In this document: positions 1-29,008 of the stretch, piece by piece
Layout: the number at the start of each line of letters is the position of its first letter
How positions within the stretch are numbered: the first letter of the stretch is position 1
Assembly: GCA_938015795.1 (NCBI GenBank)
Contig: CALLXA010000080.1
Location: forward strand, 1-29,008
Length of the DNA: 29,008 nt
Direction: 5' to 3'
Source of the DNA: an uncultured bacterium
GTDB taxonomy: Bacteria > Patescibacteriota > Dojkabacteria > SC72
The notes under the pieces: model-generated
The model's database searches: none
Told to the model about the DNA's origin: nothing
What the model saw: the letters and a program-made list of their open reading frames with translations, nothing else
Translations under genes and position numbers: made by a program

Positions 1-122
1 TACTGCCTAGAATAATCATACATTTATTGGTGTTTACGGTTATCGGAATTGTGGTATATTTATATAGATTCCATATTACAGCAGTATTGCTATATTGGAT
101 ATTCAGAGATACTTTAATATGA
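1..122 (+). CDS. 3' end of a hydrophobic membrane protein (truncated by window edge)
   Basis: Frame starting at nt 3 reads LPRIIIHLLVFTVIGIVVYLYRFHITAVLLYWIFRDTLI*; its TGA (120-122) overlaps the next ATG (119-121). Confidence 0.45.
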   Translation, partial: LPRIIIHLLVFTVIGIVVYLYRFHITAVLLYWIFRDTLI

Positions 123-355
123 AAAAATACAGTATGGACAAAGCAACTGCTGATACGATAACGGAGTGTAAGATTCTACTAATGGAGGCTGTCAAAGATA
201 TAGCCGAATTAAAAAACAATAGTGTTAGCAGAGAAGCATACAAGAACCTAGATGACAGAGTCAAAAATATAGAGGGTAGTATTAGTAAAATAACTTGGGC
301 AATAGTGATGGCTGTAATAGGGGCTGTGCTGTCTTTAGTTATTAAAAGTATATAA
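119..355 (+). CDS. Coiled-coil protein with C-terminal TM helix, XhlA-like/holin-like lysis protein
   Basis: LDDRVKNIEGSISK followed by hydrophobic ITWAIVMAVIGAVLSLVI; upstream of endolysin. Start at ATG 119 (ATGA coupling) or ATG 134 rather than TTG 95. Confidence 0.65.
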   Translation: MKKYSMDKATADTITECKILLMEAVKDIAELKNNSVSREAYKNLDDRVKNIEGSISKITWAIVMAVIGAVLSLVIKSI

Positions 356-356
356 G

Positions 357-815
357 ATGAAAATATTGGAAAGAGTGAAGGATATTAAGACGAGCAGTAT
401 TCTGCTAAACATAATTTTAGTAGTAGTCATCTCATTTGTAGGGTTGATTATTTACTGGAGCATAAGACCATACGATATTGTCCAATGGAAGATTGACCAA
501 TACCAAACCACGAAGCAAGAATATAAAGTAGGTGAAGTCTTAACCTACAGAACAGCATTTTGTAAGAGAGGAAACTACATAGCCCATCAGATGCGAAGAC
601 TAGAAGACGGAGTTGTTTATTTATTTCCAGATTTGTCATCAAGCACCACGGAGGGCTGTTTAGACTTCATCTCCACAAGCACTACCGTTCCAAATGTTCC
701 AACTGGAGAATATTTTTTTGAGATAGAGTTCATCTACAAAGTCAATCCAATCCGAGAAGTAAGATATACAATGCACAGCAATAGGTTCAAGATTGTAAAT
801 GACAATAACTTTTAA
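357..815 (+). CDS. Membrane-anchored protein with extracytoplasmic beta-rich domain (lysis cassette)
   Basis: N-terminal TM (ILLNIILVVVISFVGLIIYW), then a soluble beta-strand-rich region with two Cys; lies between the holin-like gene and the endolysin. Confidence 0.7.
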   Translation: MKILERVKDIKTSSILLNIILVVVISFVGLIIYWSIRPYDIVQWKIDQYQTTKQEYKVGEVLTYRTAFCKRGNYIAHQMRRLEDGVVYLFPDLSSSTTEGCLDFISTSTTVPNVPTGEYFFEIEFIYKVNPIREVRYTMHSNRFKIVNDNNF

Positions 816-826
816 GAGGTAAAAAA

Positions 827-1597
827 ATGGCGGAAATATATACTTCACTATTCAAAGGCAAGGTTCATATAACAACCCCGTATTCCAGTAAGCACCCTGC
901 TTTAGATATGGGGAATTACAAAACAAGAAATCCAATATACTCTCCAAACAAGCTCGGAAAAGGAAAAGTTTCCAAACAAACTACAAGTTATACATACGGA
1001 GGTGTATTATACAAAGATGCATTGACTCAATGGATTAAGTATGACAATGGTTTTGAGTCCTGCACAGTTCACGGTTCGGTTGCTGACAGAATACTAAAAG
1101 TAGGGGATTTGGTAAAAGTAGGACAGCTAGTTTACAGGACTGGAAATAAAGGTTACAGCAAAGGCGACCATCTTCACTACCAATTAAAGAAGAACGGAGT
1201 TCTGGTTGACCCTACAAAATATGTGATGAACGATATGCCCATTGAAGCCCCTACAACCCCTCCTGCACAGACGGAGTGTGAGAAACGAGTGATAGAACTT
1301 GAAGCACAGGTAGCGGGGCTTAAATCAGCTGTAGGGAGTGCAGAAGTGGTAATAAAAACTAGGGACGACTCTATTAGACTTTTAACGGAAAGAAATACCT
1401 ATTTGGAAGAAGTTACAAAAGAAACAAATAGCCAGTTCAAAGGGTTGGAGAAGTTACTAAAAGATATTCAAGACAAATGCGATAAGTTGTCCGAGGACTA
1501 CAAAGCAGTTTCAGAGGAGTTAAAAGAACTTAAAGAGGGCAGAGATACTTGGATTAACAGATTGGCAGATATATTACATAAGTTATTTACTAAATAA
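827..1597 (+). CDS. M23 family peptidase endolysin with C-terminal coiled coil
   Basis: Zn-binding motifs HxxxD (HPALD) and HxH (GYSKGDHLHYQL), GNKG loop, Pro/Thr linker, then about 100 aa heptad-rich tail. Confidence 0.9.
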   Translation: MAEIYTSLFKGKVHITTPYSSKHPALDMGNYKTRNPIYSPNKLGKGKVSKQTTSYTYGGVLYKDALTQWIKYDNGFESCTVHGSVADRILKVGDLVKVGQLVYRTGNKGYSKGDHLHYQLKKNGVLVDPTKYVMNDMPIEAPTTPPAQTECEKRVIELEAQVAGLKSAVGSAEVVIKTRDDSIRLLTERNTYLEEVTKETNSQFKGLEKLLKDIQDKCDKLSEDYKAVSEELKELKEGRDTWINRLADILHKLFTK

Positions 1598-1598
1598 T

Positions 1599-1682
1599 AT
1601 GTGGTGGTGGCAATTATTTTTCACTCTTGGCTTGATAAGTCTTTTGGTTGTTTACTTTCTAAAAGACTCGGAAGTTAGTTAA
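1599..1682 (+). CDS. 27-aa single-pass membrane peptide
   Basis: MWWWQLFFTLGLISLLVVYFLKDSEVS*; ATG lies 1 nt after the endolysin stop and the ORF fills the gap to the next gene. Too short for the ORF track. Confidence 0.45.
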   Translation: MWWWQLFFTLGLISLLVVYFLKDSEVS

Positions 1683-1703
1683 GTTTATTTTTATTTAATC
1701 AAA

Positions 1704-1964
1704 ATGGAAAGTGTTATTACAAATCTCATAGAGAAGATACAGAATCCAGTTGTAAAGGCATTTGTATTTAGATTTTACAATGTCTTCAAGAGTATAGTTC
1801 TTCCAATCGTTCTAGGTGTAATTCTTTTTGAATTAAAGGAACACGGTAATTTTGAAGGACTGATTGATAAAAAGGTATGGGTTGAAGCCATATATTCAAT
1901 AGTTCTAGCACTTGTAGGAAGTGCAGTCGCAGGATTGGACAAAATCAATCGTATGAAAAAATAA
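1704..1964 (+). CDS. Holin-like membrane protein
   Basis: 86 aa, two hydrophobic segments (SIVLPIVLGVILFEL; AIYSIVLALVGSAVAGL), basic C-terminus, follows endolysin. Confidence 0.7.
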   Translation: MESVITNLIEKIQNPVVKAFVFRFYNVFKSIVLPIVLGVILFELKEHGNFEGLIDKKVWVEAIYSIVLALVGSAVAGLDKINRMKK

Positions 1965-1981
1965 ATATTGGTGATTGAATT

Positions 1982-2035
1982 GGAAGACGGTTCACAACTC
2001 CTTTTCGCCGTCTTCCTATTAAGCTACTAATAGCT
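1982..2035 (+). promoter_or_regulatory. Two tandem stem-loops upstream of the HNH gene
   Basis: GGAAGACGG (1982-1990) pairs with CCGTCTTCC (2008-2016); AGCTA-ctaa-TAGCT (2022-2035). No clear U-tract. Confidence 0.4.
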
Positions 2036-2064
2036 CGTTCAAAATCCCACTACGGAGGTGTATC

Positions 2065-2367
2065 GTGTCTTCTACCATCAAAGGTTGGAAACTTGCTATT
2101 CACGAAAGAGAGTGTTACAAGTGCAAAATCTGTGGAAGTAGTTATCAATTAACTGTTCATCACAAAATCCCATTGGCGAGAGGAGGGAAAAGTAATCCAG
2201 ATAATTGTGTTTGTTGGTGTCATATTTGCCATAACTTATTCCACAAAAGATATGGTTTAACCACTTCTGACGATTACGGAAATCCCGTTGGAGAAATAAG
2301 AGATACAAGAGTATCAAAACCATCAAGAAAGAGAAGAAGAAAGTTAAAAAAGAAGCACCATAGATAG
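2065..2367 (+). CDS. HNH endonuclease
   Basis: CxxC...LTVHHKIPLARGGKSNPDNCVCWCHICHNLFH; GTG start with strong SD GGAGGTG; very basic C-tail. Confidence 0.9.
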   Translation: MSSTIKGWKLAIHERECYKCKICGSSYQLTVHHKIPLARGGKSNPDNCVCWCHICHNLFHKRYGLTTSDDYGNPVGEIRDTRVSKPSRKRRRKLKKKHHR

Positions 2368-2372
2368 TAGGT

Positions 2373-2420
2373 AGAGAGGGTATTAAAAATATCTTTGGTA
2401 TAGATACCCTCTCTTTGTCT
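2373..2420 (+). terminator. Probable intrinsic terminator after HNH
   Basis: 11-bp stem AGAGAGGGTAT (2373-2383) / ATACCCTCTCT (2404-2414) followed by TTGTCT; the loop is long (20 nt). Confidence 0.5.
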
Positions 2421-2424
2421 TATA

Positions 2425-2433
2425 TGCTATATT
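2425..2433 (+). promoter_or_regulatory. Extended -10 promoter for the glycosyltransferase operon (possibly leaderless mRNA)
   Basis: TG-c-TATATT ends 5 nt before ATG 2439; no SD and no -20 hexamer before this gene. Confidence 0.4.
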
Positions 2434-2438
2434 GAAGT

Positions 2439-3368
2439 ATGAAAGATTTTGTAATCTATCATAACTACATACCAAAAGTAGGAGGGATAGAATCAGCAGT
2501 CTATAATTTGGCAAGTGGATTGAATAAAAAAGGCTACAATGTAACGATAGTCTATACAAGTGCCGAGAGCTATGAGAGTTTATTCCACTATGCCAAAGTA
2601 GCAGATGTCGTTAGAGTTGATACCAGAGAAATATATTGTGATGTGTGTTTAATAGCAAGTAATCATTTAATCCCTGATAACATAAAGGCAGATAGATACC
2701 TACAATGGGTCCACTCCGATTATGATAAATACAATCTAAAACTAACAAATAAAGGAAAGGTGGAGTATGTCGCAGTTAGTAAACATTGTTCAGAAGTAAT
2801 TAAGAAAAGGGAGAAGATAGAGTGTAAAGTTATTTATAACCTCATAGACCAAGATTTCGGAAATGATAAAAGAAAGATTTTAAGACTTGTTACCAATTCT
2901 AGAGTATCACCAGAGAAGGGATTTGAAAGGGCTTTCAAGTTAGCAAACTCATTAAAGGAAAGTAATATACGATTCTCTTGGGTTATCTATGGCGACAATT
3001 CTCATTATCCAAAAGAATATTGGGGTTGGATAGACAAGTTCAGACCTATTGAAGAAGTCCAATGGGTAGGATACAAAAGTGATGTTTCAATCGGATTAAC
3101 CAATGCTGATTATCTAGTTCAATTATCAGATTTTGAGGGTTGCCCTCTTTCAATCCTAGAAGCATTAAAGATGGAAGTTCCCTGCCTAGTAACAAACTGG
3201 GGTGGAGTAAAGGAACTCATAACAGACGGAGTTAATGGATATATTCTTCCAATGAATATGAAAGATATAGATGTGGACAAAATTGTGGATAAGATACCAA
3301 AGTTTAAGTATAAGCCACTTTCTAATGTGGATAGCTGGATTAAGTTAATAGAAAAGGATAATGGATAA
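2439..3368 (+). CDS. GT-B fold glycosyltransferase (GT4 / Glycos_transf_1-like)
   Basis: N-terminal GGIESAVYNLA motif; SRVSPEKG; C-terminal ADYLVQLSDFEGCPLSILEALKMEVPCLVTNWGGVKELITDGVNGY signature. Confidence 0.9.
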   Translation: MKDFVIYHNYIPKVGGIESAVYNLASGLNKKGYNVTIVYTSAESYESLFHYAKVADVVRVDTREIYCDVCLIASNHLIPDNIKADRYLQWVHSDYDKYNLKLTNKGKVEYVAVSKHCSEVIKKREKIECKVIYNLIDQDFGNDKRKILRLVTNSRVSPEKGFERAFKLANSLKESNIRFSWVIYGDNSHYPKEYWGWIDKFRPIEEVQWVGYKSDVSIGLTNADYLVQLSDFEGCPLSILEALKMEVPCLVTNWGGVKELITDGVNGYILPMNMKDIDVDKIVDKIPKFKYKPLSNVDSWIKLIEKDNG

Positions 3369-4062
3369 TTCAGAAGTAATATTCAAGCCAGTTACACAAA
3401 GGCACGATAGGGTTCTCATAGTTGGTGGAGGAGAAAGTCTAACGGATTTTGATATGGATTTACTAAAAGACTTCAAAGGAGCAATCATTTGTGTAAACAA
3501 TATCGTGTATCATCTTCCAAGAGCAGATTACTGGATAACTGTGGACCCAATGCACAACGGAGAACCACAAGTAGCATTAACAGACAAGGTGAAAGGTGTT
3601 TATTATTTCTGTGCCTTTCCAGACCTGAAAAAAGAGCCATTTGACAGTCCGTATTACAAAGCAGTTGATGATGTTCATTACCTAGAAAGGATAGTTCCTA
3701 TTAACGAAGAAGATGGAGGACAAGGAGATTATAGCTTACAAGAAGACAAGGACAAAATTACAACTGGGGATAGTTGTTATGGAGCATTAGGATTGGCATA
3801 CCATTTTGAAGCAAAAGAAATAATCCTACTCGGAATAGATGTTTACGGGTTCGGTCATTGGTATAACAAATCAGATGCCTACAACCGAGGGTGGGGGAAG
3901 AAGTTTAGAGAATACAAGAGCAAAGTTCCGTTGATATACAAACAGAGTGTTCCTCAATGGAATAAGAGGGGAGCAAAGGTGGTAAATGGTTCTCTTAACA
4001 GCAAGATTACTTGCTTTGAAAGAACCACACCAGAAAAAGCATTTACTTATTTTGACAAATAA
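3361..4062 (+). CDS. Maf/DUF115 (MptE-like) domain protein, putative glycosyltransferase
   Basis: VLIVGGGESL...IICVN...ADYWITVDP...GDSCYGALGLAYHFEAKEIILLGID matches the Maf/CstII-like pattern (xGxGPS...N...A...G...I.L.G.D). Confidence 0.7.
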   Translation: MDNSEVIFKPVTQRHDRVLIVGGGESLTDFDMDLLKDFKGAIICVNNIVYHLPRADYWITVDPMHNGEPQVALTDKVKGVYYFCAFPDLKKEPFDSPYYKAVDDVHYLERIVPINEEDGGQGDYSLQEDKDKITTGDSCYGALGLAYHFEAKEIILLGIDVYGFGHWYNKSDAYNRGWGKKFREYKSKVPLIYKQSVPQWNKRGAKVVNGSLNSKITCFERTTPEKAFTYFDK

Positions 4063-4064
4063 AA

Positions 4065-4229
4065 ATGGTAATAATAAAAACAATAAGAACATATTTTGAT
4101 GTTGTTCTAAACAAATCAATCACATCTGGATTTGTCAATCGTGTTCCACCTGCGAGGGCGAGAAAATTGCTTTCAATGGGGTTAGCAGAGGTGTTGGAAA
4201 TAGATAAGTTAAAAAAAAGAGAACAATGA
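4065..4229 (+). CDS. 54-aa hypothetical protein
   Basis: MVIIKTIRTYFDVVLNKSITSGFVNRVPPARARKLLSMGLAEVLEIDKLKKREQ*; starts 2 nt after the upstream stop; ATGA overlap with the next gene. Confidence 0.65.
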   Translation: MVIIKTIRTYFDVVLNKSITSGFVNRVPPARARKLLSMGLAEVLEIDKLKKREQ

Positions 4230-4888
4230 AGTTTATTAAAAAAGAAACATTTTATCCCTTTCCAGTTCACGAGTGGAATCTTCCTGCGGGACATACTTGC
4301 CCGTTCGCCAAAGATTGTAAAATTATGGTCAATCGCTATAGTGGGAAGTTCAATATCATTGGAGATAAGTTCCGTTGTTATGCAGCAATCTCCGAGAGGT
4401 TTCCTGCCGTAAGAAATATGAGATGGAAGAACTACGAAGAAGTAGTAGAGCTATTAAAGAAGAAAGAGATAATACAAATACCACCACGGGCAACCCATAT
4501 TAGAATACACGGGAGTGGAGATTTTTTCAGTCAAGAATATTTTGATATGTGGTTAGAAGTTTGTAGGAGAAATCCAAAGGTAAAGTTCTGGGCATTTACA
4601 AAAAGTCTTCAATTCTGGATAAACCGACTAGACCAGATACCAGAGAACTTGACACTACAGGCAAGTAAAGGTGGATTTCAAGACAATCTAATTAAGGTGT
4701 ATAATCTAAAGTATGCAGAGGTATTTACTGATATTGGAGAAGCAATCAGGAGTGGACTTCCCATAGATACAGATGATACCTATGCTATGAGTGGGAATCA
4801 GAGTTTTGCTTTGTTGGATAATAACAAATATTCAAAGAAAGTTCCGATTCAAGAGTTAATAGATAATTTTATCAAAACTTCCAAATGA
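4226..4888 (+). CDS. Phage gp88-like (radical-SAM-related) protein
   Basis: WNLPAGHTCPFAKDC...CYA...IRIHGSGDFFSQEY...FWAFTKS pattern typical of the GP88 family; three spaced Cys. Confidence 0.7.
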   Translation: MKFIKKETFYPFPVHEWNLPAGHTCPFAKDCKIMVNRYSGKFNIIGDKFRCYAAISERFPAVRNMRWKNYEEVVELLKKKEIIQIPPRATHIRIHGSGDFFSQEYFDMWLEVCRRNPKVKFWAFTKSLQFWINRLDQIPENLTLQASKGGFQDNLIKVYNLKYAEVFTDIGEAIRSGLPIDTDDTYAMSGNQSFALLDNNKYSKKVPIQELIDNFIKTSK

Positions 4889-5043
4889 AACAGTTGTTAG
4901 CATTTAAGAGAGGGAGTAAGTATTACCTAAAGATATACGGAGCAGAATACGAGTTGGTATTGCCATCAGAAGTGGTAGCAAAACCACTTTCGGAGAACTT
5001 AAAAAAGAAAATAGCAGGGAAGACAGTAACCAAGAAAAAGTAG
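4885..5043 (+). CDS. 52-aa basic hypothetical protein
   Basis: MKQLLAFKRGSKYYLKIYGAEYELVLPSEVVAKPLSENLKKKIAGKTVTKKK*; ATGA coupling; TAATTT 21 nt upstream. Confidence 0.6.
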   Translation: MKQLLAFKRGSKYYLKIYGAEYELVLPSEVVAKPLSENLKKKIAGKTVTKKK

Positions 5044-5048
5044 TTCTG

Positions 5049-5096
5049 GAAAAGGATAATATAGCTCTTTATTTCTTCTAAAGAATACTATATATT
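5049..5096 (+). promoter_or_regulatory. Sigma70-like promoter with 23-nt repeated upstream element (copy 1)
   Basis: GAAAAGGATAATATAGCTCTTTA (5049-5071) overlaps TTTATT (5068-5073), 17 nt spacer, TATATT (5091-5096). Confidence 0.6.
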
Positions 5097-5140
5097 TTAA
5101 TATGGACTATAAAAAGTGAGTGTTCCATATTTTAATGTGT

Positions 5141-5191
5141 GTTCCTGTGGGCTGGTAGGTTTACTCAACTTTCCTACCACCCTACAAGAGC
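5141..5191 (+). promoter_or_regulatory. Imperfect stem-loop in the leader of the replication initiator
   Basis: TGGTAGG (5153-5159) / CCTACCA (5173-5179), extended by GGG/CCC and TGT/ACA; ends just before SD AAAGGAG. Confidence 0.45.
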
Positions 5192-5205
5192 AGAAAGGAG
5201 TTTCA

Positions 5206-6039
5206 ATGGAAGAAATAATCAGCAAACGAGATGGTGATGCCTACGAAGTGATTGGTTACGAACCAGTTATTTTAGAGGAGAAAGAAAAAGAACCAGAAAT
5301 ATACAACCTACAATATCTGGTTTATCGGTTAGATATTCAAAGAGAATACAAGTTAAGTGATTTAGAAACTAAAATTATTAGTTTTATCTTAAGTTACTCA
5401 AATGTTTCGGACAACTTCTACTTCGGGAATAGTAGTTTAGCAAGGATATTTGAAAAGGTAGAACAGAGTATCTGCAATGCCATAACCGCTTTAGAGGAGA
5501 AAGGATTGGTTTCTTGTTCTTACAGAATGAAAGCAAATGGGGGGAAAGTTAGATATATCCGACTATTAGAAAACTCATATTCCAAGTATAAGAAAAGTTA
5601 TAGTCAGAATATAAGAAAAGTTATAAAGAATAATAATAAGATAAATAATAATAAGATAAATATATATATGTCCAATTTTTCTAGTTTCTGGGAACAATAT
5701 CCTAAAAAGGTAAGCAAAAAGAAAACCGAGGAGATATTTAATAGGATAGTAACTTCTAAAAAGAAAGAGCAAGAGATAATACAGGGACTTCTCAAATACA
5801 AGAAGAAGTGGCTAGGAGAAAAGACAGATATAAAATATATTCCAAACCCTACAACTTGGTTAAACCAAGCAAGATGGGAAGACGAAGTAATTATCAGCAA
5901 CGAACAGTTTAACAAGTATGCCAGAGATAGAGAAAAGAAGTGGGAAGAAGTTAAGCAAAAAGAGAAGATAGATTACAAGGTTGATGATGGTAGTGGTGGA
6001 CTCATATCATTAAAAGAGTTATTAAACAAGGAGAAATAG
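5206..6039 (+). CDS. Phage replication initiator (N-terminal winged HTH, C-terminal replisome-organiser-like domain)
   Basis: HTH-like NSSLARIFEKVEQSICNAITALEEKGLV; C-terminal FSSFWEQYPKKVSKKK...YIPNPTTWLNQARWEDE; SD AAAGGAG before ATG 5206; internal iterons. Confidence 0.85.
   Translation: MEEIISKRDGDAYEVIGYEPVILEEKEKEPEIYNLQYLVYRLDIQREYKLSDLETKIISFILSYSNVSDNFYFGNSSLARIFEKVEQSICNAITALEEKGLVSCSYRMKANGGKVRYIRLLENSYSKYKKSYSQNIRKVIKNNNKINNNKINIYMSNFSSFWEQYPKKVSKKKTEEIFNRIVTSKKKEQEIIQGLLKYKKKWLGEKTDIKYIPNPTTWLNQARWEDEVIISNEQFNKYARDREKKWEEVKQKEKIDYKVDDGSGGLISLKELLNKEK
5564..5670. repeat. Putative replication origin: three 16-nt iterons at 23-nt period plus AT-rich tandem repeat
   Basis: TATTAGAAAACTCATA (5564), TATAAGAAAAGTTATA (5587), TATAAGAAAAGTTATA (5610); then AATAATAATAAGATA twice (5629-5658) and a TA run. 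Confidence 0.75.
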
Positions 6040-6043
6040 ATAT

Positions 6044-6072
6044 TAGATATTTAATATATAATACTATATAAT
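6044..6072 (+). promoter_or_regulatory. Possible sigma70-like promoter
   Basis: TAGATA (6044-6049), 17 nt, TATAAT (6067-6072) in an AT-rich intergenic gap. Confidence 0.45.
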
Positions 6073-6103
6073 TAAGAATTAAGTTAAGTTGAGGGTAAAT
6101 AAG

Positions 6104-6319
6104 ATGAGATACACAGTAACAGTTGAAAAGGAAGCCAAGATAAGTTCTGGCACTTCTTTAGCAATCCAGAAGTTCAAGGATATGCTCAAGTCAGAAAGGA
6201 AGACAGAACAGTTACAAGGGGAGTTGGAAATGTGGTTAAAAGAGATTCCAAAAGACGAGTTCAATGCCTATGTGGAAATAACAGAAGAAATGAGAAACAG
6301 AATAGAGCAGGGTAAGTAA
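6104..6319 (+). CDS. Hypothetical protein
   Basis: Open frame with typical composition; ATG 6104 has TAAGTT 19 nt upstream and GAGGG. Confidence 0.75.
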   Translation: MRYTVTVEKEAKISSGTSLAIQKFKDMLKSERKTEQLQGELEMWLKEIPKDEFNAYVEITEEMRNRIEQGK

Positions 6320-6331
6320 AAAGCCTTGCTA

Positions 6332-6379
6332 GAAAAGGATAAAATAGCTCTTTACATTTTATATATATTCTTATATAAT
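6332..6379 (+). promoter_or_regulatory. Near-consensus sigma70 promoter with 23-nt repeated upstream element (copy 2)
   Basis: GAAAAGGATAAAATAGCTCTTTA (6332-6354, 22/23 identical to copy 1) overlaps TTTACA (6351-6356), 17 nt, TATAAT (6374-6379). Confidence 0.75.
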
Positions 6380-6387
6380 GTTAATAT

Positions 6388-6405
6388 AGTTAAGTTAAGT
6401 TAAGT
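6388..6405 (+). repeat. Tandem (TAAGT)n pentamer run
   Basis: AGTTAAGTTAAGTTAAGT; shorter runs at 6079-6090 and 7788-7800; all lie just upstream of start codons. Confidence 0.7.
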
Positions 6406-6414
6406 AAAAAAAAG

Positions 6415-6609
6415 ATGAGAAACACAAAAAGTTTAGAGAGTATCGCAAAGGCAATAGAGGATTTGGGACAAGTTAAAAGAGATATCCTCTTAAAGGTAGG
6501 AAACATAGAGGATAACTCCAGTATAGTATTCACAAACTTAATGATTGATAAGACAAATGAATTGATTAGACTTTTACAGTATAGAGAAATGGTAGAAAGA
6601 AACAGGTAA
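6415..6609 (+). CDS. Hypothetical protein (helical)
   Basis: ORF track; follows the promoter; TAAGTT at -19. Confidence 0.7.
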   Translation: MRNTKSLESIAKAIEDLGQVKRDILLKVGNIEDNSSIVFTNLMIDKTNELIRLLQYREMVERNR

Positions 6610-6678
6610 TTGACTACTCGGAGGGTTTTAGAGATAGAACCCTCACAGTAGGAAACTACAAAATAAGTTGTTAGTCAA
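6610..6678 (+). ncRNA. Candidate structured leader RNA (three-way junction, two GNRA loops)
   Basis: P1 TTGACTA (6610-16)/TAGTCAA (6672-78); P2 GAGGGTTTTA-GAGA-TAGAACCCTC (6621-44, one GU pair); P3 GTAG-GAAA-CTAC (6648-59). Confidence 0.45.
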
Positions 6679-6683
6679 AAAGT

Positions 6684-7106
6684 ATGTCCACAAGAGCAAA
6701 TATAATTATCAAAGACAAACACAGTAAGTTATATTTTTACAGACACTCGGACGGGTATCCAGAAGTAACAATGGAAAGCCTAAAGGGGTTCTGTGGTATG
6801 TATCACAATCAGTTAAGAAACAATGTAAGCCAAAGTTCAGGTTGGTTGATTTTGTTAGGAGCAGTTGAGTATGGTTTCAAAGGAGAAATACAAAACAATG
6901 ATAAGTTTTCAGGTTGGAAAGTAGGAGCATACGAACCAACGACAGGCATACACGGAGATATAGAATATCTTTATGTGATTGATTTAGAAAAAGAAAGTTT
7001 AAGTTGTTACCAAATCAAGTGGGAATTAGGTTATGAGATAACAGAGGAGAATATCCTAAAAGAAAAACCAGTATTGGTTCATAATTTTACAGCAAAGGAG
7101 AATTAG
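6684..7106 (+). CDS. Conserved phage hypothetical protein (Y-x-H-x-DGYP motif)
   Basis: MSTRANI...YFYRHSDGYPE...HGDIEYLYVID pattern, common in phage early regions. Confidence 0.8.
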   Translation: MSTRANIIIKDKHSKLYFYRHSDGYPEVTMESLKGFCGMYHNQLRNNVSQSSGWLILLGAVEYGFKGEIQNNDKFSGWKVGAYEPTTGIHGDIEYLYVIDLEKESLSCYQIKWELGYEITEENILKEKPVLVHNFTAKEN

Positions 7107-7107
7107 T

Positions 7108-7581
7108 ATGGAACTTTCAGAGGTTAGAAAATTAGCATTAGAGTTAATCAAAGAAAATGGGGCAACCTGTTGGTTTACATTTTCAGAAGCAAGAAGACAA
7201 CTTGGCTGTTATTCTCCAAAGGATAATACAATCCATATTTCAAAGAGTTTAGCAGAACTAAACAATAAGAAAGTAGTCAAAGATGTTCTACTACACGAGA
7301 TAGCACACTCTTTAACAAGAGGACACGGACACGACAGAGTCTTCAAGAGATTATGTTCAGAGTTAGGCTGTTCTCAAAAGACTTTCATTGAATTGGAAAT
7401 TAACAAAGAAGAAAAGAGATACCTATACACTTGTAAGAATTGTGGGAAAGTAATCCAAAGACATACTAAAAATTACACAACTGCTTGTTTGAGTTGTTGT
7501 AAAAAGTATAACAAGGGAGAGTATAGCAAAAAGTATTTATTTAATATTAGTGAAAATCCTTTATATGAAAAACGAGTTTAA
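7108..7581 (+). CDS. SprT-like zinc metalloprotease
   Basis: RRQLGCY, LLHEIAH (HExxH), GHGHDRVFK, then CKNCG...CLSC zinc ribbon. Confidence 0.85.
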   Translation: MELSEVRKLALELIKENGATCWFTFSEARRQLGCYSPKDNTIHISKSLAELNNKKVVKDVLLHEIAHSLTRGHGHDRVFKRLCSELGCSQKTFIELEINKEEKRYLYTCKNCGKVIQRHTKNYTTACLSCCKKYNKGEYSKKYLFNISENPLYEKRV

Positions 7582-7804
7582 TGTAACAAGAAAAGTAGAT
7601 GACCCATATGCCATTTACAGGAGCTTTCTTCTTCCAGAGTGGGAGTGGCGAGTATTAAAGAAATGGCAAGTAGATGATAACAAGCCACTAGCAAGATGGT
7701 TTTGTGCAGTTAAGTCGCCCTATACCTACGGAGAGTGGGAATACGGAGATGTCTATGTATCAGAAATAAGAGAAGCAAAGTGTTATGAAGTTAAGTTAAG
7801 ATAG
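7565..7804 (+). CDS. Conserved phage hypothetical protein
   Basis: Trp-rich WEWRVLKKWQ...RWFCAVKSPYTYGEWEYGDVY; ATG 7565 preferred over GTG 7550. Confidence 0.75.
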   Translation: MKNEFNVTRKVDDPYAIYRSFLLPEWEWRVLKKWQVDDNKPLARWFCAVKSPYTYGEWEYGDVYVSEIREAKCYEVKLR

Positions 7805-7811
7805 AATAACA

Positions 7812-8021
7812 ATGACAATAACCAAAGATGAGTTTATGAGATACGAACAGTTAAGAAAGAGTGGAATAACAAATATGTTTGACCTAGAAGTGGTTATGAG
7901 TATTACTTGGCTATCTAAAGAGAAGGTTCTATTTATTATGAAGAACTATGAAAAACTATATGAGAAACTTATAGCAGAGAGTGGAAAGGAATATAGAAGA
8001 AGTAGATATGCACTAAACTAA
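7812..8021 (+). CDS. DUF5049-like small protein
   Basis: YEQLRKSGITNMFD...IMKNYEKL resembles the DUF5049 signature; TAAGTT at -20. Confidence 0.7.
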   Translation: MTITKDEFMRYEQLRKSGITNMFDLEVVMSITWLSKEKVLFIMKNYEKLYEKLIAESGKEYRRSRYALN

Positions 8022-8038
8022 CTAATAAGAAAGAGTGC

Positions 8039-8066
8039 TTTACTTCTTTAGAAGATAATATATAAT
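8039..8066 (+). promoter_or_regulatory. Possible sigma70-like promoter
   Basis: TTTACT (8039-8044), 16 nt, TATAAT (8061-8066) in a 115-nt AT-rich gap. Confidence 0.5.
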
Positions 8067-8136
8067 TAAGTATATTAAAAATAAATTGTAAGAAAGGAAA
8101 ATTATTTATTTTAGTATTTAGAAAAGGAGCAATAAG

Positions 8137-8475
8137 ATGAGAAAAGATATTCCAAAAGAGTTCATAACGACCATACAAGGGGGCAAAGAGTTCATAACCT
8201 ACGAGGGTTTGTTAAACCTATTCCACGAAAACGGTGGAAAGGAAATCCAGACAGAGTTGGTTCAAAGTTTATTAGGAGAAGAAGTATTTTTTGTTTTCAA
8301 AGCAGTAGTAACAGGAGAGAGAGGAACATACACAGGCTACGGAGATGCTTGTAAAGGCAATGTAGGTTCTTTAATCGTAAAACATATGATGAGGATGGCA
8401 GAAACGAGAGCCAAAGCAAGAGCATTAAGGGATTACAGTAATATCGGTATGTGTTCAATAGAGGAGATAGACTAA
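8137..8475 (+). CDS. Minimal Rad52/Sak-like single-strand annealing protein
   Basis: FITYEGLL...VFKAVVTGERGTYTGYGDA...MRMAETRAKARALR resembles the Rad52-fold core; SD AAAGGAG. Confidence 0.6.
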   Translation: MRKDIPKEFITTIQGGKEFITYEGLLNLFHENGGKEIQTELVQSLLGEEVFFVFKAVVTGERGTYTGYGDACKGNVGSLIVKHMMRMAETRAKARALRDYSNIGMCSIEEID

Positions 8476-8477
8476 CA

Positions 8478-8753
8478 ATGAACAAGTTTAACGAAACAAG
8501 AGAACAGTTAGTAAAGAAAGGCTACGGAGAGCATAGAGCCAAGTTAGGCAACGGAGTAGAAATGGTTTACACAAATCTATCTCCGATACAAAGAATTGAG
8601 AACATAGGAAAGGAAATAAGAAGCAAGGAAAGAATTGCTAAAGCAAATAAAAAGGAGCTTTCCTATGTTAAAGGTTTAGAGTTACGAAAGAAGATAGAAG
8701 AAACAATCCAAGCTATAGACAAAGAGTTTGGAAATAATTTTAGTAAAAATTGA
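8478..8753 (+). CDS. Hypothetical basic coiled-coil protein
   Basis: ATG 8478 lies 2 nt after the upstream stop, with GAGGAG upstream. Confidence 0.7.
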   Translation: MNKFNETREQLVKKGYGEHRAKLGNGVEMVYTNLSPIQRIENIGKEIRSKERIAKANKKELSYVKGLELRKKIEETIQAIDKEFGNNFSKN

Positions 8754-8754
8754 G

Positions 8755-9132
8755 ATGTTAAAAATTACAAAAAACGGAATAGAGGGTTCTTACAATTTAA
8801 GTGATATGTTATACGAAGATATGATTTGGTTATTAGACCAGACAAAGAGAAAAGCAAACGAGTTTGAAAAACTGGCAGAGAAAATAGAACTAGACCAAAA
8901 CACTTGGAATTATTTTTGGAAGAAGGTTAGAGATTACAGGGCAGAAGCAGAAGTGATAGAAATTGTTATCAATGACAAGGACAAAATGGTAACACAAGAG
9001 GAGTTTGAAGTAGTTAAGCAAATATTGGGTTCACCAATAGATACAGTAAGTAACTGCTGTGGAGAGCCAGTAATCTACGGAGATATATGTTCAGACTGTA
9101 AGGAGCATTGTTCTAAAGTTTACATATTCTAA
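8755..9132 (+). CDS. Hypothetical protein with C-terminal Cys cluster (zinc ribbon-like)
   Basis: SNCCGEPVIYGDICSDCKEHC; ATG 8755 has TAATTT at -20. Confidence 0.7.
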   Translation: MLKITKNGIEGSYNLSDMLYEDMIWLLDQTKRKANEFEKLAEKIELDQNTWNYFWKKVRDYRAEAEVIEIVINDKDKMVTQEEFEVVKQILGSPIDTVSNCCGEPVIYGDICSDCKEHCSKVYIF

Positions 9133-9134
9133 AT

Positions 9135-10040
9135 ATGAAAGAAATGGTTTACAAACAAAACGGAATAGACATTTACTACTACAATTACAAAGAACCATTT
9201 ATTAAGTTCAAAGGTGGTTTTGGATTTGAAGGAGCATTAGGCTATTCCTTGGACAAAAAGAAAGTTCAATGTCATTTCTGCGGAGAGTTTTACAAATCAA
9301 TCAGAAGTTCCCATATTCAGACCTGCGAGGGTGTAAAGAGATATGAGAAGAAGAACAATGTTCTCATAGAAGACACCAACGACTACAAAGATATTGTTGG
9401 ACTCAATAGGACTTCGGCTCTCATAGGGGAAGAAACAAGATTGAAGTTAATCCAAAATGCCATTGACTGTAACAAGAAATTACAAGTAAGTAAGTGGAAT
9501 GATAAAGAACAAAAAAAGGAAAGGGGGAAAAAGCTATCAGAAAGAAACAGAAGAAGAACAGGAGAAAAAATCTCAATGGAAAAGAGAAACAAATCAGGAA
9601 CTTGCCCTGTTCAATTACTAGAAAGAATAAAAGAAGTTCATCAGGCTCTTGGTCATACTCCTACAAAAAAAGAGTTCTACAATTTCTTCAAGGGAAAGTA
9701 TCTGGGAGCAATATACCAAGTCCACGGAAGTTGGGTAGAAGCAGTTAAAAAGGCAGGATTTATTCCTGTATCTTTGTCTGATGAGCATAGGGAGTATGAA
9801 TATACAAACGAACAGTTATTACAGGCTCTACGAGAGTTCTACGAGAGGTTTGGAAGACTATCTACTTCAAGCGACCATACCAGAGGACTACTTCCAAGTT
9901 ATTGGACATACACAAACAGGTTTGGAAGTATTAACAACGCCAGAAGACAAGCAGAGCTTCCAGTTAAGTATAAGGTTGGAACATTTAAGTATATCTACGA
10001 TTACTCAAGCTGTAATAGTAGGTATCTGGTTAAGAAATAA
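9135..10040 (+). CDS. DNA-binding protein: MucR/Ros-like Zn finger plus two homing-endonuclease-associated repeats
   Basis: VQCHFCGEFYKSIRSSHIQTC; repeats LLERIKEVHQALGHTPT...HGSWVEAVKKAG and LLQALREFYERFGRLST...RFGSINNARRQA; no nuclease motif seen. Confidence 0.7.
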   Translation: MKEMVYKQNGIDIYYYNYKEPFIKFKGGFGFEGALGYSLDKKKVQCHFCGEFYKSIRSSHIQTCEGVKRYEKKNNVLIEDTNDYKDIVGLNRTSALIGEETRLKLIQNAIDCNKKLQVSKWNDKEQKKERGKKLSERNRRRTGEKISMEKRNKSGTCPVQLLERIKEVHQALGHTPTKKEFYNFFKGKYLGAIYQVHGSWVEAVKKAGFIPVSLSDEHREYEYTNEQLLQALREFYERFGRLSTSSDHTRGLLPSYWTYTNRFGSINNARRQAELPVKYKVGTFKYIYDYSSCNSRYLVKK

Positions 10041-10056
10041 GTTTAGTATTAGAAAT

Positions 10057-10431
10057 ATGGGAAGATATTATAGTGGAGATATAGAGGGGAAGTTTTGGTT
10101 TGGAGTTCAAGCAAGTAATGACGCTGATTTTTTCGGAGTAGTAGGTTATCAGCCGAGTGAATTACATTACAATTTTTGGAGGGAAGATTTACCAAAGATT
10201 AAAGAGGGTATAAAAAGATGTGAAAAAGAACTTGGGAAAGAAAGCAAAAAGTTGGAAGTATTTTTCAAGGACAAACCTTTCTACAATGAAAGTGAATTGG
10301 CAGAAGAATTAAAAATAGACATTGTCAAAGTTCCATCTCTATTGGAGTGGTATGCCAGACTTTTACTTGGAATTAAGATAAAAGAGTGTGTAGAGAAGAA
10401 CGGAAGTTGTGATTTTGTTGCGGAGCAGTAA
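10057..10431 (+). CDS. Conserved phage hypothetical protein
   Basis: MGRYYSGDIEGKFWFGVQASNDADFFG; ATG 10057 has TAAGTT at -19, so the track's 9781 start is an overlap artefact. Confidence 0.8.
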   Translation: MGRYYSGDIEGKFWFGVQASNDADFFGVVGYQPSELHYNFWREDLPKIKEGIKRCEKELGKESKKLEVFFKDKPFYNESELAEELKIDIVKVPSLLEWYARLLLGIKIKECVEKNGSCDFVAEQ

Positions 10432-10452
10432 ATAAGTTTAGTTATATATAAG

Positions 10453-10734
10453 ATGAAAGATTGGAAACAAGAATTAGAGGAGATATTAGAAGAAGAAACA
10501 GATACGGGAAGGAATATGATACCGAAGTATGCAAGATGTTATGCAAGAATTATATTAGAAAACTTCATATCCCAAGAAATAGAGAAAGCAAGGCAAGAGG
10601 GGATAAAAGATGGAATGAGAGGAATGATAGATATACTGTGCGAGAAAGGTTGTGGTTCTATGTTCGCAGTTATTGAGGAAAAAGATGTGAATAAAAAGAT
10701 AAAAGAGTTATTATCTAAACTAACAACAAAGTAA
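10453..10734 (+). CDS. Hypothetical protein
   Basis: ORF track; TAAGTT at -20. Confidence 0.7.
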   Translation: MKDWKQELEEILEEETDTGRNMIPKYARCYARIILENFISQEIEKARQEGIKDGMRGMIDILCEKGCGSMFAVIEEKDVNKKIKELLSKLTTK

Positions 10735-10735
10735 T

Positions 10736-10912
10736 ATGGAAAAGAAAAGTCCTTGGGAGATAAGACAAAAGTTTATCTACTTAAAATGTAAGTCTATGAG
10801 GAAAAAGAAACAGGAGAAATTAGAAAAAGAGAGTCCAGTTGAGCAAAAACAACCTGTCTTTAGAGTTATCAAAAAGGATATTAACTTAAAAACCAAAGAA
10901 GATGAAAAGTAA
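10736..10912 (+). CDS. 58-aa basic hypothetical protein
   Basis: MEKKSPWEIRQKFIYLKCKSMRKKKQEK...DEK*; fills the gap between neighbours; absent from the track. Confidence 0.55.
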   Translation: MEKKSPWEIRQKFIYLKCKSMRKKKQEKLEKESPVEQKQPVFRVIKKDINLKTKEDEK

Positions 10913-11327
10913 AATAGAGAAGTTAAGAGGAGAGATAGCTTTACAACCAGAAATATCCTTTGTTTTAAGTGCTATTTTGGAGAAACAGGGAGAAATAATA
11001 GACTACCTCAACTCGCAAGACAAAGAGGAGGAGTTGACAGACAAAAAGAAAGCTATTGACAAGGGGGTTGACAGGAAGGACACCCCAGAGAAGTGGGAGG
11101 ACAGGATAAGAGATTTAATATTAGATATAAGTGCTGATAGATTAGTTAGTAGTGAAAAAGTAGTTGCTATAGTTCAATCCCTCCTAGATGATAGGGAAAG
11201 GGAGGTGTTGGAGGATATATTGGGAGAAACAAGTAAAAGAATAGAAACTTGTGATTACAGAGAAAGAGGTAACCAAATCTGGGAGGTTATCAATGAAAAA
11301 TTAAAATTAAACAGTAAGAAGAAATGA
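10902..11327 (+). CDS. Hypothetical protein
   Basis: ORF track; TAACTT at -20. Confidence 0.7.
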   Translation: MKSKIEKLRGEIALQPEISFVLSAILEKQGEIIDYLNSQDKEEELTDKKKAIDKGVDRKDTPEKWEDRIRDLILDISADRLVSSEKVVAIVQSLLDDREREVLEDILGETSKRIETCDYRERGNQIWEVINEKLKLNSKKK

Positions 11328-11515
11328 AGACATTAACAAAGGGAGAATTAAAGGCAGAGATATTAGCTTTAGAGAAATATATATCAGACAGAAATCTCAA
11401 TAAGGGGACTGAAGACGAATTGAGAAAGAGGGCAGAAAGCTACAAGGCACAACTGATAGTTTACAAAGGCATAGTTCAAGAGTTGTTAGATAAACTTATA
11501 GAGGGAAATAAATGA
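11324..11515 (+). CDS. Hypothetical coiled-coil protein
   Basis: ATGA coupling at both ends. Confidence 0.7.
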   Translation: MKTLTKGELKAEILALEKYISDRNLNKGTEDELRKRAESYKAQLIVYKGIVQELLDKLIEGNK

Positions 11516-11922
11516 AAGTAATACAAGCAGAATTAAAAAATTACAGCAGACGAGCAGACGATTCAGTTAGTTTCAAATGCGACTCTCTTATAGAATTAAG
11601 CAGTAAAGAAGTTGGAGAAATAGACAGTTACCGTGGTTGTGTAGCAGTTCTGGTTCTAACGGACAGTATAATTGGCAATGAGGTAAACATAGACATAGAC
11701 AATATACTTCAGAACTTGCCAGAGAACGACACCATTACAAACTACAAGACACCAAGTAAGAGATTCCGAGATGTCCTGTGGAGATTACTAGAGCAAGAGT
11801 TAAAAAGACAACCTACCAAAGAGGAGTTTACAGATTACTACATTAGAGAGTATAATAAGATTACAGAACATTACAAAAGTAAGTTTGAAAATAATTTAAT
11901 AGATGAAAAAGATGGAGAATAA
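11512..11922 (+). CDS. Conserved phage hypothetical protein
   Basis: SRRADDSVSF...KTPSKRFRDVLWRLLEQ...FTDYY; ATGA coupling. Confidence 0.75.
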   Translation: MKVIQAELKNYSRRADDSVSFKCDSLIELSSKEVGEIDSYRGCVAVLVLTDSIIGNEVNIDIDNILQNLPENDTITNYKTPSKRFRDVLWRLLEQELKRQPTKEEFTDYYIREYNKITEHYKSKFENNLIDEKDGE

Positions 11923-12133
11923 AAACAAGTGGACAGCTGTAAGAATATCTAAAGAGATGGGAATATATTTCCAGACTGTAGATAAGAGATTCCATAGCAA
12001 GTATGCCAAAGAAAGATGGGGTGTAGTTGCAGGAAAGTTACCAGATGGAAGTATCAAGAGATATGTTCCAGAAGACAAAATACACCTGTGGGAGAATCCT
12101 ACAAACTATGTAGGAAGACCAGTCTTTGAATAA
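11912..12133 (+). CDS. Small hypothetical protein, possible HTH-like
   Basis: WTAVRISKEMGIYFQTVDKR has HTH-like spacing; ATG 11912 has TAATTT at -20. Confidence 0.65.
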   Translation: MENKNKWTAVRISKEMGIYFQTVDKRFHSKYAKERWGVVAGKLPDGSIKRYVPEDKIHLWENPTNYVGRPVFE

Positions 12134-12149
12134 CTTGAAACAACTGCCA

Positions 12150-12731
12150 ATGTATAAGTCAATCAAATATAGAGTTCCAGAGAAGATAACACAAGCAGTT
12201 GCAGAGTTTCTATCAAGTCATAATATTGCTAACAGAGGAGAGTTTGACGGAAGTTACCAGAACCAGTTTGACGGAAAGGTTGGAGAGTGTGTTGTATATT
12301 CCAGATTATTCAAGAAGATGCTCAACCTTAACGGGGGTGATGGCTTTGACGGAGGTGTGGACATAAGATACAAGGGGTTCACAATAGATGTAAAGACAAT
12401 GGGAAGAAAGACATATACAAGAGATAGTTCAGCCAATAACTTCACAGACTTACAAAAGAAATACCCAACGGACATACTTGTATTTTGTAGCTTTAACAAG
12501 AAAGAAAACATTTTGGAGATATGTGGTTGGATATTCAAGTGTGAATTGGAAGAAAAAGGGTTATTCAGAAGCAAAGGAAGTTCCGTAATGAGAGGTGATG
12601 GACTTTCATTTATTTGTGATACGGATATGTGGGAAGTTTCAAACGACAAGTTATACCCATTTAGCTATCTAGAAAGTTACGAGAGCGATACATTAAAAAA
12701 GGTTCAATGTGATAGAATAAATAAAAGATGA
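12150..12731 (+). CDS. PD-(D/E)xK nuclease-fold protein
   Basis: GKVGECVV...FDGGVDI...TIDVKT catalytic pattern; ATG 12150 has TAACTT at -19 (alternative TTG 12126). Confidence 0.65.
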   Translation: MYKSIKYRVPEKITQAVAEFLSSHNIANRGEFDGSYQNQFDGKVGECVVYSRLFKKMLNLNGGDGFDGGVDIRYKGFTIDVKTMGRKTYTRDSSANNFTDLQKKYPTDILVFCSFNKKENILEICGWIFKCELEEKGLFRSKGSSVMRGDGLSFICDTDMWEVSNDKLYPFSYLESYESDTLKKVQCDRINKR

Positions 12732-13036
12732 TAATAACAACCTACACAAAGAAAGGAACTTGGAAACGACAAAGGTGTGATATTTGTAGTCATATTCGTT
12801 GGTGTTGTCAGCACCACATTTACGGAAGAAGAACAGCAGATGATGTTATATGGGTATGTAGCAATGGTAACCCTGCTGGTGTATTATATACAGAGGCTTG
12901 TCATCAGAGAATACACAATCCAACAGCATTTGGACTTCCAAGTAGTTGGGCTTACGATAATGGCTATCTACAAAGAACGGACAGTAAATACAGACCAAAA
13001 AAGAGTAAACCAAGCAAGTGGAAATTAAAAATATAA
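12728..13036 (+). CDS. HNH-like endonuclease
   Basis: CDIC...QHHIYGRR...IWVCS...CHQRIH; ATGA coupling. Confidence 0.6.
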   Translation: MIITTYTKKGTWKRQRCDICSHIRWCCQHHIYGRRTADDVIWVCSNGNPAGVLYTEACHQRIHNPTAFGLPSSWAYDNGYLQRTDSKYRPKKSKPSKWKLKI

Positions 13037-13053
13037 GTTAATATCAAACGACT

Positions 13054-13785
13054 ATGAAATGGCACACGGAAGTTCGTAAAGTATCAGACCTGAAGAACTG
13101 GGAAGACAACCCAAGAACCATATCCAACGAGGCATACAAAGAGCTGAAGAAGTCAATCAACGACCTCGGTAATTTTGAGCCATTGGTAATTAACACAGAC
13201 GGAACTGTATTAGCAGGTAACCAGAGGCTTAAAATCCACGCAGAAAGAGGCGACACCGAGGTAGAAGTAAGTGTTCCCGAAAGAGAATTGACACCAGAAG
13301 AAGTTAAGAAGATAGGGATAATCAGTAACAGGCACTCTGGAGAGTGGGATATGGACAAACTAGCCAACGAGTTTGAAGAAGTCCTAGACGAGCTAGGCTT
13401 TGACGAGCTTCTTCTTCCAGAGGATACCAAGATAGACAACCTCTATACAAGAGAGGTAAAGACTCCAATATACGACACGGAGAACACAAGACCACCACTA
13501 GAAGAACTTGTGGATAAGTCAAAAGTTATAGAGCTAAATAACTTGATAAATAGTTCCAATATTCCAGAAGAAGTAAAAGATTTTCTGAAGATAGCGAGTT
13601 CCAGATTCTACACTTTCAATTTCAGCAAGATAGCCGACTACTATGCCAATTCAGACGAAGAAGTCCAAGACATTATGGAGAAATTAGTCCTAGTCATCAT
13701 AGACTACAACAAAGCCATAGAGGGGGGTTTTTTTGATTTTGTAACTAAAGTAATAGAAGAACAGGAAGAAGAATATGGAGAATAG
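13054..13785 (+). CDS. ParB/Srx N-terminal domain protein fused to an acidic helical C-terminal domain
   Basis: WEDNPRTI...LKKSINDLGNFEPLVINTDGTVLAGNQRLK; C-terminal FLKIASSRFYTFNFSKIADYYA...LVIIDYNKAIEGGF. Confidence 0.85.
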   Translation: MKWHTEVRKVSDLKNWEDNPRTISNEAYKELKKSINDLGNFEPLVINTDGTVLAGNQRLKIHAERGDTEVEVSVPERELTPEEVKKIGIISNRHSGEWDMDKLANEFEEVLDELGFDELLLPEDTKIDNLYTREVKTPIYDTENTRPPLEELVDKSKVIELNNLINSSNIPEEVKDFLKIASSRFYTFNFSKIADYYANSDEEVQDIMEKLVLVIIDYNKAIEGGFFDFVTKVIEEQEEEYGE

Positions 13786-14635
13786 AAACTCTGCAGTATT
13801 TATTCTAACAAACGGAAGACCAGATAGGGTTTACACAATACAGACTCTACTTAATCAGGGCTATACAGGAAAGTATTATCTCATAATAGACAACCTAGAC
13901 AAAACAGCCGACAGATACAAAGAACTCTATGGAGATAAAGTAGTAGTTTTTGACAAGGAAGACATAGCAAGGAGATATGATACGGGCGATAACTTCAATG
14001 ATATGAGGGCAATTTTCTATGCTCGTAATGCTAGTTTTGAAATTGCCAAGAAACTCGGAATAGAATATTTTATTCAGCTAGATGACGATTATCTGGACTT
14101 CTCATTTAGGTTTAATAGCAAGAAACAGTTTCAGCACCATACGATTAAGAACCTAGACCGAGTGTTTGAGTATATGTTTCAGCTCTACGATACAAGTGGG
14201 GCATTAACAATCGCTATGGCTCAAGGTGGAGATTACGTAGGAGGTGGAGATGGCTTTGGAAAGGACATAAGAATTAAAAGAAAGGCAATGAATAGTTTCT
14301 TCTGTTCTACTAAAAGACCTTTCCAATTCTACGGAAGAATAAACGAAGATGTTAATACCTACACTTTATTAGGACTAAAAGGAGAATTGATATTCACTCC
14401 AAACATAGTAGCATTAAACCAAGTAACTACACAGGCAAATCCCGGAGGTATGGCAGAAATGTATTTAGACAACGGAACTTTCCTAAAATCTTTCTATAGC
14501 GTAATGTATGCACCGTCTTGTGTTAAAATATCACAGATGGGAAACAAGTATAAAAGAATCCATCATAAAGTCCTGTGGAATAATTGCACACCAAAAATAA
14601 TAAGTTGTGAAAAAAAGAAAAATGGTTTATCTTAA
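13775..14635 (+). CDS. GT-A fold glycosyltransferase, TAGT/GREB1-like
   Basis: VFILTNGRP...YYLIID...YARNASFEIAKKLGIEYFIQLDDDY (DxD)...GRINEDVNTY. Confidence 0.75.
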   Translation: MENRNSAVFILTNGRPDRVYTIQTLLNQGYTGKYYLIIDNLDKTADRYKELYGDKVVVFDKEDIARRYDTGDNFNDMRAIFYARNASFEIAKKLGIEYFIQLDDDYLDFSFRFNSKKQFQHHTIKNLDRVFEYMFQLYDTSGALTIAMAQGGDYVGGGDGFGKDIRIKRKAMNSFFCSTKRPFQFYGRINEDVNTYTLLGLKGELIFTPNIVALNQVTTQANPGGMAEMYLDNGTFLKSFYSVMYAPSCVKISQMGNKYKRIHHKVLWNNCTPKIISCEKKKNGLS

Positions 14636-14801
14636 TGGTGACATAGAGAATAACAAGAAATACAAAAAGGTATTTGATAGGTATTTAGCAAGTCCTAGTT
14701 TCTCCGACAAATGCAAAGAGCTAAAGAAGACTATCAAAGCACAAGAGCTAGAAGACAAGAGAGCAGAGAAAGAGGAGAAAGCAAAATTAAGATTATTCTA
14801 A
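14622..14801 (+). CDS. Small basic hypothetical protein
   Basis: ATG 14622 has TAAGTT at -21. Confidence 0.65.
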   Translation: MVYLNGDIENNKKYKKVFDRYLASPSFSDKCKELKKTIKAQELEDKRAEKEEKAKLRLF

Positions 14802-14807
14802 TTTACT

Positions 14808-15239
14808 ATGGGAAACGACAAGAAAAACGACAATGGAGTTCCTAATGCAGTGAAGTTTACTCAAGACTATCAACCTACACCAGAAGCAAAGAGCAAGGGT
14901 TGGCAACGGAAACTAGAAGCACAAAAGATAATGGACGAGATACTCAATCTAACAAGTATGAGTTACAAGGAAGTAAAAGACTTAATGGACGACATACAAG
15001 CCAACCCAGAGAAACATACATTAAGAGAAGTCAAACTAGCAAACTATCTAATGGAAAGAAAATACACGGTAGATTACCTAGACCGACATATATCTAAAGC
15101 TCCACAAGAAGTAGATGTAACAAGCAAGGGAGAAAAGATAGAGTCTGTAGTCGTTAAGTTTATACACGGAAACAATGAAACTAGTAATGGAAGCAACGGA
15201 GATTCTGGAGAAGACGACACTACTAGAGAAGAAGTATAA
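14808..15239 (+). CDS. Terminase small subunit (putative)
   Basis: Immediately upstream of and overlapping TerL; QDYQPTPEAKSKGWQRK and EVDVTSKGEKI segments are typical of TerS-like proteins. Confidence 0.65.
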   Translation: MGNDKKNDNGVPNAVKFTQDYQPTPEAKSKGWQRKLEAQKIMDEILNLTSMSYKEVKDLMDDIQANPEKHTLREVKLANYLMERKYTVDYLDRHISKAPQEVDVTSKGEKIESVVVKFIHGNNETSNGSNGDSGEDDTTREEV

Positions 15240-16389
15240 GATAATATGCCACGAGGGAGGTTCTAGAAGTTCAAAGACTTGGTCAATCTTCCAGTTCTTT
15301 TTTCTAAAGGCTATACAGGGTGAAAATATAACCATCACTATTGTTAGGGATAAACTCTCTTGGATAAAATCTACACTTCTAAAAGACTTCCAAGAAATGA
15401 CCGAGCTATATCATCTTCCAGTAACACCAGAAATAAATCTCAATCGTGCAGACCAAGTGTATTACATTAACGGAAGTGAGTTCTCTTTCTACGGACTAGA
15501 TTATTCAGAGAAACTCCACGGAAGAAGCCAAGATTGGTTCTGGATAAACGAAACAATGGAGGTAGCCAAGAAGCATTTTGACCAGTTAGAAATGAGAACA
15601 CGAATAGGAGGGATATTAGACTACAACCCATCAGATGATATGCATTGGGTATTTGATTTACAGAAAAGACCAGATGTAGGAGTTATCAAGTCCACAATGT
15701 TAGACAACCCTTTCTTGCCACAATCCATCAGGGATAAGATATTGAGTTACGAACCTACAGAGGAGAACATTAAAAACGGGACTGCTGATAATTATATGTG
15801 GGAAGTTTATGGAAAGGGACAGAAAGCTAGACTGCAGGGAGCAATCTATACCAACTGGGATACTGTAGATTCAGTCCCAGAAGAAGCCAAGTTCATAGGT
15901 TTTGGACAAGACTTCGGATATACCAATGACCCTACAACTTTAATAGCTATGTATATGATGGACAATGAAATCTATGCAGACCAATGGTTATACAGAACCA
16001 ATATGACCAATCAGGACATAGTTACAGAATACAAAGCACTAGGAGTTAAGCCACTAGACATTATATTCGCAGACAGTTCAGAGCCAAAGAGTATAGAAGA
16101 AATCAGAAGAAGTGGTTTCAATATCCGACCAGTTACAAAAGGAGCAGATAGTGTTATGTATGGAATAGACTTGCTCAAGCAATACAAGATGCATATTACT
16201 AAAAGAAGTGCCGAACTAGAAGCAGAATTAAGAAAGTATAAGTATATGGAGGACAAGACAGGTAGAGTTCTCAATAAACCAGTTGATAGTTTCAATCACG
16301 GACTTGATGCTCTCCGTTACATAGCTACTATGACATTGGGAAACAAGATTAAGTTTCAGAGTTTTAGTCGTGGTGAAATTGGTATTTAA
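15175..16389 (+). CDS. terL: Terminase large subunit, PBSX-like
   Basis: HEGGSRSSKT (Walker A), WFWINE (Walker B), GQDFGYTNDPT, ADSSEPKSIEE, DSFNHGLDALRY nuclease motifs. Confidence 0.95.
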   Translation: MKLVMEATEILEKTTLLEKKYKIICHEGGSRSSKTWSIFQFFFLKAIQGENITITIVRDKLSWIKSTLLKDFQEMTELYHLPVTPEINLNRADQVYYINGSEFSFYGLDYSEKLHGRSQDWFWINETMEVAKKHFDQLEMRTRIGGILDYNPSDDMHWVFDLQKRPDVGVIKSTMLDNPFLPQSIRDKILSYEPTEENIKNGTADNYMWEVYGKGQKARLQGAIYTNWDTVDSVPEEAKFIGFGQDFGYTNDPTTLIAMYMMDNEIYADQWLYRTNMTNQDIVTEYKALGVKPLDIIFADSSEPKSIEEIRRSGFNIRPVTKGADSVMYGIDLLKQYKMHITKRSAELEAELRKYKYMEDKTGRVLNKPVDSFNHGLDALRYIATMTLGNKIKFQSFSRGEIGI

Positions 16390-16437
16390 CTCCGATTGTG
16401 ATACGATATATTGTATAACTTAAAAACATTAAAACAA

Positions 16438-17745
16438 ATGTTTACAATTTCAAAGGATAGGAAACTAACAGCGACACTCATTAAAAGTGCCATTGAGTAT
16501 AACGAGATGGAAAGGGAGAAGTATAATAAACTAGAAAGATATTACAGAGGAGAACACGAAATCCTAGACAGGGTTAAACCTCTAACAGCAAAGAACACAA
16601 GAATTGTTGTGAATCACCCGAACTATATTGTAGATATTTCGGTTGGTTATCTACTAGGAAACCCAGTAGAGTATCAGGTATCAGACCAATACAATATAGA
16701 CGAGATTAAGAATCAATATAAGAAACAAACCATAGCCGACCTAGACAATGAAATAGCAAAAGATACTGCAACCTTTGGAACACAATACGAATTGGTTTAC
16801 AATTCAGAGAACGAGGTAAGAAGTAAAGATATAGATGTTCGTAATGCCATATGTGTTTATGATGATACAGTAGAACACAACAAGATGTTCGGCATTATAT
16901 ACAGTCTAGGAAAGAAGAAAGGAGAGTATTTAGATATTACAGTTTACGATAACAATTCCAAGTATCAATGTGCTAGTTCTGATAAACAGATTGTTATAGG
17001 AAAACCAGAGCCACACAAGTTTGGTAAAGTTCCATTGATTGAATACAGAAACAACAGCGAACACATAGGAGATTTTGAGCAGGTTATTAGTTTAATAGAT
17101 GCATACAATATACTTCAATCAGACCGAGTCAATGACAAGGAACAGTTAGTAGAGGCAATCCTCGTTGGTTACGGAGTAACACTAGAGAAAGAGCAGATGG
17201 CAGACTTGAGAAATAATAGAACTGCCTTTGGACTTCCAATAGATTCAAAGATGGAATACTTAATCAAAATGATGGACGAGGGGCAGGTAGATATATTAAG
17301 AAAAACCCTAGAGAACGATATACACAAAATATCTAAAGTTCCAAATATGAGTGATGAGAACTTCGCAGGAGATTCATCAGGGGTAGCCATAAGATACAAG
17401 CTACTAGCATTTGAACAGCATATAAGTAGCAAGTCCAGATTTTTTGAAAAGGGATTAAAAGAAAGGTTTGAGCTGTATAATAACTATCTAGTAAGTATTA
17501 ACAAGATGAGTATAGTTCCTACATACGAATTGGATATACGATTCAAGAAAAATCTACCACAGAACGAATTAGAAATCAGTCAAGTAATTAACAACCTTTC
17601 AGGATTTGTAGATGATGAAACCCTAGTAGGACTGCTTCCATTTGTAACTGATGCTAAAAAGACAGTAGAAGTCAATGCTCAAGAAGAACAAGAAAAATAC
17701 AAAGCAGAAGCACAAGCATTTGGAACTCCAAACCCTACGGAATAA
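16438..17745 (+). CDS. Portal protein, SPP1 gp6-like
   Basis: LERYYRGEH, NHPNYIVD...GYLLGNP, GDFEQVISLIDAYN, ENFAGDSSGVAIRYKL. ATG 16438 (TAACTT at -22) preferred over TTG 16411. Confidence 0.95.
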   Translation: MFTISKDRKLTATLIKSAIEYNEMEREKYNKLERYYRGEHEILDRVKPLTAKNTRIVVNHPNYIVDISVGYLLGNPVEYQVSDQYNIDEIKNQYKKQTIADLDNEIAKDTATFGTQYELVYNSENEVRSKDIDVRNAICVYDDTVEHNKMFGIIYSLGKKKGEYLDITVYDNNSKYQCASSDKQIVIGKPEPHKFGKVPLIEYRNNSEHIGDFEQVISLIDAYNILQSDRVNDKEQLVEAILVGYGVTLEKEQMADLRNNRTAFGLPIDSKMEYLIKMMDEGQVDILRKTLENDIHKISKVPNMSDENFAGDSSGVAIRYKLLAFEQHISSKSRFFEKGLKERFELYNNYLVSINKMSIVPTYELDIRFKKNLPQNELEISQVINNLSGFVDDETLVGLLPFVTDAKKTVEVNAQEEQEKYKAEAQAFGTPNPTE

Positions 17746-17763
17746 GTTTAACAGAGTAGTGGT

Positions 17764-18819
17764 ATGAATAGAGCAAAGAAAGACACACTCCTGCGATTAA
17801 ACAAAGAATACTGGGAGAACAGAACTCTGTTACGAGAGGTGGAATCAGAAGTCAAAGGGCTAAAAATAAGTGGCGAAGTTCTAAAGGTTTACGACCAAGC
17901 ACTAGAGAATATCCGTAAAGAAATAAACAATATCTACAGTAAATATTCCGACAAAACAGGACTAGATGTAGCAGAGATAACAAGGATATTGGACGGAGTG
18001 GACAGAAACAAGTTTGTAGAGAGTATAGCAGTCAATATGAAAAGACGAGGATTGAAGTTTGAAGATTATTTTGACAAGGGTTATATCAAGAGATTAACAC
18101 GATTAGAGGCTCTAAAACAGCAGATATATTGGGAGATACAAGGTATAGCACCAGAGATAACAGAAATAGAAAGAAAAGGTTTTGAGAAAATGATTAGGGA
18201 TAGTTACAGAACAGCCAAAACAGATTTAAGAAATCAAACAGGAGGTTCTACGAGCTTCAACGACCTAGATACAAAAGTAGTAGAAAAGATTATGAATAGT
18301 CGTTGGGTTAATGGTAATTATTCTTCCAGAACATTTGCTAACATAGACAATTTTGCTTTACAAGCAAGAGATATAATTGGTGGAGGATTATCCACGGGTA
18401 TATCACTAGAGAAGATGTCAAGACAGGTTAGAGATGCCTTTGGTGTCGCCAAGTATGAAGCTACAAGATTGGTTAGAACCGAAACAGGATACTTTCACAA
18501 CCAAGTAGAACTACAAAGCTACAAAGACGAGGGTGTTGAGTATTACAGATTGCTTGTTGTGTTAGATGGTAGGACTTCAGATATATGTTTAGACCTGGCC
18601 GAAGACGATAGAATATACAAAACAAGCGAGATTGAAGTTGGAGAAAATTATCCTCCCTTTCACCCGAATTGTAGGACAGTTCCAGAAGTGGTTTTCCCTA
18701 ACGAATTGATAGGAAAGGAAGTTTTAGACCTACAAGAGAATACAGATGATTCAATGTTCTCCGAGATATATGAAACAAGCATACAAGGTTTAGAGAGTCA
18801 AGGTTGGAAAAGAAGATAA
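17764..18819 (+). CDS. Minor head morphogenesis protein, SPP1 gp7 / Mu F-like
   Basis: ATRLVRTET...LDGRTSDIC...NYPPFHPNCRT. Confidence 0.9.
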   Translation: MNRAKKDTLLRLNKEYWENRTLLREVESEVKGLKISGEVLKVYDQALENIRKEINNIYSKYSDKTGLDVAEITRILDGVDRNKFVESIAVNMKRRGLKFEDYFDKGYIKRLTRLEALKQQIYWEIQGIAPEITEIERKGFEKMIRDSYRTAKTDLRNQTGGSTSFNDLDTKVVEKIMNSRWVNGNYSSRTFANIDNFALQARDIIGGGLSTGISLEKMSRQVRDAFGVAKYEATRLVRTETGYFHNQVELQSYKDEGVEYYRLLVVLDGRTSDICLDLAEDDRIYKTSEIEVGENYPPFHPNCRTVPEVVFPNELIGKEVLDLQENTDDSMFSEIYETSIQGLESQGWKRR

Positions 18820-18901
18820 TTGACTTGGAGATTAAGATGTGAAATGATATATATATAACAACCTGCAGAGGGTTATACTGTTAAGTTTATCTAATGTCAT
18901 T

Positions 18902-19411
18902 ATGACAGAAGAAATAAAAAAGACACCAGAGGCAGAAACTCCAGAAGCCCCAGAAAAGGTGGAAGTCAAGGAGGAGAAACTTTTAACACAAGACCAGTTT
19001 AACAAGGCACTTCAAGAACGATTAGCAAAAGAAAAAGCAAAGTTCACAGAAGAAGTGAAAACTGTTAAAGAAGAAGCAGAGAGGTTAGCAAAACTTACTG
19101 CCGAAGAAAAAGAAAAAGAAGTAGCAAGAAAAAATGAGGAGGAGTTAAAAACAAAATACAAGGAAGTAGCAATAAGGGAGAATAGACTAGATGCTATTGA
19201 ATTATTTGCAGAATCCAAAGTCCCGACAGAGTTAGTTACTTATGTAATTGACGAAGACAAGGACAAGACATTAGAAAATGCCGAAGTATTTGTTAAGACT
19301 TTTAATGAGTCTGTTGCTAAATCAGTAGCAGAGCAATTAAAGGGGACTCCACCTAAAGATGTCTCTACTTCAACCGATACTGGTGTGAAGAAAGTTATTA
19401 AATCGTTTTAG
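18902..19411 (+). CDS. Capsid scaffolding protein (DUF4355-like)
   Basis: Charged helical protein, TQDQFNKALQERLAKEK, KLTAEEKE, GTPP near the C-terminus; directly before the MCP. Confidence 0.85.
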   Translation: MTEEIKKTPEAETPEAPEKVEVKEEKLLTQDQFNKALQERLAKEKAKFTEEVKTVKEEAERLAKLTAEEKEKEVARKNEEELKTKYKEVAIRENRLDAIELFAESKVPTELVTYVIDEDKDKTLENAEVFVKTFNESVAKSVAEQLKGTPPKDVSTSTDTGVKKVIKSF

Positions 19412-19436
19412 AAAATAACTTTAGTGAGAAATTAAG

Positions 19437-20273
19437 ATGGCAAAACAAGATGCATTAAGTATCTTTTTATCCGACGGAAGCACAGAGGAGAAGTTAATGG
19501 AGTCATACGCAGAAGTAGTTGATATGATTCAGAAGACAGCAGTCTCCTCTCAAATCAAGAATGTAAATCTTTCTGGCGACCCAGAGAGCGGTTCTGTTGA
19601 GGTAAGAAGATTGATGACTTCTGCAAGTCAAGCATATGGAACAGCAAGAAGTGCAGGTGGGGACAAAATCTCCAATAACGGTGTTACAATTAACCTTGAC
19701 CAAGACAAAGAAATCGTAGAAGAAGTAGAGTGGAAAGATGTCCAGTTATTTGGAATATCAGATATTCTAGCAAAGAGAATGACCAATCACGAGATGGCAA
19801 TGGTCAGAGAACTAGACACAGCTTTCTTCGCAGAAGCGGAGTCTGCAGGTTCAGAAGAAACAATTACAAGCTCAACCATAGAAGACCAGATTGAGGAGTT
19901 GATACAATCAGTAGAAACAACTTCAAATAATAATGTTGATGGTGTAGATAGAGATATGCTTGTATTAGTAGTTAAACCTGCTATTTACGGACAATTAAGG
20001 AACTATATAGATTCACTTCCAAATCCTTTAGGTGGTGGAGTTGATGCAAAGAAGTTCCACGATGTTAGAATATTCTCTAACACAAGACAGACCAAAGATG
20101 CTATTTGTATGGCAGTTGGTTCAATAGCACAACCTGTTGTTGCTCAACCATACGAAGTAAGCAGAATCCCATTATCCAATGCAGTAGCAATAGAACTTTA
20201 CTACTCATACGGAACACAGGCAGTAATGTCTGATTTGATTAAGTGGGCTACTTTAAGTGCGGTAAGTGCTTAA
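19437..20273 (+). CDS. Major capsid protein
   Basis: 278 aa after the scaffold; TINLDQDKE, LVLVVKPAIYGQL, ELYYSYGTQAV resemble the HK97 fold; ends SAVSA. Confidence 0.85.
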   Translation: MAKQDALSIFLSDGSTEEKLMESYAEVVDMIQKTAVSSQIKNVNLSGDPESGSVEVRRLMTSASQAYGTARSAGGDKISNNGVTINLDQDKEIVEEVEWKDVQLFGISDILAKRMTNHEMAMVRELDTAFFAEAESAGSEETITSSTIEDQIEELIQSVETTSNNNVDGVDRDMLVLVVKPAIYGQLRNYIDSLPNPLGGGVDAKKFHDVRIFSNTRQTKDAICMAVGSIAQPVVAQPYEVSRIPLSNAVAIELYYSYGTQAVMSDLIKWATLSAVSA

Positions 20274-20307
20274 TAGTTAGTTTGGTTAAGTTTAGATAGG
20301 AGAGGGT

Positions 20308-20772
20308 ATGGAAGATATAATTGAGAGGATAAAAGCATATGTGCTAGTTATCAATCCAAGTCTAACAGATGATGAGTTATTGAACTTTGTAATCGCAGAG
20401 GTAGTAGATAGAGCATTGGCATACACAAACCGAAAACAGTTAGTCGCAGGATATGAGAGATTTTTAGAGGGCGATTACTATGTAGGTGAATACTATGTAG
20501 ATGTAACAGGAACATATCAGCCAATATTACCAATACCACTAGAAATAGAACGGGCATTGGCAAGGGTTATTGTTTTGAGTTACAAGACTGTAAAGGACAA
20601 TGTAGCTAGTGATACTCCTGCTATCAAATCATTACAGGACAATGGTCAATCTGTAAGCTATGGTGATAATGTAGCCAGTTATTTAGCTTCAAAAGAAGAT
20701 TCGGATATATTCTCCTCTGTGAAAGGATTGCTAGATAAGTTTAGAATCCCTACGATAGTTGAAAATACCTAG
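20308..20772 (+). CDS. Head-tail adaptor (gp6/gp15-like)
   Basis: Position after MCP; IKSLQDNGQSVSY...LLDKFR pattern. Confidence 0.75.
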   Translation: MEDIIERIKAYVLVINPSLTDDELLNFVIAEVVDRALAYTNRKQLVAGYERFLEGDYYVGEYYVDVTGTYQPILPIPLEIERALARVIVLSYKTVKDNVASDTPAIKSLQDNGQSVSYGDNVASYLASKEDSDIFSSVKGLLDKFRIPTIVENT

Positions 20773-21121
20773 TAGTTTCAAAACCAAAATAGAAGAAACT
20801 TTTTACGACAAGCTCTTTAATATTTACAATAAAGAACAAACTGTTGATGATGAGGGGTGGGCTAAAGACAAATCAACCACGAAGAAGTCTTCCGTCTATG
20901 GCAATGTAAGGTTTAATAACCTAGCAGAGCTACAAGAAGAATACGGAATCGAGGAAGAAATAGACATAGCCATTACAACTAGCAGTTCGGTTGAATTAGG
21001 AGATATACTGGAATACGAGGGAAATGAATACCGAGTAATCGGCTCTATTCCCTACGATTCCCATAATTTAATATTCGCAAAGAAATGGTTATCACAGTCC
21101 TCAACCTTGACAAGTGTATAA
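20759..21121 (+). CDS. Head closure/stopper protein (gp16-like)
   Basis: Beta-rich 120 aa; ELGDILEYEGNEYRVI; neck synteny. Confidence 0.7.
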   Translation: MKIPSSFKTKIEETFYDKLFNIYNKEQTVDDEGWAKDKSTTKKSSVYGNVRFNNLAELQEEYGIEEEIDIAITTSSSVELGDILEYEGNEYRVIGSIPYDSHNLIFAKKWLSQSSTLTSV

Positions 21122-21516
21122 GGGATTTTGGGAAGCTAGAGAACCTAGATTTATACCCAATAATTAAACCTGCTACACAACTGGTTCAGAGGACAGCCAG
21201 AAGACTTGCTCCTGTTGATACTACGAATCTACGAAAGAGTATTCATATGGAAGCCAAGAAGAAAGGTAAGGATAGCTATGGAAGAATATTTACAAATGTA
21301 GAGTATGCTCCATACCAAGAGTTTGGTTATTCCCGAAAGGTAAAAGCAGGCGACAGGATAATGGTGTATGGAAGATGGGTAACAGCAAAAAAGGGATTCT
21401 CTATTGTGTATAGAGGTAAACCGTATATGCGACCTGCCCTATCCAGACACAGAGCAGAGATACAAAGAGCAGTAAGGAGTTATGTGAAGAATTATATTAA
21501 CAATGGGGGCAAATGA
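21085..21516 (+). CDS. HK97 gp10-like tail completion protein
   Basis: ARRLAPVDTTNLRKSI, NVEYAPYQEFG, KPYMRPAL. Confidence 0.85.
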   Translation: MVITVLNLDKCIRDFGKLENLDLYPIIKPATQLVQRTARRLAPVDTTNLRKSIHMEAKKKGKDSYGRIFTNVEYAPYQEFGYSRKVKAGDRIMVYGRWVTAKKGFSIVYRGKPYMRPALSRHRAEIQRAVRSYVKNYINNGGK

Positions 21517-21845
21517 TAGAACCTAAAAAGAGTGTATATACAATTTTAAGTGCTTTAGATGGAGTTAATGTCTATCAAGCAAGACCAGAGCAAGTAATTG
21601 AATATCCTTGTATAACTTTCTTTGTTAGTAACAATTCACCAACCTATGTTTTGGAAAAAGAAATAGGGTATCAAGAAATGGAAGTAACGATAGATATTTA
21701 CGCGAAGACGAGTAGTGAGAGTGGAGAGTTGTTATCCACTCTGGAACAGGCAATGATTAGTAATGGTTATCGTTTAACCTACTGTTCAGATGTTCCAAAT
21801 GATGATGCAAGTCATCTAACAACTGTATTTAATATAATAGGATAA
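21513..21845 (+). CDS. Tail terminator (gp17-like)
   Basis: EYPCITF, EVTIDIYAK, LEQAMISNGY; precedes the tail tube gene. Confidence 0.75.
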   Translation: MIEPKKSVYTILSALDGVNVYQARPEQVIEYPCITFFVSNNSPTYVLEKEIGYQEMEVTIDIYAKTSSESGELLSTLEQAMISNGYRLTYCSDVPNDDASHLTTVFNIIG

Positions 21846-21850
21846 AAACT

Positions 21851-22282
21851 ATGAGTGCTACAAAGAGTTTAGGCACAACTCTAACAAAGACCAAGAGTGG
21901 AAGTGAGCAGACAGATTTGGTTATTGCTGACTTAACCTCTATCGGAGAAGTTGGTGTTGAGTCTGATGAAATTGATGTAACTACTTTAGATACCACAGGT
22001 GGCTATAAAGAGTTCATTGGTGGATTCAAAGATGCGGGAGAAATGTCCCTAGCAGGAATCATTAAAACTGAAACTGCTATGGAGGCAATGATTGCTCTAG
22101 CAGAATCACAAGAAGTAGAGGAGTGGACTGTAGAAAGTTCAAATGGTTCTACTTGGGTATTTGACGGGTTCGTCAAGTCTTTCAAGGAATCAGAAGCTAC
22201 TGTTGATGGAGTAAGAGGGTTTACTGGAAGTATCAGAATATCTGGTGCTCCTGTATATACTGGTGCGGAAGCAAGTGCATAA
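21851..22282 (+). CDS. Major tail (tube) protein
   Basis: EIDVTTLD...KEFIGGFKDAGEMSL...WVFDGFV...FTGSIRISGAP; ends AEASA. Confidence 0.9.
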   Translation: MSATKSLGTTLTKTKSGSEQTDLVIADLTSIGEVGVESDEIDVTTLDTTGGYKEFIGGFKDAGEMSLAGIIKTETAMEAMIALAESQEVEEWTVESSNGSTWVFDGFVKSFKESEATVDGVRGFTGSIRISGAPVYTGAEASA

Positions 22283-22288
22283 GAATCA

Positions 22289-22325
22289 GGGTGGTATAAC
22301 ACCCACCCAAAGTTCTTTTATTTTT
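22289..22325 (+). terminator. Possible terminator/attenuator after the tail tube gene
   Basis: GGGTGG (22289-94) / CCACCC (22303-08) followed, after a few nt, by a T-rich tract. Confidence 0.4.
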
Positions 22326-22344
22326 AGTTTAGCAATTAAAAGAA

Positions 22345-22650
22345 ATGGAGTTAAAATATACACCACGGACAATCAACGAAATTGAGGTGGAAGAAAAAGG
22401 AAGACCAGTCCAAGATGTTTTGGCAAACTATTCAATGAGGACTATTCTCTTGTTCGTTAAAAAGGGACTAGGAGTAGATGAAACCAAAGCACTGGAAGAA
22501 ATAGAGAAGTATCTAGCAGAGGGTAAGGACACTACGGAATTATATCTTTCAATAATGGAGGCATTACAGAAAGACGGTTTTTTACCACGAAAGCTCAATC
22601 TGGAGAAAGTAAGAGCAGAGATGAGCGAAGAACTGGCAAAAGGAGTGTAA
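22345..22650 (+). CDS. Tail assembly chaperone (gpG-like)
   Basis: Between tail tube and tape measure; contains a slippery site. Confidence 0.8.
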   Translation: MELKYTPRTINEIEVEEKGRPVQDVLANYSMRTILLFVKKGLGVDETKALEEIEKYLAEGKDTTELYLSIMEALQKDGFLPRKLNLEKVRAEMSEELAKGV

Positions 22651-22970
22651 GATTTGGCAAGATATGGGAAGACGGAGAAGAATTAGCTATTAAAATAGGT
22701 TTGAATCTTACTACATATTGGGAAACCACTCCAAAGAGGTTGGAAAAGTATATTAAGGTGTATATTGAGAAAGAAAAACAAAGAGCATTAGAAATGGACT
22801 GGAATAACTATAACTTGGGAAAGTATGTAGCTTTCGCTTTCAATAGTCCTAAAAAATATCCAAGTAAACCATTTCTACAGGAGGAGAAAAAATCAGGAGT
22901 AATGACAGCAAAAGAAATGGAAGAAGTAATGAGAAGAAATACATTAACATTGGGAGGTAAAATCAAATGA
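22345..22970 (+). CDS. gpGT-like fusion chaperone (about 208 aa) made by -1 frameshift
   Basis: Post-shift sequence ...FGKIWEDGEELAIKIGLNLTTYWETTPK... matches gpT-like chaperones; the track's TTG 22701 is probably not a real start. Confidence 0.8.
22578..22584 (+). promoter_or_regulatory. Programmed -1 frameshift site T TTT TTA
   Basis: In-frame GGT TTT TTA; the -1 frame is open from 22584 for 39 codons into the 22701 ORF and on to 22970. Confidence 0.85.
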
Positions 22971-25255
22971 GTAAGATAGAATCAATAGAAGTTTTAATAC
23001 AAGCAAATGCCGACCAGTTTAGGCGAGAGGTTGCCGATGTTAGAGGGCAATTAACACAACTACAAGGTTCTGCTACTGGTATAGGCAAGGGTGTAAACAG
23101 AGATTTTACAGGCTCTATTCTCAAAGCAAATATCGCTACTCAAGTTTTAATAGGGGCGGTCAAGACAGTAGGGAGAGCCATATTCAATACAGGAGCAAAA
23201 GTTGCTAGCCTTGGAAGTCAATATACAAGATTAAAGGTTGCCACGGACACGGTTGCTCGTAATATGGGTATGACCAAAACAGAAGTGGACGACTTGAGAG
23301 CAAGTTTAGAAGATGCCAATACCTATGGTTCACAAGCGGAAAATGTTATTAAGACACTAGCCTTGTCAGGACTCGTTGATATGGCTAACGGATTAAAAGC
23401 AGTTGATGCTAGAACAGGAGAAACGGTTGAGGGAGTAAAGGCTTTGGTTCTTGGTATGAAAGACCTAGGAGCTTCAGCAGGAGTTGATTCAGCCACAGCC
23501 ATAGAAAGATTAACCAAGTTCGTAAGAACAGGAAACCAGAGTTTCGCAGACGGAATAATTGAGTTAGGTAATATGAGATATGCCTACCAAAGATATGGTG
23601 ATTCAATAGGAGTAGCAGGAGAAAAACTAACAGAACAAGCAAGGGCAACCGCAAGACTTGACCTAGTAATGGCAGAGAGTCAAAAGTCCTTCGGAGCATA
23701 TGCTAACACTATGCAAACTTCAGCAAAGGCTATGGATTCCACAAAAAATGCGATAAAGAGTATGTTTGAAAGACTTGGAAGTTATCTAGAGCCAATGTTT
23801 GCGAGTATAGCAAGGGCATTATTCCTTTTCGTAGATGGTATGAGGCAATCCTTAATCGGTTCTGCCGATTCTTTTAGAAACTGGGCTAGTAAAGTAGCAA
23901 GTTACATAATCGCAGTTGTTCGTATTGTAGGAACTTTATTATCAAGACTTCCTGTAATAGGAAAGAACTTTACAGCCTTGAGGGATTTTGCTCTTAAACC
24001 AGTAGCACAAACTATGGGAGAAGTATCAGGAGCAACGGAGGGGACAGGAGATTCAATGGACAAGACAGCCAAAAGCACAAAAGCACTAAAGAAAGAATTG
24101 CTAGGTTTAGCAAGTTTTGACGAACTTAATGTTCTTGAACAATCAGAAACATCAGACGGAGGGGGAGGAGCAGGAGCAAGTAAAGGTGCTTCAATGGGTG
24201 GTGGTATGGACTTCAAAGAAATGATGAATACAGAGGAGCTGAATAACAGTATAAACGATATTAACAAAAGGGTTGATGAGATAATAAAGAATTGGACGGA
24301 CAAGTGGAACTATGCAGTTAGCATTGTTAAACCTATTTTTGAAAGTATTTGGAAATGGATAAACGAGAAAATATGGACACCTCTCAAGACTTTTTGGACC
24401 GAAACTCTTAAACCATTACTAGACTTCTGGTGGAGTATGGTTCAAAAAGAGATAGTTCCTGCCCTAGAAAGACTAGGGGCAATGTTAAGAGAAGTTTTTG
24501 GCATAGCAGGAACACAAGGAGATGTAGTAAAGGAAATATTTAAGACAATCGCACAGATAATAGGTGTAGTCCTAGTTGGTGCGGTAACAGCAGTAATATG
24601 GATTATTGCCAGAGTAATAGATGTCTTTACAGGATTTTTCGCAATAATAAAAGCGGGTATTCAATACTCAATTAGTCAATGGAACAATCTTGTAAATAAA
24701 CTAGCAGATGTAATACTATGGGGAAGAAGTCTAAAGGATAATTTCAATCAATATATAGAAAGTATCAAGGGATTCTTCAACGGATTATTGTTATACATTA
24801 AAGGAGTCTTTACGGGCAATCTTGAAAAGGCTTGGAGTGGTGTAAAACAGATGTTCAGTTCAGTATGGAGTGGTATAACAGCTATATTCAAATCAAACAT
24901 AAATACAATAATTAAACTAATCAACGGGCTGATAGGAGGATTAAACAAAATACAAATCCCGTCAATATTTGGTTCAAAACCAGTAGGGATTAACATAGCA
25001 CCGATACCATACCTAGCACAAGGTGGAATAGTAGAAAGCCCTACACTTGCTATGCTTGGAGAGGCAGGGAAAGAGGCTGTTCTGCCACTAGATAATAATA
25101 CAGCTTGGATAACAGAACTAGCAAATAAACTAGGTAGAGGAGGTGAAAATCTAAACCTTGTTGTCAAGATAGGAGAAGACACCATATTTGAAAAAGCTAT
25201 CTCATACATAAATGATAAGAGTATGAGAACAGGAGCGACTATACTTAATATTTAA
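22967..25255 (+). CDS. Tape measure protein
   Basis: 762 aa Ala/Gly/Ile-rich helical protein; LASFDELNVL; aromatic periodicity; IPYLAQGGIV...AMLGEAGKEAVLPL. Confidence 0.95.
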   Translation: MSKIESIEVLIQANADQFRREVADVRGQLTQLQGSATGIGKGVNRDFTGSILKANIATQVLIGAVKTVGRAIFNTGAKVASLGSQYTRLKVATDTVARNMGMTKTEVDDLRASLEDANTYGSQAENVIKTLALSGLVDMANGLKAVDARTGETVEGVKALVLGMKDLGASAGVDSATAIERLTKFVRTGNQSFADGIIELGNMRYAYQRYGDSIGVAGEKLTEQARATARLDLVMAESQKSFGAYANTMQTSAKAMDSTKNAIKSMFERLGSYLEPMFASIARALFLFVDGMRQSLIGSADSFRNWASKVASYIIAVVRIVGTLLSRLPVIGKNFTALRDFALKPVAQTMGEVSGATEGTGDSMDKTAKSTKALKKELLGLASFDELNVLEQSETSDGGGGAGASKGASMGGGMDFKEMMNTEELNNSINDINKRVDEIIKNWTDKWNYAVSIVKPIFESIWKWINEKIWTPLKTFWTETLKPLLDFWWSMVQKEIVPALERLGAMLREVFGIAGTQGDVVKEIFKTIAQIIGVVLVGAVTAVIWIIARVIDVFTGFFAIIKAGIQYSISQWNNLVNKLADVILWGRSLKDNFNQYIESIKGFFNGLLLYIKGVFTGNLEKAWSGVKQMFSSVWSGITAIFKSNINTIIKLINGLIGGLNKIQIPSIFGSKPVGINIAPIPYLAQGGIVESPTLAMLGEAGKEAVLPLDNNTAWITELANKLGRGGENLNLVVKIGEDTIFEKAISYINDKSMRTGATILNI

Positions 25256-25266
25256 CCTAAAAGGAA

Positions 25267-25647
25267 ATGGCAATATCTTATTTGTGTAAAATAGAGGGAA
25301 CAGATTTAACCCCATATCTAAAGACCTATGATGTTTCCTACGAGGAGATGTGGAGCGAAGCGAATAGAAATATGTCGGGTATGTTGAAAGCAAGTTACAT
25401 AGCTACTACTCCAAAGATATTCCTAGAGTTTAGACAAATGACCAAGGCAGAAATCTCAACTATTATGGGACTATTAGATAATCATAGTTTTACAGTCGCT
25501 TGGTATGATGAAACAGACGATACCTACAAACAAGACGAGTTCTATCGTGGAGAATTAAAGGTTGGTATTCGTGATTTGGATAGTGAGATGTATAAAGAAC
25601 TTTCTGTCAATCTAATAAGTTTTGGAACATTGGAGGCAAGTGCTTAA
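25267..25647 (+). CDS. Distal tail protein (Dit-like)
   Basis: Follows TMP; NRNMSGMLKA...FTVAWYD...FYRG; ends LEASA. Confidence 0.75.
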   Translation: MAISYLCKIEGTDLTPYLKTYDVSYEEMWSEANRNMSGMLKASYIATTPKIFLEFRQMTKAEISTIMGLLDNHSFTVAWYDETDDTYKQDEFYRGELKVGIRDLDSEMYKELSVNLISFGTLEASA

Positions 25648-27854
25648 TGTATGATATTACTAACGACTTCAAAACTGCTATAAAGGGAAACTCAAGGCAG
25701 ATTAAGGCAAGAATAGTAAACGGAGATGATACCATCAGCCAAGCAGACGACCTACAAAGCATAGAGATTACTTCCGAGGGTGGATTATGTAGAACAGTAA
25801 TGCGACAAGCAAAAGGGGTTTACTTCGGGACTCATACTATGTTAGGCAATACAGTATTTCTAGAAATGGGGGTAGTTCTTCCAGATACTTCTGTAGAATA
25901 TATCAATTACGGAGGCTTCAAAGTTACAGAGGTTACAGAAGACATAGGAGGGAAAATCTATACAGCAAAAATGTATGACCGAATGTATGAAGCACTTCAA
26001 CCATATGCTCTTACTCCTACATACCCTATAACAGTATTACAATTACTTCAAGCAATATGCACGGAATTGGGTTGGACACTTGCTACAACGACATTTGCTA
26101 ATAGTTCAATATCATTAACAGCCGAGTTGTTTACGGAATCACAAATGACATATAGGGATATTCTCAATATGATAGCAGAGGCTTCAGGAACAATTATGTT
26201 TTTCAATAAAGATGATGAGTTAGAGTTGAAAACGATAAGTGCTTCTGTTTTAGAAACTCTTAATCCATCAGAGTTATTAAACCTAAAGTTAGAACCAATT
26301 TACGGAGAACTAAACTCTCTAGTATTAAGCAGACAACCTCAAGAGGACAATGTAGTAGAAAAAGATGATGAAAGTATAGCTATTTATGGGCTTAATGAGT
26401 TTAAGATTGTAAATAATTATATTCTGGATTCTGACAGAGCTACATACATAACACCAATATTCACAGTATTAAACGGAATAAAGTATTATCCTTTCAAAGC
26501 AGATACAATAGGACTTGGGTATTACGAGGTTGGAGATAGAATAAAAGTCAAGGACTTGGGAGCAAACGAATACGAAGTCCTAGTAATGAATATATCTCTT
26601 AAAATATCTGGAGGATTAAGCGAGGTTTTAGAGTGTAAGATACCAGAAAAAACTTCAACCAATTATGACTATGCAGGAATAATAGGAAGAACAATTAAAC
26701 AAACGGAAATCAAAGTAGATAAACAGCAGGGAGAAATAGCAATATTATCGGAAGAAGTAGGAAATGCTTTAGTAGTTCCAAGACAGCCAGAGCCACCAGA
26801 AAGCCCAGATACAAACGATCTATGGCTAGATACTGACGACAATATCATTTACATTTATGATGGTGCTACTTGGCAACCGACTTCAATATCTCCAGACACC
26901 CTAGATGGATATTACACAAAAGAGCAGACAGAAGCAGAGATAAGTTTAACAGCAGACGAGATAAACCTATCCGTTGCTTCTACACAGGAAACTGCTTCAA
27001 CTGCACAAGCTCTAGCAGAAGAAAACAGCACGGACATTGAGTCCGTTCAGAGCAATATAACAGCCCTACAAATAGAAGTAGATGGACTAGATGTAAAAGT
27101 AGAAGGTATCGGTGGAACAAACCTATTAAAAAACAGTTCAGGACTCAAAGGAAGCATAGAGGAGTGGCAAGAGTTTGATGAGAACGGAGATTTACTAGAT
27201 GCCGATAATGATGGGACAGTAGTCCAAACGACTGATACAGAAGAAAATACCGAGAGTGGAGCAGGAATACAAATAGACGAACAATTTATAGTCCAAACGA
27301 TACCTACAATCATAGGAGGCTCTTACACTTTCTACTGTAGGTTTAAGAAGTTAAACGATTTGGATTTAACAATATCAGGAGTAGCCGAAATGATTCCTAT
27401 TACAGCAGGAGAATATGTTGATGAAACTTGGGCTGTATTCAAGACCACATTTATAGCAACGGATTCTACGACTACAATCAAGATAAGTAATACAGCAAGT
27501 GGAGTGGGTAGTTCTGGTTTACTTGCCGATATGGTTTGTAAGCTAGGAGAAGTAAATGGTTGGGTTCAAGCTCCAAATGAGGTTTACGGAAGAAACTTCA
27601 AGTTTGACAAGGACGGATTTTCAGTAACCTCTCTAACAGACGAGTTCAAAGCAGTTCTAGACAATATTAAGTTAGGCATATACGATACAAGTAGTGGAGT
27701 TGATAAAATAATGGCTCTATTCAGTAAAGATGCAGGACTAATAACAAAGCTAGTGGCACAAGACGAGTTTGTTCTCCAGAGGTATCAGAATAGTGCAAAA
27801 GCAGTAAGGTTCATACCTACTGCGACAGGCTGTATGATTACGGTAAACAACTAA
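25647..27854 (+). CDS. Tal/baseplate hub protein with coiled-coil and carbohydrate-binding-like extension
   Basis: Hub-like N-terminus (GLGYYEVGDRI), PEPPESPDTNDLWLDT linker, coiled coil, GGTNLLKNS start of a beta-sandwich module. Confidence 0.8.
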   Translation: MYDITNDFKTAIKGNSRQIKARIVNGDDTISQADDLQSIEITSEGGLCRTVMRQAKGVYFGTHTMLGNTVFLEMGVVLPDTSVEYINYGGFKVTEVTEDIGGKIYTAKMYDRMYEALQPYALTPTYPITVLQLLQAICTELGWTLATTTFANSSISLTAELFTESQMTYRDILNMIAEASGTIMFFNKDDELELKTISASVLETLNPSELLNLKLEPIYGELNSLVLSRQPQEDNVVEKDDESIAIYGLNEFKIVNNYILDSDRATYITPIFTVLNGIKYYPFKADTIGLGYYEVGDRIKVKDLGANEYEVLVMNISLKISGGLSEVLECKIPEKTSTNYDYAGIIGRTIKQTEIKVDKQQGEIAILSEEVGNALVVPRQPEPPESPDTNDLWLDTDDNIIYIYDGATWQPTSISPDTLDGYYTKEQTEAEISLTADEINLSVASTQETASTAQALAEENSTDIESVQSNITALQIEVDGLDVKVEGIGGTNLLKNSSGLKGSIEEWQEFDENGDLLDADNDGTVVQTTDTEENTESGAGIQIDEQFIVQTIPTIIGGSYTFYCRFKKLNDLDLTISGVAEMIPITAGEYVDETWAVFKTTFIATDSTTTIKISNTASGVGSSGLLADMVCKLGEVNGWVQAPNEVYGRNFKFDKDGFSVTSLTDEFKAVLDNIKLGIYDTSSGVDKIMALFSKDAGLITKLVAQDEFVLQRYQNSAKAVRFIPTATGCMITVNN

Positions 27855-27871
27855 TTTAGAGTAAAAACATA

Positions 27872-29008
27872 ATGTCATTAAGTGGAACAATAAGTGGTAG
27901 TTTTACAGGGGTAAGCACTAGTAATGCTAGACCTAAAATAAACTGGACAGCGACACAAAACATAGCAGGTAACTACTCTGATATTACAGCAACCCTAGTT
28001 TATTACAGATACGGAAGTTATTATGCCTACAATGGTTCTCACTCTGTTAGTTTGTCTATCAATGCGAATAACAATACTGGAAACTATGCATTTGATTTAA
28101 GAGGCACAGCACCTCTATCCGATACAATACGAAGTAGGACAGTCCGAGTTTACCATAATGCAGACGGAACAAAGTCCTGCAATATATCTTTCTCTTGTGA
28201 TACAGATACAAGTTTTGGCACAGGTAGTGCAAGTGCGACAGTTACATTAGACACCATACCTCGTGCAGCTACAATAACAAGCACCCTAGCCCATACCATA
28301 GGAGGCAACCTTGCCTATACATTAACCAATCTAGGGAGTTTCTATGTAAAATTAGTCCTACTCGTTTGGAACGGAACAGAATATGTAGAAGTCATTAGTT
28401 CAGAAAGAGGGACAGGGACAAGTGGTGAAATAGAGCTAGGAGCTACGGAAAACAATATTATGTATGAAGCAATGCCAAATGTAACGAGCAGAGCAGGAAT
28501 ATTAAGAGCCTATACCTATTCGGATAGTGGATATACAACTCAAGTAGGAAGTTACCAAGACAAAGCAGGAACGATATCAATAAATCAAGCTACTAACAAG
28601 CCTACATTTACTACATTTACAGTTGGAAACCTAGACAAGACAATAGCAAATACCGATAAGTATTCAAATGTTCTAGTAAGCAGTTCAACTTCAACCCTAC
28701 TAGGTGCAGATACTAAAATGATTAAGGGATATTCAAAGTTAAGAGCTGTCATTACAAGTGCAAACAAAATGGTGGCTCTCAATTATGCGACATCAGTTAA
28801 GTATAGGTTCATAGTAGGAAGTGCATACAAGGAAGAAAACTATTCGGCAGATTCTACTGTCAATCTAGATGTGGACAATGCCACTACGAATTCGGTATCA
28901 GTAACAGCATACGATTCCAGAAGTCTAACAACCCTAGTCGCAGATGCTAGTTCCATCACAAACAATGCGAACTATGTTCCTGTATCGCTTTGGGGATTAA
29001 CATTAACC
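27872..29008 (+). CDS. Siphovirus DUF859-like tail/baseplate protein (3'-truncated)
   Basis: Open 379 codons to the window end: NWTATQNIAGNYSDIT...VYHNADGTKS...VTLDTIPRA; absent from the track because it has no stop. Confidence 0.8.
   Translation, partial: MSLSGTISGSFTGVSTSNARPKINWTATQNIAGNYSDITATLVYYRYGSYYAYNGSHSVSLSINANNNTGNYAFDLRGTAPLSDTIRSRTVRVYHNADGTKSCNISFSCDTDTSFGTGSASATVTLDTIPRAATITSTLAHTIGGNLAYTLTNLGSFYVKLVLLVWNGTEYVEVISSERGTGTSGEIELGATENNIMYEAMPNVTSRAGILRAYTYSDSGYTTQVGSYQDKAGTISINQATNKPTFTTFTVGNLDKTIANTDKYSNVLVSSSTSTLLGADTKMIKGYSKLRAVITSANKMVALNYATSVKYRFIVGSAYKEENYSADSTVNLDVDNATTNSVSVTAYDSRSLTTLVADASSITNNANYVPVSLWGLTLT

Follow-up and report, generated by a model that had tools for sequence, protein, structure and literature searches.

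Restriction-site avoidance by phages is itself textbook, and older work on it is said to include that of Sharp (1986) and of Rocha et al. (2001). Coliphage T7 reportedly carries all of its EcoP15I sites in one orientation. According to a survey of dsDNA phages, avoidance is most pronounced in non-temperate phages and at orthodox Type II sites, and roughly one viral genome in ten has lost sites almost completely (Rusinov et al. 2018, PMC6286503). Hypermodification of phage DNA by a C5-methyltransferase, a TET enzyme and a glycosyltransferase has been described by Burke et al. 2021 (PMC8256090); characterised members of the TET-associated glycosyltransferase family (TAGT, PF20691) glycosylate DNA bases, and a GpC[C/T] specificity was reported for these systems.

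Here, we analysed a window of 29,008 nt, the whole of contig C80 of a Dojkabacteria metagenome-assembled genome (MAG), which makes up the greater part of the genome of a tailed, probably virulent phage. As in the surveyed phages (PMC6286503), orthodox Type II palindromes are under-represented, through synonymous changes. Unlike those phages, this contig purges ~35 words at once, several of them asymmetric, and its candidate host is an uncultured 0.75-Mb CPR bacterium with one recognisable restriction-modification (R-M) locus, so that the purged set is not assignable to one host genome. In breadth, the contig is extreme. It carries the following genes:

1-29008: whole contig; called genes all on the forward strand; 94% coding
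2065-2367, forward: HNH protein (domain match)
2439-3368, forward: GT4 glycosyltransferase, within the stretch 2439-4888
3361-4062, forward: MptE/Maf-like protein, same stretch
4226-4888, forward: GP88, same stretch
9135-10040, forward: HNH-repeat protein (domain match)
13054-13785, forward: ParB_N-like gene (Pfam), upstream of the TAGT gene
13775-14635, forward: TAGT gene (PF20691, E 1.5e-33)
14808-15239: ORF taken to be the small terminase
15175-20273, forward: large terminase, portal, minor head, scaffold and major capsid genes, used for the search for relatives and the comparison of orthologues

The coding strand is strongly purine-rich. Probably ~3-6 kb of the phage genome are missing from the contig (related contigs have 31-35 kb), and a modification gene might lie in this part. 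Within the 29 kb, we detected no domain of an integrase, a methyltransferase or an anti-restriction protein, which fits the survey's result for non-temperate phages and orthodox Type II sites.

Depleted and spared words

Exact counting confirmed the near-absence of GATC, GTAC and CATG noticed in the first-pass annotation (1, 0 and 0 copies), and every position given there was right. GCGC was absent, and TCGA, GGCC, CCGG, CGCG and ACGT occurred once each. For GATC, GTAC and CATG, 89 copies were expected from base composition, ~83 from dinucleotides, 57-92 under the maximal-order Markov model and 53-89 in 100 shuffles that preserved every protein sequence and the codon usage. The minima over these shuffles were 75 for GTAC, 39 for CATG and 47 for GATC, none of them near the observed numbers. 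Thus, the depletion goes beyond codon or dinucleotide bias, and it proved larger than first claimed. Seven words (GATC, GTAC, CATG, TCGA, ACGT, GGCC and CCGG) had 0-1 copies against 19-89 expected under the codon-shuffle null, among them GTAC (0/89 observed/expected), TCGA (1/68), GATC (1/66), CATG (0/53) and ACGT (1/48).

An unbiased k-mer scan, together with a search for 617 REBASE site patterns, revealed ~25 extra purged words of 5 and 6 bases, some of them asymmetric. Under the same null, these included CTNAG (0/80), RAATTY (1/54), GAGAC (2/39), GGATG (1/33), CASTG (2/33), CTCTTC (0/25), GTMKAC (0/25), GTSAC (1/24), TTTAAA (0/21) and ATTAAT (0/13.5); CCWGG, TTATAA, CAATTG, TTGCAA and others were purged as well. 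Altogether, ~35 words are purged genome-wide and on both strands, which in the unbiased scan held for the asymmetric words, too. Across composition, dinucleotide, trinucleotide and protein plus codon-usage nulls the depletion persisted, at 0-2 copies observed vs 13-89 expected. The original suggestion of several 4-base cutters therefore captured the marks of site avoidance and understated their range, which extends to 5- and 6-base and to asymmetric (Type IIS-like) words.

The unbiased scan placed the purge predominantly on palindromes, which made up seven of the eight purged 4-mers. Seven of 14 eligible palindromic 4-mers were purged vs one of 120 non-palindromic ones (Fisher P 2e-7), and eight of 18 palindromic 6-mers vs eight of 1185 others (P 5e-12); among testable palindromes, the purged share was 8/15 at 4 bp and 11/23 at 6 bp. 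REBASE patterns match most of the purged 5- and 6-mers, and the purged words are for the most part textbook Type II sites. They range from all-A/T (TTTAAA, ATTAAT, AAATTT) to all-G/C (GGCC, CCGG, GCGC). For ACGC/GCGT, GAATG, CAAATT, GAATGG and ATAAGC, the REBASE list of Biopython held no matching pattern, and TTGCAA matched it solely via its core TGCA, which is not itself purged; that restriction enzymes select against these words, too, is our assumption.

CTAG, TTAA, ATAT, AATATT, CATATG, ATGCAT, CTGCAG and TCTAGA were spared, occurring at expectation. CTAG, AGCT and TGCA (117, 72 and 54 copies) had been described as abundant; this holds for CTAG, whereas AGCT (0.7x expectation) and TGCA (0.5-0.7x) are mildly low because the hexamers AAGCTT, GAGCTC, TTGCAA and GTGCAC are themselves purged.

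Codon context and related phages

Codon-by-neighbour tables revealed the route of removal. Aspartate before C was encoded by GAT once and by GAC 35 times, vs 318 and 168 times elsewhere, and histidine before G by CAT in no case and by CAC in 20. Likewise, none of 83 GTA codons preceded C, none of 70 TAC and none of 130 ATC codons followed G, and none of 169 ATG codons followed C. Leucine codons of the CTN type preceded AG in 0 of 369 cases, vs 35 of 371 for TTR. Codon choice flips solely where the neighbouring codon would complete a purged word; what removes the words is a context-dependent choice among synonymous codons, acting at the DNA level and in all three frames.

Comparison with relatives found through the portal protein showed that each purges a different set of words. 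Over four orthologous genes, 21 GATC, GTAC or CATG sites are present in L082, the closest relative; for 17 of these, our contig has identical residues but no site. The purge is reciprocal, with 11 AGCT in our contig vs none in L082 over the same genes. No purged 4-mer was found in two cultured temperate relatives. The avoided set is lineage-specific among these related phages, as expected if it is host-specific and neither inherited nor mutational.

The depletion could in principle be a by-product of codon usage, of dinucleotide bias in the form of a CpG shortage, of mutation or repair bias, or of structural avoidance of palindromes. CpG indeed stands at 0.52 of expectation, five purged 4-mers contain CG, and the purine excess of the coding strand is strong. 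Yet all nulls up to protein plus codon usage predict tens of copies, many palindromes are spared while asymmetric words are purged, and relatives of similar composition purge other words. Contradicted by both the codon-shuffle null and the codon-by-neighbour tables, this explanation is hardly conceivable. As the depletion is real, independent of such biases, focused on palindromes and Type II sites and specific to the lineage, it bears the marks of restriction-site avoidance.

The candidate host and its restriction systems

The most likely host lineage is Dojkabacteria, ultra-small bacteria of the CPR; this assignment builds on binning in two MAGs and on a common upstream motif, not on a physical link. 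The contig was binned in a 0.75-Mb MAG that is 92% complete. For the phage portal, the best genome match (71%) lies on a contig of Candidatus Dojkabacteria UBA2222, whose genome comes from the same family as this MAG. Ahead of start codons, the hexamer TAA[GCT]TT is concentrated at -22 to -19, in 19 of 43 cases in the phage and, at the same position, in 48 of 433 in the rest of the MAG, vs ~1.5 per position elsewhere. Both make little use of Shine-Dalgarno sequences. The hexamer sets 19 closer relatives apart from the relatives of Bacilli type, which use Shine-Dalgarno sequences and all lack it.

A single clear R-M locus, Type III-like, was found in the MAG, which at 92% completeness has neither C5 nor Dam-class methyltransferases nor enzymes of the Eco57I type. 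The purged words show no depletion in the MAG's own sequence, and three 29-kb chunks taken from it purge no 4-mer. The purged set can therefore not be matched to the candidate host itself, and the matching enzyme families that do exist lie elsewhere in the host family. Three-gene DpnII-like cassettes (methyltransferase-DpnII-methyltransferase) occur in at least 3 of 100 family species and weaker or partial DpnII matches in three more, giving six of 100 for DpnII. RE_TaqI was detected in two of 100 and RE_Alw26IDE in one of 100, each adjoining a methyltransferase. RE_MjaI, the family for the spared word CTAG, was found in none of the 100 species; neither was RE_HaeIII, though GGCC is purged. 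These specificities follow from Pfam family names alone, and families named after one enzyme may hold members of differing specificity.

Since the purged set is far beyond the reach of one such host cell, we read it as the footprint of a pan-immune pool: restriction-site avoidance integrated over the R-M systems of the host lineage is the best reading, and a quite probable one. Phage DNA that is unmodified, or modified only locally, would have been selected word by word to lose restriction recognition sequences, each lost site meaning one fewer chance of cleavage on entry. The sites would have been removed almost wholly by swapping synonyms where the adjacent codon would complete a word, and the ~35 words would represent the summed footprint of many patchily distributed R-M systems met over time in populations of the host lineage. 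That restriction enzymes were the selecting agent for every word, that the DNA is unmodified and that Dojkabacteria are the hosts is what we infer.

Two other explanations have to be weighed against this reading. The purge may be driven by restriction while the contig is mis-binned, its true host being some other organism of low G+C content that carries a very extensive set of R-M systems, and the link to Dojkabacteria an artefact of composition-based binning. Several observations point this way: the MAG has a single R-M locus and shows no depletion itself, the G+C content of the phage (36%) lies ~5 points above that of the MAG (~31%), just two of 99 additional genomes of the family contain a portal match, the more distantly related portals come from MAGs of Bacilli, Erysipelotrichaceae, Mycoplasma and Saccharibacteria, and cultured relatives infect Firmicutes. 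But related phage contigs occur in two genera of one family, at 71% portal identity, and phage and MAG share the position-locked hexamer at about -20 along with low Shine-Dalgarno use, the opposite of the Bacilli-type relatives; we therefore regard mis-binning as unlikely. For some words, the phage might instead avoid its own nucleases, given two HNH-type genes, or defences other than R-M might act, as the REBASE list used holds no enzyme for several purged words and as CAACA is lost from a single orientation, a pattern that classical Type II restriction leaves unexplained. However, ~35 specificities exceed what a genome of ~33 kb can encode, textbook Type II sites make up most of the purged words, and no cognate methyltransferase was found in the 29 kb. 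This makes such a contribution, even for part of the words, rather improbable.

Under avoidance across a pan-immune pool, ~35 purged words facing one R-M locus in a 0.75-Mb genome would illustrate defence at the population level, in a context of bacteria without CRISPR and with few defence systems per cell (PMC12259885). The phage would also be among very few lineages tied to a CPR (Dojkabacteria) host, with the upstream hexamer as an independent host signal. We consider it possible, though doubtful, that the word list can be used to read off the pan-R-M repertoire of this uncultured CPR lineage, including specificities without a described enzyme (GAATG, ACGC/GCGT, CAAATT, TTGCAA and GAATGG), and that CAACA is the site of the Type III-like system of the MAG. 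In that case, every sister phage would bear the imprint of the specificities present among its own hosts, and ultra-small bacteria, though equipped with just one or two defence loci in each cell, would together impose a restriction barrier as broad as that of R-M-rich, Helicobacter-like species. The sister contigs and their reciprocal purges form a natural experiment that could predict R-M specificities and methylation motifs in this uncultured lineage.

DNA modification, CAACA and residual sites

The encoded TAGT gene resembles a component of the hypermodification systems described by Burke et al. (PMC8256090). Unlike those gene clusters, and unlike T-even phages with glucosylated hydroxymethylcytosine, the window contains no domain of a base-creating enzyme: Pfam matching of every ORF in the 29 kb (E<=0.01) detected no methyltransferase, TET or hydroxymethylase domain, with the final few kb of the genome lying outside the contig. 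The reported GpC[C/T] specificity also misfits the set of spared words, as GGCC is purged and AGCT kept. It had been suggested that the DNA is not globally shielded by base modification; this is a reasonable, if indirect, inference because words of every base composition are purged and no modification-enzyme domains occur in the 29 kb. Strong site avoidance likewise argues against effective global shielding, while sequence-specific or partial modification is possible. The first-pass annotation went on to favour protein or surface targets for the glycosyltransferases, which here also include the GT4, MptE/Maf-like and GP88 genes; such targets may apply, yet the TAGT gene belongs to a family whose characterised members act on DNA.

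CAACA occurs five times in the sense orientation vs 50 expected, and its complement TGTTG 26 times vs 27 expected. This strong orientation bias (5 vs 26) resembles that of coliphage T7 facing Type III enzymes, and the sole clear R-M locus of the MAG being Type III-like matches that setting. Unlike T7 and EcoP15I, the bias is incomplete; sense and antisense copies are interleaved along the contig, and inverted pairs remain. A cause at the RNA level is equally possible as evasion of Type III restriction because all genes lie on one strand. Residual copies of 32 purged motifs amount to 31 in the 29 kb. Among the remaining sites are the following:

10724, 12921, 13707, 16878 and 17052 (within 10724-17056), forward: the five sense copies of CAACA
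14235-14852: cluster of five of the 31 residual sites (ACGT 14235, CCGG 14442, GCGT 14499, GTGAC 14638, CAGTG 14848)
18594-18600: sole GGCC (18597), overlapping the sole CCWGG (CCTGGCC), in the minor head protein gene
20949-20952: sole TCGA (exact count)
21700-21704: sole CGCG (at 21701, within ACGCG)
26817-26820: sole GATC (exact count), within the tail protein gene 25647-27854
28888-28893: sole RAATTY site (GAATTC), 54 expected

The cluster at 14235-14852 holds five sites vs ~0.6 expected per 600 bp and spans the 3' half of the TAGT gene up to the start of the putative small terminase ORF. TAGT homologues were found in two of ~100 related loci, whereas ParB_N homologues occupy the equivalent position in many relatives without TAGT. 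This is compatible with the cluster region being a more recently acquired segment.

Probable restriction-site avoidance in the window

Exact counting over the 29,008 bases gave a single GATC (26817), no GTAC and no CATG. TCGA (20949), ACGT (14235), GGCC (18597), CCGG (14442) and CGCG (21701) occurred once each and GCGC not at all, next to 117 CTAG, 72 AGCT and 54 TGCA. Every number and coordinate of the first-pass annotation, which had been made by eye, was thereby reproduced. For GATC, GTAC and CATG, 89 occurrences were expected from base composition, ~83 from dinucleotides and 57–92 under a maximal-order Markov model. As a further null, synonymous codons were permuted among positions of the same amino acid in the 49 called genes, keeping proteins and codon usage. 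Expectations from 100 such shuffles were 89 for GTAC, 68 for TCGA, 66 for GATC, 53 for CATG, 48 for ACGT, 21 for GGCC and 19 for CCGG, and the shuffle minima lay far above the observed counts. CpG stood at 0.52 of expectation in the window, and CG-containing palindromes still fell short of a dinucleotide-aware expectation by a factor of 20 to 50. Under the Markov, dinucleotide and codon-shuffle nulls alike, ratios were thus not near 1, and neither codon nor dinucleotide bias accounts for the depletion.

In codon-by-neighbour tables, the choice of codon shifts with the adjacent base precisely at those positions where a purged word would otherwise arise. Before C, Asp was encoded by GAT once and by GAC 35 times (elsewhere 318 and 168), and before G, His by CAT never and by CAC 20 times. 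The same held for Val GTA before C (0/83), Tyr TAC after G (0/70), Ile ATC after G (0/130) and C preceding Met ATG (0/169), while AG followed Leu CTN in 0 of 369 cases and TTR in 35 of 371. What is under selection is the DNA word rather than the proteins or overall codon usage.

The avoidance of a few tetramers was confirmed but proved to be part of a far broader effect. A search with 617 distinct REBASE patterns and an unbiased survey of every 4-, 5- and 6-mer revealed many purged words of five and six bases as well, and 32 motifs together occur only 31 times in 29 kb.

Further purged words in the window (observed/expected)
CTNAG, 0/80
RAATTY, 1/54
ACGC/GCGT, 6/50
GAATG, 7/44 (GAATG/CATTC, 6-fold depleted)
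GAGAC, 2/39
GGATG, 1/33
CASTG, 2/33
CTCTTC, 0/25
GTMKAC, 0/25
GTSAC, 1/24
CAAATT, 1/23.5
CATCG, 2/23
TTTAAA, 0/21
TTATAA, 2/19
GAATGG, 0/14
ATTAAT, 0/13.5
CCWGG, 1/13
TTGCAA, 0/13
GGNCC, 3/13
CAATTG, 0/9
AAGCTT, 0/8
GCNGC, 2/8
GTTAAC, 0/7
CTTAAG, 1/7

Palindromes were strongly over-represented among the purged words: 7 of 14 eligible palindromic 4-mers were purged at least 8-fold vs 1 of 120 others (Fisher P 2e-7), and 8 of 18 eligible palindromic 6-mers were purged vs 8 of 1185 others (Fisher P 5e-12). When hexamers were tabulated as a core with its two flanking bases, the palindromic diagonal held nearly always 0–2 occurrences. CTAG, TTAA, ATAT, TATA, AATATT, CATATG, ATGCAT, CTGCAG, TAGCTA, TCTAGA and TAATTA were spared; AGCT and TGCA were mildly low solely through the purging of four hexamers that contain them. 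Five purged words (ACGC/GCGT, GAATG, CAAATT, GAATGG and ATAAGC) have no pattern in the REBASE list used, and TTGCAA matches it through its TGCA core only.

A tailed-phage contig and its probable host

The window is the longest contig of its MAG (746,620 bases in 132 contigs, 92% complete). Every called gene is on the + strand, with a coding fraction of 94% over the whole 29,008 bases, and Pfam and PHROG searches revealed a tailed-phage gene layout.

Genes of the window identified by Pfam and PHROG searches
827-1597, +, M23 peptidase
2065-2367, +, HNH
2439-3368, +, GT4 glycosyltransferase
3361-4062, +, MptE/Maf-like protein
4226-4888, +, GP88
5116-6039, +, HTH protein
7108-7581, +, SprT-like protein
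9135-10040, +, HNH-repeat protein
13054-13785, +, ParB_N-like protein
13775-14635, +, TET-associated glycosyltransferase family (PF20691, TAGT)
15175-16389, +, large terminase
16411-17745, +, portal
+, minor head, scaffold and major capsid proteins
22967-25255, +, tape measure
up to contig end, +, tail proteins

The same searches detected no integrase, DNA methyltransferase, TET/JBP, hydroxymethylase or known anti-restriction domain in the window. Related viral contigs measure 31–35 kb, so the window probably falls a few kb short of the full phage genome; neither a terminal repeat nor a circular overlap of 20–100 bases was found at its ends. Megablast of 8 kb of the window against 50,697 phage records returned no match.

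A search of the 40 nearest genomes for the portal was negative. The best genome match to the portal (71% identity) was a contig titled Candidatus Dojkabacteria bacterium UBA2222, which a class-wide genome search placed in the same family as the MAG but in a different genus. The relatives of the MAG have genomes of 0.6–0.9 Mb, as expected for CPR bacteria. Upstream of the phage start codons, the hexamer TAA[GCT]TT has its maximum at −21 to −19, and 19 of 43 phage ORFs carry it within −22 to −19. For the remainder of the MAG the maximum lies at −22 to −19, where 48 of 433 long ORFs have the hexamer vs ~1.5 per position elsewhere; Shine-Dalgarno use is weak in both. The 19 closer portal relatives, including the UBA2222 contig, carry the hexamer and make little use of Shine-Dalgarno sequences, whereas the Bacilli-type and cultured relatives all rely on Shine-Dalgarno sequences and lack the hexamer (loci concerned: L002–L031, L045, L055, L082 and L083). 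The position-locked TAA[GCT]TT is a usable marker of host lineage. These observations make a fair, though not conclusive, case that the phage infects Dojkabacteria.

Restriction enzymes, DNA modification and the purged set

The MAG yielded no match to PF00145 (C5 methyltransferase), PF02086 (Dam class) or PF07669 (Eco57I), and only marginal ones to PF02384. Its one clear restriction-modification locus, on contig C114 (2319–7013 of locus L106, − strand), consists of a 626-aa PF01555 methyltransferase, then a KilA-N gene, then a gene ending in PF19778 (RE_endonuc) that runs off the contig end; we take the methyltransferase and the RE_endonuc gene to be a Type III-like Mod/Res pair. The MAG's own DNA was ruled out as a host signature, with ratios for the purged words mostly at 0.6–1.2 and no purge.

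A strand-specific scan revealed one purge of a different kind. CAACA occurs 5 times vs 50 expected on the sense strand (+ strand: 10724, 12921, 13707, 16878 and 17052), and its complement TGTTG 26 times vs 27 expected. This loss, too, was made by context-dependent codon choice, and it was seen neither in any relative nor in the genes of the MAG. One possible cause is evasion of a Type III enzyme through biased orientation, Type III being the only clear restriction-modification type of the MAG; a target at the RNA level is another.

Among 100 species of the family, C5 methyltransferases were found in 24, strong Dam-class methyltransferases in ~18 and DpnII-family endonucleases in 6. In at least three genomes the DpnII-family gene (PF04556) lies between PF01555 and PF02086 methyltransferases, which is how the DpnII (GATC) cassette of pneumococcus is arranged.

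Complete three-gene DpnII-like cassettes (PF01555, PF04556, PF02086)
624-3077, genome G002, contig C25
10253-12724, genome G010, contig C27
15417-17852, genome G200, contig C6

Across 221 species of the class, RE_TaqI (TCGA) was present in two and RE_Alw26IDE (GTCTC) in one, all inside the MAG's family and each adjoining methyltransferases. RE_HaeIII (GGCC, purged) and RE_MjaI (CTAG, spared) were both absent from the family, with one occurrence each elsewhere in the class. Enzymes of matching families are therefore present in the lineage but scattered over few species each; the cases are few, and a Pfam family name is no guarantee of specificity. CPR genomes carry few defence systems per cell (PMC12259885). 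The scatter would fit selection by a pan-immune pool but does not fit selection by one binned host.

The first-pass annotation had also suggested that the DNA is not globally shielded by base modification, favouring protein or surface targets for the glycosyltransferases. Some purged words consist only of A/T and others only of G/C, so a global substitution of any one base cannot have been an effective block to Type II enzymes while the biases evolved. This and the lack of a detected base-modifying enzyme make the first part sound, if indirect, with the end of the genome missing. A protein target does not follow from unshielded DNA: characterised PF20691 members glycosylate DNA bases. Phage TET clusters are reported to have GpC[C/T] specificity (Burke et al. 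2021, PMC8256090), which does not account for the spared set. GpC-directed modification was ruled out as the reason for the sparing of AGCT and TGCA, as GGCC, GCGC and GCNGC contain GpC and yet are purged. Among the relatives, L016 and L019 alone carry TAGT, too small a number for a correlation with AGCT sparing, and those lacking the gene include some that keep AGCT and some that purge it. Of the 31 sites of purged words that remain, five fall at 14235–14848, in the 3′ half of TAGT and the next 200 bases; this would fit a more recent acquisition of the segment, in which the purge may be incomplete.

Restriction-site avoidance is well supported by all the sequence-level tests; on the host side, putative matching enzymes occur at the level of the family only. 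The phenomenon itself is known in phages (PMC6286503); what adds interest here is the likely CPR host, the mismatch with its single restriction-modification locus and reciprocal purges among sister phages.

Purged words in related phages

Matches to the portal protein came from 80 viral contigs and 17 genome contigs; those of cultured Streptococcus, Lactococcus, Enterococcus and Brochothrix phages reached at most 41% identity. Every relative has its own purged set. L060 (IMGVR_UViG_3300012983_000129; 45% G+C) lacks GATC, GTAC, CATG, GGCC, CCGG, CTNAG, GAGAC, CTCTTC and CASTG. L039 lacks GATC, CATG, GGCC, CCGG, GGATG and CTCTTC, yet has 84 GTAC and 101 ACGT. L002 and L082 lack AGCT, GGCC and CTNAG and retain GATC and GTAC, and L010 has 61 GATC and neither GTAC nor CATG. 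If a word counts as purged when a dinucleotide model predicts it at least 10 times more often, 8 of 15 testable 4-bp and 11 of 23 testable 6-bp palindromes are purged in the window, which ranks among the most extreme of the compared set. By contrast, no 4-mer was purged in the temperate phages TP712 and MissB1 or in three 29-kb chunks of the MAG.

In four orthologous genes (45–77% amino-acid identity), the closest relative, L082, has 21 GATC, GTAC or CATG sites; in 17 cases the amino-acid pair is unchanged in the window but the site is absent. Conversely, AGCT occurs 11 times in these genes in the window and never in L082. The purges are thus reciprocal and lineage-specific, and recent when set against the divergence of the proteins.

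Purging about as extreme as that of the window, but of different word sets, was also seen in L060, L039, L048 and L010, which come from other metagenomes. CATTC is one of the purged 5-mers in several relatives as well (L039, L047, L060, L010, L042 and L086). Two relatives with portals 52–53% identical, L088 (a 49.6-kb contig of a Candidatus Saccharibacteria MAG) and L086 (a 179.6-kb contig of a Bacilli MAG), may be prophages, being inside long MAG contigs; L088 has no word purge, and in L086 4 of 16 4-bp palindromes are purged.

Follow-up and report, generated by a model that had tools for sequence, protein, structure and literature searches.

Start-site signals along the phage contig

The window, by which we mean the whole 29,008-nt stretch of DNA that was analyzed, is a siphovirus contig that was binned with a 0.75-Mb Candidatus Dojkabacteria (WS6, CPR) genome. 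An alternative genetic code was rejected, as code 11 already yields 76% coding (ORFs of at least 150 aa). A search of the window for tRNA genes found none. No 16S rRNA was found in the window's own assembly, and the 16S rRNA of relatives was therefore used in the comparisons below.

Many genes on the + strand are preceded by a hexamer of the form TAA(G/C/T)TT, referred to here as the box, which begins about 20 nt before the start codon. In the first third of the contig, boxes are located at 806-811 (TAACTT, 21 nt before ATG 827 of a peptidase/endolysin-like gene), 1680-1685 (TAAGTT, 24 nt before ATG 1704), 4205-4210 (TAAGTT, 21 nt before ATG 4226), 6664-6669 (TAAGTT, 20 nt before ATG 6684), 7792-7797 (TAAGTT, 20 nt before ATG 7812), and 8735-8740 (TAATTT, 20 nt before ATG 8755, favoring this start over TTG 8728). 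Two overlapping copies of TAAGTT, beginning at 6080 and 6085 (6080-6090), lie 24 and 19 nt before ATG 6104. Further downstream, boxes are found at 10433-10438 (TAAGTT, 20 nt before ATG 10453), 10882-10887 (TAACTT, 20 nt before ATG 10902), and 11892-11897 (TAATTT, 20 nt before ATG 11912), and another TAAGTT begins at 11880, 23 nt before ATG 11903.

Some boxes are embedded in upstream coding sequence. The TAAGTT at 3341-3346 (20 nt before ATG 3361) lies within the end of gene 2439-3368, the TAATTT at 4864-4869 (21 nt before ATG 4885) within the end of gene 4226-4888, and the TAAGTT at 14601-14606 (21 nt before ATG 14622) within gene 13775-14635. At other sites the TAA is itself the stop codon of the preceding gene, as in TAAGTT 10038-10043 (gene 9135-10040; 19 nt before ATG 10057), TAACTT 12131-12136 (gene 11903-12133; 19 nt before ATG 12150), TAAGTT 13034-13039 (gene 12728-13036; 20 nt before ATG 13054 of a ParB-like gene), and TAATTT 27852-27857 (gene 25647-27854; 20 nt before ATG 27872 of a tail protein). 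The structural genes carry boxes at 15155-15160 (TAAGTT, within an upstream ORF, 20 nt before ATG 15175, terminase large subunit), 16416-16421 (TAACTT, 22 nt before ATG 16438, portal), 17743-17748 (TAAGTT with the portal gene stop, 21 nt before ATG 17764, minor head protein), 18882-18887 (TAAGTT, 20 nt before ATG 18902, scaffolding protein), 19416-19421 (TAACTT, 21 nt before ATG 19437, major head protein), 20287-20292 (TAAGTT, 21 nt before ATG 20308, head-tail adaptor), 20736-20741 (TAAGTT, 23 nt before TTG 20759), and 21064-21069 (TAATTT, 21 nt before ATG 21085, Neck1/tail completion).

The 24 hexamer-ATG pairs listed in an earlier, sequence-only reading of this DNA were all present at the offsets given there; the sites at 1680 and 20736, and the overlapping second TAAGTT copies at 6080 and 6391 (both at an offset of 24), were additional. 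In all, TAANTT occurs 19-24 nt before 26 starts, about half of the phage genes. TAAGTT is present 32 times on the + strand, and 17 of these copies sit 19-24 nt before an ORF-opening ATG or TTG, serving 14 starts, because three are upstream overlapping copies.

That reading had judged the number of exact TAAGTT sites expected by chance to be well below 1, against 14 observed, and had called for comparison with shuffled controls and internal ATGs. Both comparisons uphold a position-locked enrichment in the window. When starts were picked blind to the motif, by taking the first ATG in each + strand ORF of at least 60 aa (n = 46), TAAGTT was found at 19-21 nt in 13, compared with a shuffled mean of 0.11, and none of 2000 shuffles of the upstream regions reached 13. 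TAA[GCT]TT at this distance preceded 19 of the 46 starts (shuffled mean, 0.36), but only 6 of 473 other ATGs, and none of 18 minus-strand ORFs. The offsets at motif-blind starts are sharply distributed (three at 19, nine at 20, and seven at 21 nt, with few at 22-24), and the gap from the end of the hexamer to the ATG is 14 (13-16) nt.

Other genes are preceded by Shine-Dalgarno (SD) sequences. GGAGG at 2054-2058 (before GTG 2065), AAGGAG at 5195-5200 (before ATG 5206, replication initiation protein), and GGGAGG at 22952-22957 (before ATG 22967, tape measure protein) occur without a box, and GGAGG at 25632-25636 (before ATG 25647, a Dit-like tail protein) is accompanied by a TAAGTT at -31, out of register. 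The observation that genes with a clear SD (2065, 5206, 8137, 8478, and 25647) lack a box at -20 was confirmed. At ATG 2439 the start is of the leaderless type, with an extended -10 element, TGCTATATT (2425-2433), ending 5 nt before it; such starts form a second gene-start class of the host lineage.

The box in the host lineage and in related phages

The hexamer had been proposed to be a signal of the host lineage, and the same box was indeed found at the same distance from gene starts on non-phage contigs and in related Dojkabacteria genomes. TAANTT occupies -22 to -19 in 13-22% of genes in the host contigs and two relatives, which show almost no SD signal. In the host contigs without the phage, TAATTT and TAAATT occur 31 and 26 times at -21 to -19 of 421 genes, compared with about 2 expected; T reaches a frequency of 0.56 at -15, and GGAG hardly occurs. 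The pattern is the same in one genome of the same family (G001) and in another of the same order with 45% GC (G015). Across the host lineage, TAANTT at -22 to -19 is enriched 11-17 fold for each of the four bases at N, and TAATTA, which keeps UAAUU without T6, is likewise enriched. TAANTT is the better spelling of the hexamer; G at the free position is peculiar to this phage, and host genes have mostly A or T. Because kin genomes are not independent, the pattern across the lineage amounts to a single evolutionary observation.

The box is distributed unevenly with respect to gene context. Gene starts were taken from a crude ORF rule, and class frequencies are therefore approximate: in the host, the box precedes 42% of genes lying 6-30 nt after a neighbor on the same strand, compared with 17% of those that are divergent or far-spaced and 7% of those that overlap. 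Box-like TAAATT or TAATTA sequences also precede internal genes of the ribosomal protein operon. Whole-genome counts of TAANTT-N14-ATG (and N{13,15}) in sets of 61 and 151 genomes are swamped by coding-sequence background, as in G000 (139 against 106; 302 against 321).

Sixteen related phages use the box. In loci with 54-71% portal identity, it is found in 19-67% of ORFs (3-17 per locus), whereas more distant portal homologues (31-58% identity) have 0-2 boxes, with SD sequences at 50-87% of ORFs in low-GC loci. Within the window by itself, mutual exclusion of box and SD does not reach significance (odds ratio 0.33, p = 0.18), but it does so, with an odds ratio of 0.25 (p = 3e-5), when the window is combined with the 16 related phage loci, which are not fully independent. 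The box can serve as a host marker that is read from sequence only, separating the 16 box-using phage contigs from SD-using portal homologues.

Distinction from promoter elements

T1, A2, and T6 of the box are also the best-conserved positions of the -10 hexamer, and in host genes the frequency of A is highest at -8 (0.51), where a transcription start would fall; both facts count against a role in translation. They would be accommodated if the box were a DNA promoter element, namely a -10-like sequence used by an alternative sigma factor, or one near the Bacteroidetes -7 element TAnnTTTG, with transcription starting about 7 nt downstream and near-leaderless translation of each gene from an 8-nt leader. 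TAANTT is compatible with TAnnnT, and -8 is the commonest A position in host genes. Leaderless expression is common in the lineage, so 5′-end-dependent initiation exists there, and the exclusion of SD sequences would likewise follow from a leader of only 8 nt.

The promoters of the lineage, however, have a different consensus. TGnTA(T/A)AAT constitutes the promoters of 28 host tRNA genes, only 2 of which have TAANTT upstream, and leaderless genes carry TGnTAWAAT at -15/-14, with the hexamer at -12/-11, as a peak of its own. This housekeeping element is not enriched at the position of the box (TATAAT at -22 to -19, 10 against 6.4), nor is TAANTT enriched at -12: between -14 and -10, TATAAT was counted 51 times, and TAACTT and TAAGTT not at all. 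The hexamer of a leaderless -10 ends 5-8 nt before the start codon, whereas the box ends at -15, and its consensus is not that of the organism's other sigma-70-type promoters. Neither a -35 element nor a TG was detected beside the box, and no conserved sequence was detected 15-45 nt upstream of it. The eighth position after T1 is A (0.57) rather than G (0.05), and the TTTG at positions 5-8 and the -33 element of Bacteroidetes-type promoters are both lacking.

Gene context points in the same direction. The box is present at only 17% of divergent genes, where promoters are obligatory, compared with 42% within operons, and in the window it precedes nearly every gene of the head module, including six consecutive head genes. 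In thirteen genes with a box, an extended -10 promoter is present as a distinct element another 15-50 nt upstream, so that the box falls within the 5′ UTR. The same order is seen in the window at 6379-6415, where an extended -10-like sequence, TGTTAATAT (6379-6387), is followed by two TAAGTT copies beginning at 6391 and 6396 (the whole spanning 6379-6401), 24 and 19 nt before ATG 6415. Here the promoter and the box appear to be distinct elements and, judging from the predicted transcription start, the box would fall at the 5′ end of the transcript. So narrow a range of distances to the ATG (19-21 nt) would, moreover, require that start-site choice and leader length both be fixed. The lone sludge run labeled "RNA-Seq" is probably DNA, and all that it contains is fragments from a relative of 90-95% identity, without usable molecule ends. 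The box is not the promoter -10 element of the lineage, and the sequence-only reading's alternative of a TAnnnT -10 element with an 8-nt leader is accordingly disfavored; a promoter element of any of the kinds described above is, in our judgment, distinctly unlikely.

Proposed recognition at the RNA level and comparison with known signals

We consider it somewhat probable that the box is an RNA-level, non-SD translation-initiation signal, the main one for leadered genes, and that it is probably read by a protein. A non-SD signal for translation was the first proposal of the sequence-only reading; it is favored by exclusion and by context. In the proposed mechanism, the mRNA sequence U-A-A-N-U-U, spanning -20 to -15 from the AUG and separated from it by an A-rich, G/C-poor spacer of 14 nt, would recruit or position the ribosome independently of SD pairing while occupying the slot of the SD. 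Whether located in the 5′ UTR or within the final codons of the preceding gene, it would be placed at the edge of the 30S footprint. It would act as the main start-site signal of leadered genes in one branch of Candidatus Dojkabacteria (CPR, 0.6-1 Mb) and in the phages of that branch, and this phage would have taken over the code of its host, with G at the free position.

The box is no variant SD. It lacks a core of the GGAG type, its surroundings are depleted in G, and its end lies 13-16 nt from the ATG rather than about 5-10 nt. A check of the host anti-SD, bS1, and bS21 had been suggested: CCUCC is intact in relatives, and bS1 and bS21 are both encoded, the former with four S1 domains in one 440-aa frame (contig C122). 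The 16S 3′ end reads GAAUUACCUCCUUU, with the anti-SD present, in eight relatives of the same family or order.

This tail raises the possibility that the box acts in translation through pairing with AAUUA, as a second, shifted anti-SD. AAUUA corresponds to E. coli positions 1530-1534 and is specific to the lineage, replacing GAUCA just 5′ of the anti-SD core. Within the 16S rRNA, AATTA is conserved only at the 3′ tail, where it was found in 8 of 8 Dojkabacteria and 0 of 18 other CPR sequences, and the exact tail pattern matches 38 public records with titles that are nearly all Dojkabacteria/WS6. Among 22 genomes with the tail read, those with GAATTA (G000, G001, G015, G023, and G052) have the box in 13-24% of genes, compared with 3-15% for GGATTA tails and 3-6% for Dojkabacteria with GGATCA or GAATCA; this association is confounded by phylogeny. 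More than one tail variant occurs within each of the families f8, f11, and f18. In eight CPR genomes from outside the Dojkabacteria (tails GGATCA or GAATCA in seven, unread in one) the share is 0-5%, and no TAANTT peak at -20 was detected. Pairing would also fit the enrichment of TAATTA, in which UAAUU is retained despite the loss of T6.

A precedent is offered by the 5′ UTR of tobacco chloroplast psbA, which contains RBS1 at -9, RBS2 at -22, described as complementary to the 16S 3′ end, and an AU box, UAAAUAAA, between them (PMC3555230). As in psbA, where contacts with the 16S 3′ end and trans-factors were proposed (PMC3555230), the box is an AU-rich element at -20 to -14 of mRNAs that do not depend on a classical SD for translation. 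Unlike the three-part element of that one gene, it is genome-wide, single, and without an RBS1-like partner.

The predicted energies and the geometry both speak against pairing. Duplexes with the native tail were predicted at 0 to -1.7 kcal/mol (-1.7 for UAAUUU, -0.8 for UAAAUU and UAAGUU, and none for UAACUU), compared with -12 to -16 kcal/mol for the true SD sites of the phage. No constraint applies at position 4, where this phage has G, and no G-rich extension toward the CCUCC core is present 5′ of the box. The SD genes of the same phage keep the normal spacing of 6-8 nt; by the established geometry of the SD interaction, nucleotides pairing with 1530-1534 would thus be expected at about -7 to -2, not at -20 to -15. 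Furthermore, genomes with other tails have no TGATC or TAATC peak, and in G043, whose tail is GGATTA, the box is nonetheless present at 5 of 34 genes. Pairing with the tail is therefore held to be rather improbable, and recognition by a protein is more likely, because all positions except the fourth are fixed and the predicted pairing energies are negligible. The probable reader of the box would be a ribosomal protein or another component of initiation, with the four-domain bS1 as a candidate.

A stronger version of the favored reading holds that the branch evolved a second docking code, in which UAANUU at -20 is read by a dedicated ribosome site and largely replaces SD pairing. This site may have co-evolved with the change of the 16S tail from GGAUCA to GAAUUA, or may be a lineage-specific feature of bS1 or of a platform protein. 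We regard this version as unlikely; if true, phages would have to adopt the code to infect these hosts.

Roles in RNA other than ribosome recruitment seem very unlikely. The box might be an endoribonuclease site at which polycistronic mRNAs are cut to leave leaders of about 18 nt, a site for a global regulator, or an AU insulator, that is, a stop-codon-rich, unstructured stretch between neighboring reading frames. It is AU-rich and starts with TAA, and the pentamer repeats at 6080 and 6391 place a stop in each of the three frames. At 6 of 26 window sites the preceding gene terminates at the TAA of the box, but TAANTT makes up only 12% of host TAA stops (48 of 405) compared with 9.4% genome-wide, and the stop role is thus incidental; the notion that TAA is merely an upstream stop codon was rejected on the same figures. 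The box is locked to within 1 nt to the downstream ATG, not to the upstream stop, its five fixed positions exceed the needs of an unstructured stretch, and no lineage-specific nuclease or regulator was identified.

The favored reading, ribosome recruitment by a protein-read box, finds partial parallels elsewhere. Group B of GeneMarkS-2 comprises the non-SD, AU-rich signals of SD-poor lineages such as Bacteroidetes (bioRxiv 10.1101/193490). In common with group B and with the S1-dependent enhancers of E. coli, the box occurs in an SD-poor genome with an intact anti-SD and encoded bS1, as an AU-rich upstream element followed by an A-rich spacer, which is the setting of AU-rich, bS1-dependent non-SD initiation. 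It differs from group B in being a defined hexamer, fixed at five positions and locked at 19-21 nt, in lying further upstream, and in being confined to part of one CPR class. The leaderless genes of group C (Actinobacteria, Deinococcus) also have a position-locked TA...T hexamer in SD-poor genomes, and the host has a group C class of its own. The box, in contrast, lies 8 nt further upstream, has a consensus with A3 and T5, lacks TG, and is operon-internal, so that the two are separate signal classes within the same genomes.

The epsilon element of the phage T7 gene 10 leader, UUAACUUUA, has been described as a translation enhancer (PMC9590205). That leader contains TAACTT 24 nt before the ATG, within TTAACTTTA, and TAACTT accounts for five of the window sites, extending to TAACTTT at two of these (806 and 19416). 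Epsilon, however, belongs to a single leader rather than to a genome-wide code, lies 4 nt further from the AUG, and acts with a strong SD 8 nt downstream; only the C variant of the box overlaps it, and no SD follows the box. The rRNA pairing originally proposed for epsilon was later questioned, and its resemblance to the box may be due to chance. Within the CPR, a "TAA"-type RBS motif was assigned by Prodigal to 353 of 946 ORFs of a Roizmanbacteria genome (PMC6509639). It resembles the box in containing TAA and being non-SD, but belongs to a different class and is a gene-finder label without consensus, spacing, or interpretation.

No description of the box was found in the SD/RBS literature on Patescibacteria, CPR, or Dojkabacteria. 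Since the same box marks gene starts in the host lineage, the most likely interpretation is that of a hitherto undescribed signal for ribosome recruitment, which takes the place of the SD site. If it does recruit ribosomes, it would represent a compact, position-locked alternative to the SD in a major uncultured bacterial group, and SD-independent initiation in CPR bacteria would become directly testable with six-base mutants. It would also provide a design rule for gene expression in these organisms once they are culturable. For annotation, the box corrects the starts of genes in Dojkabacteria and in their phages; within the window, it favors 8755 over 8728, 10057 over 9781, 12150 over 12126, and 16438 over 16411.

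The TAANTT box in the phage and its host lineage

All genes of the window (36% GC) lie on the + strand, and PHROG matches revealed a siphovirus gene layout: a peptidase/endolysin (827), glycosyltransferases, a replication initiator (5206), a ParB-like protein (13054), the terminase large subunit (15175), portal (16438), minor head (17764), scaffold (18902), major head (19437), adaptor (20308), Neck1 (21085), major tail (21851), tape measure (22967), and two tail proteins (25647 and 27872). Gene starts were set throughout by simple ORF rules, and those of the window were picked motif-blind by taking the first ATG in all ORFs of at least 60 aa (46 starts). TAAGTT was found 19-21 nt before the ATG, counted from the hexamer start, at 13 of the 46 starts, compared to a mean of 0.11 in shuffled upstream regions (13 was reached in 0 of 2000 shuffles) and to only 2 of 473 other ATGs in the window. 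The positional enrichment claimed by the sequence-only reading was thus confirmed, as were all of its hexamer/ATG pairs with their offsets. No TAANTT was found at the same offset before minus-strand ORFs; 26 window starts carry it at 19-24 nt, with G (16 starts), C (5), or T (5) as the fourth base.

At five genes the longest-ORF start lies upstream of the box-supported ATG (8728/8755, 9781/10057, 12126/12150, 16411/16438, and 14607/14622), and long overlaps with preceding genes vanish when the box-supported starts are used. Tandem pentamer repeats (TTAAGTTAAGTT...) at 6080-6096 and 6391-6407 contain two or three overlapping TAAGTT boxes each and place a stop in every reading frame. Both leaders have a -10-like box on the 5′ side and a small gene on the 3′ side (ATG 6104 and 6415), and look like duplicates of one another.

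The window makes up the entire contig C80 of an assembly (746,620 bp, 132 contigs, 31% GC, estimated completeness 92%; genomes of its family span 0.6-0.9 Mb) that RpoC shows to be bacterial. The 16S 3′ end of its relatives identifies the host lineage as Dojkabacteria of the candidate phyla radiation (CPR). Among 421 first-ATG genes on the 131 contigs other than the phage, G+C is low at -21..-15, T occupies -15 in 56%, and GGAG is almost absent anywhere upstream. TAATTT and TAAATT occur 31 and 26 times at -21..-19, compared to about 2 expected. The same peak, with no Shine-Dalgarno (SD) signal, was observed in 200 kb each of two relatives, G001 from the same family and G015 from the same order (45% GC), in agreement with the earlier attribution of the signal to the host lineage. 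Each of the four bases at position 4 is enriched 11-17 fold, while replacing T1, or T5/T6, largely abolishes the enrichment; the consensus is TAANTT. Whole-genome pattern counts were too noisy for use. Some Dojkabacteria families (G027, G030, and G164; L229-L248) lack a sharp TAANTT peak but have an excess of other AT-rich hexamers at -24..-17, such as ATTTAT in G027 (14 vs 2.3) and TTTTTA and TTTATT in G030, and the -20 region may hold family-specific signal variants.

Promoter element or mRNA signal

The box had alternatively been read as a -10 promoter element. The -10 of the lineage is different: among the assembly's 28 tRNA genes, where translation plays no part, most are preceded by a canonical extended -10, TGnTA(T/A)AAT, and only 2 by TAANTT. 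Before protein genes, TGnTA(T/A)AAT peaks sharply, with its hexamer at -12/-11 and TG at -15/-14, a hallmark of leaderless mRNAs. This arrangement is present at about 10% of host genes (G000, the window's own assembly, with G001 and G015; L013-L032), which are predicted to be leaderless; the same peak occurs in several further CPR genomes (G080, G112, and G093). In the window, at 2425-2441, the extended -10 TGCTATATT ends 5 nt before ATG 2439, in the glycosyltransferase operon, a predicted leaderless-type start and thus a member of the second class of gene starts in the host lineage. The box peak and the leaderless -10 peak stay separate: TATAAT occurs 51 times at -14..-10 and 10 times at -22..-19 (background 6.4), whereas TAACTT (14) and TAAGTT (10) occur at -22..-19 and never at -14..-10.

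The box also lacks promoter context. No conserved element was found 15-45 nt upstream of it, and TG is absent. It is commonest where the need for a promoter is least: 42% of genes carry it when the gap to a same-strand neighbour is 6-30 nt, compared to 17% when genes are divergent or far apart and 7% when they overlap. Within the ribosomal-protein operon, internal genes are preceded by box-like sequences, as are six consecutive phage head genes. In thirteen box genes, a further extended -10 promoter begins 37-70 nt 5′ of the ATG, so that the box falls within the predicted 5′ UTR; window 6379-6415 shows the same promoter-then-box arrangement. These five results (a different -10 at tRNA genes, a separate leaderless -10 peak at protein genes, nothing conserved upstream and no TG, an operon-internal bias, and separate promoters 5′ of the box) make the -10 reading unlikely. 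Together, they point to an mRNA element that takes the place of a ribosome-binding site. This context favours the proposed non-SD translation signal, and a function at the ribosome is inferred.

Candidate readers of the box

The 16S 3′ end of the relatives is GAAUUACCUCCUUU, with an intact anti-SD core and GAAUUA in place of GGAUCA; its exact 29-mer matched 38 public records, of which nearly all are assigned to Candidatus Dojkabacteria or candidate division WS6. Since AAUUA and UAAUU are complementary, the box could be read through pairing with the 16S tail. In an alignment of 26 CPR 16S genes, AATTA was conserved only at the tail in Dojkabacteria (8/8 vs 0/18 others). Within the class, the hexamer preceding the anti-SD core takes several forms (GAAUUA, GGAUUA, GGAUCA, and GAAUCA; L005-L012 and further matches). 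The box is found at -22..-19 in 13-24% of genes in GAATTA genomes (n=5), 3-15% in GGATTA genomes (n=5), 3-6% in Dojkabacteria with GGATCA or GAATCA (n=4), and 0-5% in other CPR genomes (n=8), a suggestive association that is confounded by phylogeny and is based on few genes per genome. However, predicted duplexes are no stronger than -1.7 kcal/mol, and nil for UAACUU, compared to -12 to -16 kcal/mol for the true SD sites of the phage. Position 4 is free, and G in the window phage, and genomes with other tails lack the complementary variants TGATC/TAATC. Spacing is normal at the SD sites of the phage itself, so that nucleotides pairing with 1530-1534 would be expected at about -7..-2, not at -20..-15. 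Pairing is therefore not favoured, and recognition by a protein, probably at the mRNA exit side of the 30S subunit, is preferred. The assembly encodes bS21 and a four-domain bS1. One sampled CPR genome (G102, L170) has a 16S end without any CCUCC.

Related phages and known systems

Box and SD tend to be mutually exclusive when the window is pooled with 16 related, not fully independent loci (odds ratio 0.25, p = 3e-5); the tendency is not significant in the window alone. These loci came from an IMG/VR portal search that returned 80 (L071-L150). The 16, of at least 9 kb and with 54-71% portal identity, have 3-17 boxes each, placed 19-21 nt before 19-67% of their ORFs, few SD sites, and mostly T or A as the fourth base. 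In the other loci (portal 31-58%) only 0-2 boxes are present, with SD at 50-87% of ORFs in low-GC loci and at 23-42% in a group of about 50% GC. Phages with homologous portals (about 55% identity) were thus split into TAANTT users and SD users, with hardly any intermediates. The change of gene-start code between host groups seems to be complete, and the split suggests that the box follows the expression code of the host, not phage ancestry, which supports Dojkabacteria or close kin as the probable host of the window phage.

In its presumed working, the box is like the AU-rich, SD-independent signals of SD-poor lineages, but is far better defined and lies further upstream. The epsilon enhancer of T7 gene 10 (TAACTT at -24 in the T7 record) resembles it, but acts with a strong SD in a single leader. 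The AU box of tobacco psbA occupies the same position. An SD site, a leaderless -10 box, and the Bacteroidetes -7 promoter were each considered as the identity of the box, and failed their defining tests. A literature search returned no description of the box, apart from a Roizmanbacteria paper in which Prodigal gave a third of the ORFs a 'TAA' RBS label (PMC6509639). Sludge sequencing run X1 contains contigs that match parts of the phage at 90-95% identity (e.g., 19651-20231 and 20681-21126; window 9009-29008 compared), indicating that close relatives of the phage circulate in sludge.

Follow-up and report, generated by a model that had tools for sequence, protein, structure and literature searches.

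Virion glycosylation shields mycobacteriophage particles from antibodies. To our knowledge, experimental documentation of virion glycosylation has so far come mainly from mycobacteriophages. Virion O-glycosylation was described for Che8 and its relatives (Freeman et al., 2023, Cell Host Microbe 31:1216, as reported in PMC12619734), and the passages of PMC12619734 on this system resemble the present locus in that the glycosyltransferases (GTs) are phage-encoded and the number of GT genes varies from phage to phage. GT genes and shared C-terminal tags are present here, and they co-vary. However, the host group differs (the phage has low GC and comes from a sludge metagenome), and the tag is no more than a Ser-Ala or Ser-Val at the protein end. 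The core GT is paired with s1, a small partner that looks obligatory and in some cases forms one chain with it, and a slot takes up Maf-like, methyltransferase, kinase or GP88 genes as cargo. The two-protein O-GTs of serine-rich adhesins in Gram-positive bacteria, GtfA/GtfB and SdgA/SdgB, are similar in being GT4-family GT-B enzymes that act on Ser in a repetitive or tagged protein. In GtfA/GtfB-type systems, an accessory subunit assists acceptor handling. GtfB is a full GT-B-like protein, whereas s1 is a domain of 54 aa, and the putative acceptors differ from those of GtfA/GtfB and SdgA/SdgB in carrying single C-terminal tags.

The locus lies in a stretch of 29,008 nucleotides of contig CALLXA010000080.1 (the window), in which five co-directional ORFs on the plus strand, all of them real genes, are separated by overlaps of 8, 4 and 4 nt or by a gap of 2 nt. 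The cassette and its flanks are as follows.

827-1597, upstream of the cassette: M23 peptidase
2065-2367, upstream of the cassette: HNH gene
2373-2414, plus strand: hairpin, stem of 12 bp, with a T-rich run behind it (dG -23.2 kcal/mol)
2425-2433, plus strand: extended -10-like element TGCTATATT, read from the sequence
2439-3368, plus strand: GT4 glycosyltransferase, GT-B, 309 aa (PF00534, Glycos_transf_1, E 6e-23)
3361-4062, plus strand: putative Maf/MptE-like (DUF115 superfamily) transferase, 233 aa (PF01973, E 1.8e-6; phrog_2111, E 4e-27)
4065-4229, plus strand: s1, 54-aa protein (homologs and fusions with GT4, predicted complex)
4226-4888, plus strand: GP88-family protein, 220 aa (PF17338, E 5e-33)
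4885-5043, plus strand: s2, 52-aa protein whose C-terminal tail is basic (homolog in phage G007)
5116-6039, downstream of the cassette: replication initiator

These ORFs, with their overlaps and common direction, agreed with the initial annotation of five packed or overlapping genes. Its domain calls (GT4, Maf/MptE-like, GP88 and two small proteins) held against Pfam and PHROG profiles, none of which was matched by s1 or s2. The peptidase and HNH genes upstream and the replication initiator downstream were consistent with the proposed placement between lysis and replication genes. The hairpin at 2373-2414 (z -3.0; equally good folding in 0 of 200 shuffles) supported the terminator that had been claimed upstream, and it likely closes the HNH gene as an intrinsic terminator. 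The extended -10 promoter attributed to the cassette stood in part: TGCTATATT is present, but it lacks a -35 and was for that reason left out by the promoter scan, so that it is only a candidate. It ends 5 nt upstream of the GT4 ATG, so its use would give a leaderless mRNA. Since no convincing terminator was found 3' of position 5043 (fold z -1.2), the description of the operon as self-contained is true for the 5' end only. A megablast search of GenBank phages with the cassette gave no match, and no PADLOC model fitted GP88, the Maf-like protein or GT4.

The GT4 protein matched PF00534 with 81.6 bits (curated cut-off 26.4 bits), and E233 and E241 of the E-x7-E motif in its C-terminal domain were invariant in 8 homologs. 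Its weak NCBIfam matches include the protein O-GTs SdgA/SdgB/GtfA (52 bits against a cut-off of 800). The following virion proteins of the window, all with Ser-Ala or Ser-Val ends, are proposed as its acceptors.

19437-20273, plus strand: major capsid protein, ending ..LSAVSA
20759-21121: 120-aa protein, ending ..LTSV
21851-22282, plus strand: tail tube protein, ending ..GAEASA
25267-25647, plus strand: Dit-like protein, ending ..LEASA

In records of at least 90% completeness, 4 of 4 capsid homologs with tag-like ends (SASA, FSV, ESA and GTV) were accompanied by PF00534 GTs, compared with 0 of 9 that have no such ends (Fisher p = 1/715), where the tag definition was fixed post hoc with the data already seen, and the counts are not fully independent because several tagged phages are relatives. 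With E values of 1e-119 to 2e-25 against the window GT4, the GTs of these four phages are genuinely homologous to it. Tags were also present on the tail tubes of three of the four (G003, G009 and G010), and G007 yielded no homolog of the tail tube; the tail tube homologs of G003, G009, G010 and L090 end in ..ASA, ..PSA, ..ASV and ..VSA. Protein ends of the types ..VSA, ..ISA, ..PSV and ..VSV are also present at distant GT4 loci with capsids that escape the A2 capsid profile. Two incomplete records, G011 (88% complete) and G027 (72%), had ..ISA or ..VTA capsid ends and showed no GT. GT4 is the core enzyme of the cassette and is proposed to O-glycosylate virion proteins at their C-terminal tags. 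The tagged virion proteins, one of two targets suggested earlier, were the best-supported target through the co-variation of GT4 with the capsid and tail tube tags, and a glycan-building module is still the best reading of GT4 together with the Maf-like gene.

The conserved partner of GT4 is the 54-aa protein s1, which was overlooked at first, and GT4 and s1 make up the conserved core. A separate s1 homolog comes after GT4, or after its cargo, in G003, G007, G009, L088, L090, L349-L353, L356 and L357, and in six phages (L358, L361, L366, L368, L373 and L376) GT4 carries s1 as a C-terminal fusion. Of 26 GT4 loci, 13 had s1 next to GT4 or fused with it, as did L088, L090 and G009 in addition; the s1 alignment is too variable for a collection-wide scan. 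The predicted GT4-s1 complex reached an ipSAE of 0.71, compared with 0.00 for the best control. Of 80 solved complexes, 58 reached the ipSAE mark, as did 2 of 110 mismatched pairs. The pLDDT of the partner was at least 88, the agreement of contacts between runs was at least 94%, and the predicted interface on GT4 comprised residues 34-62. A homolog of s2 was found in G007 (L206:9703-9837, E 2.6e-7), where it directly follows the s1 homolog at a distance of 10 nt.

What lies between GT4 and s1 differs from phage to phage, which makes this stretch a slot for cargo. It contains the Maf-like gene in the window phage, L088 and L090; a kinase, a methyltransferase and a Maf-like gene are found in G003, and a gene for a 143-aa protein and a methyltransferase gene in L350/L351, while the slot is empty in G007, G009, L349 and L356. 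The Maf-like gene follows GT4 in L087, L088 and L090; in G003 it lies three genes past GT4, with kinase-like and methyltransferase-like genes between. The five genes are therefore modular and not a fixed unit: GP88 is missing from other GT4 loci, and the Maf-like gene occurs only in some of them.

The Maf-like protein matched PF01973 with 28.3 bits, which is under the curated cut-off of 34.6 bits, and some of its homologs carry a precomputed PF01973 call. Its structural model (pLDDT 92.5) gave VIA Z scores of 13.5 for Maf, 10.8 for CstII and 10.6 for MptE. In the second-look alignment, 5mu5, the catalytic domain of Maf, ranked first (Z 13.5, rmsd 3.8 over 192 aligned residues), and the next structural matches after Maf were CstII and Cst-I of family GT42 (Z 10.7-10.8). 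In comparison with the 632-aa Maf, the 233-aa protein is a catalytic core that aligns only to Maf residues 252-513; the flanking N- and C-terminal domains of the flagellin Maf are missing, and there are no flagellar genes in the window. The CstII motifs GNGPS and LSGID are resembled by an N-terminal GGGES and a core LLGxD, in a profile alignment whose 16% identity is too low to assign equivalents of the catalytic His and the CMP-phosphate Tyr. The MptE pyrophosphokinase was about equally similar: 8sd5 matched the model with a Foldseek E of 2.5e-5 and a VIA Z of 10.6 over 156 residues, and the motif LAYHFxAKK (LAYHF) is common to both proteins. Because of this shared motif and the Pfam score under the cut-off, the Maf-like protein is perhaps a kinase and not a glycosyltransferase. 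The surrounding genes are of the GT and methyltransferase kinds and do not belong to pterin synthesis, and next to its distant relatives there are other GT-like genes, along with genes for FkbM methyltransferases, GT-D and sulfotransferases. The modeled fold fits either a sialyltransferase-type enzyme or an MptE-type kinase and cannot separate the two. The Maf-like gene is regarded as optional cargo, and a second-step transferase is proposed as its product.

The GP88 protein matched PF17338 with 115.2 bits (curated cut-off 24.4 bits), and 22 of 22 aligned homologs match this family as well. Three Cys are invariant in its N-terminal part (C25, C31 and C51), and these, together with a GSGDF strand in place of GGEP, recall radical-SAM enzymes. 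However, the spacing is CX5CX19C and not the radical-SAM CX3CX2C, which is absent from GP88, and PF04055 was not matched at E up to 1. With the GP88 model (pLDDT 90.5), all 16 of the top 16 VIA matches were radical-SAM enzymes, at Z scores of only 5.1-7.0, a range that may merely reflect a common arrangement. The match to QueE (5tgs) was a partial TIM-barrel (Z 7.0, 169 aligned, rmsd 4.6), followed by viperin and spore photoproduct lyase. Foldseek of the model against the PDB gave nothing at E up to 0.001, the AFDB clusters search returned just other unnamed GP88 proteins, and no relevant paper on the PF17338/GP88 domain family was found in the literature. The earlier suggestion that GP88 is radical-SAM-related thus appears to hold at the level of the predicted fold, by these top 16 matches.

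On balance, we lean somewhat towards the cassette being a modular virion-protein glycosylation system, with a GT4-s1 core, a cargo slot and GP88 as an optional tailoring component. The gene order, domains, folds, co-occurrence counts, GT4::s1 fusions and the complex prediction are results of the analysis; the acceptor, the donor, the order of steps and all of the GP88 chemistry are inferred. GT4 would form a complex with s1, which would dock on the acceptor-side N-domain of GT4, and the complex would O-glycosylate the C-terminal Ser-Ala/Ser-Val tails of the capsid, the tail tube, Dit and a fourth virion protein, with a host nucleotide sugar as donor. The Maf-like transferase would then probably add or modify a second residue. 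GP88, which is translationally coupled between s1 and s2, is predicted to be a radical-SAM-like Fe-S enzyme that probably tailors the sugar or its nucleotide-sugar precursor, and this is the least certain step. A CMP-nonulosonate donor, as proposed in the initial annotation, was not borne out: searches with CTP_transf_3/NeuB profiles found no CMP-sugar synthetase or NeuB in the phage or in the genome bin (92% complete), although the assignment of the host is weak and the contig is a compositional outlier in this bin.

The place of GP88 in this system was judged from its neighbourhoods. An alternative that we consider possible, though unlikely, is a mosaic in which GT4, the Maf-like protein and s1 glycosylate the virion while GP88, together with s2, is an unrelated DNA or nucleotide passenger in an accessory hot spot. 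In G007, s1 and s2 are adjacent and GP88 does not lie between them; in addition, none of the 26 other GT4-family loci, the 4 complete tagged phages, the 58 Maf-like loci and the 36 capsid-homolog records carries GP88, and the complete phages with GP88 have no tagged proteins. Most relatives of GP88 at 50-56% identity adjoin ParB, terminase or C5 methylase genes; in 37 of 84 GP88 loci a ParB_N homolog is no more than 6 kb away, in many cases as the next gene downstream, and terminase, C5 DNA methylase and TAGT genes are also frequent neighbours. Some relatives sit inside BREX, in one operon between PglZ and BrxL, or next to ThyX and DNA polymerase, as in phage S-EIVl, where GP88 separates the two. 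GP88 is also found beside a 7-deazaguanine cluster. A view of GP88 as unrelated to GTs, taken from 80 IMG/VR loci at 50-56% identity, was revised after the closest homologs had been considered. Among these (at least 60% identity), GT or sugar genes occur within 0-3 genes in 6-7 of 10 contexts, often with overlapping ORFs, which argues against the mosaic; the co-occurrence of GP88 with GTs elsewhere, on which the initial annotation depended, was therefore upheld for the closest relatives. One close context contains a GT4::s1 fusion of the same family (L376, GP88-GT2-GT4::s1); the others include GT1-GT2-methyltransferase-GP88-GT2-GT4 in L389, a set of UDP-glucose dehydrogenase, SAM synthetase, epimerase and methyltransferase genes in L375, and GT/sugar clusters in L004 and L008. 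In addition, the window GP88 overlaps both of its neighbours by ATGA. The GP88 homologs of bacterial genomes lie in mobile elements (integrase, primase, DUF3631) with no informative partners, and in the metagenome scan close relatives were found on contigs of 1-4 kb only. GP88 is an optional component and possibly a SAM-dependent tailoring enzyme.

The same neighbours (ParB, TAGT, C5 methylase and 7-deazaguanine genes) would also suit a cassette that glycosylates or hypermodifies phage DNA bases instead of proteins, and DNA-glycosylating GT-B and GT-A enzymes of phages are established, as in the T4 glucosyltransferases and in Pyle et al. (2024) as far as it is summarized in PMC12619734. We consider this improbable, since GT4 co-varies with C-terminal tags of proteins, its weak family matches include protein O-GTs, and no base hydroxymethylase or TET was present among the scanned window ORFs. 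A separate ParB + GT-A pair at 13054-14635 is the better candidate for such a role. GP88 was considered as a partner of this pair and rejected, as it was found near 0 of 80 such loci. The other target suggested earlier, the host surface, would imply that the cassette remodels a surface glycan or receptor and blocks superinfection. It is general knowledge, mentioned in passing in PMC12619734, that temperate phages carry serotype-conversion GTs, but we regard this reading as highly improbable, and nothing was found that points to the host surface: no integrase was present among the scanned window ORFs of at least 180 aa, no long hydrophobic stretch was seen by eye in the translations of GT4, the Maf-like protein and GP88, GT4 tracks virion tags and not lysogeny, and the cassette often adjoins packaging or capsid genes.

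Returning to the modular virion-protein glycosylation system, what is new in it is s1 as a partner of GT4, the slot for cargo and the connection of GP88 with GTs. A more far-reaching form of this proposal, which we put forward only tentatively and hold to be doubtful, is that a tag-directed two-component O-glycosyltransferase, made of GT4 and an adaptor of about 50 residues, separate or fused, is spread across environmental siphophages with a plug-in slot, and that GP88 as a plug-in is a non-canonical radical-SAM sugar enzyme. If true, there would be a second, unrelated modular system, whose C-terminal tag is short and portable and whose adaptor is small, and the sugar-coating of phages would be widespread; the compact pair of tag and enzyme could also serve the glyco-engineering of phages or proteins. 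For GP88, a widespread phage family, the GT-cluster contexts are a testable lead and, if the link is true, would give the uncharacterised PF17338 its first functional setting.

The five ORFs of the cassette proposed in the initial annotation were real and tightly packed:

2439-3368, + strand: GT4 glycosyltransferase (PF00534, E 6e-23)
3361-4062, + strand: MptE/Maf-like protein (PF01973, E 1.8e-6, under the Pfam cut-off; phrog_2111, E 4e-27)
4065-4229, + strand: s1, 54-aa ORF
4226-4888, + strand: GP88 protein (PF17338, E 5e-33)
4885-5043, + strand: s2, 52-aa ORF

The view that these genes form a self-contained operon agreed with a strong hairpin upstream (2373-2414, downstream of the HNH gene; dG -23.2 kcal/mol, z -3.0), but fold computation 3' of s2 found no clear terminator after this gene. 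The putative promoter element TGCTATATT was located 5 nt upstream of the GT4 start codon; transcription from it would yield an mRNA with no leader. Directly 5' of GT4, the window (2065-2367) and two related phage records, G003 (5837-6286) and G007 (28240-28485), carried a small HNH endonuclease gene; the cassette may thus move together with a homing-type gene or be situated beside one. A second strong hairpin (1983-2017, GGAAGACGG...CCGTCTTCC) lay 3' of a small gene (1704-1964) and 5' of the HNH gene, and the 106-nt stretch that holds it (1960-2065) folded with a z of -2.3.

GT4 and s1 were the conserved core of the cassette. In every relative that was readable (phage records G007, G003, and G009; homolog loci L088, L090, L349-L353, L356, and L357), the s1 homolog came directly after GT4 or after GT4 and inserted genes. 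In six phages, L368 and L376 among them, the s1 domain was fused to the C-terminus of GT4 (GT4::s1); the L368 fusion comprised GT4 at residues 1-301 and s1 at residues 311-352. The predicted GT4-s1 complex had an ipSAE of 0.71, whereas the best-scoring of the three controls reached 0.00, and the benchmark mark for ipSAE was attained by 58/80 solved complexes and 2/110 mismatched pairs. The partner pLDDT was at least 88, and at least 94% of the contacts were common to the runs. The model put s1 on residues 34-62 of GT4, which belong to the N-terminal domain, the one that usually holds the acceptor in GT-B enzymes. The prediction supports binding of s1 to GT4.

The proposed glycan acceptors are the short C-terminal tags of virion proteins. 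In the window phage, the capsid ended in ..VSA, the tail tube and Dit in ..ASA, and a 120-aa virion protein in ..TSV. The capsid homologs (80 from IMG/VR) either ended after a conserved DLIKY block or bore a Ser-Ala/Ser-Val-type extension. When only records with a completeness of 90% or more were counted, PF00534 glycosyltransferases were found in 4/4 with the extension and 0/9 without it, with the tag defined post hoc and some of the phages related to one another; the enzymes of the four extension-bearing phages were genuinely homologous to GT4 of the window. In G003, G009, and G010 the tail tube was also tagged; G007 yielded no tail tube homolog. In those distant GT4::s1 phages whose capsids were undetected by the A2 capsid profile, ends of the types ..VSA, ..ISA, ..PSV, and ..VSV occurred next to the GT. 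No GT was seen in G011 and G027 (capsid ends ..ISA or ..VTA), both of which are incomplete records. The initial annotation had read the cassette as a glycan module using host nucleotide sugars, with the tagged virion proteins or the host surface receptor as possible targets. The covariation of GT4 with virion tags favors the former target, and this interpretation as a whole was partly supported. Neither CMP-sugar synthetase nor NeuB was encoded in the window or the bin.

The Maf-like gene was optional cargo. It occupied the interval between GT4 and s1 in the window, L088, and L090, and in G003 it was accompanied there by P-loop kinase-like and methyltransferase-like genes (labels read from N-terminal motifs alone), with an epimerase-like gene upstream. 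In L350 and L351 the interval held a 143-aa protein and a protein labeled methyltransferase-like because of a SAM-binding motif; it was empty in G007, G009, L349, and L356. The Maf-like model (pLDDT 92.5) best matched the Maf catalytic domain (Z 13.5), followed by CstII and Cst-I (10.7-10.8) and archaeal MptE pyrophosphokinase (10.6). Since the protein also has LAYHFxAKK in common with MptE at the sequence level, it may have a kinase-type activity. The genes next to its distant phage relatives point to glycans rather than pterins: further GT-like genes (25 loci with phrog_1962, 14 with phrog_4603), as well as sulfotransferases, FkbM methyltransferases, and a GT-D enzyme. In larger phages (L211-L268), distant Maf-like proteins (phrog_2111) typically had a 'sialyltransferase-like' paralog (phrog_4603) on one side and a glycosyltransferase (phrog_1962) on the other. 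A tblastn search also matched the pmgO/pmgP region of phage P1.

GP88 looks inserted in the window, because s1 and s2 are adjacent in G007; it overlaps each of them by ATGA. Homolog alignment showed three invariant Cys (CX5CX19C). The predicted fold was in keeping with the proposed radical-SAM relationship: all 16 best structural matches of the GP88 model (pLDDT 90.5) were radical-SAM enzymes, including the compact enzymes QueE (Z 7.0), viperin (6.5), and spore photoproduct lyase (6.3), but these Z scores were modest and no PF04055 match was found.

The gene context of GP88 split by relatedness. Co-occurrence with GTs, which had also been proposed, held for several of the closest homologs: L376 (GP88-GT2-GT4::s1), L389 (GT1-GT2-MTase-GP88-GT2-GT4), L004 and L008 (adjacent GT-B gene), and contig P0024 (FkbM and GT2 genes 3.5 kb off). 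UDP-glucose dehydrogenase, SAM synthetase, epimerase, and methyltransferases lay upstream in L375; no GT or sugar genes were seen near the homologs of L377, L003, and L005. However, GP88 was absent from 26/26 other GT4 loci, 58/58 Maf-like loci, and all four complete tagged phages, and no tagged proteins were found in complete GP88-bearing phages. On these data GP88 can tentatively be regarded as a SAM-dependent enzyme with an optional, tailoring role in glycan clusters. Ranked just below, and close behind, is a passenger gene with a DNA or nucleotide substrate. The 80 more distant IMG/VR loci (50-66% identity) all lacked homologs of GT4, the Maf-like gene, and s1 of the window; in 37 of them ParB_N had a homolog near GP88, other neighbors included terminase, DUF5681, C5 methylase, and TAGT, and a GT lay within 4 kb in about 20 (not dereplicated). 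In L006 (3438-8749) and L007, a homolog 57% identical to the window GP88 was flanked by PglZ and BrxL within a BREX operon.

An identical copy of this GP88 homolog was present in 9 contigs. Downstream of the GP88 GT cluster, L389 (9787-12639) carried a canonical Radical_SAM gene, then ParB_N, Gly_transf_sug, and TAGT, which gives this phage another modification cluster, distinct from the first. Phage contig L004 (4977-12193) carried GT1, GP88, an uncharacterised 247-aa gene, and a full 7-deazaguanine set (PTPS, radical SAM, GTP cyclohydrolase I, methyltransferase, QueC), followed by ParB and terminase.

A near-obligate pair of ParB_N-like and GT-A genes was also present in the window (13054-14635). 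The GT-A matched phrog_842 ('beta-glucosyl-HMC-alpha-glucosyltransferase', E 1e-72), and the ParB part matched, at E 1.9e-15, a model of PADLOC for type II methyltransferases. The ParB homolog was immediately upstream of the GT-A homolog in 79/80 IMG/VR loci, with mostly overlapping ORFs. The pair is a candidate DNA-modification system distinct from the cassette.

The window, from a bioreactor-sludge metagenome, is the entire 29,008-bp contig C80 of a 0.75-Mb bin; it is phage-like, with all genes on the + strand. Its GC content (0.363 versus 0.317 for the bin) and tetranucleotide correlation with the bin (0.79 versus a median of 0.98) made it a compositional outlier, so the bin is a weak guide to the host and a host assignment from it is doubtful. 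Bases 1-55 were identical to the end of C84, a 1.1-kb contig of the same bin that abuts the left end of the window and codes for the C-terminal part of a tail-fibre-like protein, so the genome of the phage extends into C84.

Mycobacteriophages have a known system of this kind (Freeman et al. 2023, as related in PMC12619734). Relative to it, the window cassette would be a distinct, modular variant of phage virion glycosylation with a small predicted adaptor subunit.

Follow-up and report, generated by a model that had tools for sequence, protein, structure and literature searches.

A penultimate-serine C-terminal tag on phage virion proteins, co-distributed with a GT4 glycosyltransferase: a candidate virion glycosylation system

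Tagged virion proteins and glycosyltransferase genes of the window

The window, by which we mean the whole 29,008-nucleotide stretch of DNA analysed, encodes phage head and tail proteins with a very short C-terminal end in common, together with several glycosyltransferase-like genes (Table 1). Codon read-out confirmed exactly the ends that the initial annotation had given for the major capsid protein (MCP), the tail tube protein and the protein at the Dit position, and its identification of the first two was upheld by ORF translation, PHROG and Pfam matches and structure models. The penultimate Ser lies at 20265-20267 in the MCP gene and at 22274-22276 in the tube gene. None of the other closed ORFs of the window (n=49 including these three) ends in Ser-Ala. 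However, the claim that no other protein ends alike had missed the neck or head-closure protein, which we count as a fourth tagged protein because its relatives show the same tag class: neck homologues in tagged relatives end ..TSPSA, ..DSISA, ..TLGSA, ..QSLSV, ..TLTSA or ..SELSV, and those in untagged relatives terminate at ..KWRQ. At least three Ser-Ala ends among 49 ORFs would arise by chance with a probability of ~5e-4, a post hoc figure based on an internal Ser-Ala dipeptide frequency of 0.31%; once the neck protein is added, S-[AV] ends are present in 4 of 49 ORFs (P ~3e-4).

Table 1. Features of the window discussed in the text
Feature	Position	Strand	Length	Matches	C-terminal end (final codons)
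GT4 (GT-B fold) glycosyltransferase	2439..3368	+	309 aa	PF00534, E 6e-23, 81.6 bits (gathering cut-off 26.4)	
MptE/Maf-like protein, overlapping the GT4 stop	3361..4062	+	233 aa	phrog_2111, phrog_4603 'sialyltransferase'	
Rest of GT4 operon: ORF, GP88, ORF	4065..5043	+	54, 220 and 52 aa	PF17338 (GP88)	
ParB-like gene	13054..13785				
TAGT-family glycosyltransferase	13775..14635	+		PF20691, E 1.5e-33, 116.9 bits (cut-off 27.5); phrog_842	
Major capsid protein (MCP)	19437..20273	+	278 aa	phrog_267	..TLSAVSA* (GTA AGT GCT TAA, 20262-20273)
Neck or head-closure protein	20759..21121	+	120 aa	phrog_939 'head protein'	..TLTSV*
Tail tube protein	21851..22282	+	143 aa	Pfam Phage_TTP_12 / Phage_tail_2, phrog_158	..TGAEASA* (GCA AGT GCA TAA)
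DUF6711 protein at the Dit position	25267..25647	+	126 aa	PF20458, phrog_1194	..GTLEASA* (GCA AGT GCT TAA)

The DUF6711 protein owes its Dit label to gene position alone, since it fits between the tape measure and Tal genes; DUF6711 and phrog_1194 are both of unknown function, and a PDB sequence search with this protein gave no match. Its last four residues are an extension restricted to the window and L001, and its homologues elsewhere end ..NKL, ..KLT, ..KKI or ..KRRY. The proposed extension of the tag to Dit is thus real as regards the ..EASA end, but it applies to a protein named by position, on which the tag appears to be a recent addition.

The tag consensus is x-Ser-(Ala/Val)-COOH, with G, L or I rare at the last position, and this replaces the (A/E)-(V/A)-S-A motif originally suggested. 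The penultimate Ser is the sole strictly invariant position (104 of 104 unique tails, partly by selection), and the tail positions upstream of it are rich in Ser, Thr and Glu. In the tube alignment, the conserved core ends ..RISGxPxYT and a variable tail follows. The AF2 model of the MCP has the HK97 fold, and the Che8 capsid (8E16) is its best PDB match both by fold (E 9.4e-12) and in a profile search (E 3.5e-5). MCP residues 272-278 are modelled as low-confidence coil. The tube model matches the tube domain of lambda gpV (TM 0.79), and its tail (residues 138-143; coil, pLDDT 46) occupies the attachment point of the gpV Ig-like domain. Checking C-terminal exposure in structure models had been proposed, and the models indeed place the tag tails exposed and disordered.

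The GT-B glycosyltransferase reported at 2439 was confirmed, and the two residues of its EX7E motif, E233 and E241, are invariant in a six-sequence alignment (A2). In a PDB sequence search, S. aureus SdgB took ranks 1-3 and Gtf1 rank 10 of 23; these similarities are weak (E 2e-6 and 1e-4), confined to the C-terminal nucleotide-sugar domain and close in E-value to those with non-protein GT4 enzymes. Maf (motility-associated factor, DUF115/MptE-like) proteins are flagellin nonulosonic-acid transferases. The Maf-like ORF resembles them in its PHROG match and in an MptE-like match to PF01973 that is sub-threshold (28.3 bits, gathering cut-off 34.6; 25.0 bits for the G003 homologue), but it is far shorter, belongs to a phage-restricted family (in the Atlas it neighbours families that are confined to phages and weakly similar to MptE/WaaZ) and is dispensable for the tag. 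It accompanies GT4 only in the window, G003 and G001/G002 (one phage; L044, L123), with a fragment beside the L125 GT4. Just two tagged genomes carry it and most tagged genomes lack it, so the Maf/DUF115-like assignment survives as a weak similarity and not as part of the conserved system. Homologues of the 54-aa and 52-aa ORFs follow GT4 in L117-L122, and GP88 was found in the window only, with no homologue in any relative retrieved. The Maf-like and GP88 genes are accessory, with GT4 alone as the conserved partner of the tag.

TET-associated glycosyltransferases (TAGT, PF20691) glycosylate hydroxymethylated bases in phage DNA. The GT-A enzyme at 13775, originally assigned to the same system as GT4, is by sequence a clear member of this family, its gene adjoins the ParB-like gene, and among the relatives L011 alone was found to share it with the window, a distribution that does not follow the tag. 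A Tet_JBP search of the 746-kb bin, in which the 3' end of the phage contig is missing, revealed no TET/JBP partner; control genomes gave no match either. This enzyme probably acts on DNA, separately from the tag system.

Co-distribution of the tag and GT4 in related phages

An S-[AVG] end is retained in 22 of the 24 members of the window's MCP clade. Within this lineage, a visible GT4 coincides with S-[AV] ends on both MCP and tube in the window, G003, G008 and G049c21. In L007, GT4 is visible and the MCP ends ..ISG; in G050c6, GT4 is visible and the tag is on the tube only (..ASASV, with an MCP ending ..SGTV). The complete relatives G004, G006 and G007 have neither a PF00534 or PF00535 gene nor a paired tag. 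When the window's proteins were compared by BLAST, only GT4 and the ParB-like gene were common to the tagged G003 and G008 and missing from G004-G007. ParB-like genes are present in untagged Saccharibacteria relatives too, and GT4 is the sole accessory gene that was found in the lineage's tagged genomes and was missing from its untagged ones.

There are exceptions in both directions. G001 (complete, 37.9 kb) encodes a GT4 at 53% identity and a Maf, yet none of its ORFs of at least 80 aa ends in S-[AV]. S-A ends without any GT1/GT2 gene occur on the tube of G007 (..TKSA), in G005 (88% complete; ..TISA and ..TKSA) and on the MCP of Terrisporobacter phage TPDSL_ph2 (..TKKSA). These exceptions apart, tag and GT appear to have been gained and lost together among related phages, GT absence being assessable in a handful of genomes because the IMG/VR relatives are mostly fragmentary. 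A single ancestral event may lie behind much of the association inside the window's own MCP clade. Of the predicted co-occurrence of the tag with GT4 and Maf, the GT4 half therefore stands, since GT4 tracks the paired tag with the exceptions given, and the Maf half does not.

Among the relatives, the Ser of the tag is encoded now by AGT, now by TCN, and the stop codon differs as well, which indicates that selection on the tag acts at the protein level. Moreover, at least two terminal residues are shared by 15 of 44 dereplicated MCP/tube pairs, whereas 5000 shuffled trials averaged 5.5 such pairs and never exceeded 13 (P <2e-4).

Independent GT4 loci and a change of enzyme

As an independent test set, we used 80 IMG/VR loci retrieved by GT4 homology alone. 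S[AV] ends were present on 45 of their 1266 unique proteins, while the dipeptide frequency at internal positions was 0.76% (P 8.5e-17), and 'SV' ranked second among the commonest protein ends. The tagged proteins are major head (phrog_10, phrog_422) and major tail proteins (phrog_88, 1407, 158). The penultimate Ser was present in 25 of the 25 loci with a recognisable MCP, and these MCPs come from unrelated families. The pattern extends to a cultured phage, Arawn of Butyrivibrio, in which a GT4 gene accompanies the end ..KKIASV on the capsid and ..KVTSA on the major tail protein.

The comparative sequence data already contradict the reading that three or four small-residue endings fell together in one phage by chance and have no function. 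Although the motif is short, made of common residues and picked post hoc, the low in-window probability (~3-5e-4), the conservation of the tag in dozens of relatives whose Ser codons differ synonymously and switch box, its enrichment in GT4 loci and the permutation result make coincidence extremely improbable.

MCP and tube change their last residue in concert (PSV/PSV, ASV/ASV, ASL/ASL, ISG/TSG, VSA/TSA), and the tag type tracks the GT4 tree. A sister clade from Saccharibacteria MAGs encodes, upstream of TerL and in place of GT4, a 514-aa GT2, which was found in 7 of the 7 loci with upstream DNA available; here MCP and tube end ES(G)ES(E), with ESGESE at the end of both in L093. Portability of the tag and its tie to a phage GT, as first proposed, are thus supported by co-occurrence with GT4, loss of the paired tag in GT-free relatives, recurrence on unrelated MCP and tube families and this GT2-linked swap of the tag.

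The correlation could nevertheless be indirect, GT4 and GT2 acting on phage DNA, host wall polymers or receptors, and the protein ends reflecting ancestry, assembly contacts or constraints on late proteins such as protease resistance or termination context. In several relatives, GT4 or GT2 fills the slot beside ParB and terminase that TAGT holds in the window, so DNA is a conceivable target. The phage with GT4 and Maf but no tag, the S-A ends without GT and the single tagged ancestor that could account for most of the window's MCP clade also speak for an indirect link. We nevertheless consider it unlikely, if a serious contender: the tag reappears on MCP and tube families that are not homologous, wherever a member of this GT4 subfamily lies close by, its sequence changes when the GT family changes, and the set of tagged proteins differs by lineage (neck, Dit-position protein, extra proteins in L195). 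AGT/TCN switching rules out a nucleotide signal, and neither TET nor another base hydroxylase was found in the 746-kb bin, the controls also being without matches.

A proposed acceptor tag and its precedents

Since the tail and one GT family co-occur across many unrelated phages, these virions are probably sugar-coated. In the reading that we prefer, to which we give a probability of about 0.65, the tag is the acceptor and GT4 the proposed tag-recognising O-glycosyltransferase. The x-Ser-(Ala/Val)-COOH tail would be a flexible acceptor on the outer face of the MCP, neck, tube and Dit-position proteins. Late in infection, GT4 would recognise the tagged C-terminus and move a sugar from a host nucleotide-sugar onto the penultimate Ser; we infer this step, as well as the nature of the sugar and any benefit to the phage, from the comparisons above. 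In the window phage, elongation or capping of the glycan would next fall to the Maf-like protein, a possible second transferase, and perhaps to GP88; other lineages have instead an added epimerase/dehydratase, methyltransferase or second GT4. The outcome would be a glycan-decorated virion.

The link between tag and GT4 could also be genuine with the tail serving as a docking motif: GT4 would bind x-S-[A/V]-COOH and modify other Ser or Thr residues, or the tail would serve another GT4-dependent step. Co-occurrence and co-variation are silent on which residue is modified, and Ser, Thr and Glu are plentiful upstream in the tails. We think docking rather improbable, however, given that strict invariance is limited to the penultimate Ser, both in the unique tails (partly by selection) and in the unselected MCP loci, and that the Che8 glycans are reported to lie at C-termini (PMC12619734).

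Acceptor use of the tag by GT4 has partial precedents. SdgA/SdgB and GtfA (Gtf1) are GT4 enzymes that attach O-GlcNAc to Ser of adhesins, those with SD repeats in staphylococci and those with serine-rich repeats in streptococci, respectively (PMC8561734). The window enzyme shares with SdgB and Gtf1 the CAZy-type family GT4, the GT-B fold and the EX7E motif, and the Ser residues that those enzymes modify lie in short, exposed peptide contexts of low complexity. However, they exceed 500 aa, carry a DUF1975 insert and use long internal repeats as substrates, whereas the window GT4 is much smaller and its putative acceptor is a C-terminal dipeptide.

The closest functional analogue would be Che8, reported in PMC12619734 and PMC11256854 (both citing Freeman et al. 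2023, Cell Host Microbe 31:1216) to carry glycans at the capsid and tube C-termini. Glycosylation of virions is thus known in kind, and what differs from the mycobacteriophage precedent is the enzyme family and the tag. The Che8 enzymes (gp108-110: a GT2-methyltransferase fusion, GT2 and GT25) have the GT-A fold and are unrelated by sequence to the GT-B fold GT4; the Che8 MCP and tube end in terminal Gly-Ser (..KTGS and ..SDGS), whereas here Ser is penultimate. Up to four virion proteins are tagged here, where glycosylation is predicted from sequences, and the host bacteria are uncultured and low in GC (Saccharibacteria-type and Bacillota bins), in contrast to the Actinobacteria hosts of Che8-type phages. 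Both systems combine a phage-encoded GT with a very short C-terminal end common to capsid and tube, and some relatives of the window phage (G003, G049c21) also encode a methyltransferase, which in Che8 is part of gp108.

Shared C-terminal tails of the virion proteins

The initial annotation had reported that the major capsid protein (MCP), the tail tube protein and the Dit-position protein (the DUF6711 gene product, named Dit by location only) all end in Ser-Ala. Translation and a codon read-out gave exactly these three endings, and no further ORF in the window has one; by chance, a set of 49 ORFs would contain three such ends with a probability of about 5e-4 (calculated post hoc). The neck protein ends in ..TLTSV, which, judged by the endings of its relatives, can be placed in the same tag class, x-Ser-(Ala/Val)-COOH. 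The positions of the genes are given in the following table.

Coordinates and order of features in the window and in related contigs
Contig	Feature	Coordinates	Strand	Remark
Window	hemolysin-like ORF (phrog_1193), M23 peptidase, then HNH endonuclease	HNH 2065-2367	+	5' start of the gene order
Window	GT4 / Maf-like / 54-aa ORF / GP88 / 52-aa ORF operon	2439-5043	+	GT4 2439-3368; Maf-like 3361-4062
Window	replication genes		+	between the GT4 operon and ParB-like + TAGT
Window	protein with homing-endonuclease-associated repeats (HNH_repeat)	9135-10431	+	ORFs 9135-10040 and 9781-10431
Window	136-aa ORF	11512-11922	+
Window	ParB-like gene overlapping a clear TAGT-family (PF20691) gene	13054-14635	+	TAGT 13775-14635; just upstream of TerS
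Window	TerS, TerL, portal, minor head protein, scaffold	minor head 17764-18819	+	in this order after TAGT
Window	MCP, adaptor, neck protein, tail completion protein, terminator	MCP 19437-20273; neck 20759-21121	+	in this order after the scaffold
Window	tail tube, chaperones, tape measure, DUF6711, Tal, tail protein	tube 21851-22282; chaperones 22345-22650, 22701-22970; DUF6711 25267-25647	+	in this order, 3' part
G003 (L050)	expanded glycan cassette of a complete relative	4972-8832
G001 (L046)	capsid-adjacent GT4-like region	9078-11331
G001 (L046)	GT4 + Maf + 130-aa trio	34526-36829
G046:C7 (L110)	reverse transcriptase region	8209-12720	-
G003, L013 contig	extended minor head protein	20625-24131		1168 aa
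L121	extended minor head protein	6605-12019		>1800 aa

MCP homologues were gathered from 43 IMG/VR loci and 37 genome loci, and the window's own MCP clade comprised 24 distinct sequences with starred support. Within this clade the MCP ends in S-[A/V/G] in 22 of 24 sequences, and the tube ends in S-[A/V] wherever its gene is complete; among the neck proteins of the clade, about half have an S-[A/V] end and the others stop earlier, at ..KWRQ. The tag on the Dit-position protein stands for the window and one relative (L001), but not for the other relatives, which end in ..NKL, ..KLT, ..KKI or ..KRRY. Of 44 dereplicated MCP/tube pairs from the whole MCP lineage, 15 agree in two or more terminal residues, compared with a mean of 5.5 and a maximum of 13 in 5000 shuffles of the pairs.

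Since the relatives compared use AGT, TCT, TCA or TCG for the penultimate Ser, GCN or GTN for the residue after it, and TAA or TAG for the stop, a shared AAGTGCWTAA acting as an RNA or termination signal is ruled out, and selection operates at the amino-acid level. In two relatives (L012 and L002) the neck genes end in ..KWSSKS or ..WERTL, and the in-frame codons beyond the stop read ILISV-stop or I-stop-ISV-stop. These codons look like what is left of a tag that newly arisen stops cut off; alternatively, they may mark a read-through site.

In the AF2 model of the MCP (mean pLDDT 76.8) the final strand, residues 268-271, is followed by a coil tail at 272-278; in the tube model (pLDDT 80.9) the final strand covers 123-137, and residues 138-143, the tail, form a coil of pLDDT 46. 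Both models place these C-termini as exposed, disordered coil beyond the last strand. The best PDB fold match of the MCP model is the capsid of mycobacteriophage Che8 (8E16; E 9.4e-12, 249 aligned columns), which is also its best sequence-profile match (E 3.5e-5; in hhalign, 186 columns at a probability of 60%). Superposition of the tube model on the tube domain of lambda gpV gives a TM of 0.79, and from this the tube tail is predicted to leave the fold at the attachment point of the gpV Ig-like domain. In lambda this domain faces outward.

Glycosyltransferase content of related phages

To compare gene content, complete or nearly complete contigs of relatives were taken whole; most metagenomic relatives are fragments, and 33 short IMG/VR relatives, at 5-59% completeness, were uninformative on GT content.

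Glycosyltransferase (GT) genes and C-termini in relatives of the window phage
Genome (completeness)	GT and neighbouring genes	MCP	Tube	Neck
G003 (100%)	NAD-dependent epimerase/dehydratase, unknown ORF, GT4, P-loop (AAA_18/33) protein, SAM methyltransferase, Maf-like	..TSASA	..AGASA
G008 (94%)	two GT4-type genes adjoining ParB + terminase	..VEESA	..SEPSA	..TLTSA
G049c21	methyltransferase-like ORF, GT4, ParB	..SEVSA	..TEVSA	..SELSV
G050c6	distant GT4	..VSGTV	..ASASV
G004 (100%)	PF00534/PF00535 absent	..GDDNG	..TVTGS
G006 (100%)	PF00534/PF00535 absent	..HVETM	..TKPSE
G007 (100%)	PF00534/PF00535 absent	..YVDTI	..YTKSA
G005 (88%), ambiguous	no GT found	..TISA	..TKSA

The tag had been proposed to co-occur with both GT4 and the Maf-like gene. 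GT4 does go with the tag, but the Maf-like gene is missing from most tagged genomes. The only window genes common to G003 and G008 and missing from G004-G007 are GT4 and the ParB-like gene, and ParB-like genes are present in untagged Saccharibacteria relatives too. S-A ends are also seen in a few cases lacking a GT, namely the G007 tube, G005 and the capsid of the cultured phage TPDSL_ph2.

The Maf-like gene was found only in the window, in G003, in one unrelated phage (G001/G002) and as a fragment adjoining the GT4 of locus L125, and GP88 only in the window among the relatives; since most tagged genomes lack them, both are ruled out as the tag-recognising enzyme. The closest GT4 homologues (57-65% identity, L117-L122) belong to phages of the same lineage without a Maf gene. 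The 136-aa ORF, tried as a third component, is found together with GT4 and Maf in G001 and G003 but without Maf in three loci (L117, L018 and L019) and was rejected. G001, a complete 37.9-kb phage of a different type, has a GT4 (53% identity), a Maf gene and, directly after the MCP, one more GT4-like gene; its MCP ends in ..VTYGAY, and S-[AV] ends none of its ORFs of at least 80 aa.

The supposed GT-A at 13775 turned out to be a TAGT-family gene present only in the window and in L011, and is rejected as the tag enzyme. Since the slot beside ParB/terminase holds TAGT in the window, GT4 in G008, G049c21 and G050c6, and GT2 in G046c7, it has the character of a glycosyltransferase hot spot. A possible alternative is that the target of GT4 and GT2 is DNA, and in favour of this the slot occupied by TAGT in the window carries GT4 or GT2 in relatives. 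Tet_JBP was not found in the window's bin, in a search that had no positive control.

Both the pairing of GT4 with S-[A/V] and a swap of GT4 for GT2 within one MCP lineage were tested. A sister clade (L093-L096 and L038-L042), mostly from Saccharibacteria MAGs, has no GT4; in all seven of its loci with that DNA available, a 514-aa GT2 (PF00535, E 4.6e-36) lies immediately upstream of TerL. The MCPs of this clade end in ..GDESES, ..GDESGES or ..DESGESE and the tubes in ..PGSES or ..PESGESE, and in L093 both proteins terminate in ESGESE. Within the GT4 clade, L075 has a GT2-like gene and an MCP ending in ..LLGS.

GT4 loci outside the lineage and the predicted modification

An alignment of six GT4 sequences, in which the EX7E residues E233 and E241 are invariant, retrieved 271 IMG/VR contigs, and 80 of them were retained; the ending counts leave out two already known loci (L120, which is G003, and L126, which is G008). 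Of the 1266 unique proteins, 45 (3.6%) had an S[AV] end, compared with 0.76% for the dipeptide at internal positions (binomial P 8.5e-17), and 'SV' ranks second among the endings in GT4 loci. A control set of untagged relatives, imperfect because it is of the same family, gave 1.8% (Fisher P 0.02). The tags sit on major head proteins from further families (phrog_10, phrog_422) and on major tail proteins (phrog_88, 1407, 158). Examples from single loci are ..TTPSV and ..EIPSV (L133), ..AEPSV and ..EAPSV (L149), ..GTASV and ..ATASV (L169), ..ATPSV and ..LAPSV (L172), and the four proteins of L195, ending in ..VVSA, ..VISA, ..TISA and ..TTSA.

When MCPs were picked irrespective of their ending (25 loci, 18 unique ends), 16 of the 18 ended in S-[AVG] and the remaining two in ..ASL and ..PSI, so the penultimate Ser is present in all. 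Eleven of 18 unique tube ends were S-[AVGLI]; the other seven include apparent paralogues and one truncated copy. The last residues of MCP and tube co-vary (ASL/ASL in L151, ISG/TSG in L186), and the tag type tracks the GT4 tree, PSV forming one large clade.

Three cultured Butyrivibrio phages, Arawn, Idris and Closwp03, likewise have a GT4 homologue; the Arawn endings are ..KKIASV for the capsid and ..KVTSA for the major tail protein. The GT-free control for the phrog_10 MCP family was three cultured phages with related capsids, a single-protein scan having given near-identical contigs only. None of the three has a PF00534 gene, and their ends are ..APVA and ..PKGA (Bacillus phage B13), ..NAGN and ..SATP (Butyrivibrio virus Bo-Finn), and ..TKKSA and ..VATA (Terrisporobacter phage TPDSL_ph2), the last a lone S-A end with no partner.

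SdgB and Gtf1 are protein Ser-O-GlcNAc transferases. Among the solved structures nearest in sequence to the window GT4, the first three are entries for SdgB of S. aureus, and Gtf1 of S. gordonii is tenth, although the similarity is weak and confined to the sugar-nucleotide domain. In Che8 virions, the capsid and tail-tube subunits are reported to be glycosylated at their C-termini (PMC12619734, PMC11256854, citing Freeman 2023). Since the Che8 gp6 and gp11 end in ..FNKTGS and ..QYSDGS, the layout of short shared capsid and tube ends is the same. However, the Che8 enzymes are a GT2-methyltransferase fusion, a GT2 and a GT25, all of GT-A fold, whereas the window enzyme is a GT4 unrelated to them by sequence comparison. 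The window system would be a variant of the Che8-type system, not a member by enzyme homology.

The initial observation is confirmed and extended. As the most likely mechanism (probability about 0.65), we predict GT4-dependent O-glycosylation, in which GT4 would link a sugar to the penultimate Ser of exposed x-S-[A/V]-COOH tails on several virion proteins, and the glycan would be elaborated differently from lineage to lineage. A broader prediction, which we hold tentatively and at slightly less than even odds, is a modular phage 'tag code': each glycosyltransferase family would read its own C-terminal tail of 2-6 residues (x-S-[A/V] for GT4, ES(G)ES(E) for this GT2 clade, G-S for the Che8 GT-A set), appendable to any exposed virion protein, with capsid, neck, tube and Dit-position protein as carriers, and enzyme and tags would move and evolve together across Bacillota, Saccharibacteria and other uncultured hosts. 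If so, virion glycosylation would be common outside actinophages, and the tags would permit programmable glycan display on phage particles.

To our knowledge, virion glycosylation has been demonstrated in actinobacteriophages only, where it alters antibody recognition. A GT4 system with a two-residue C-terminal signature would bring it to phages that infect bacteria of the gut, the rumen and the candidate phyla, and S-[A/V] would offer a simple sequence rule to predict glycosylated virions from genomes. It would also be a minimal enzyme-plus-tag pair, potentially transferable to other proteins. For such a prediction a cultured system exists, Arawn on B. fibrisolvens DSM 3071.

The phage and its probable host

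The window, a siphophage, is an entire 29-kb contig in a bin of 132 contigs and 746 kb (completeness score 92%), with a GC content of 36% against about 31% for the bin; its final gene continues past the 3' end. Megablast against GenBank phages found no near-identical record. MAGs with MCP relatives are labelled Candidatus Saccharibacteria or Nanosyncoccus, Bacilli and Clostridia, labels compatible with a small-genome host. Given the small bin and the Saccharibacteria and Nanosyncoccus MAGs, the window probably either comes from a phage infecting a candidate-phyla (Patescibacteria-type) host or was co-binned with such a host. The ORF density of the bin agrees with the standard genetic code; a related contig (L104) belongs to a different bin, and the genes of that bin itself have in-frame TGA.

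The two tail assembly chaperone genes are arranged in the usual G/GT-like manner, and a stem-loop terminator 3' of the tube gene is kept in relatives. The minor head protein has 351 aa in the window; in relatives it is fused to very long C-terminal extensions, which may be cargo or effector domains. The two ORFs of the HNH_repeat region share 260 bases, and one start or frame call may be wrong. In the Saccharibacteria-associated G046:C7, a reverse transcriptase (RVT_1) adjoins collagen-repeat and Big_2/DUF6273 proteins, and the region resembles a diversity-generating retroelement with tail proteins as its targets; a reverse transcriptase is annotated in Arawn as well.
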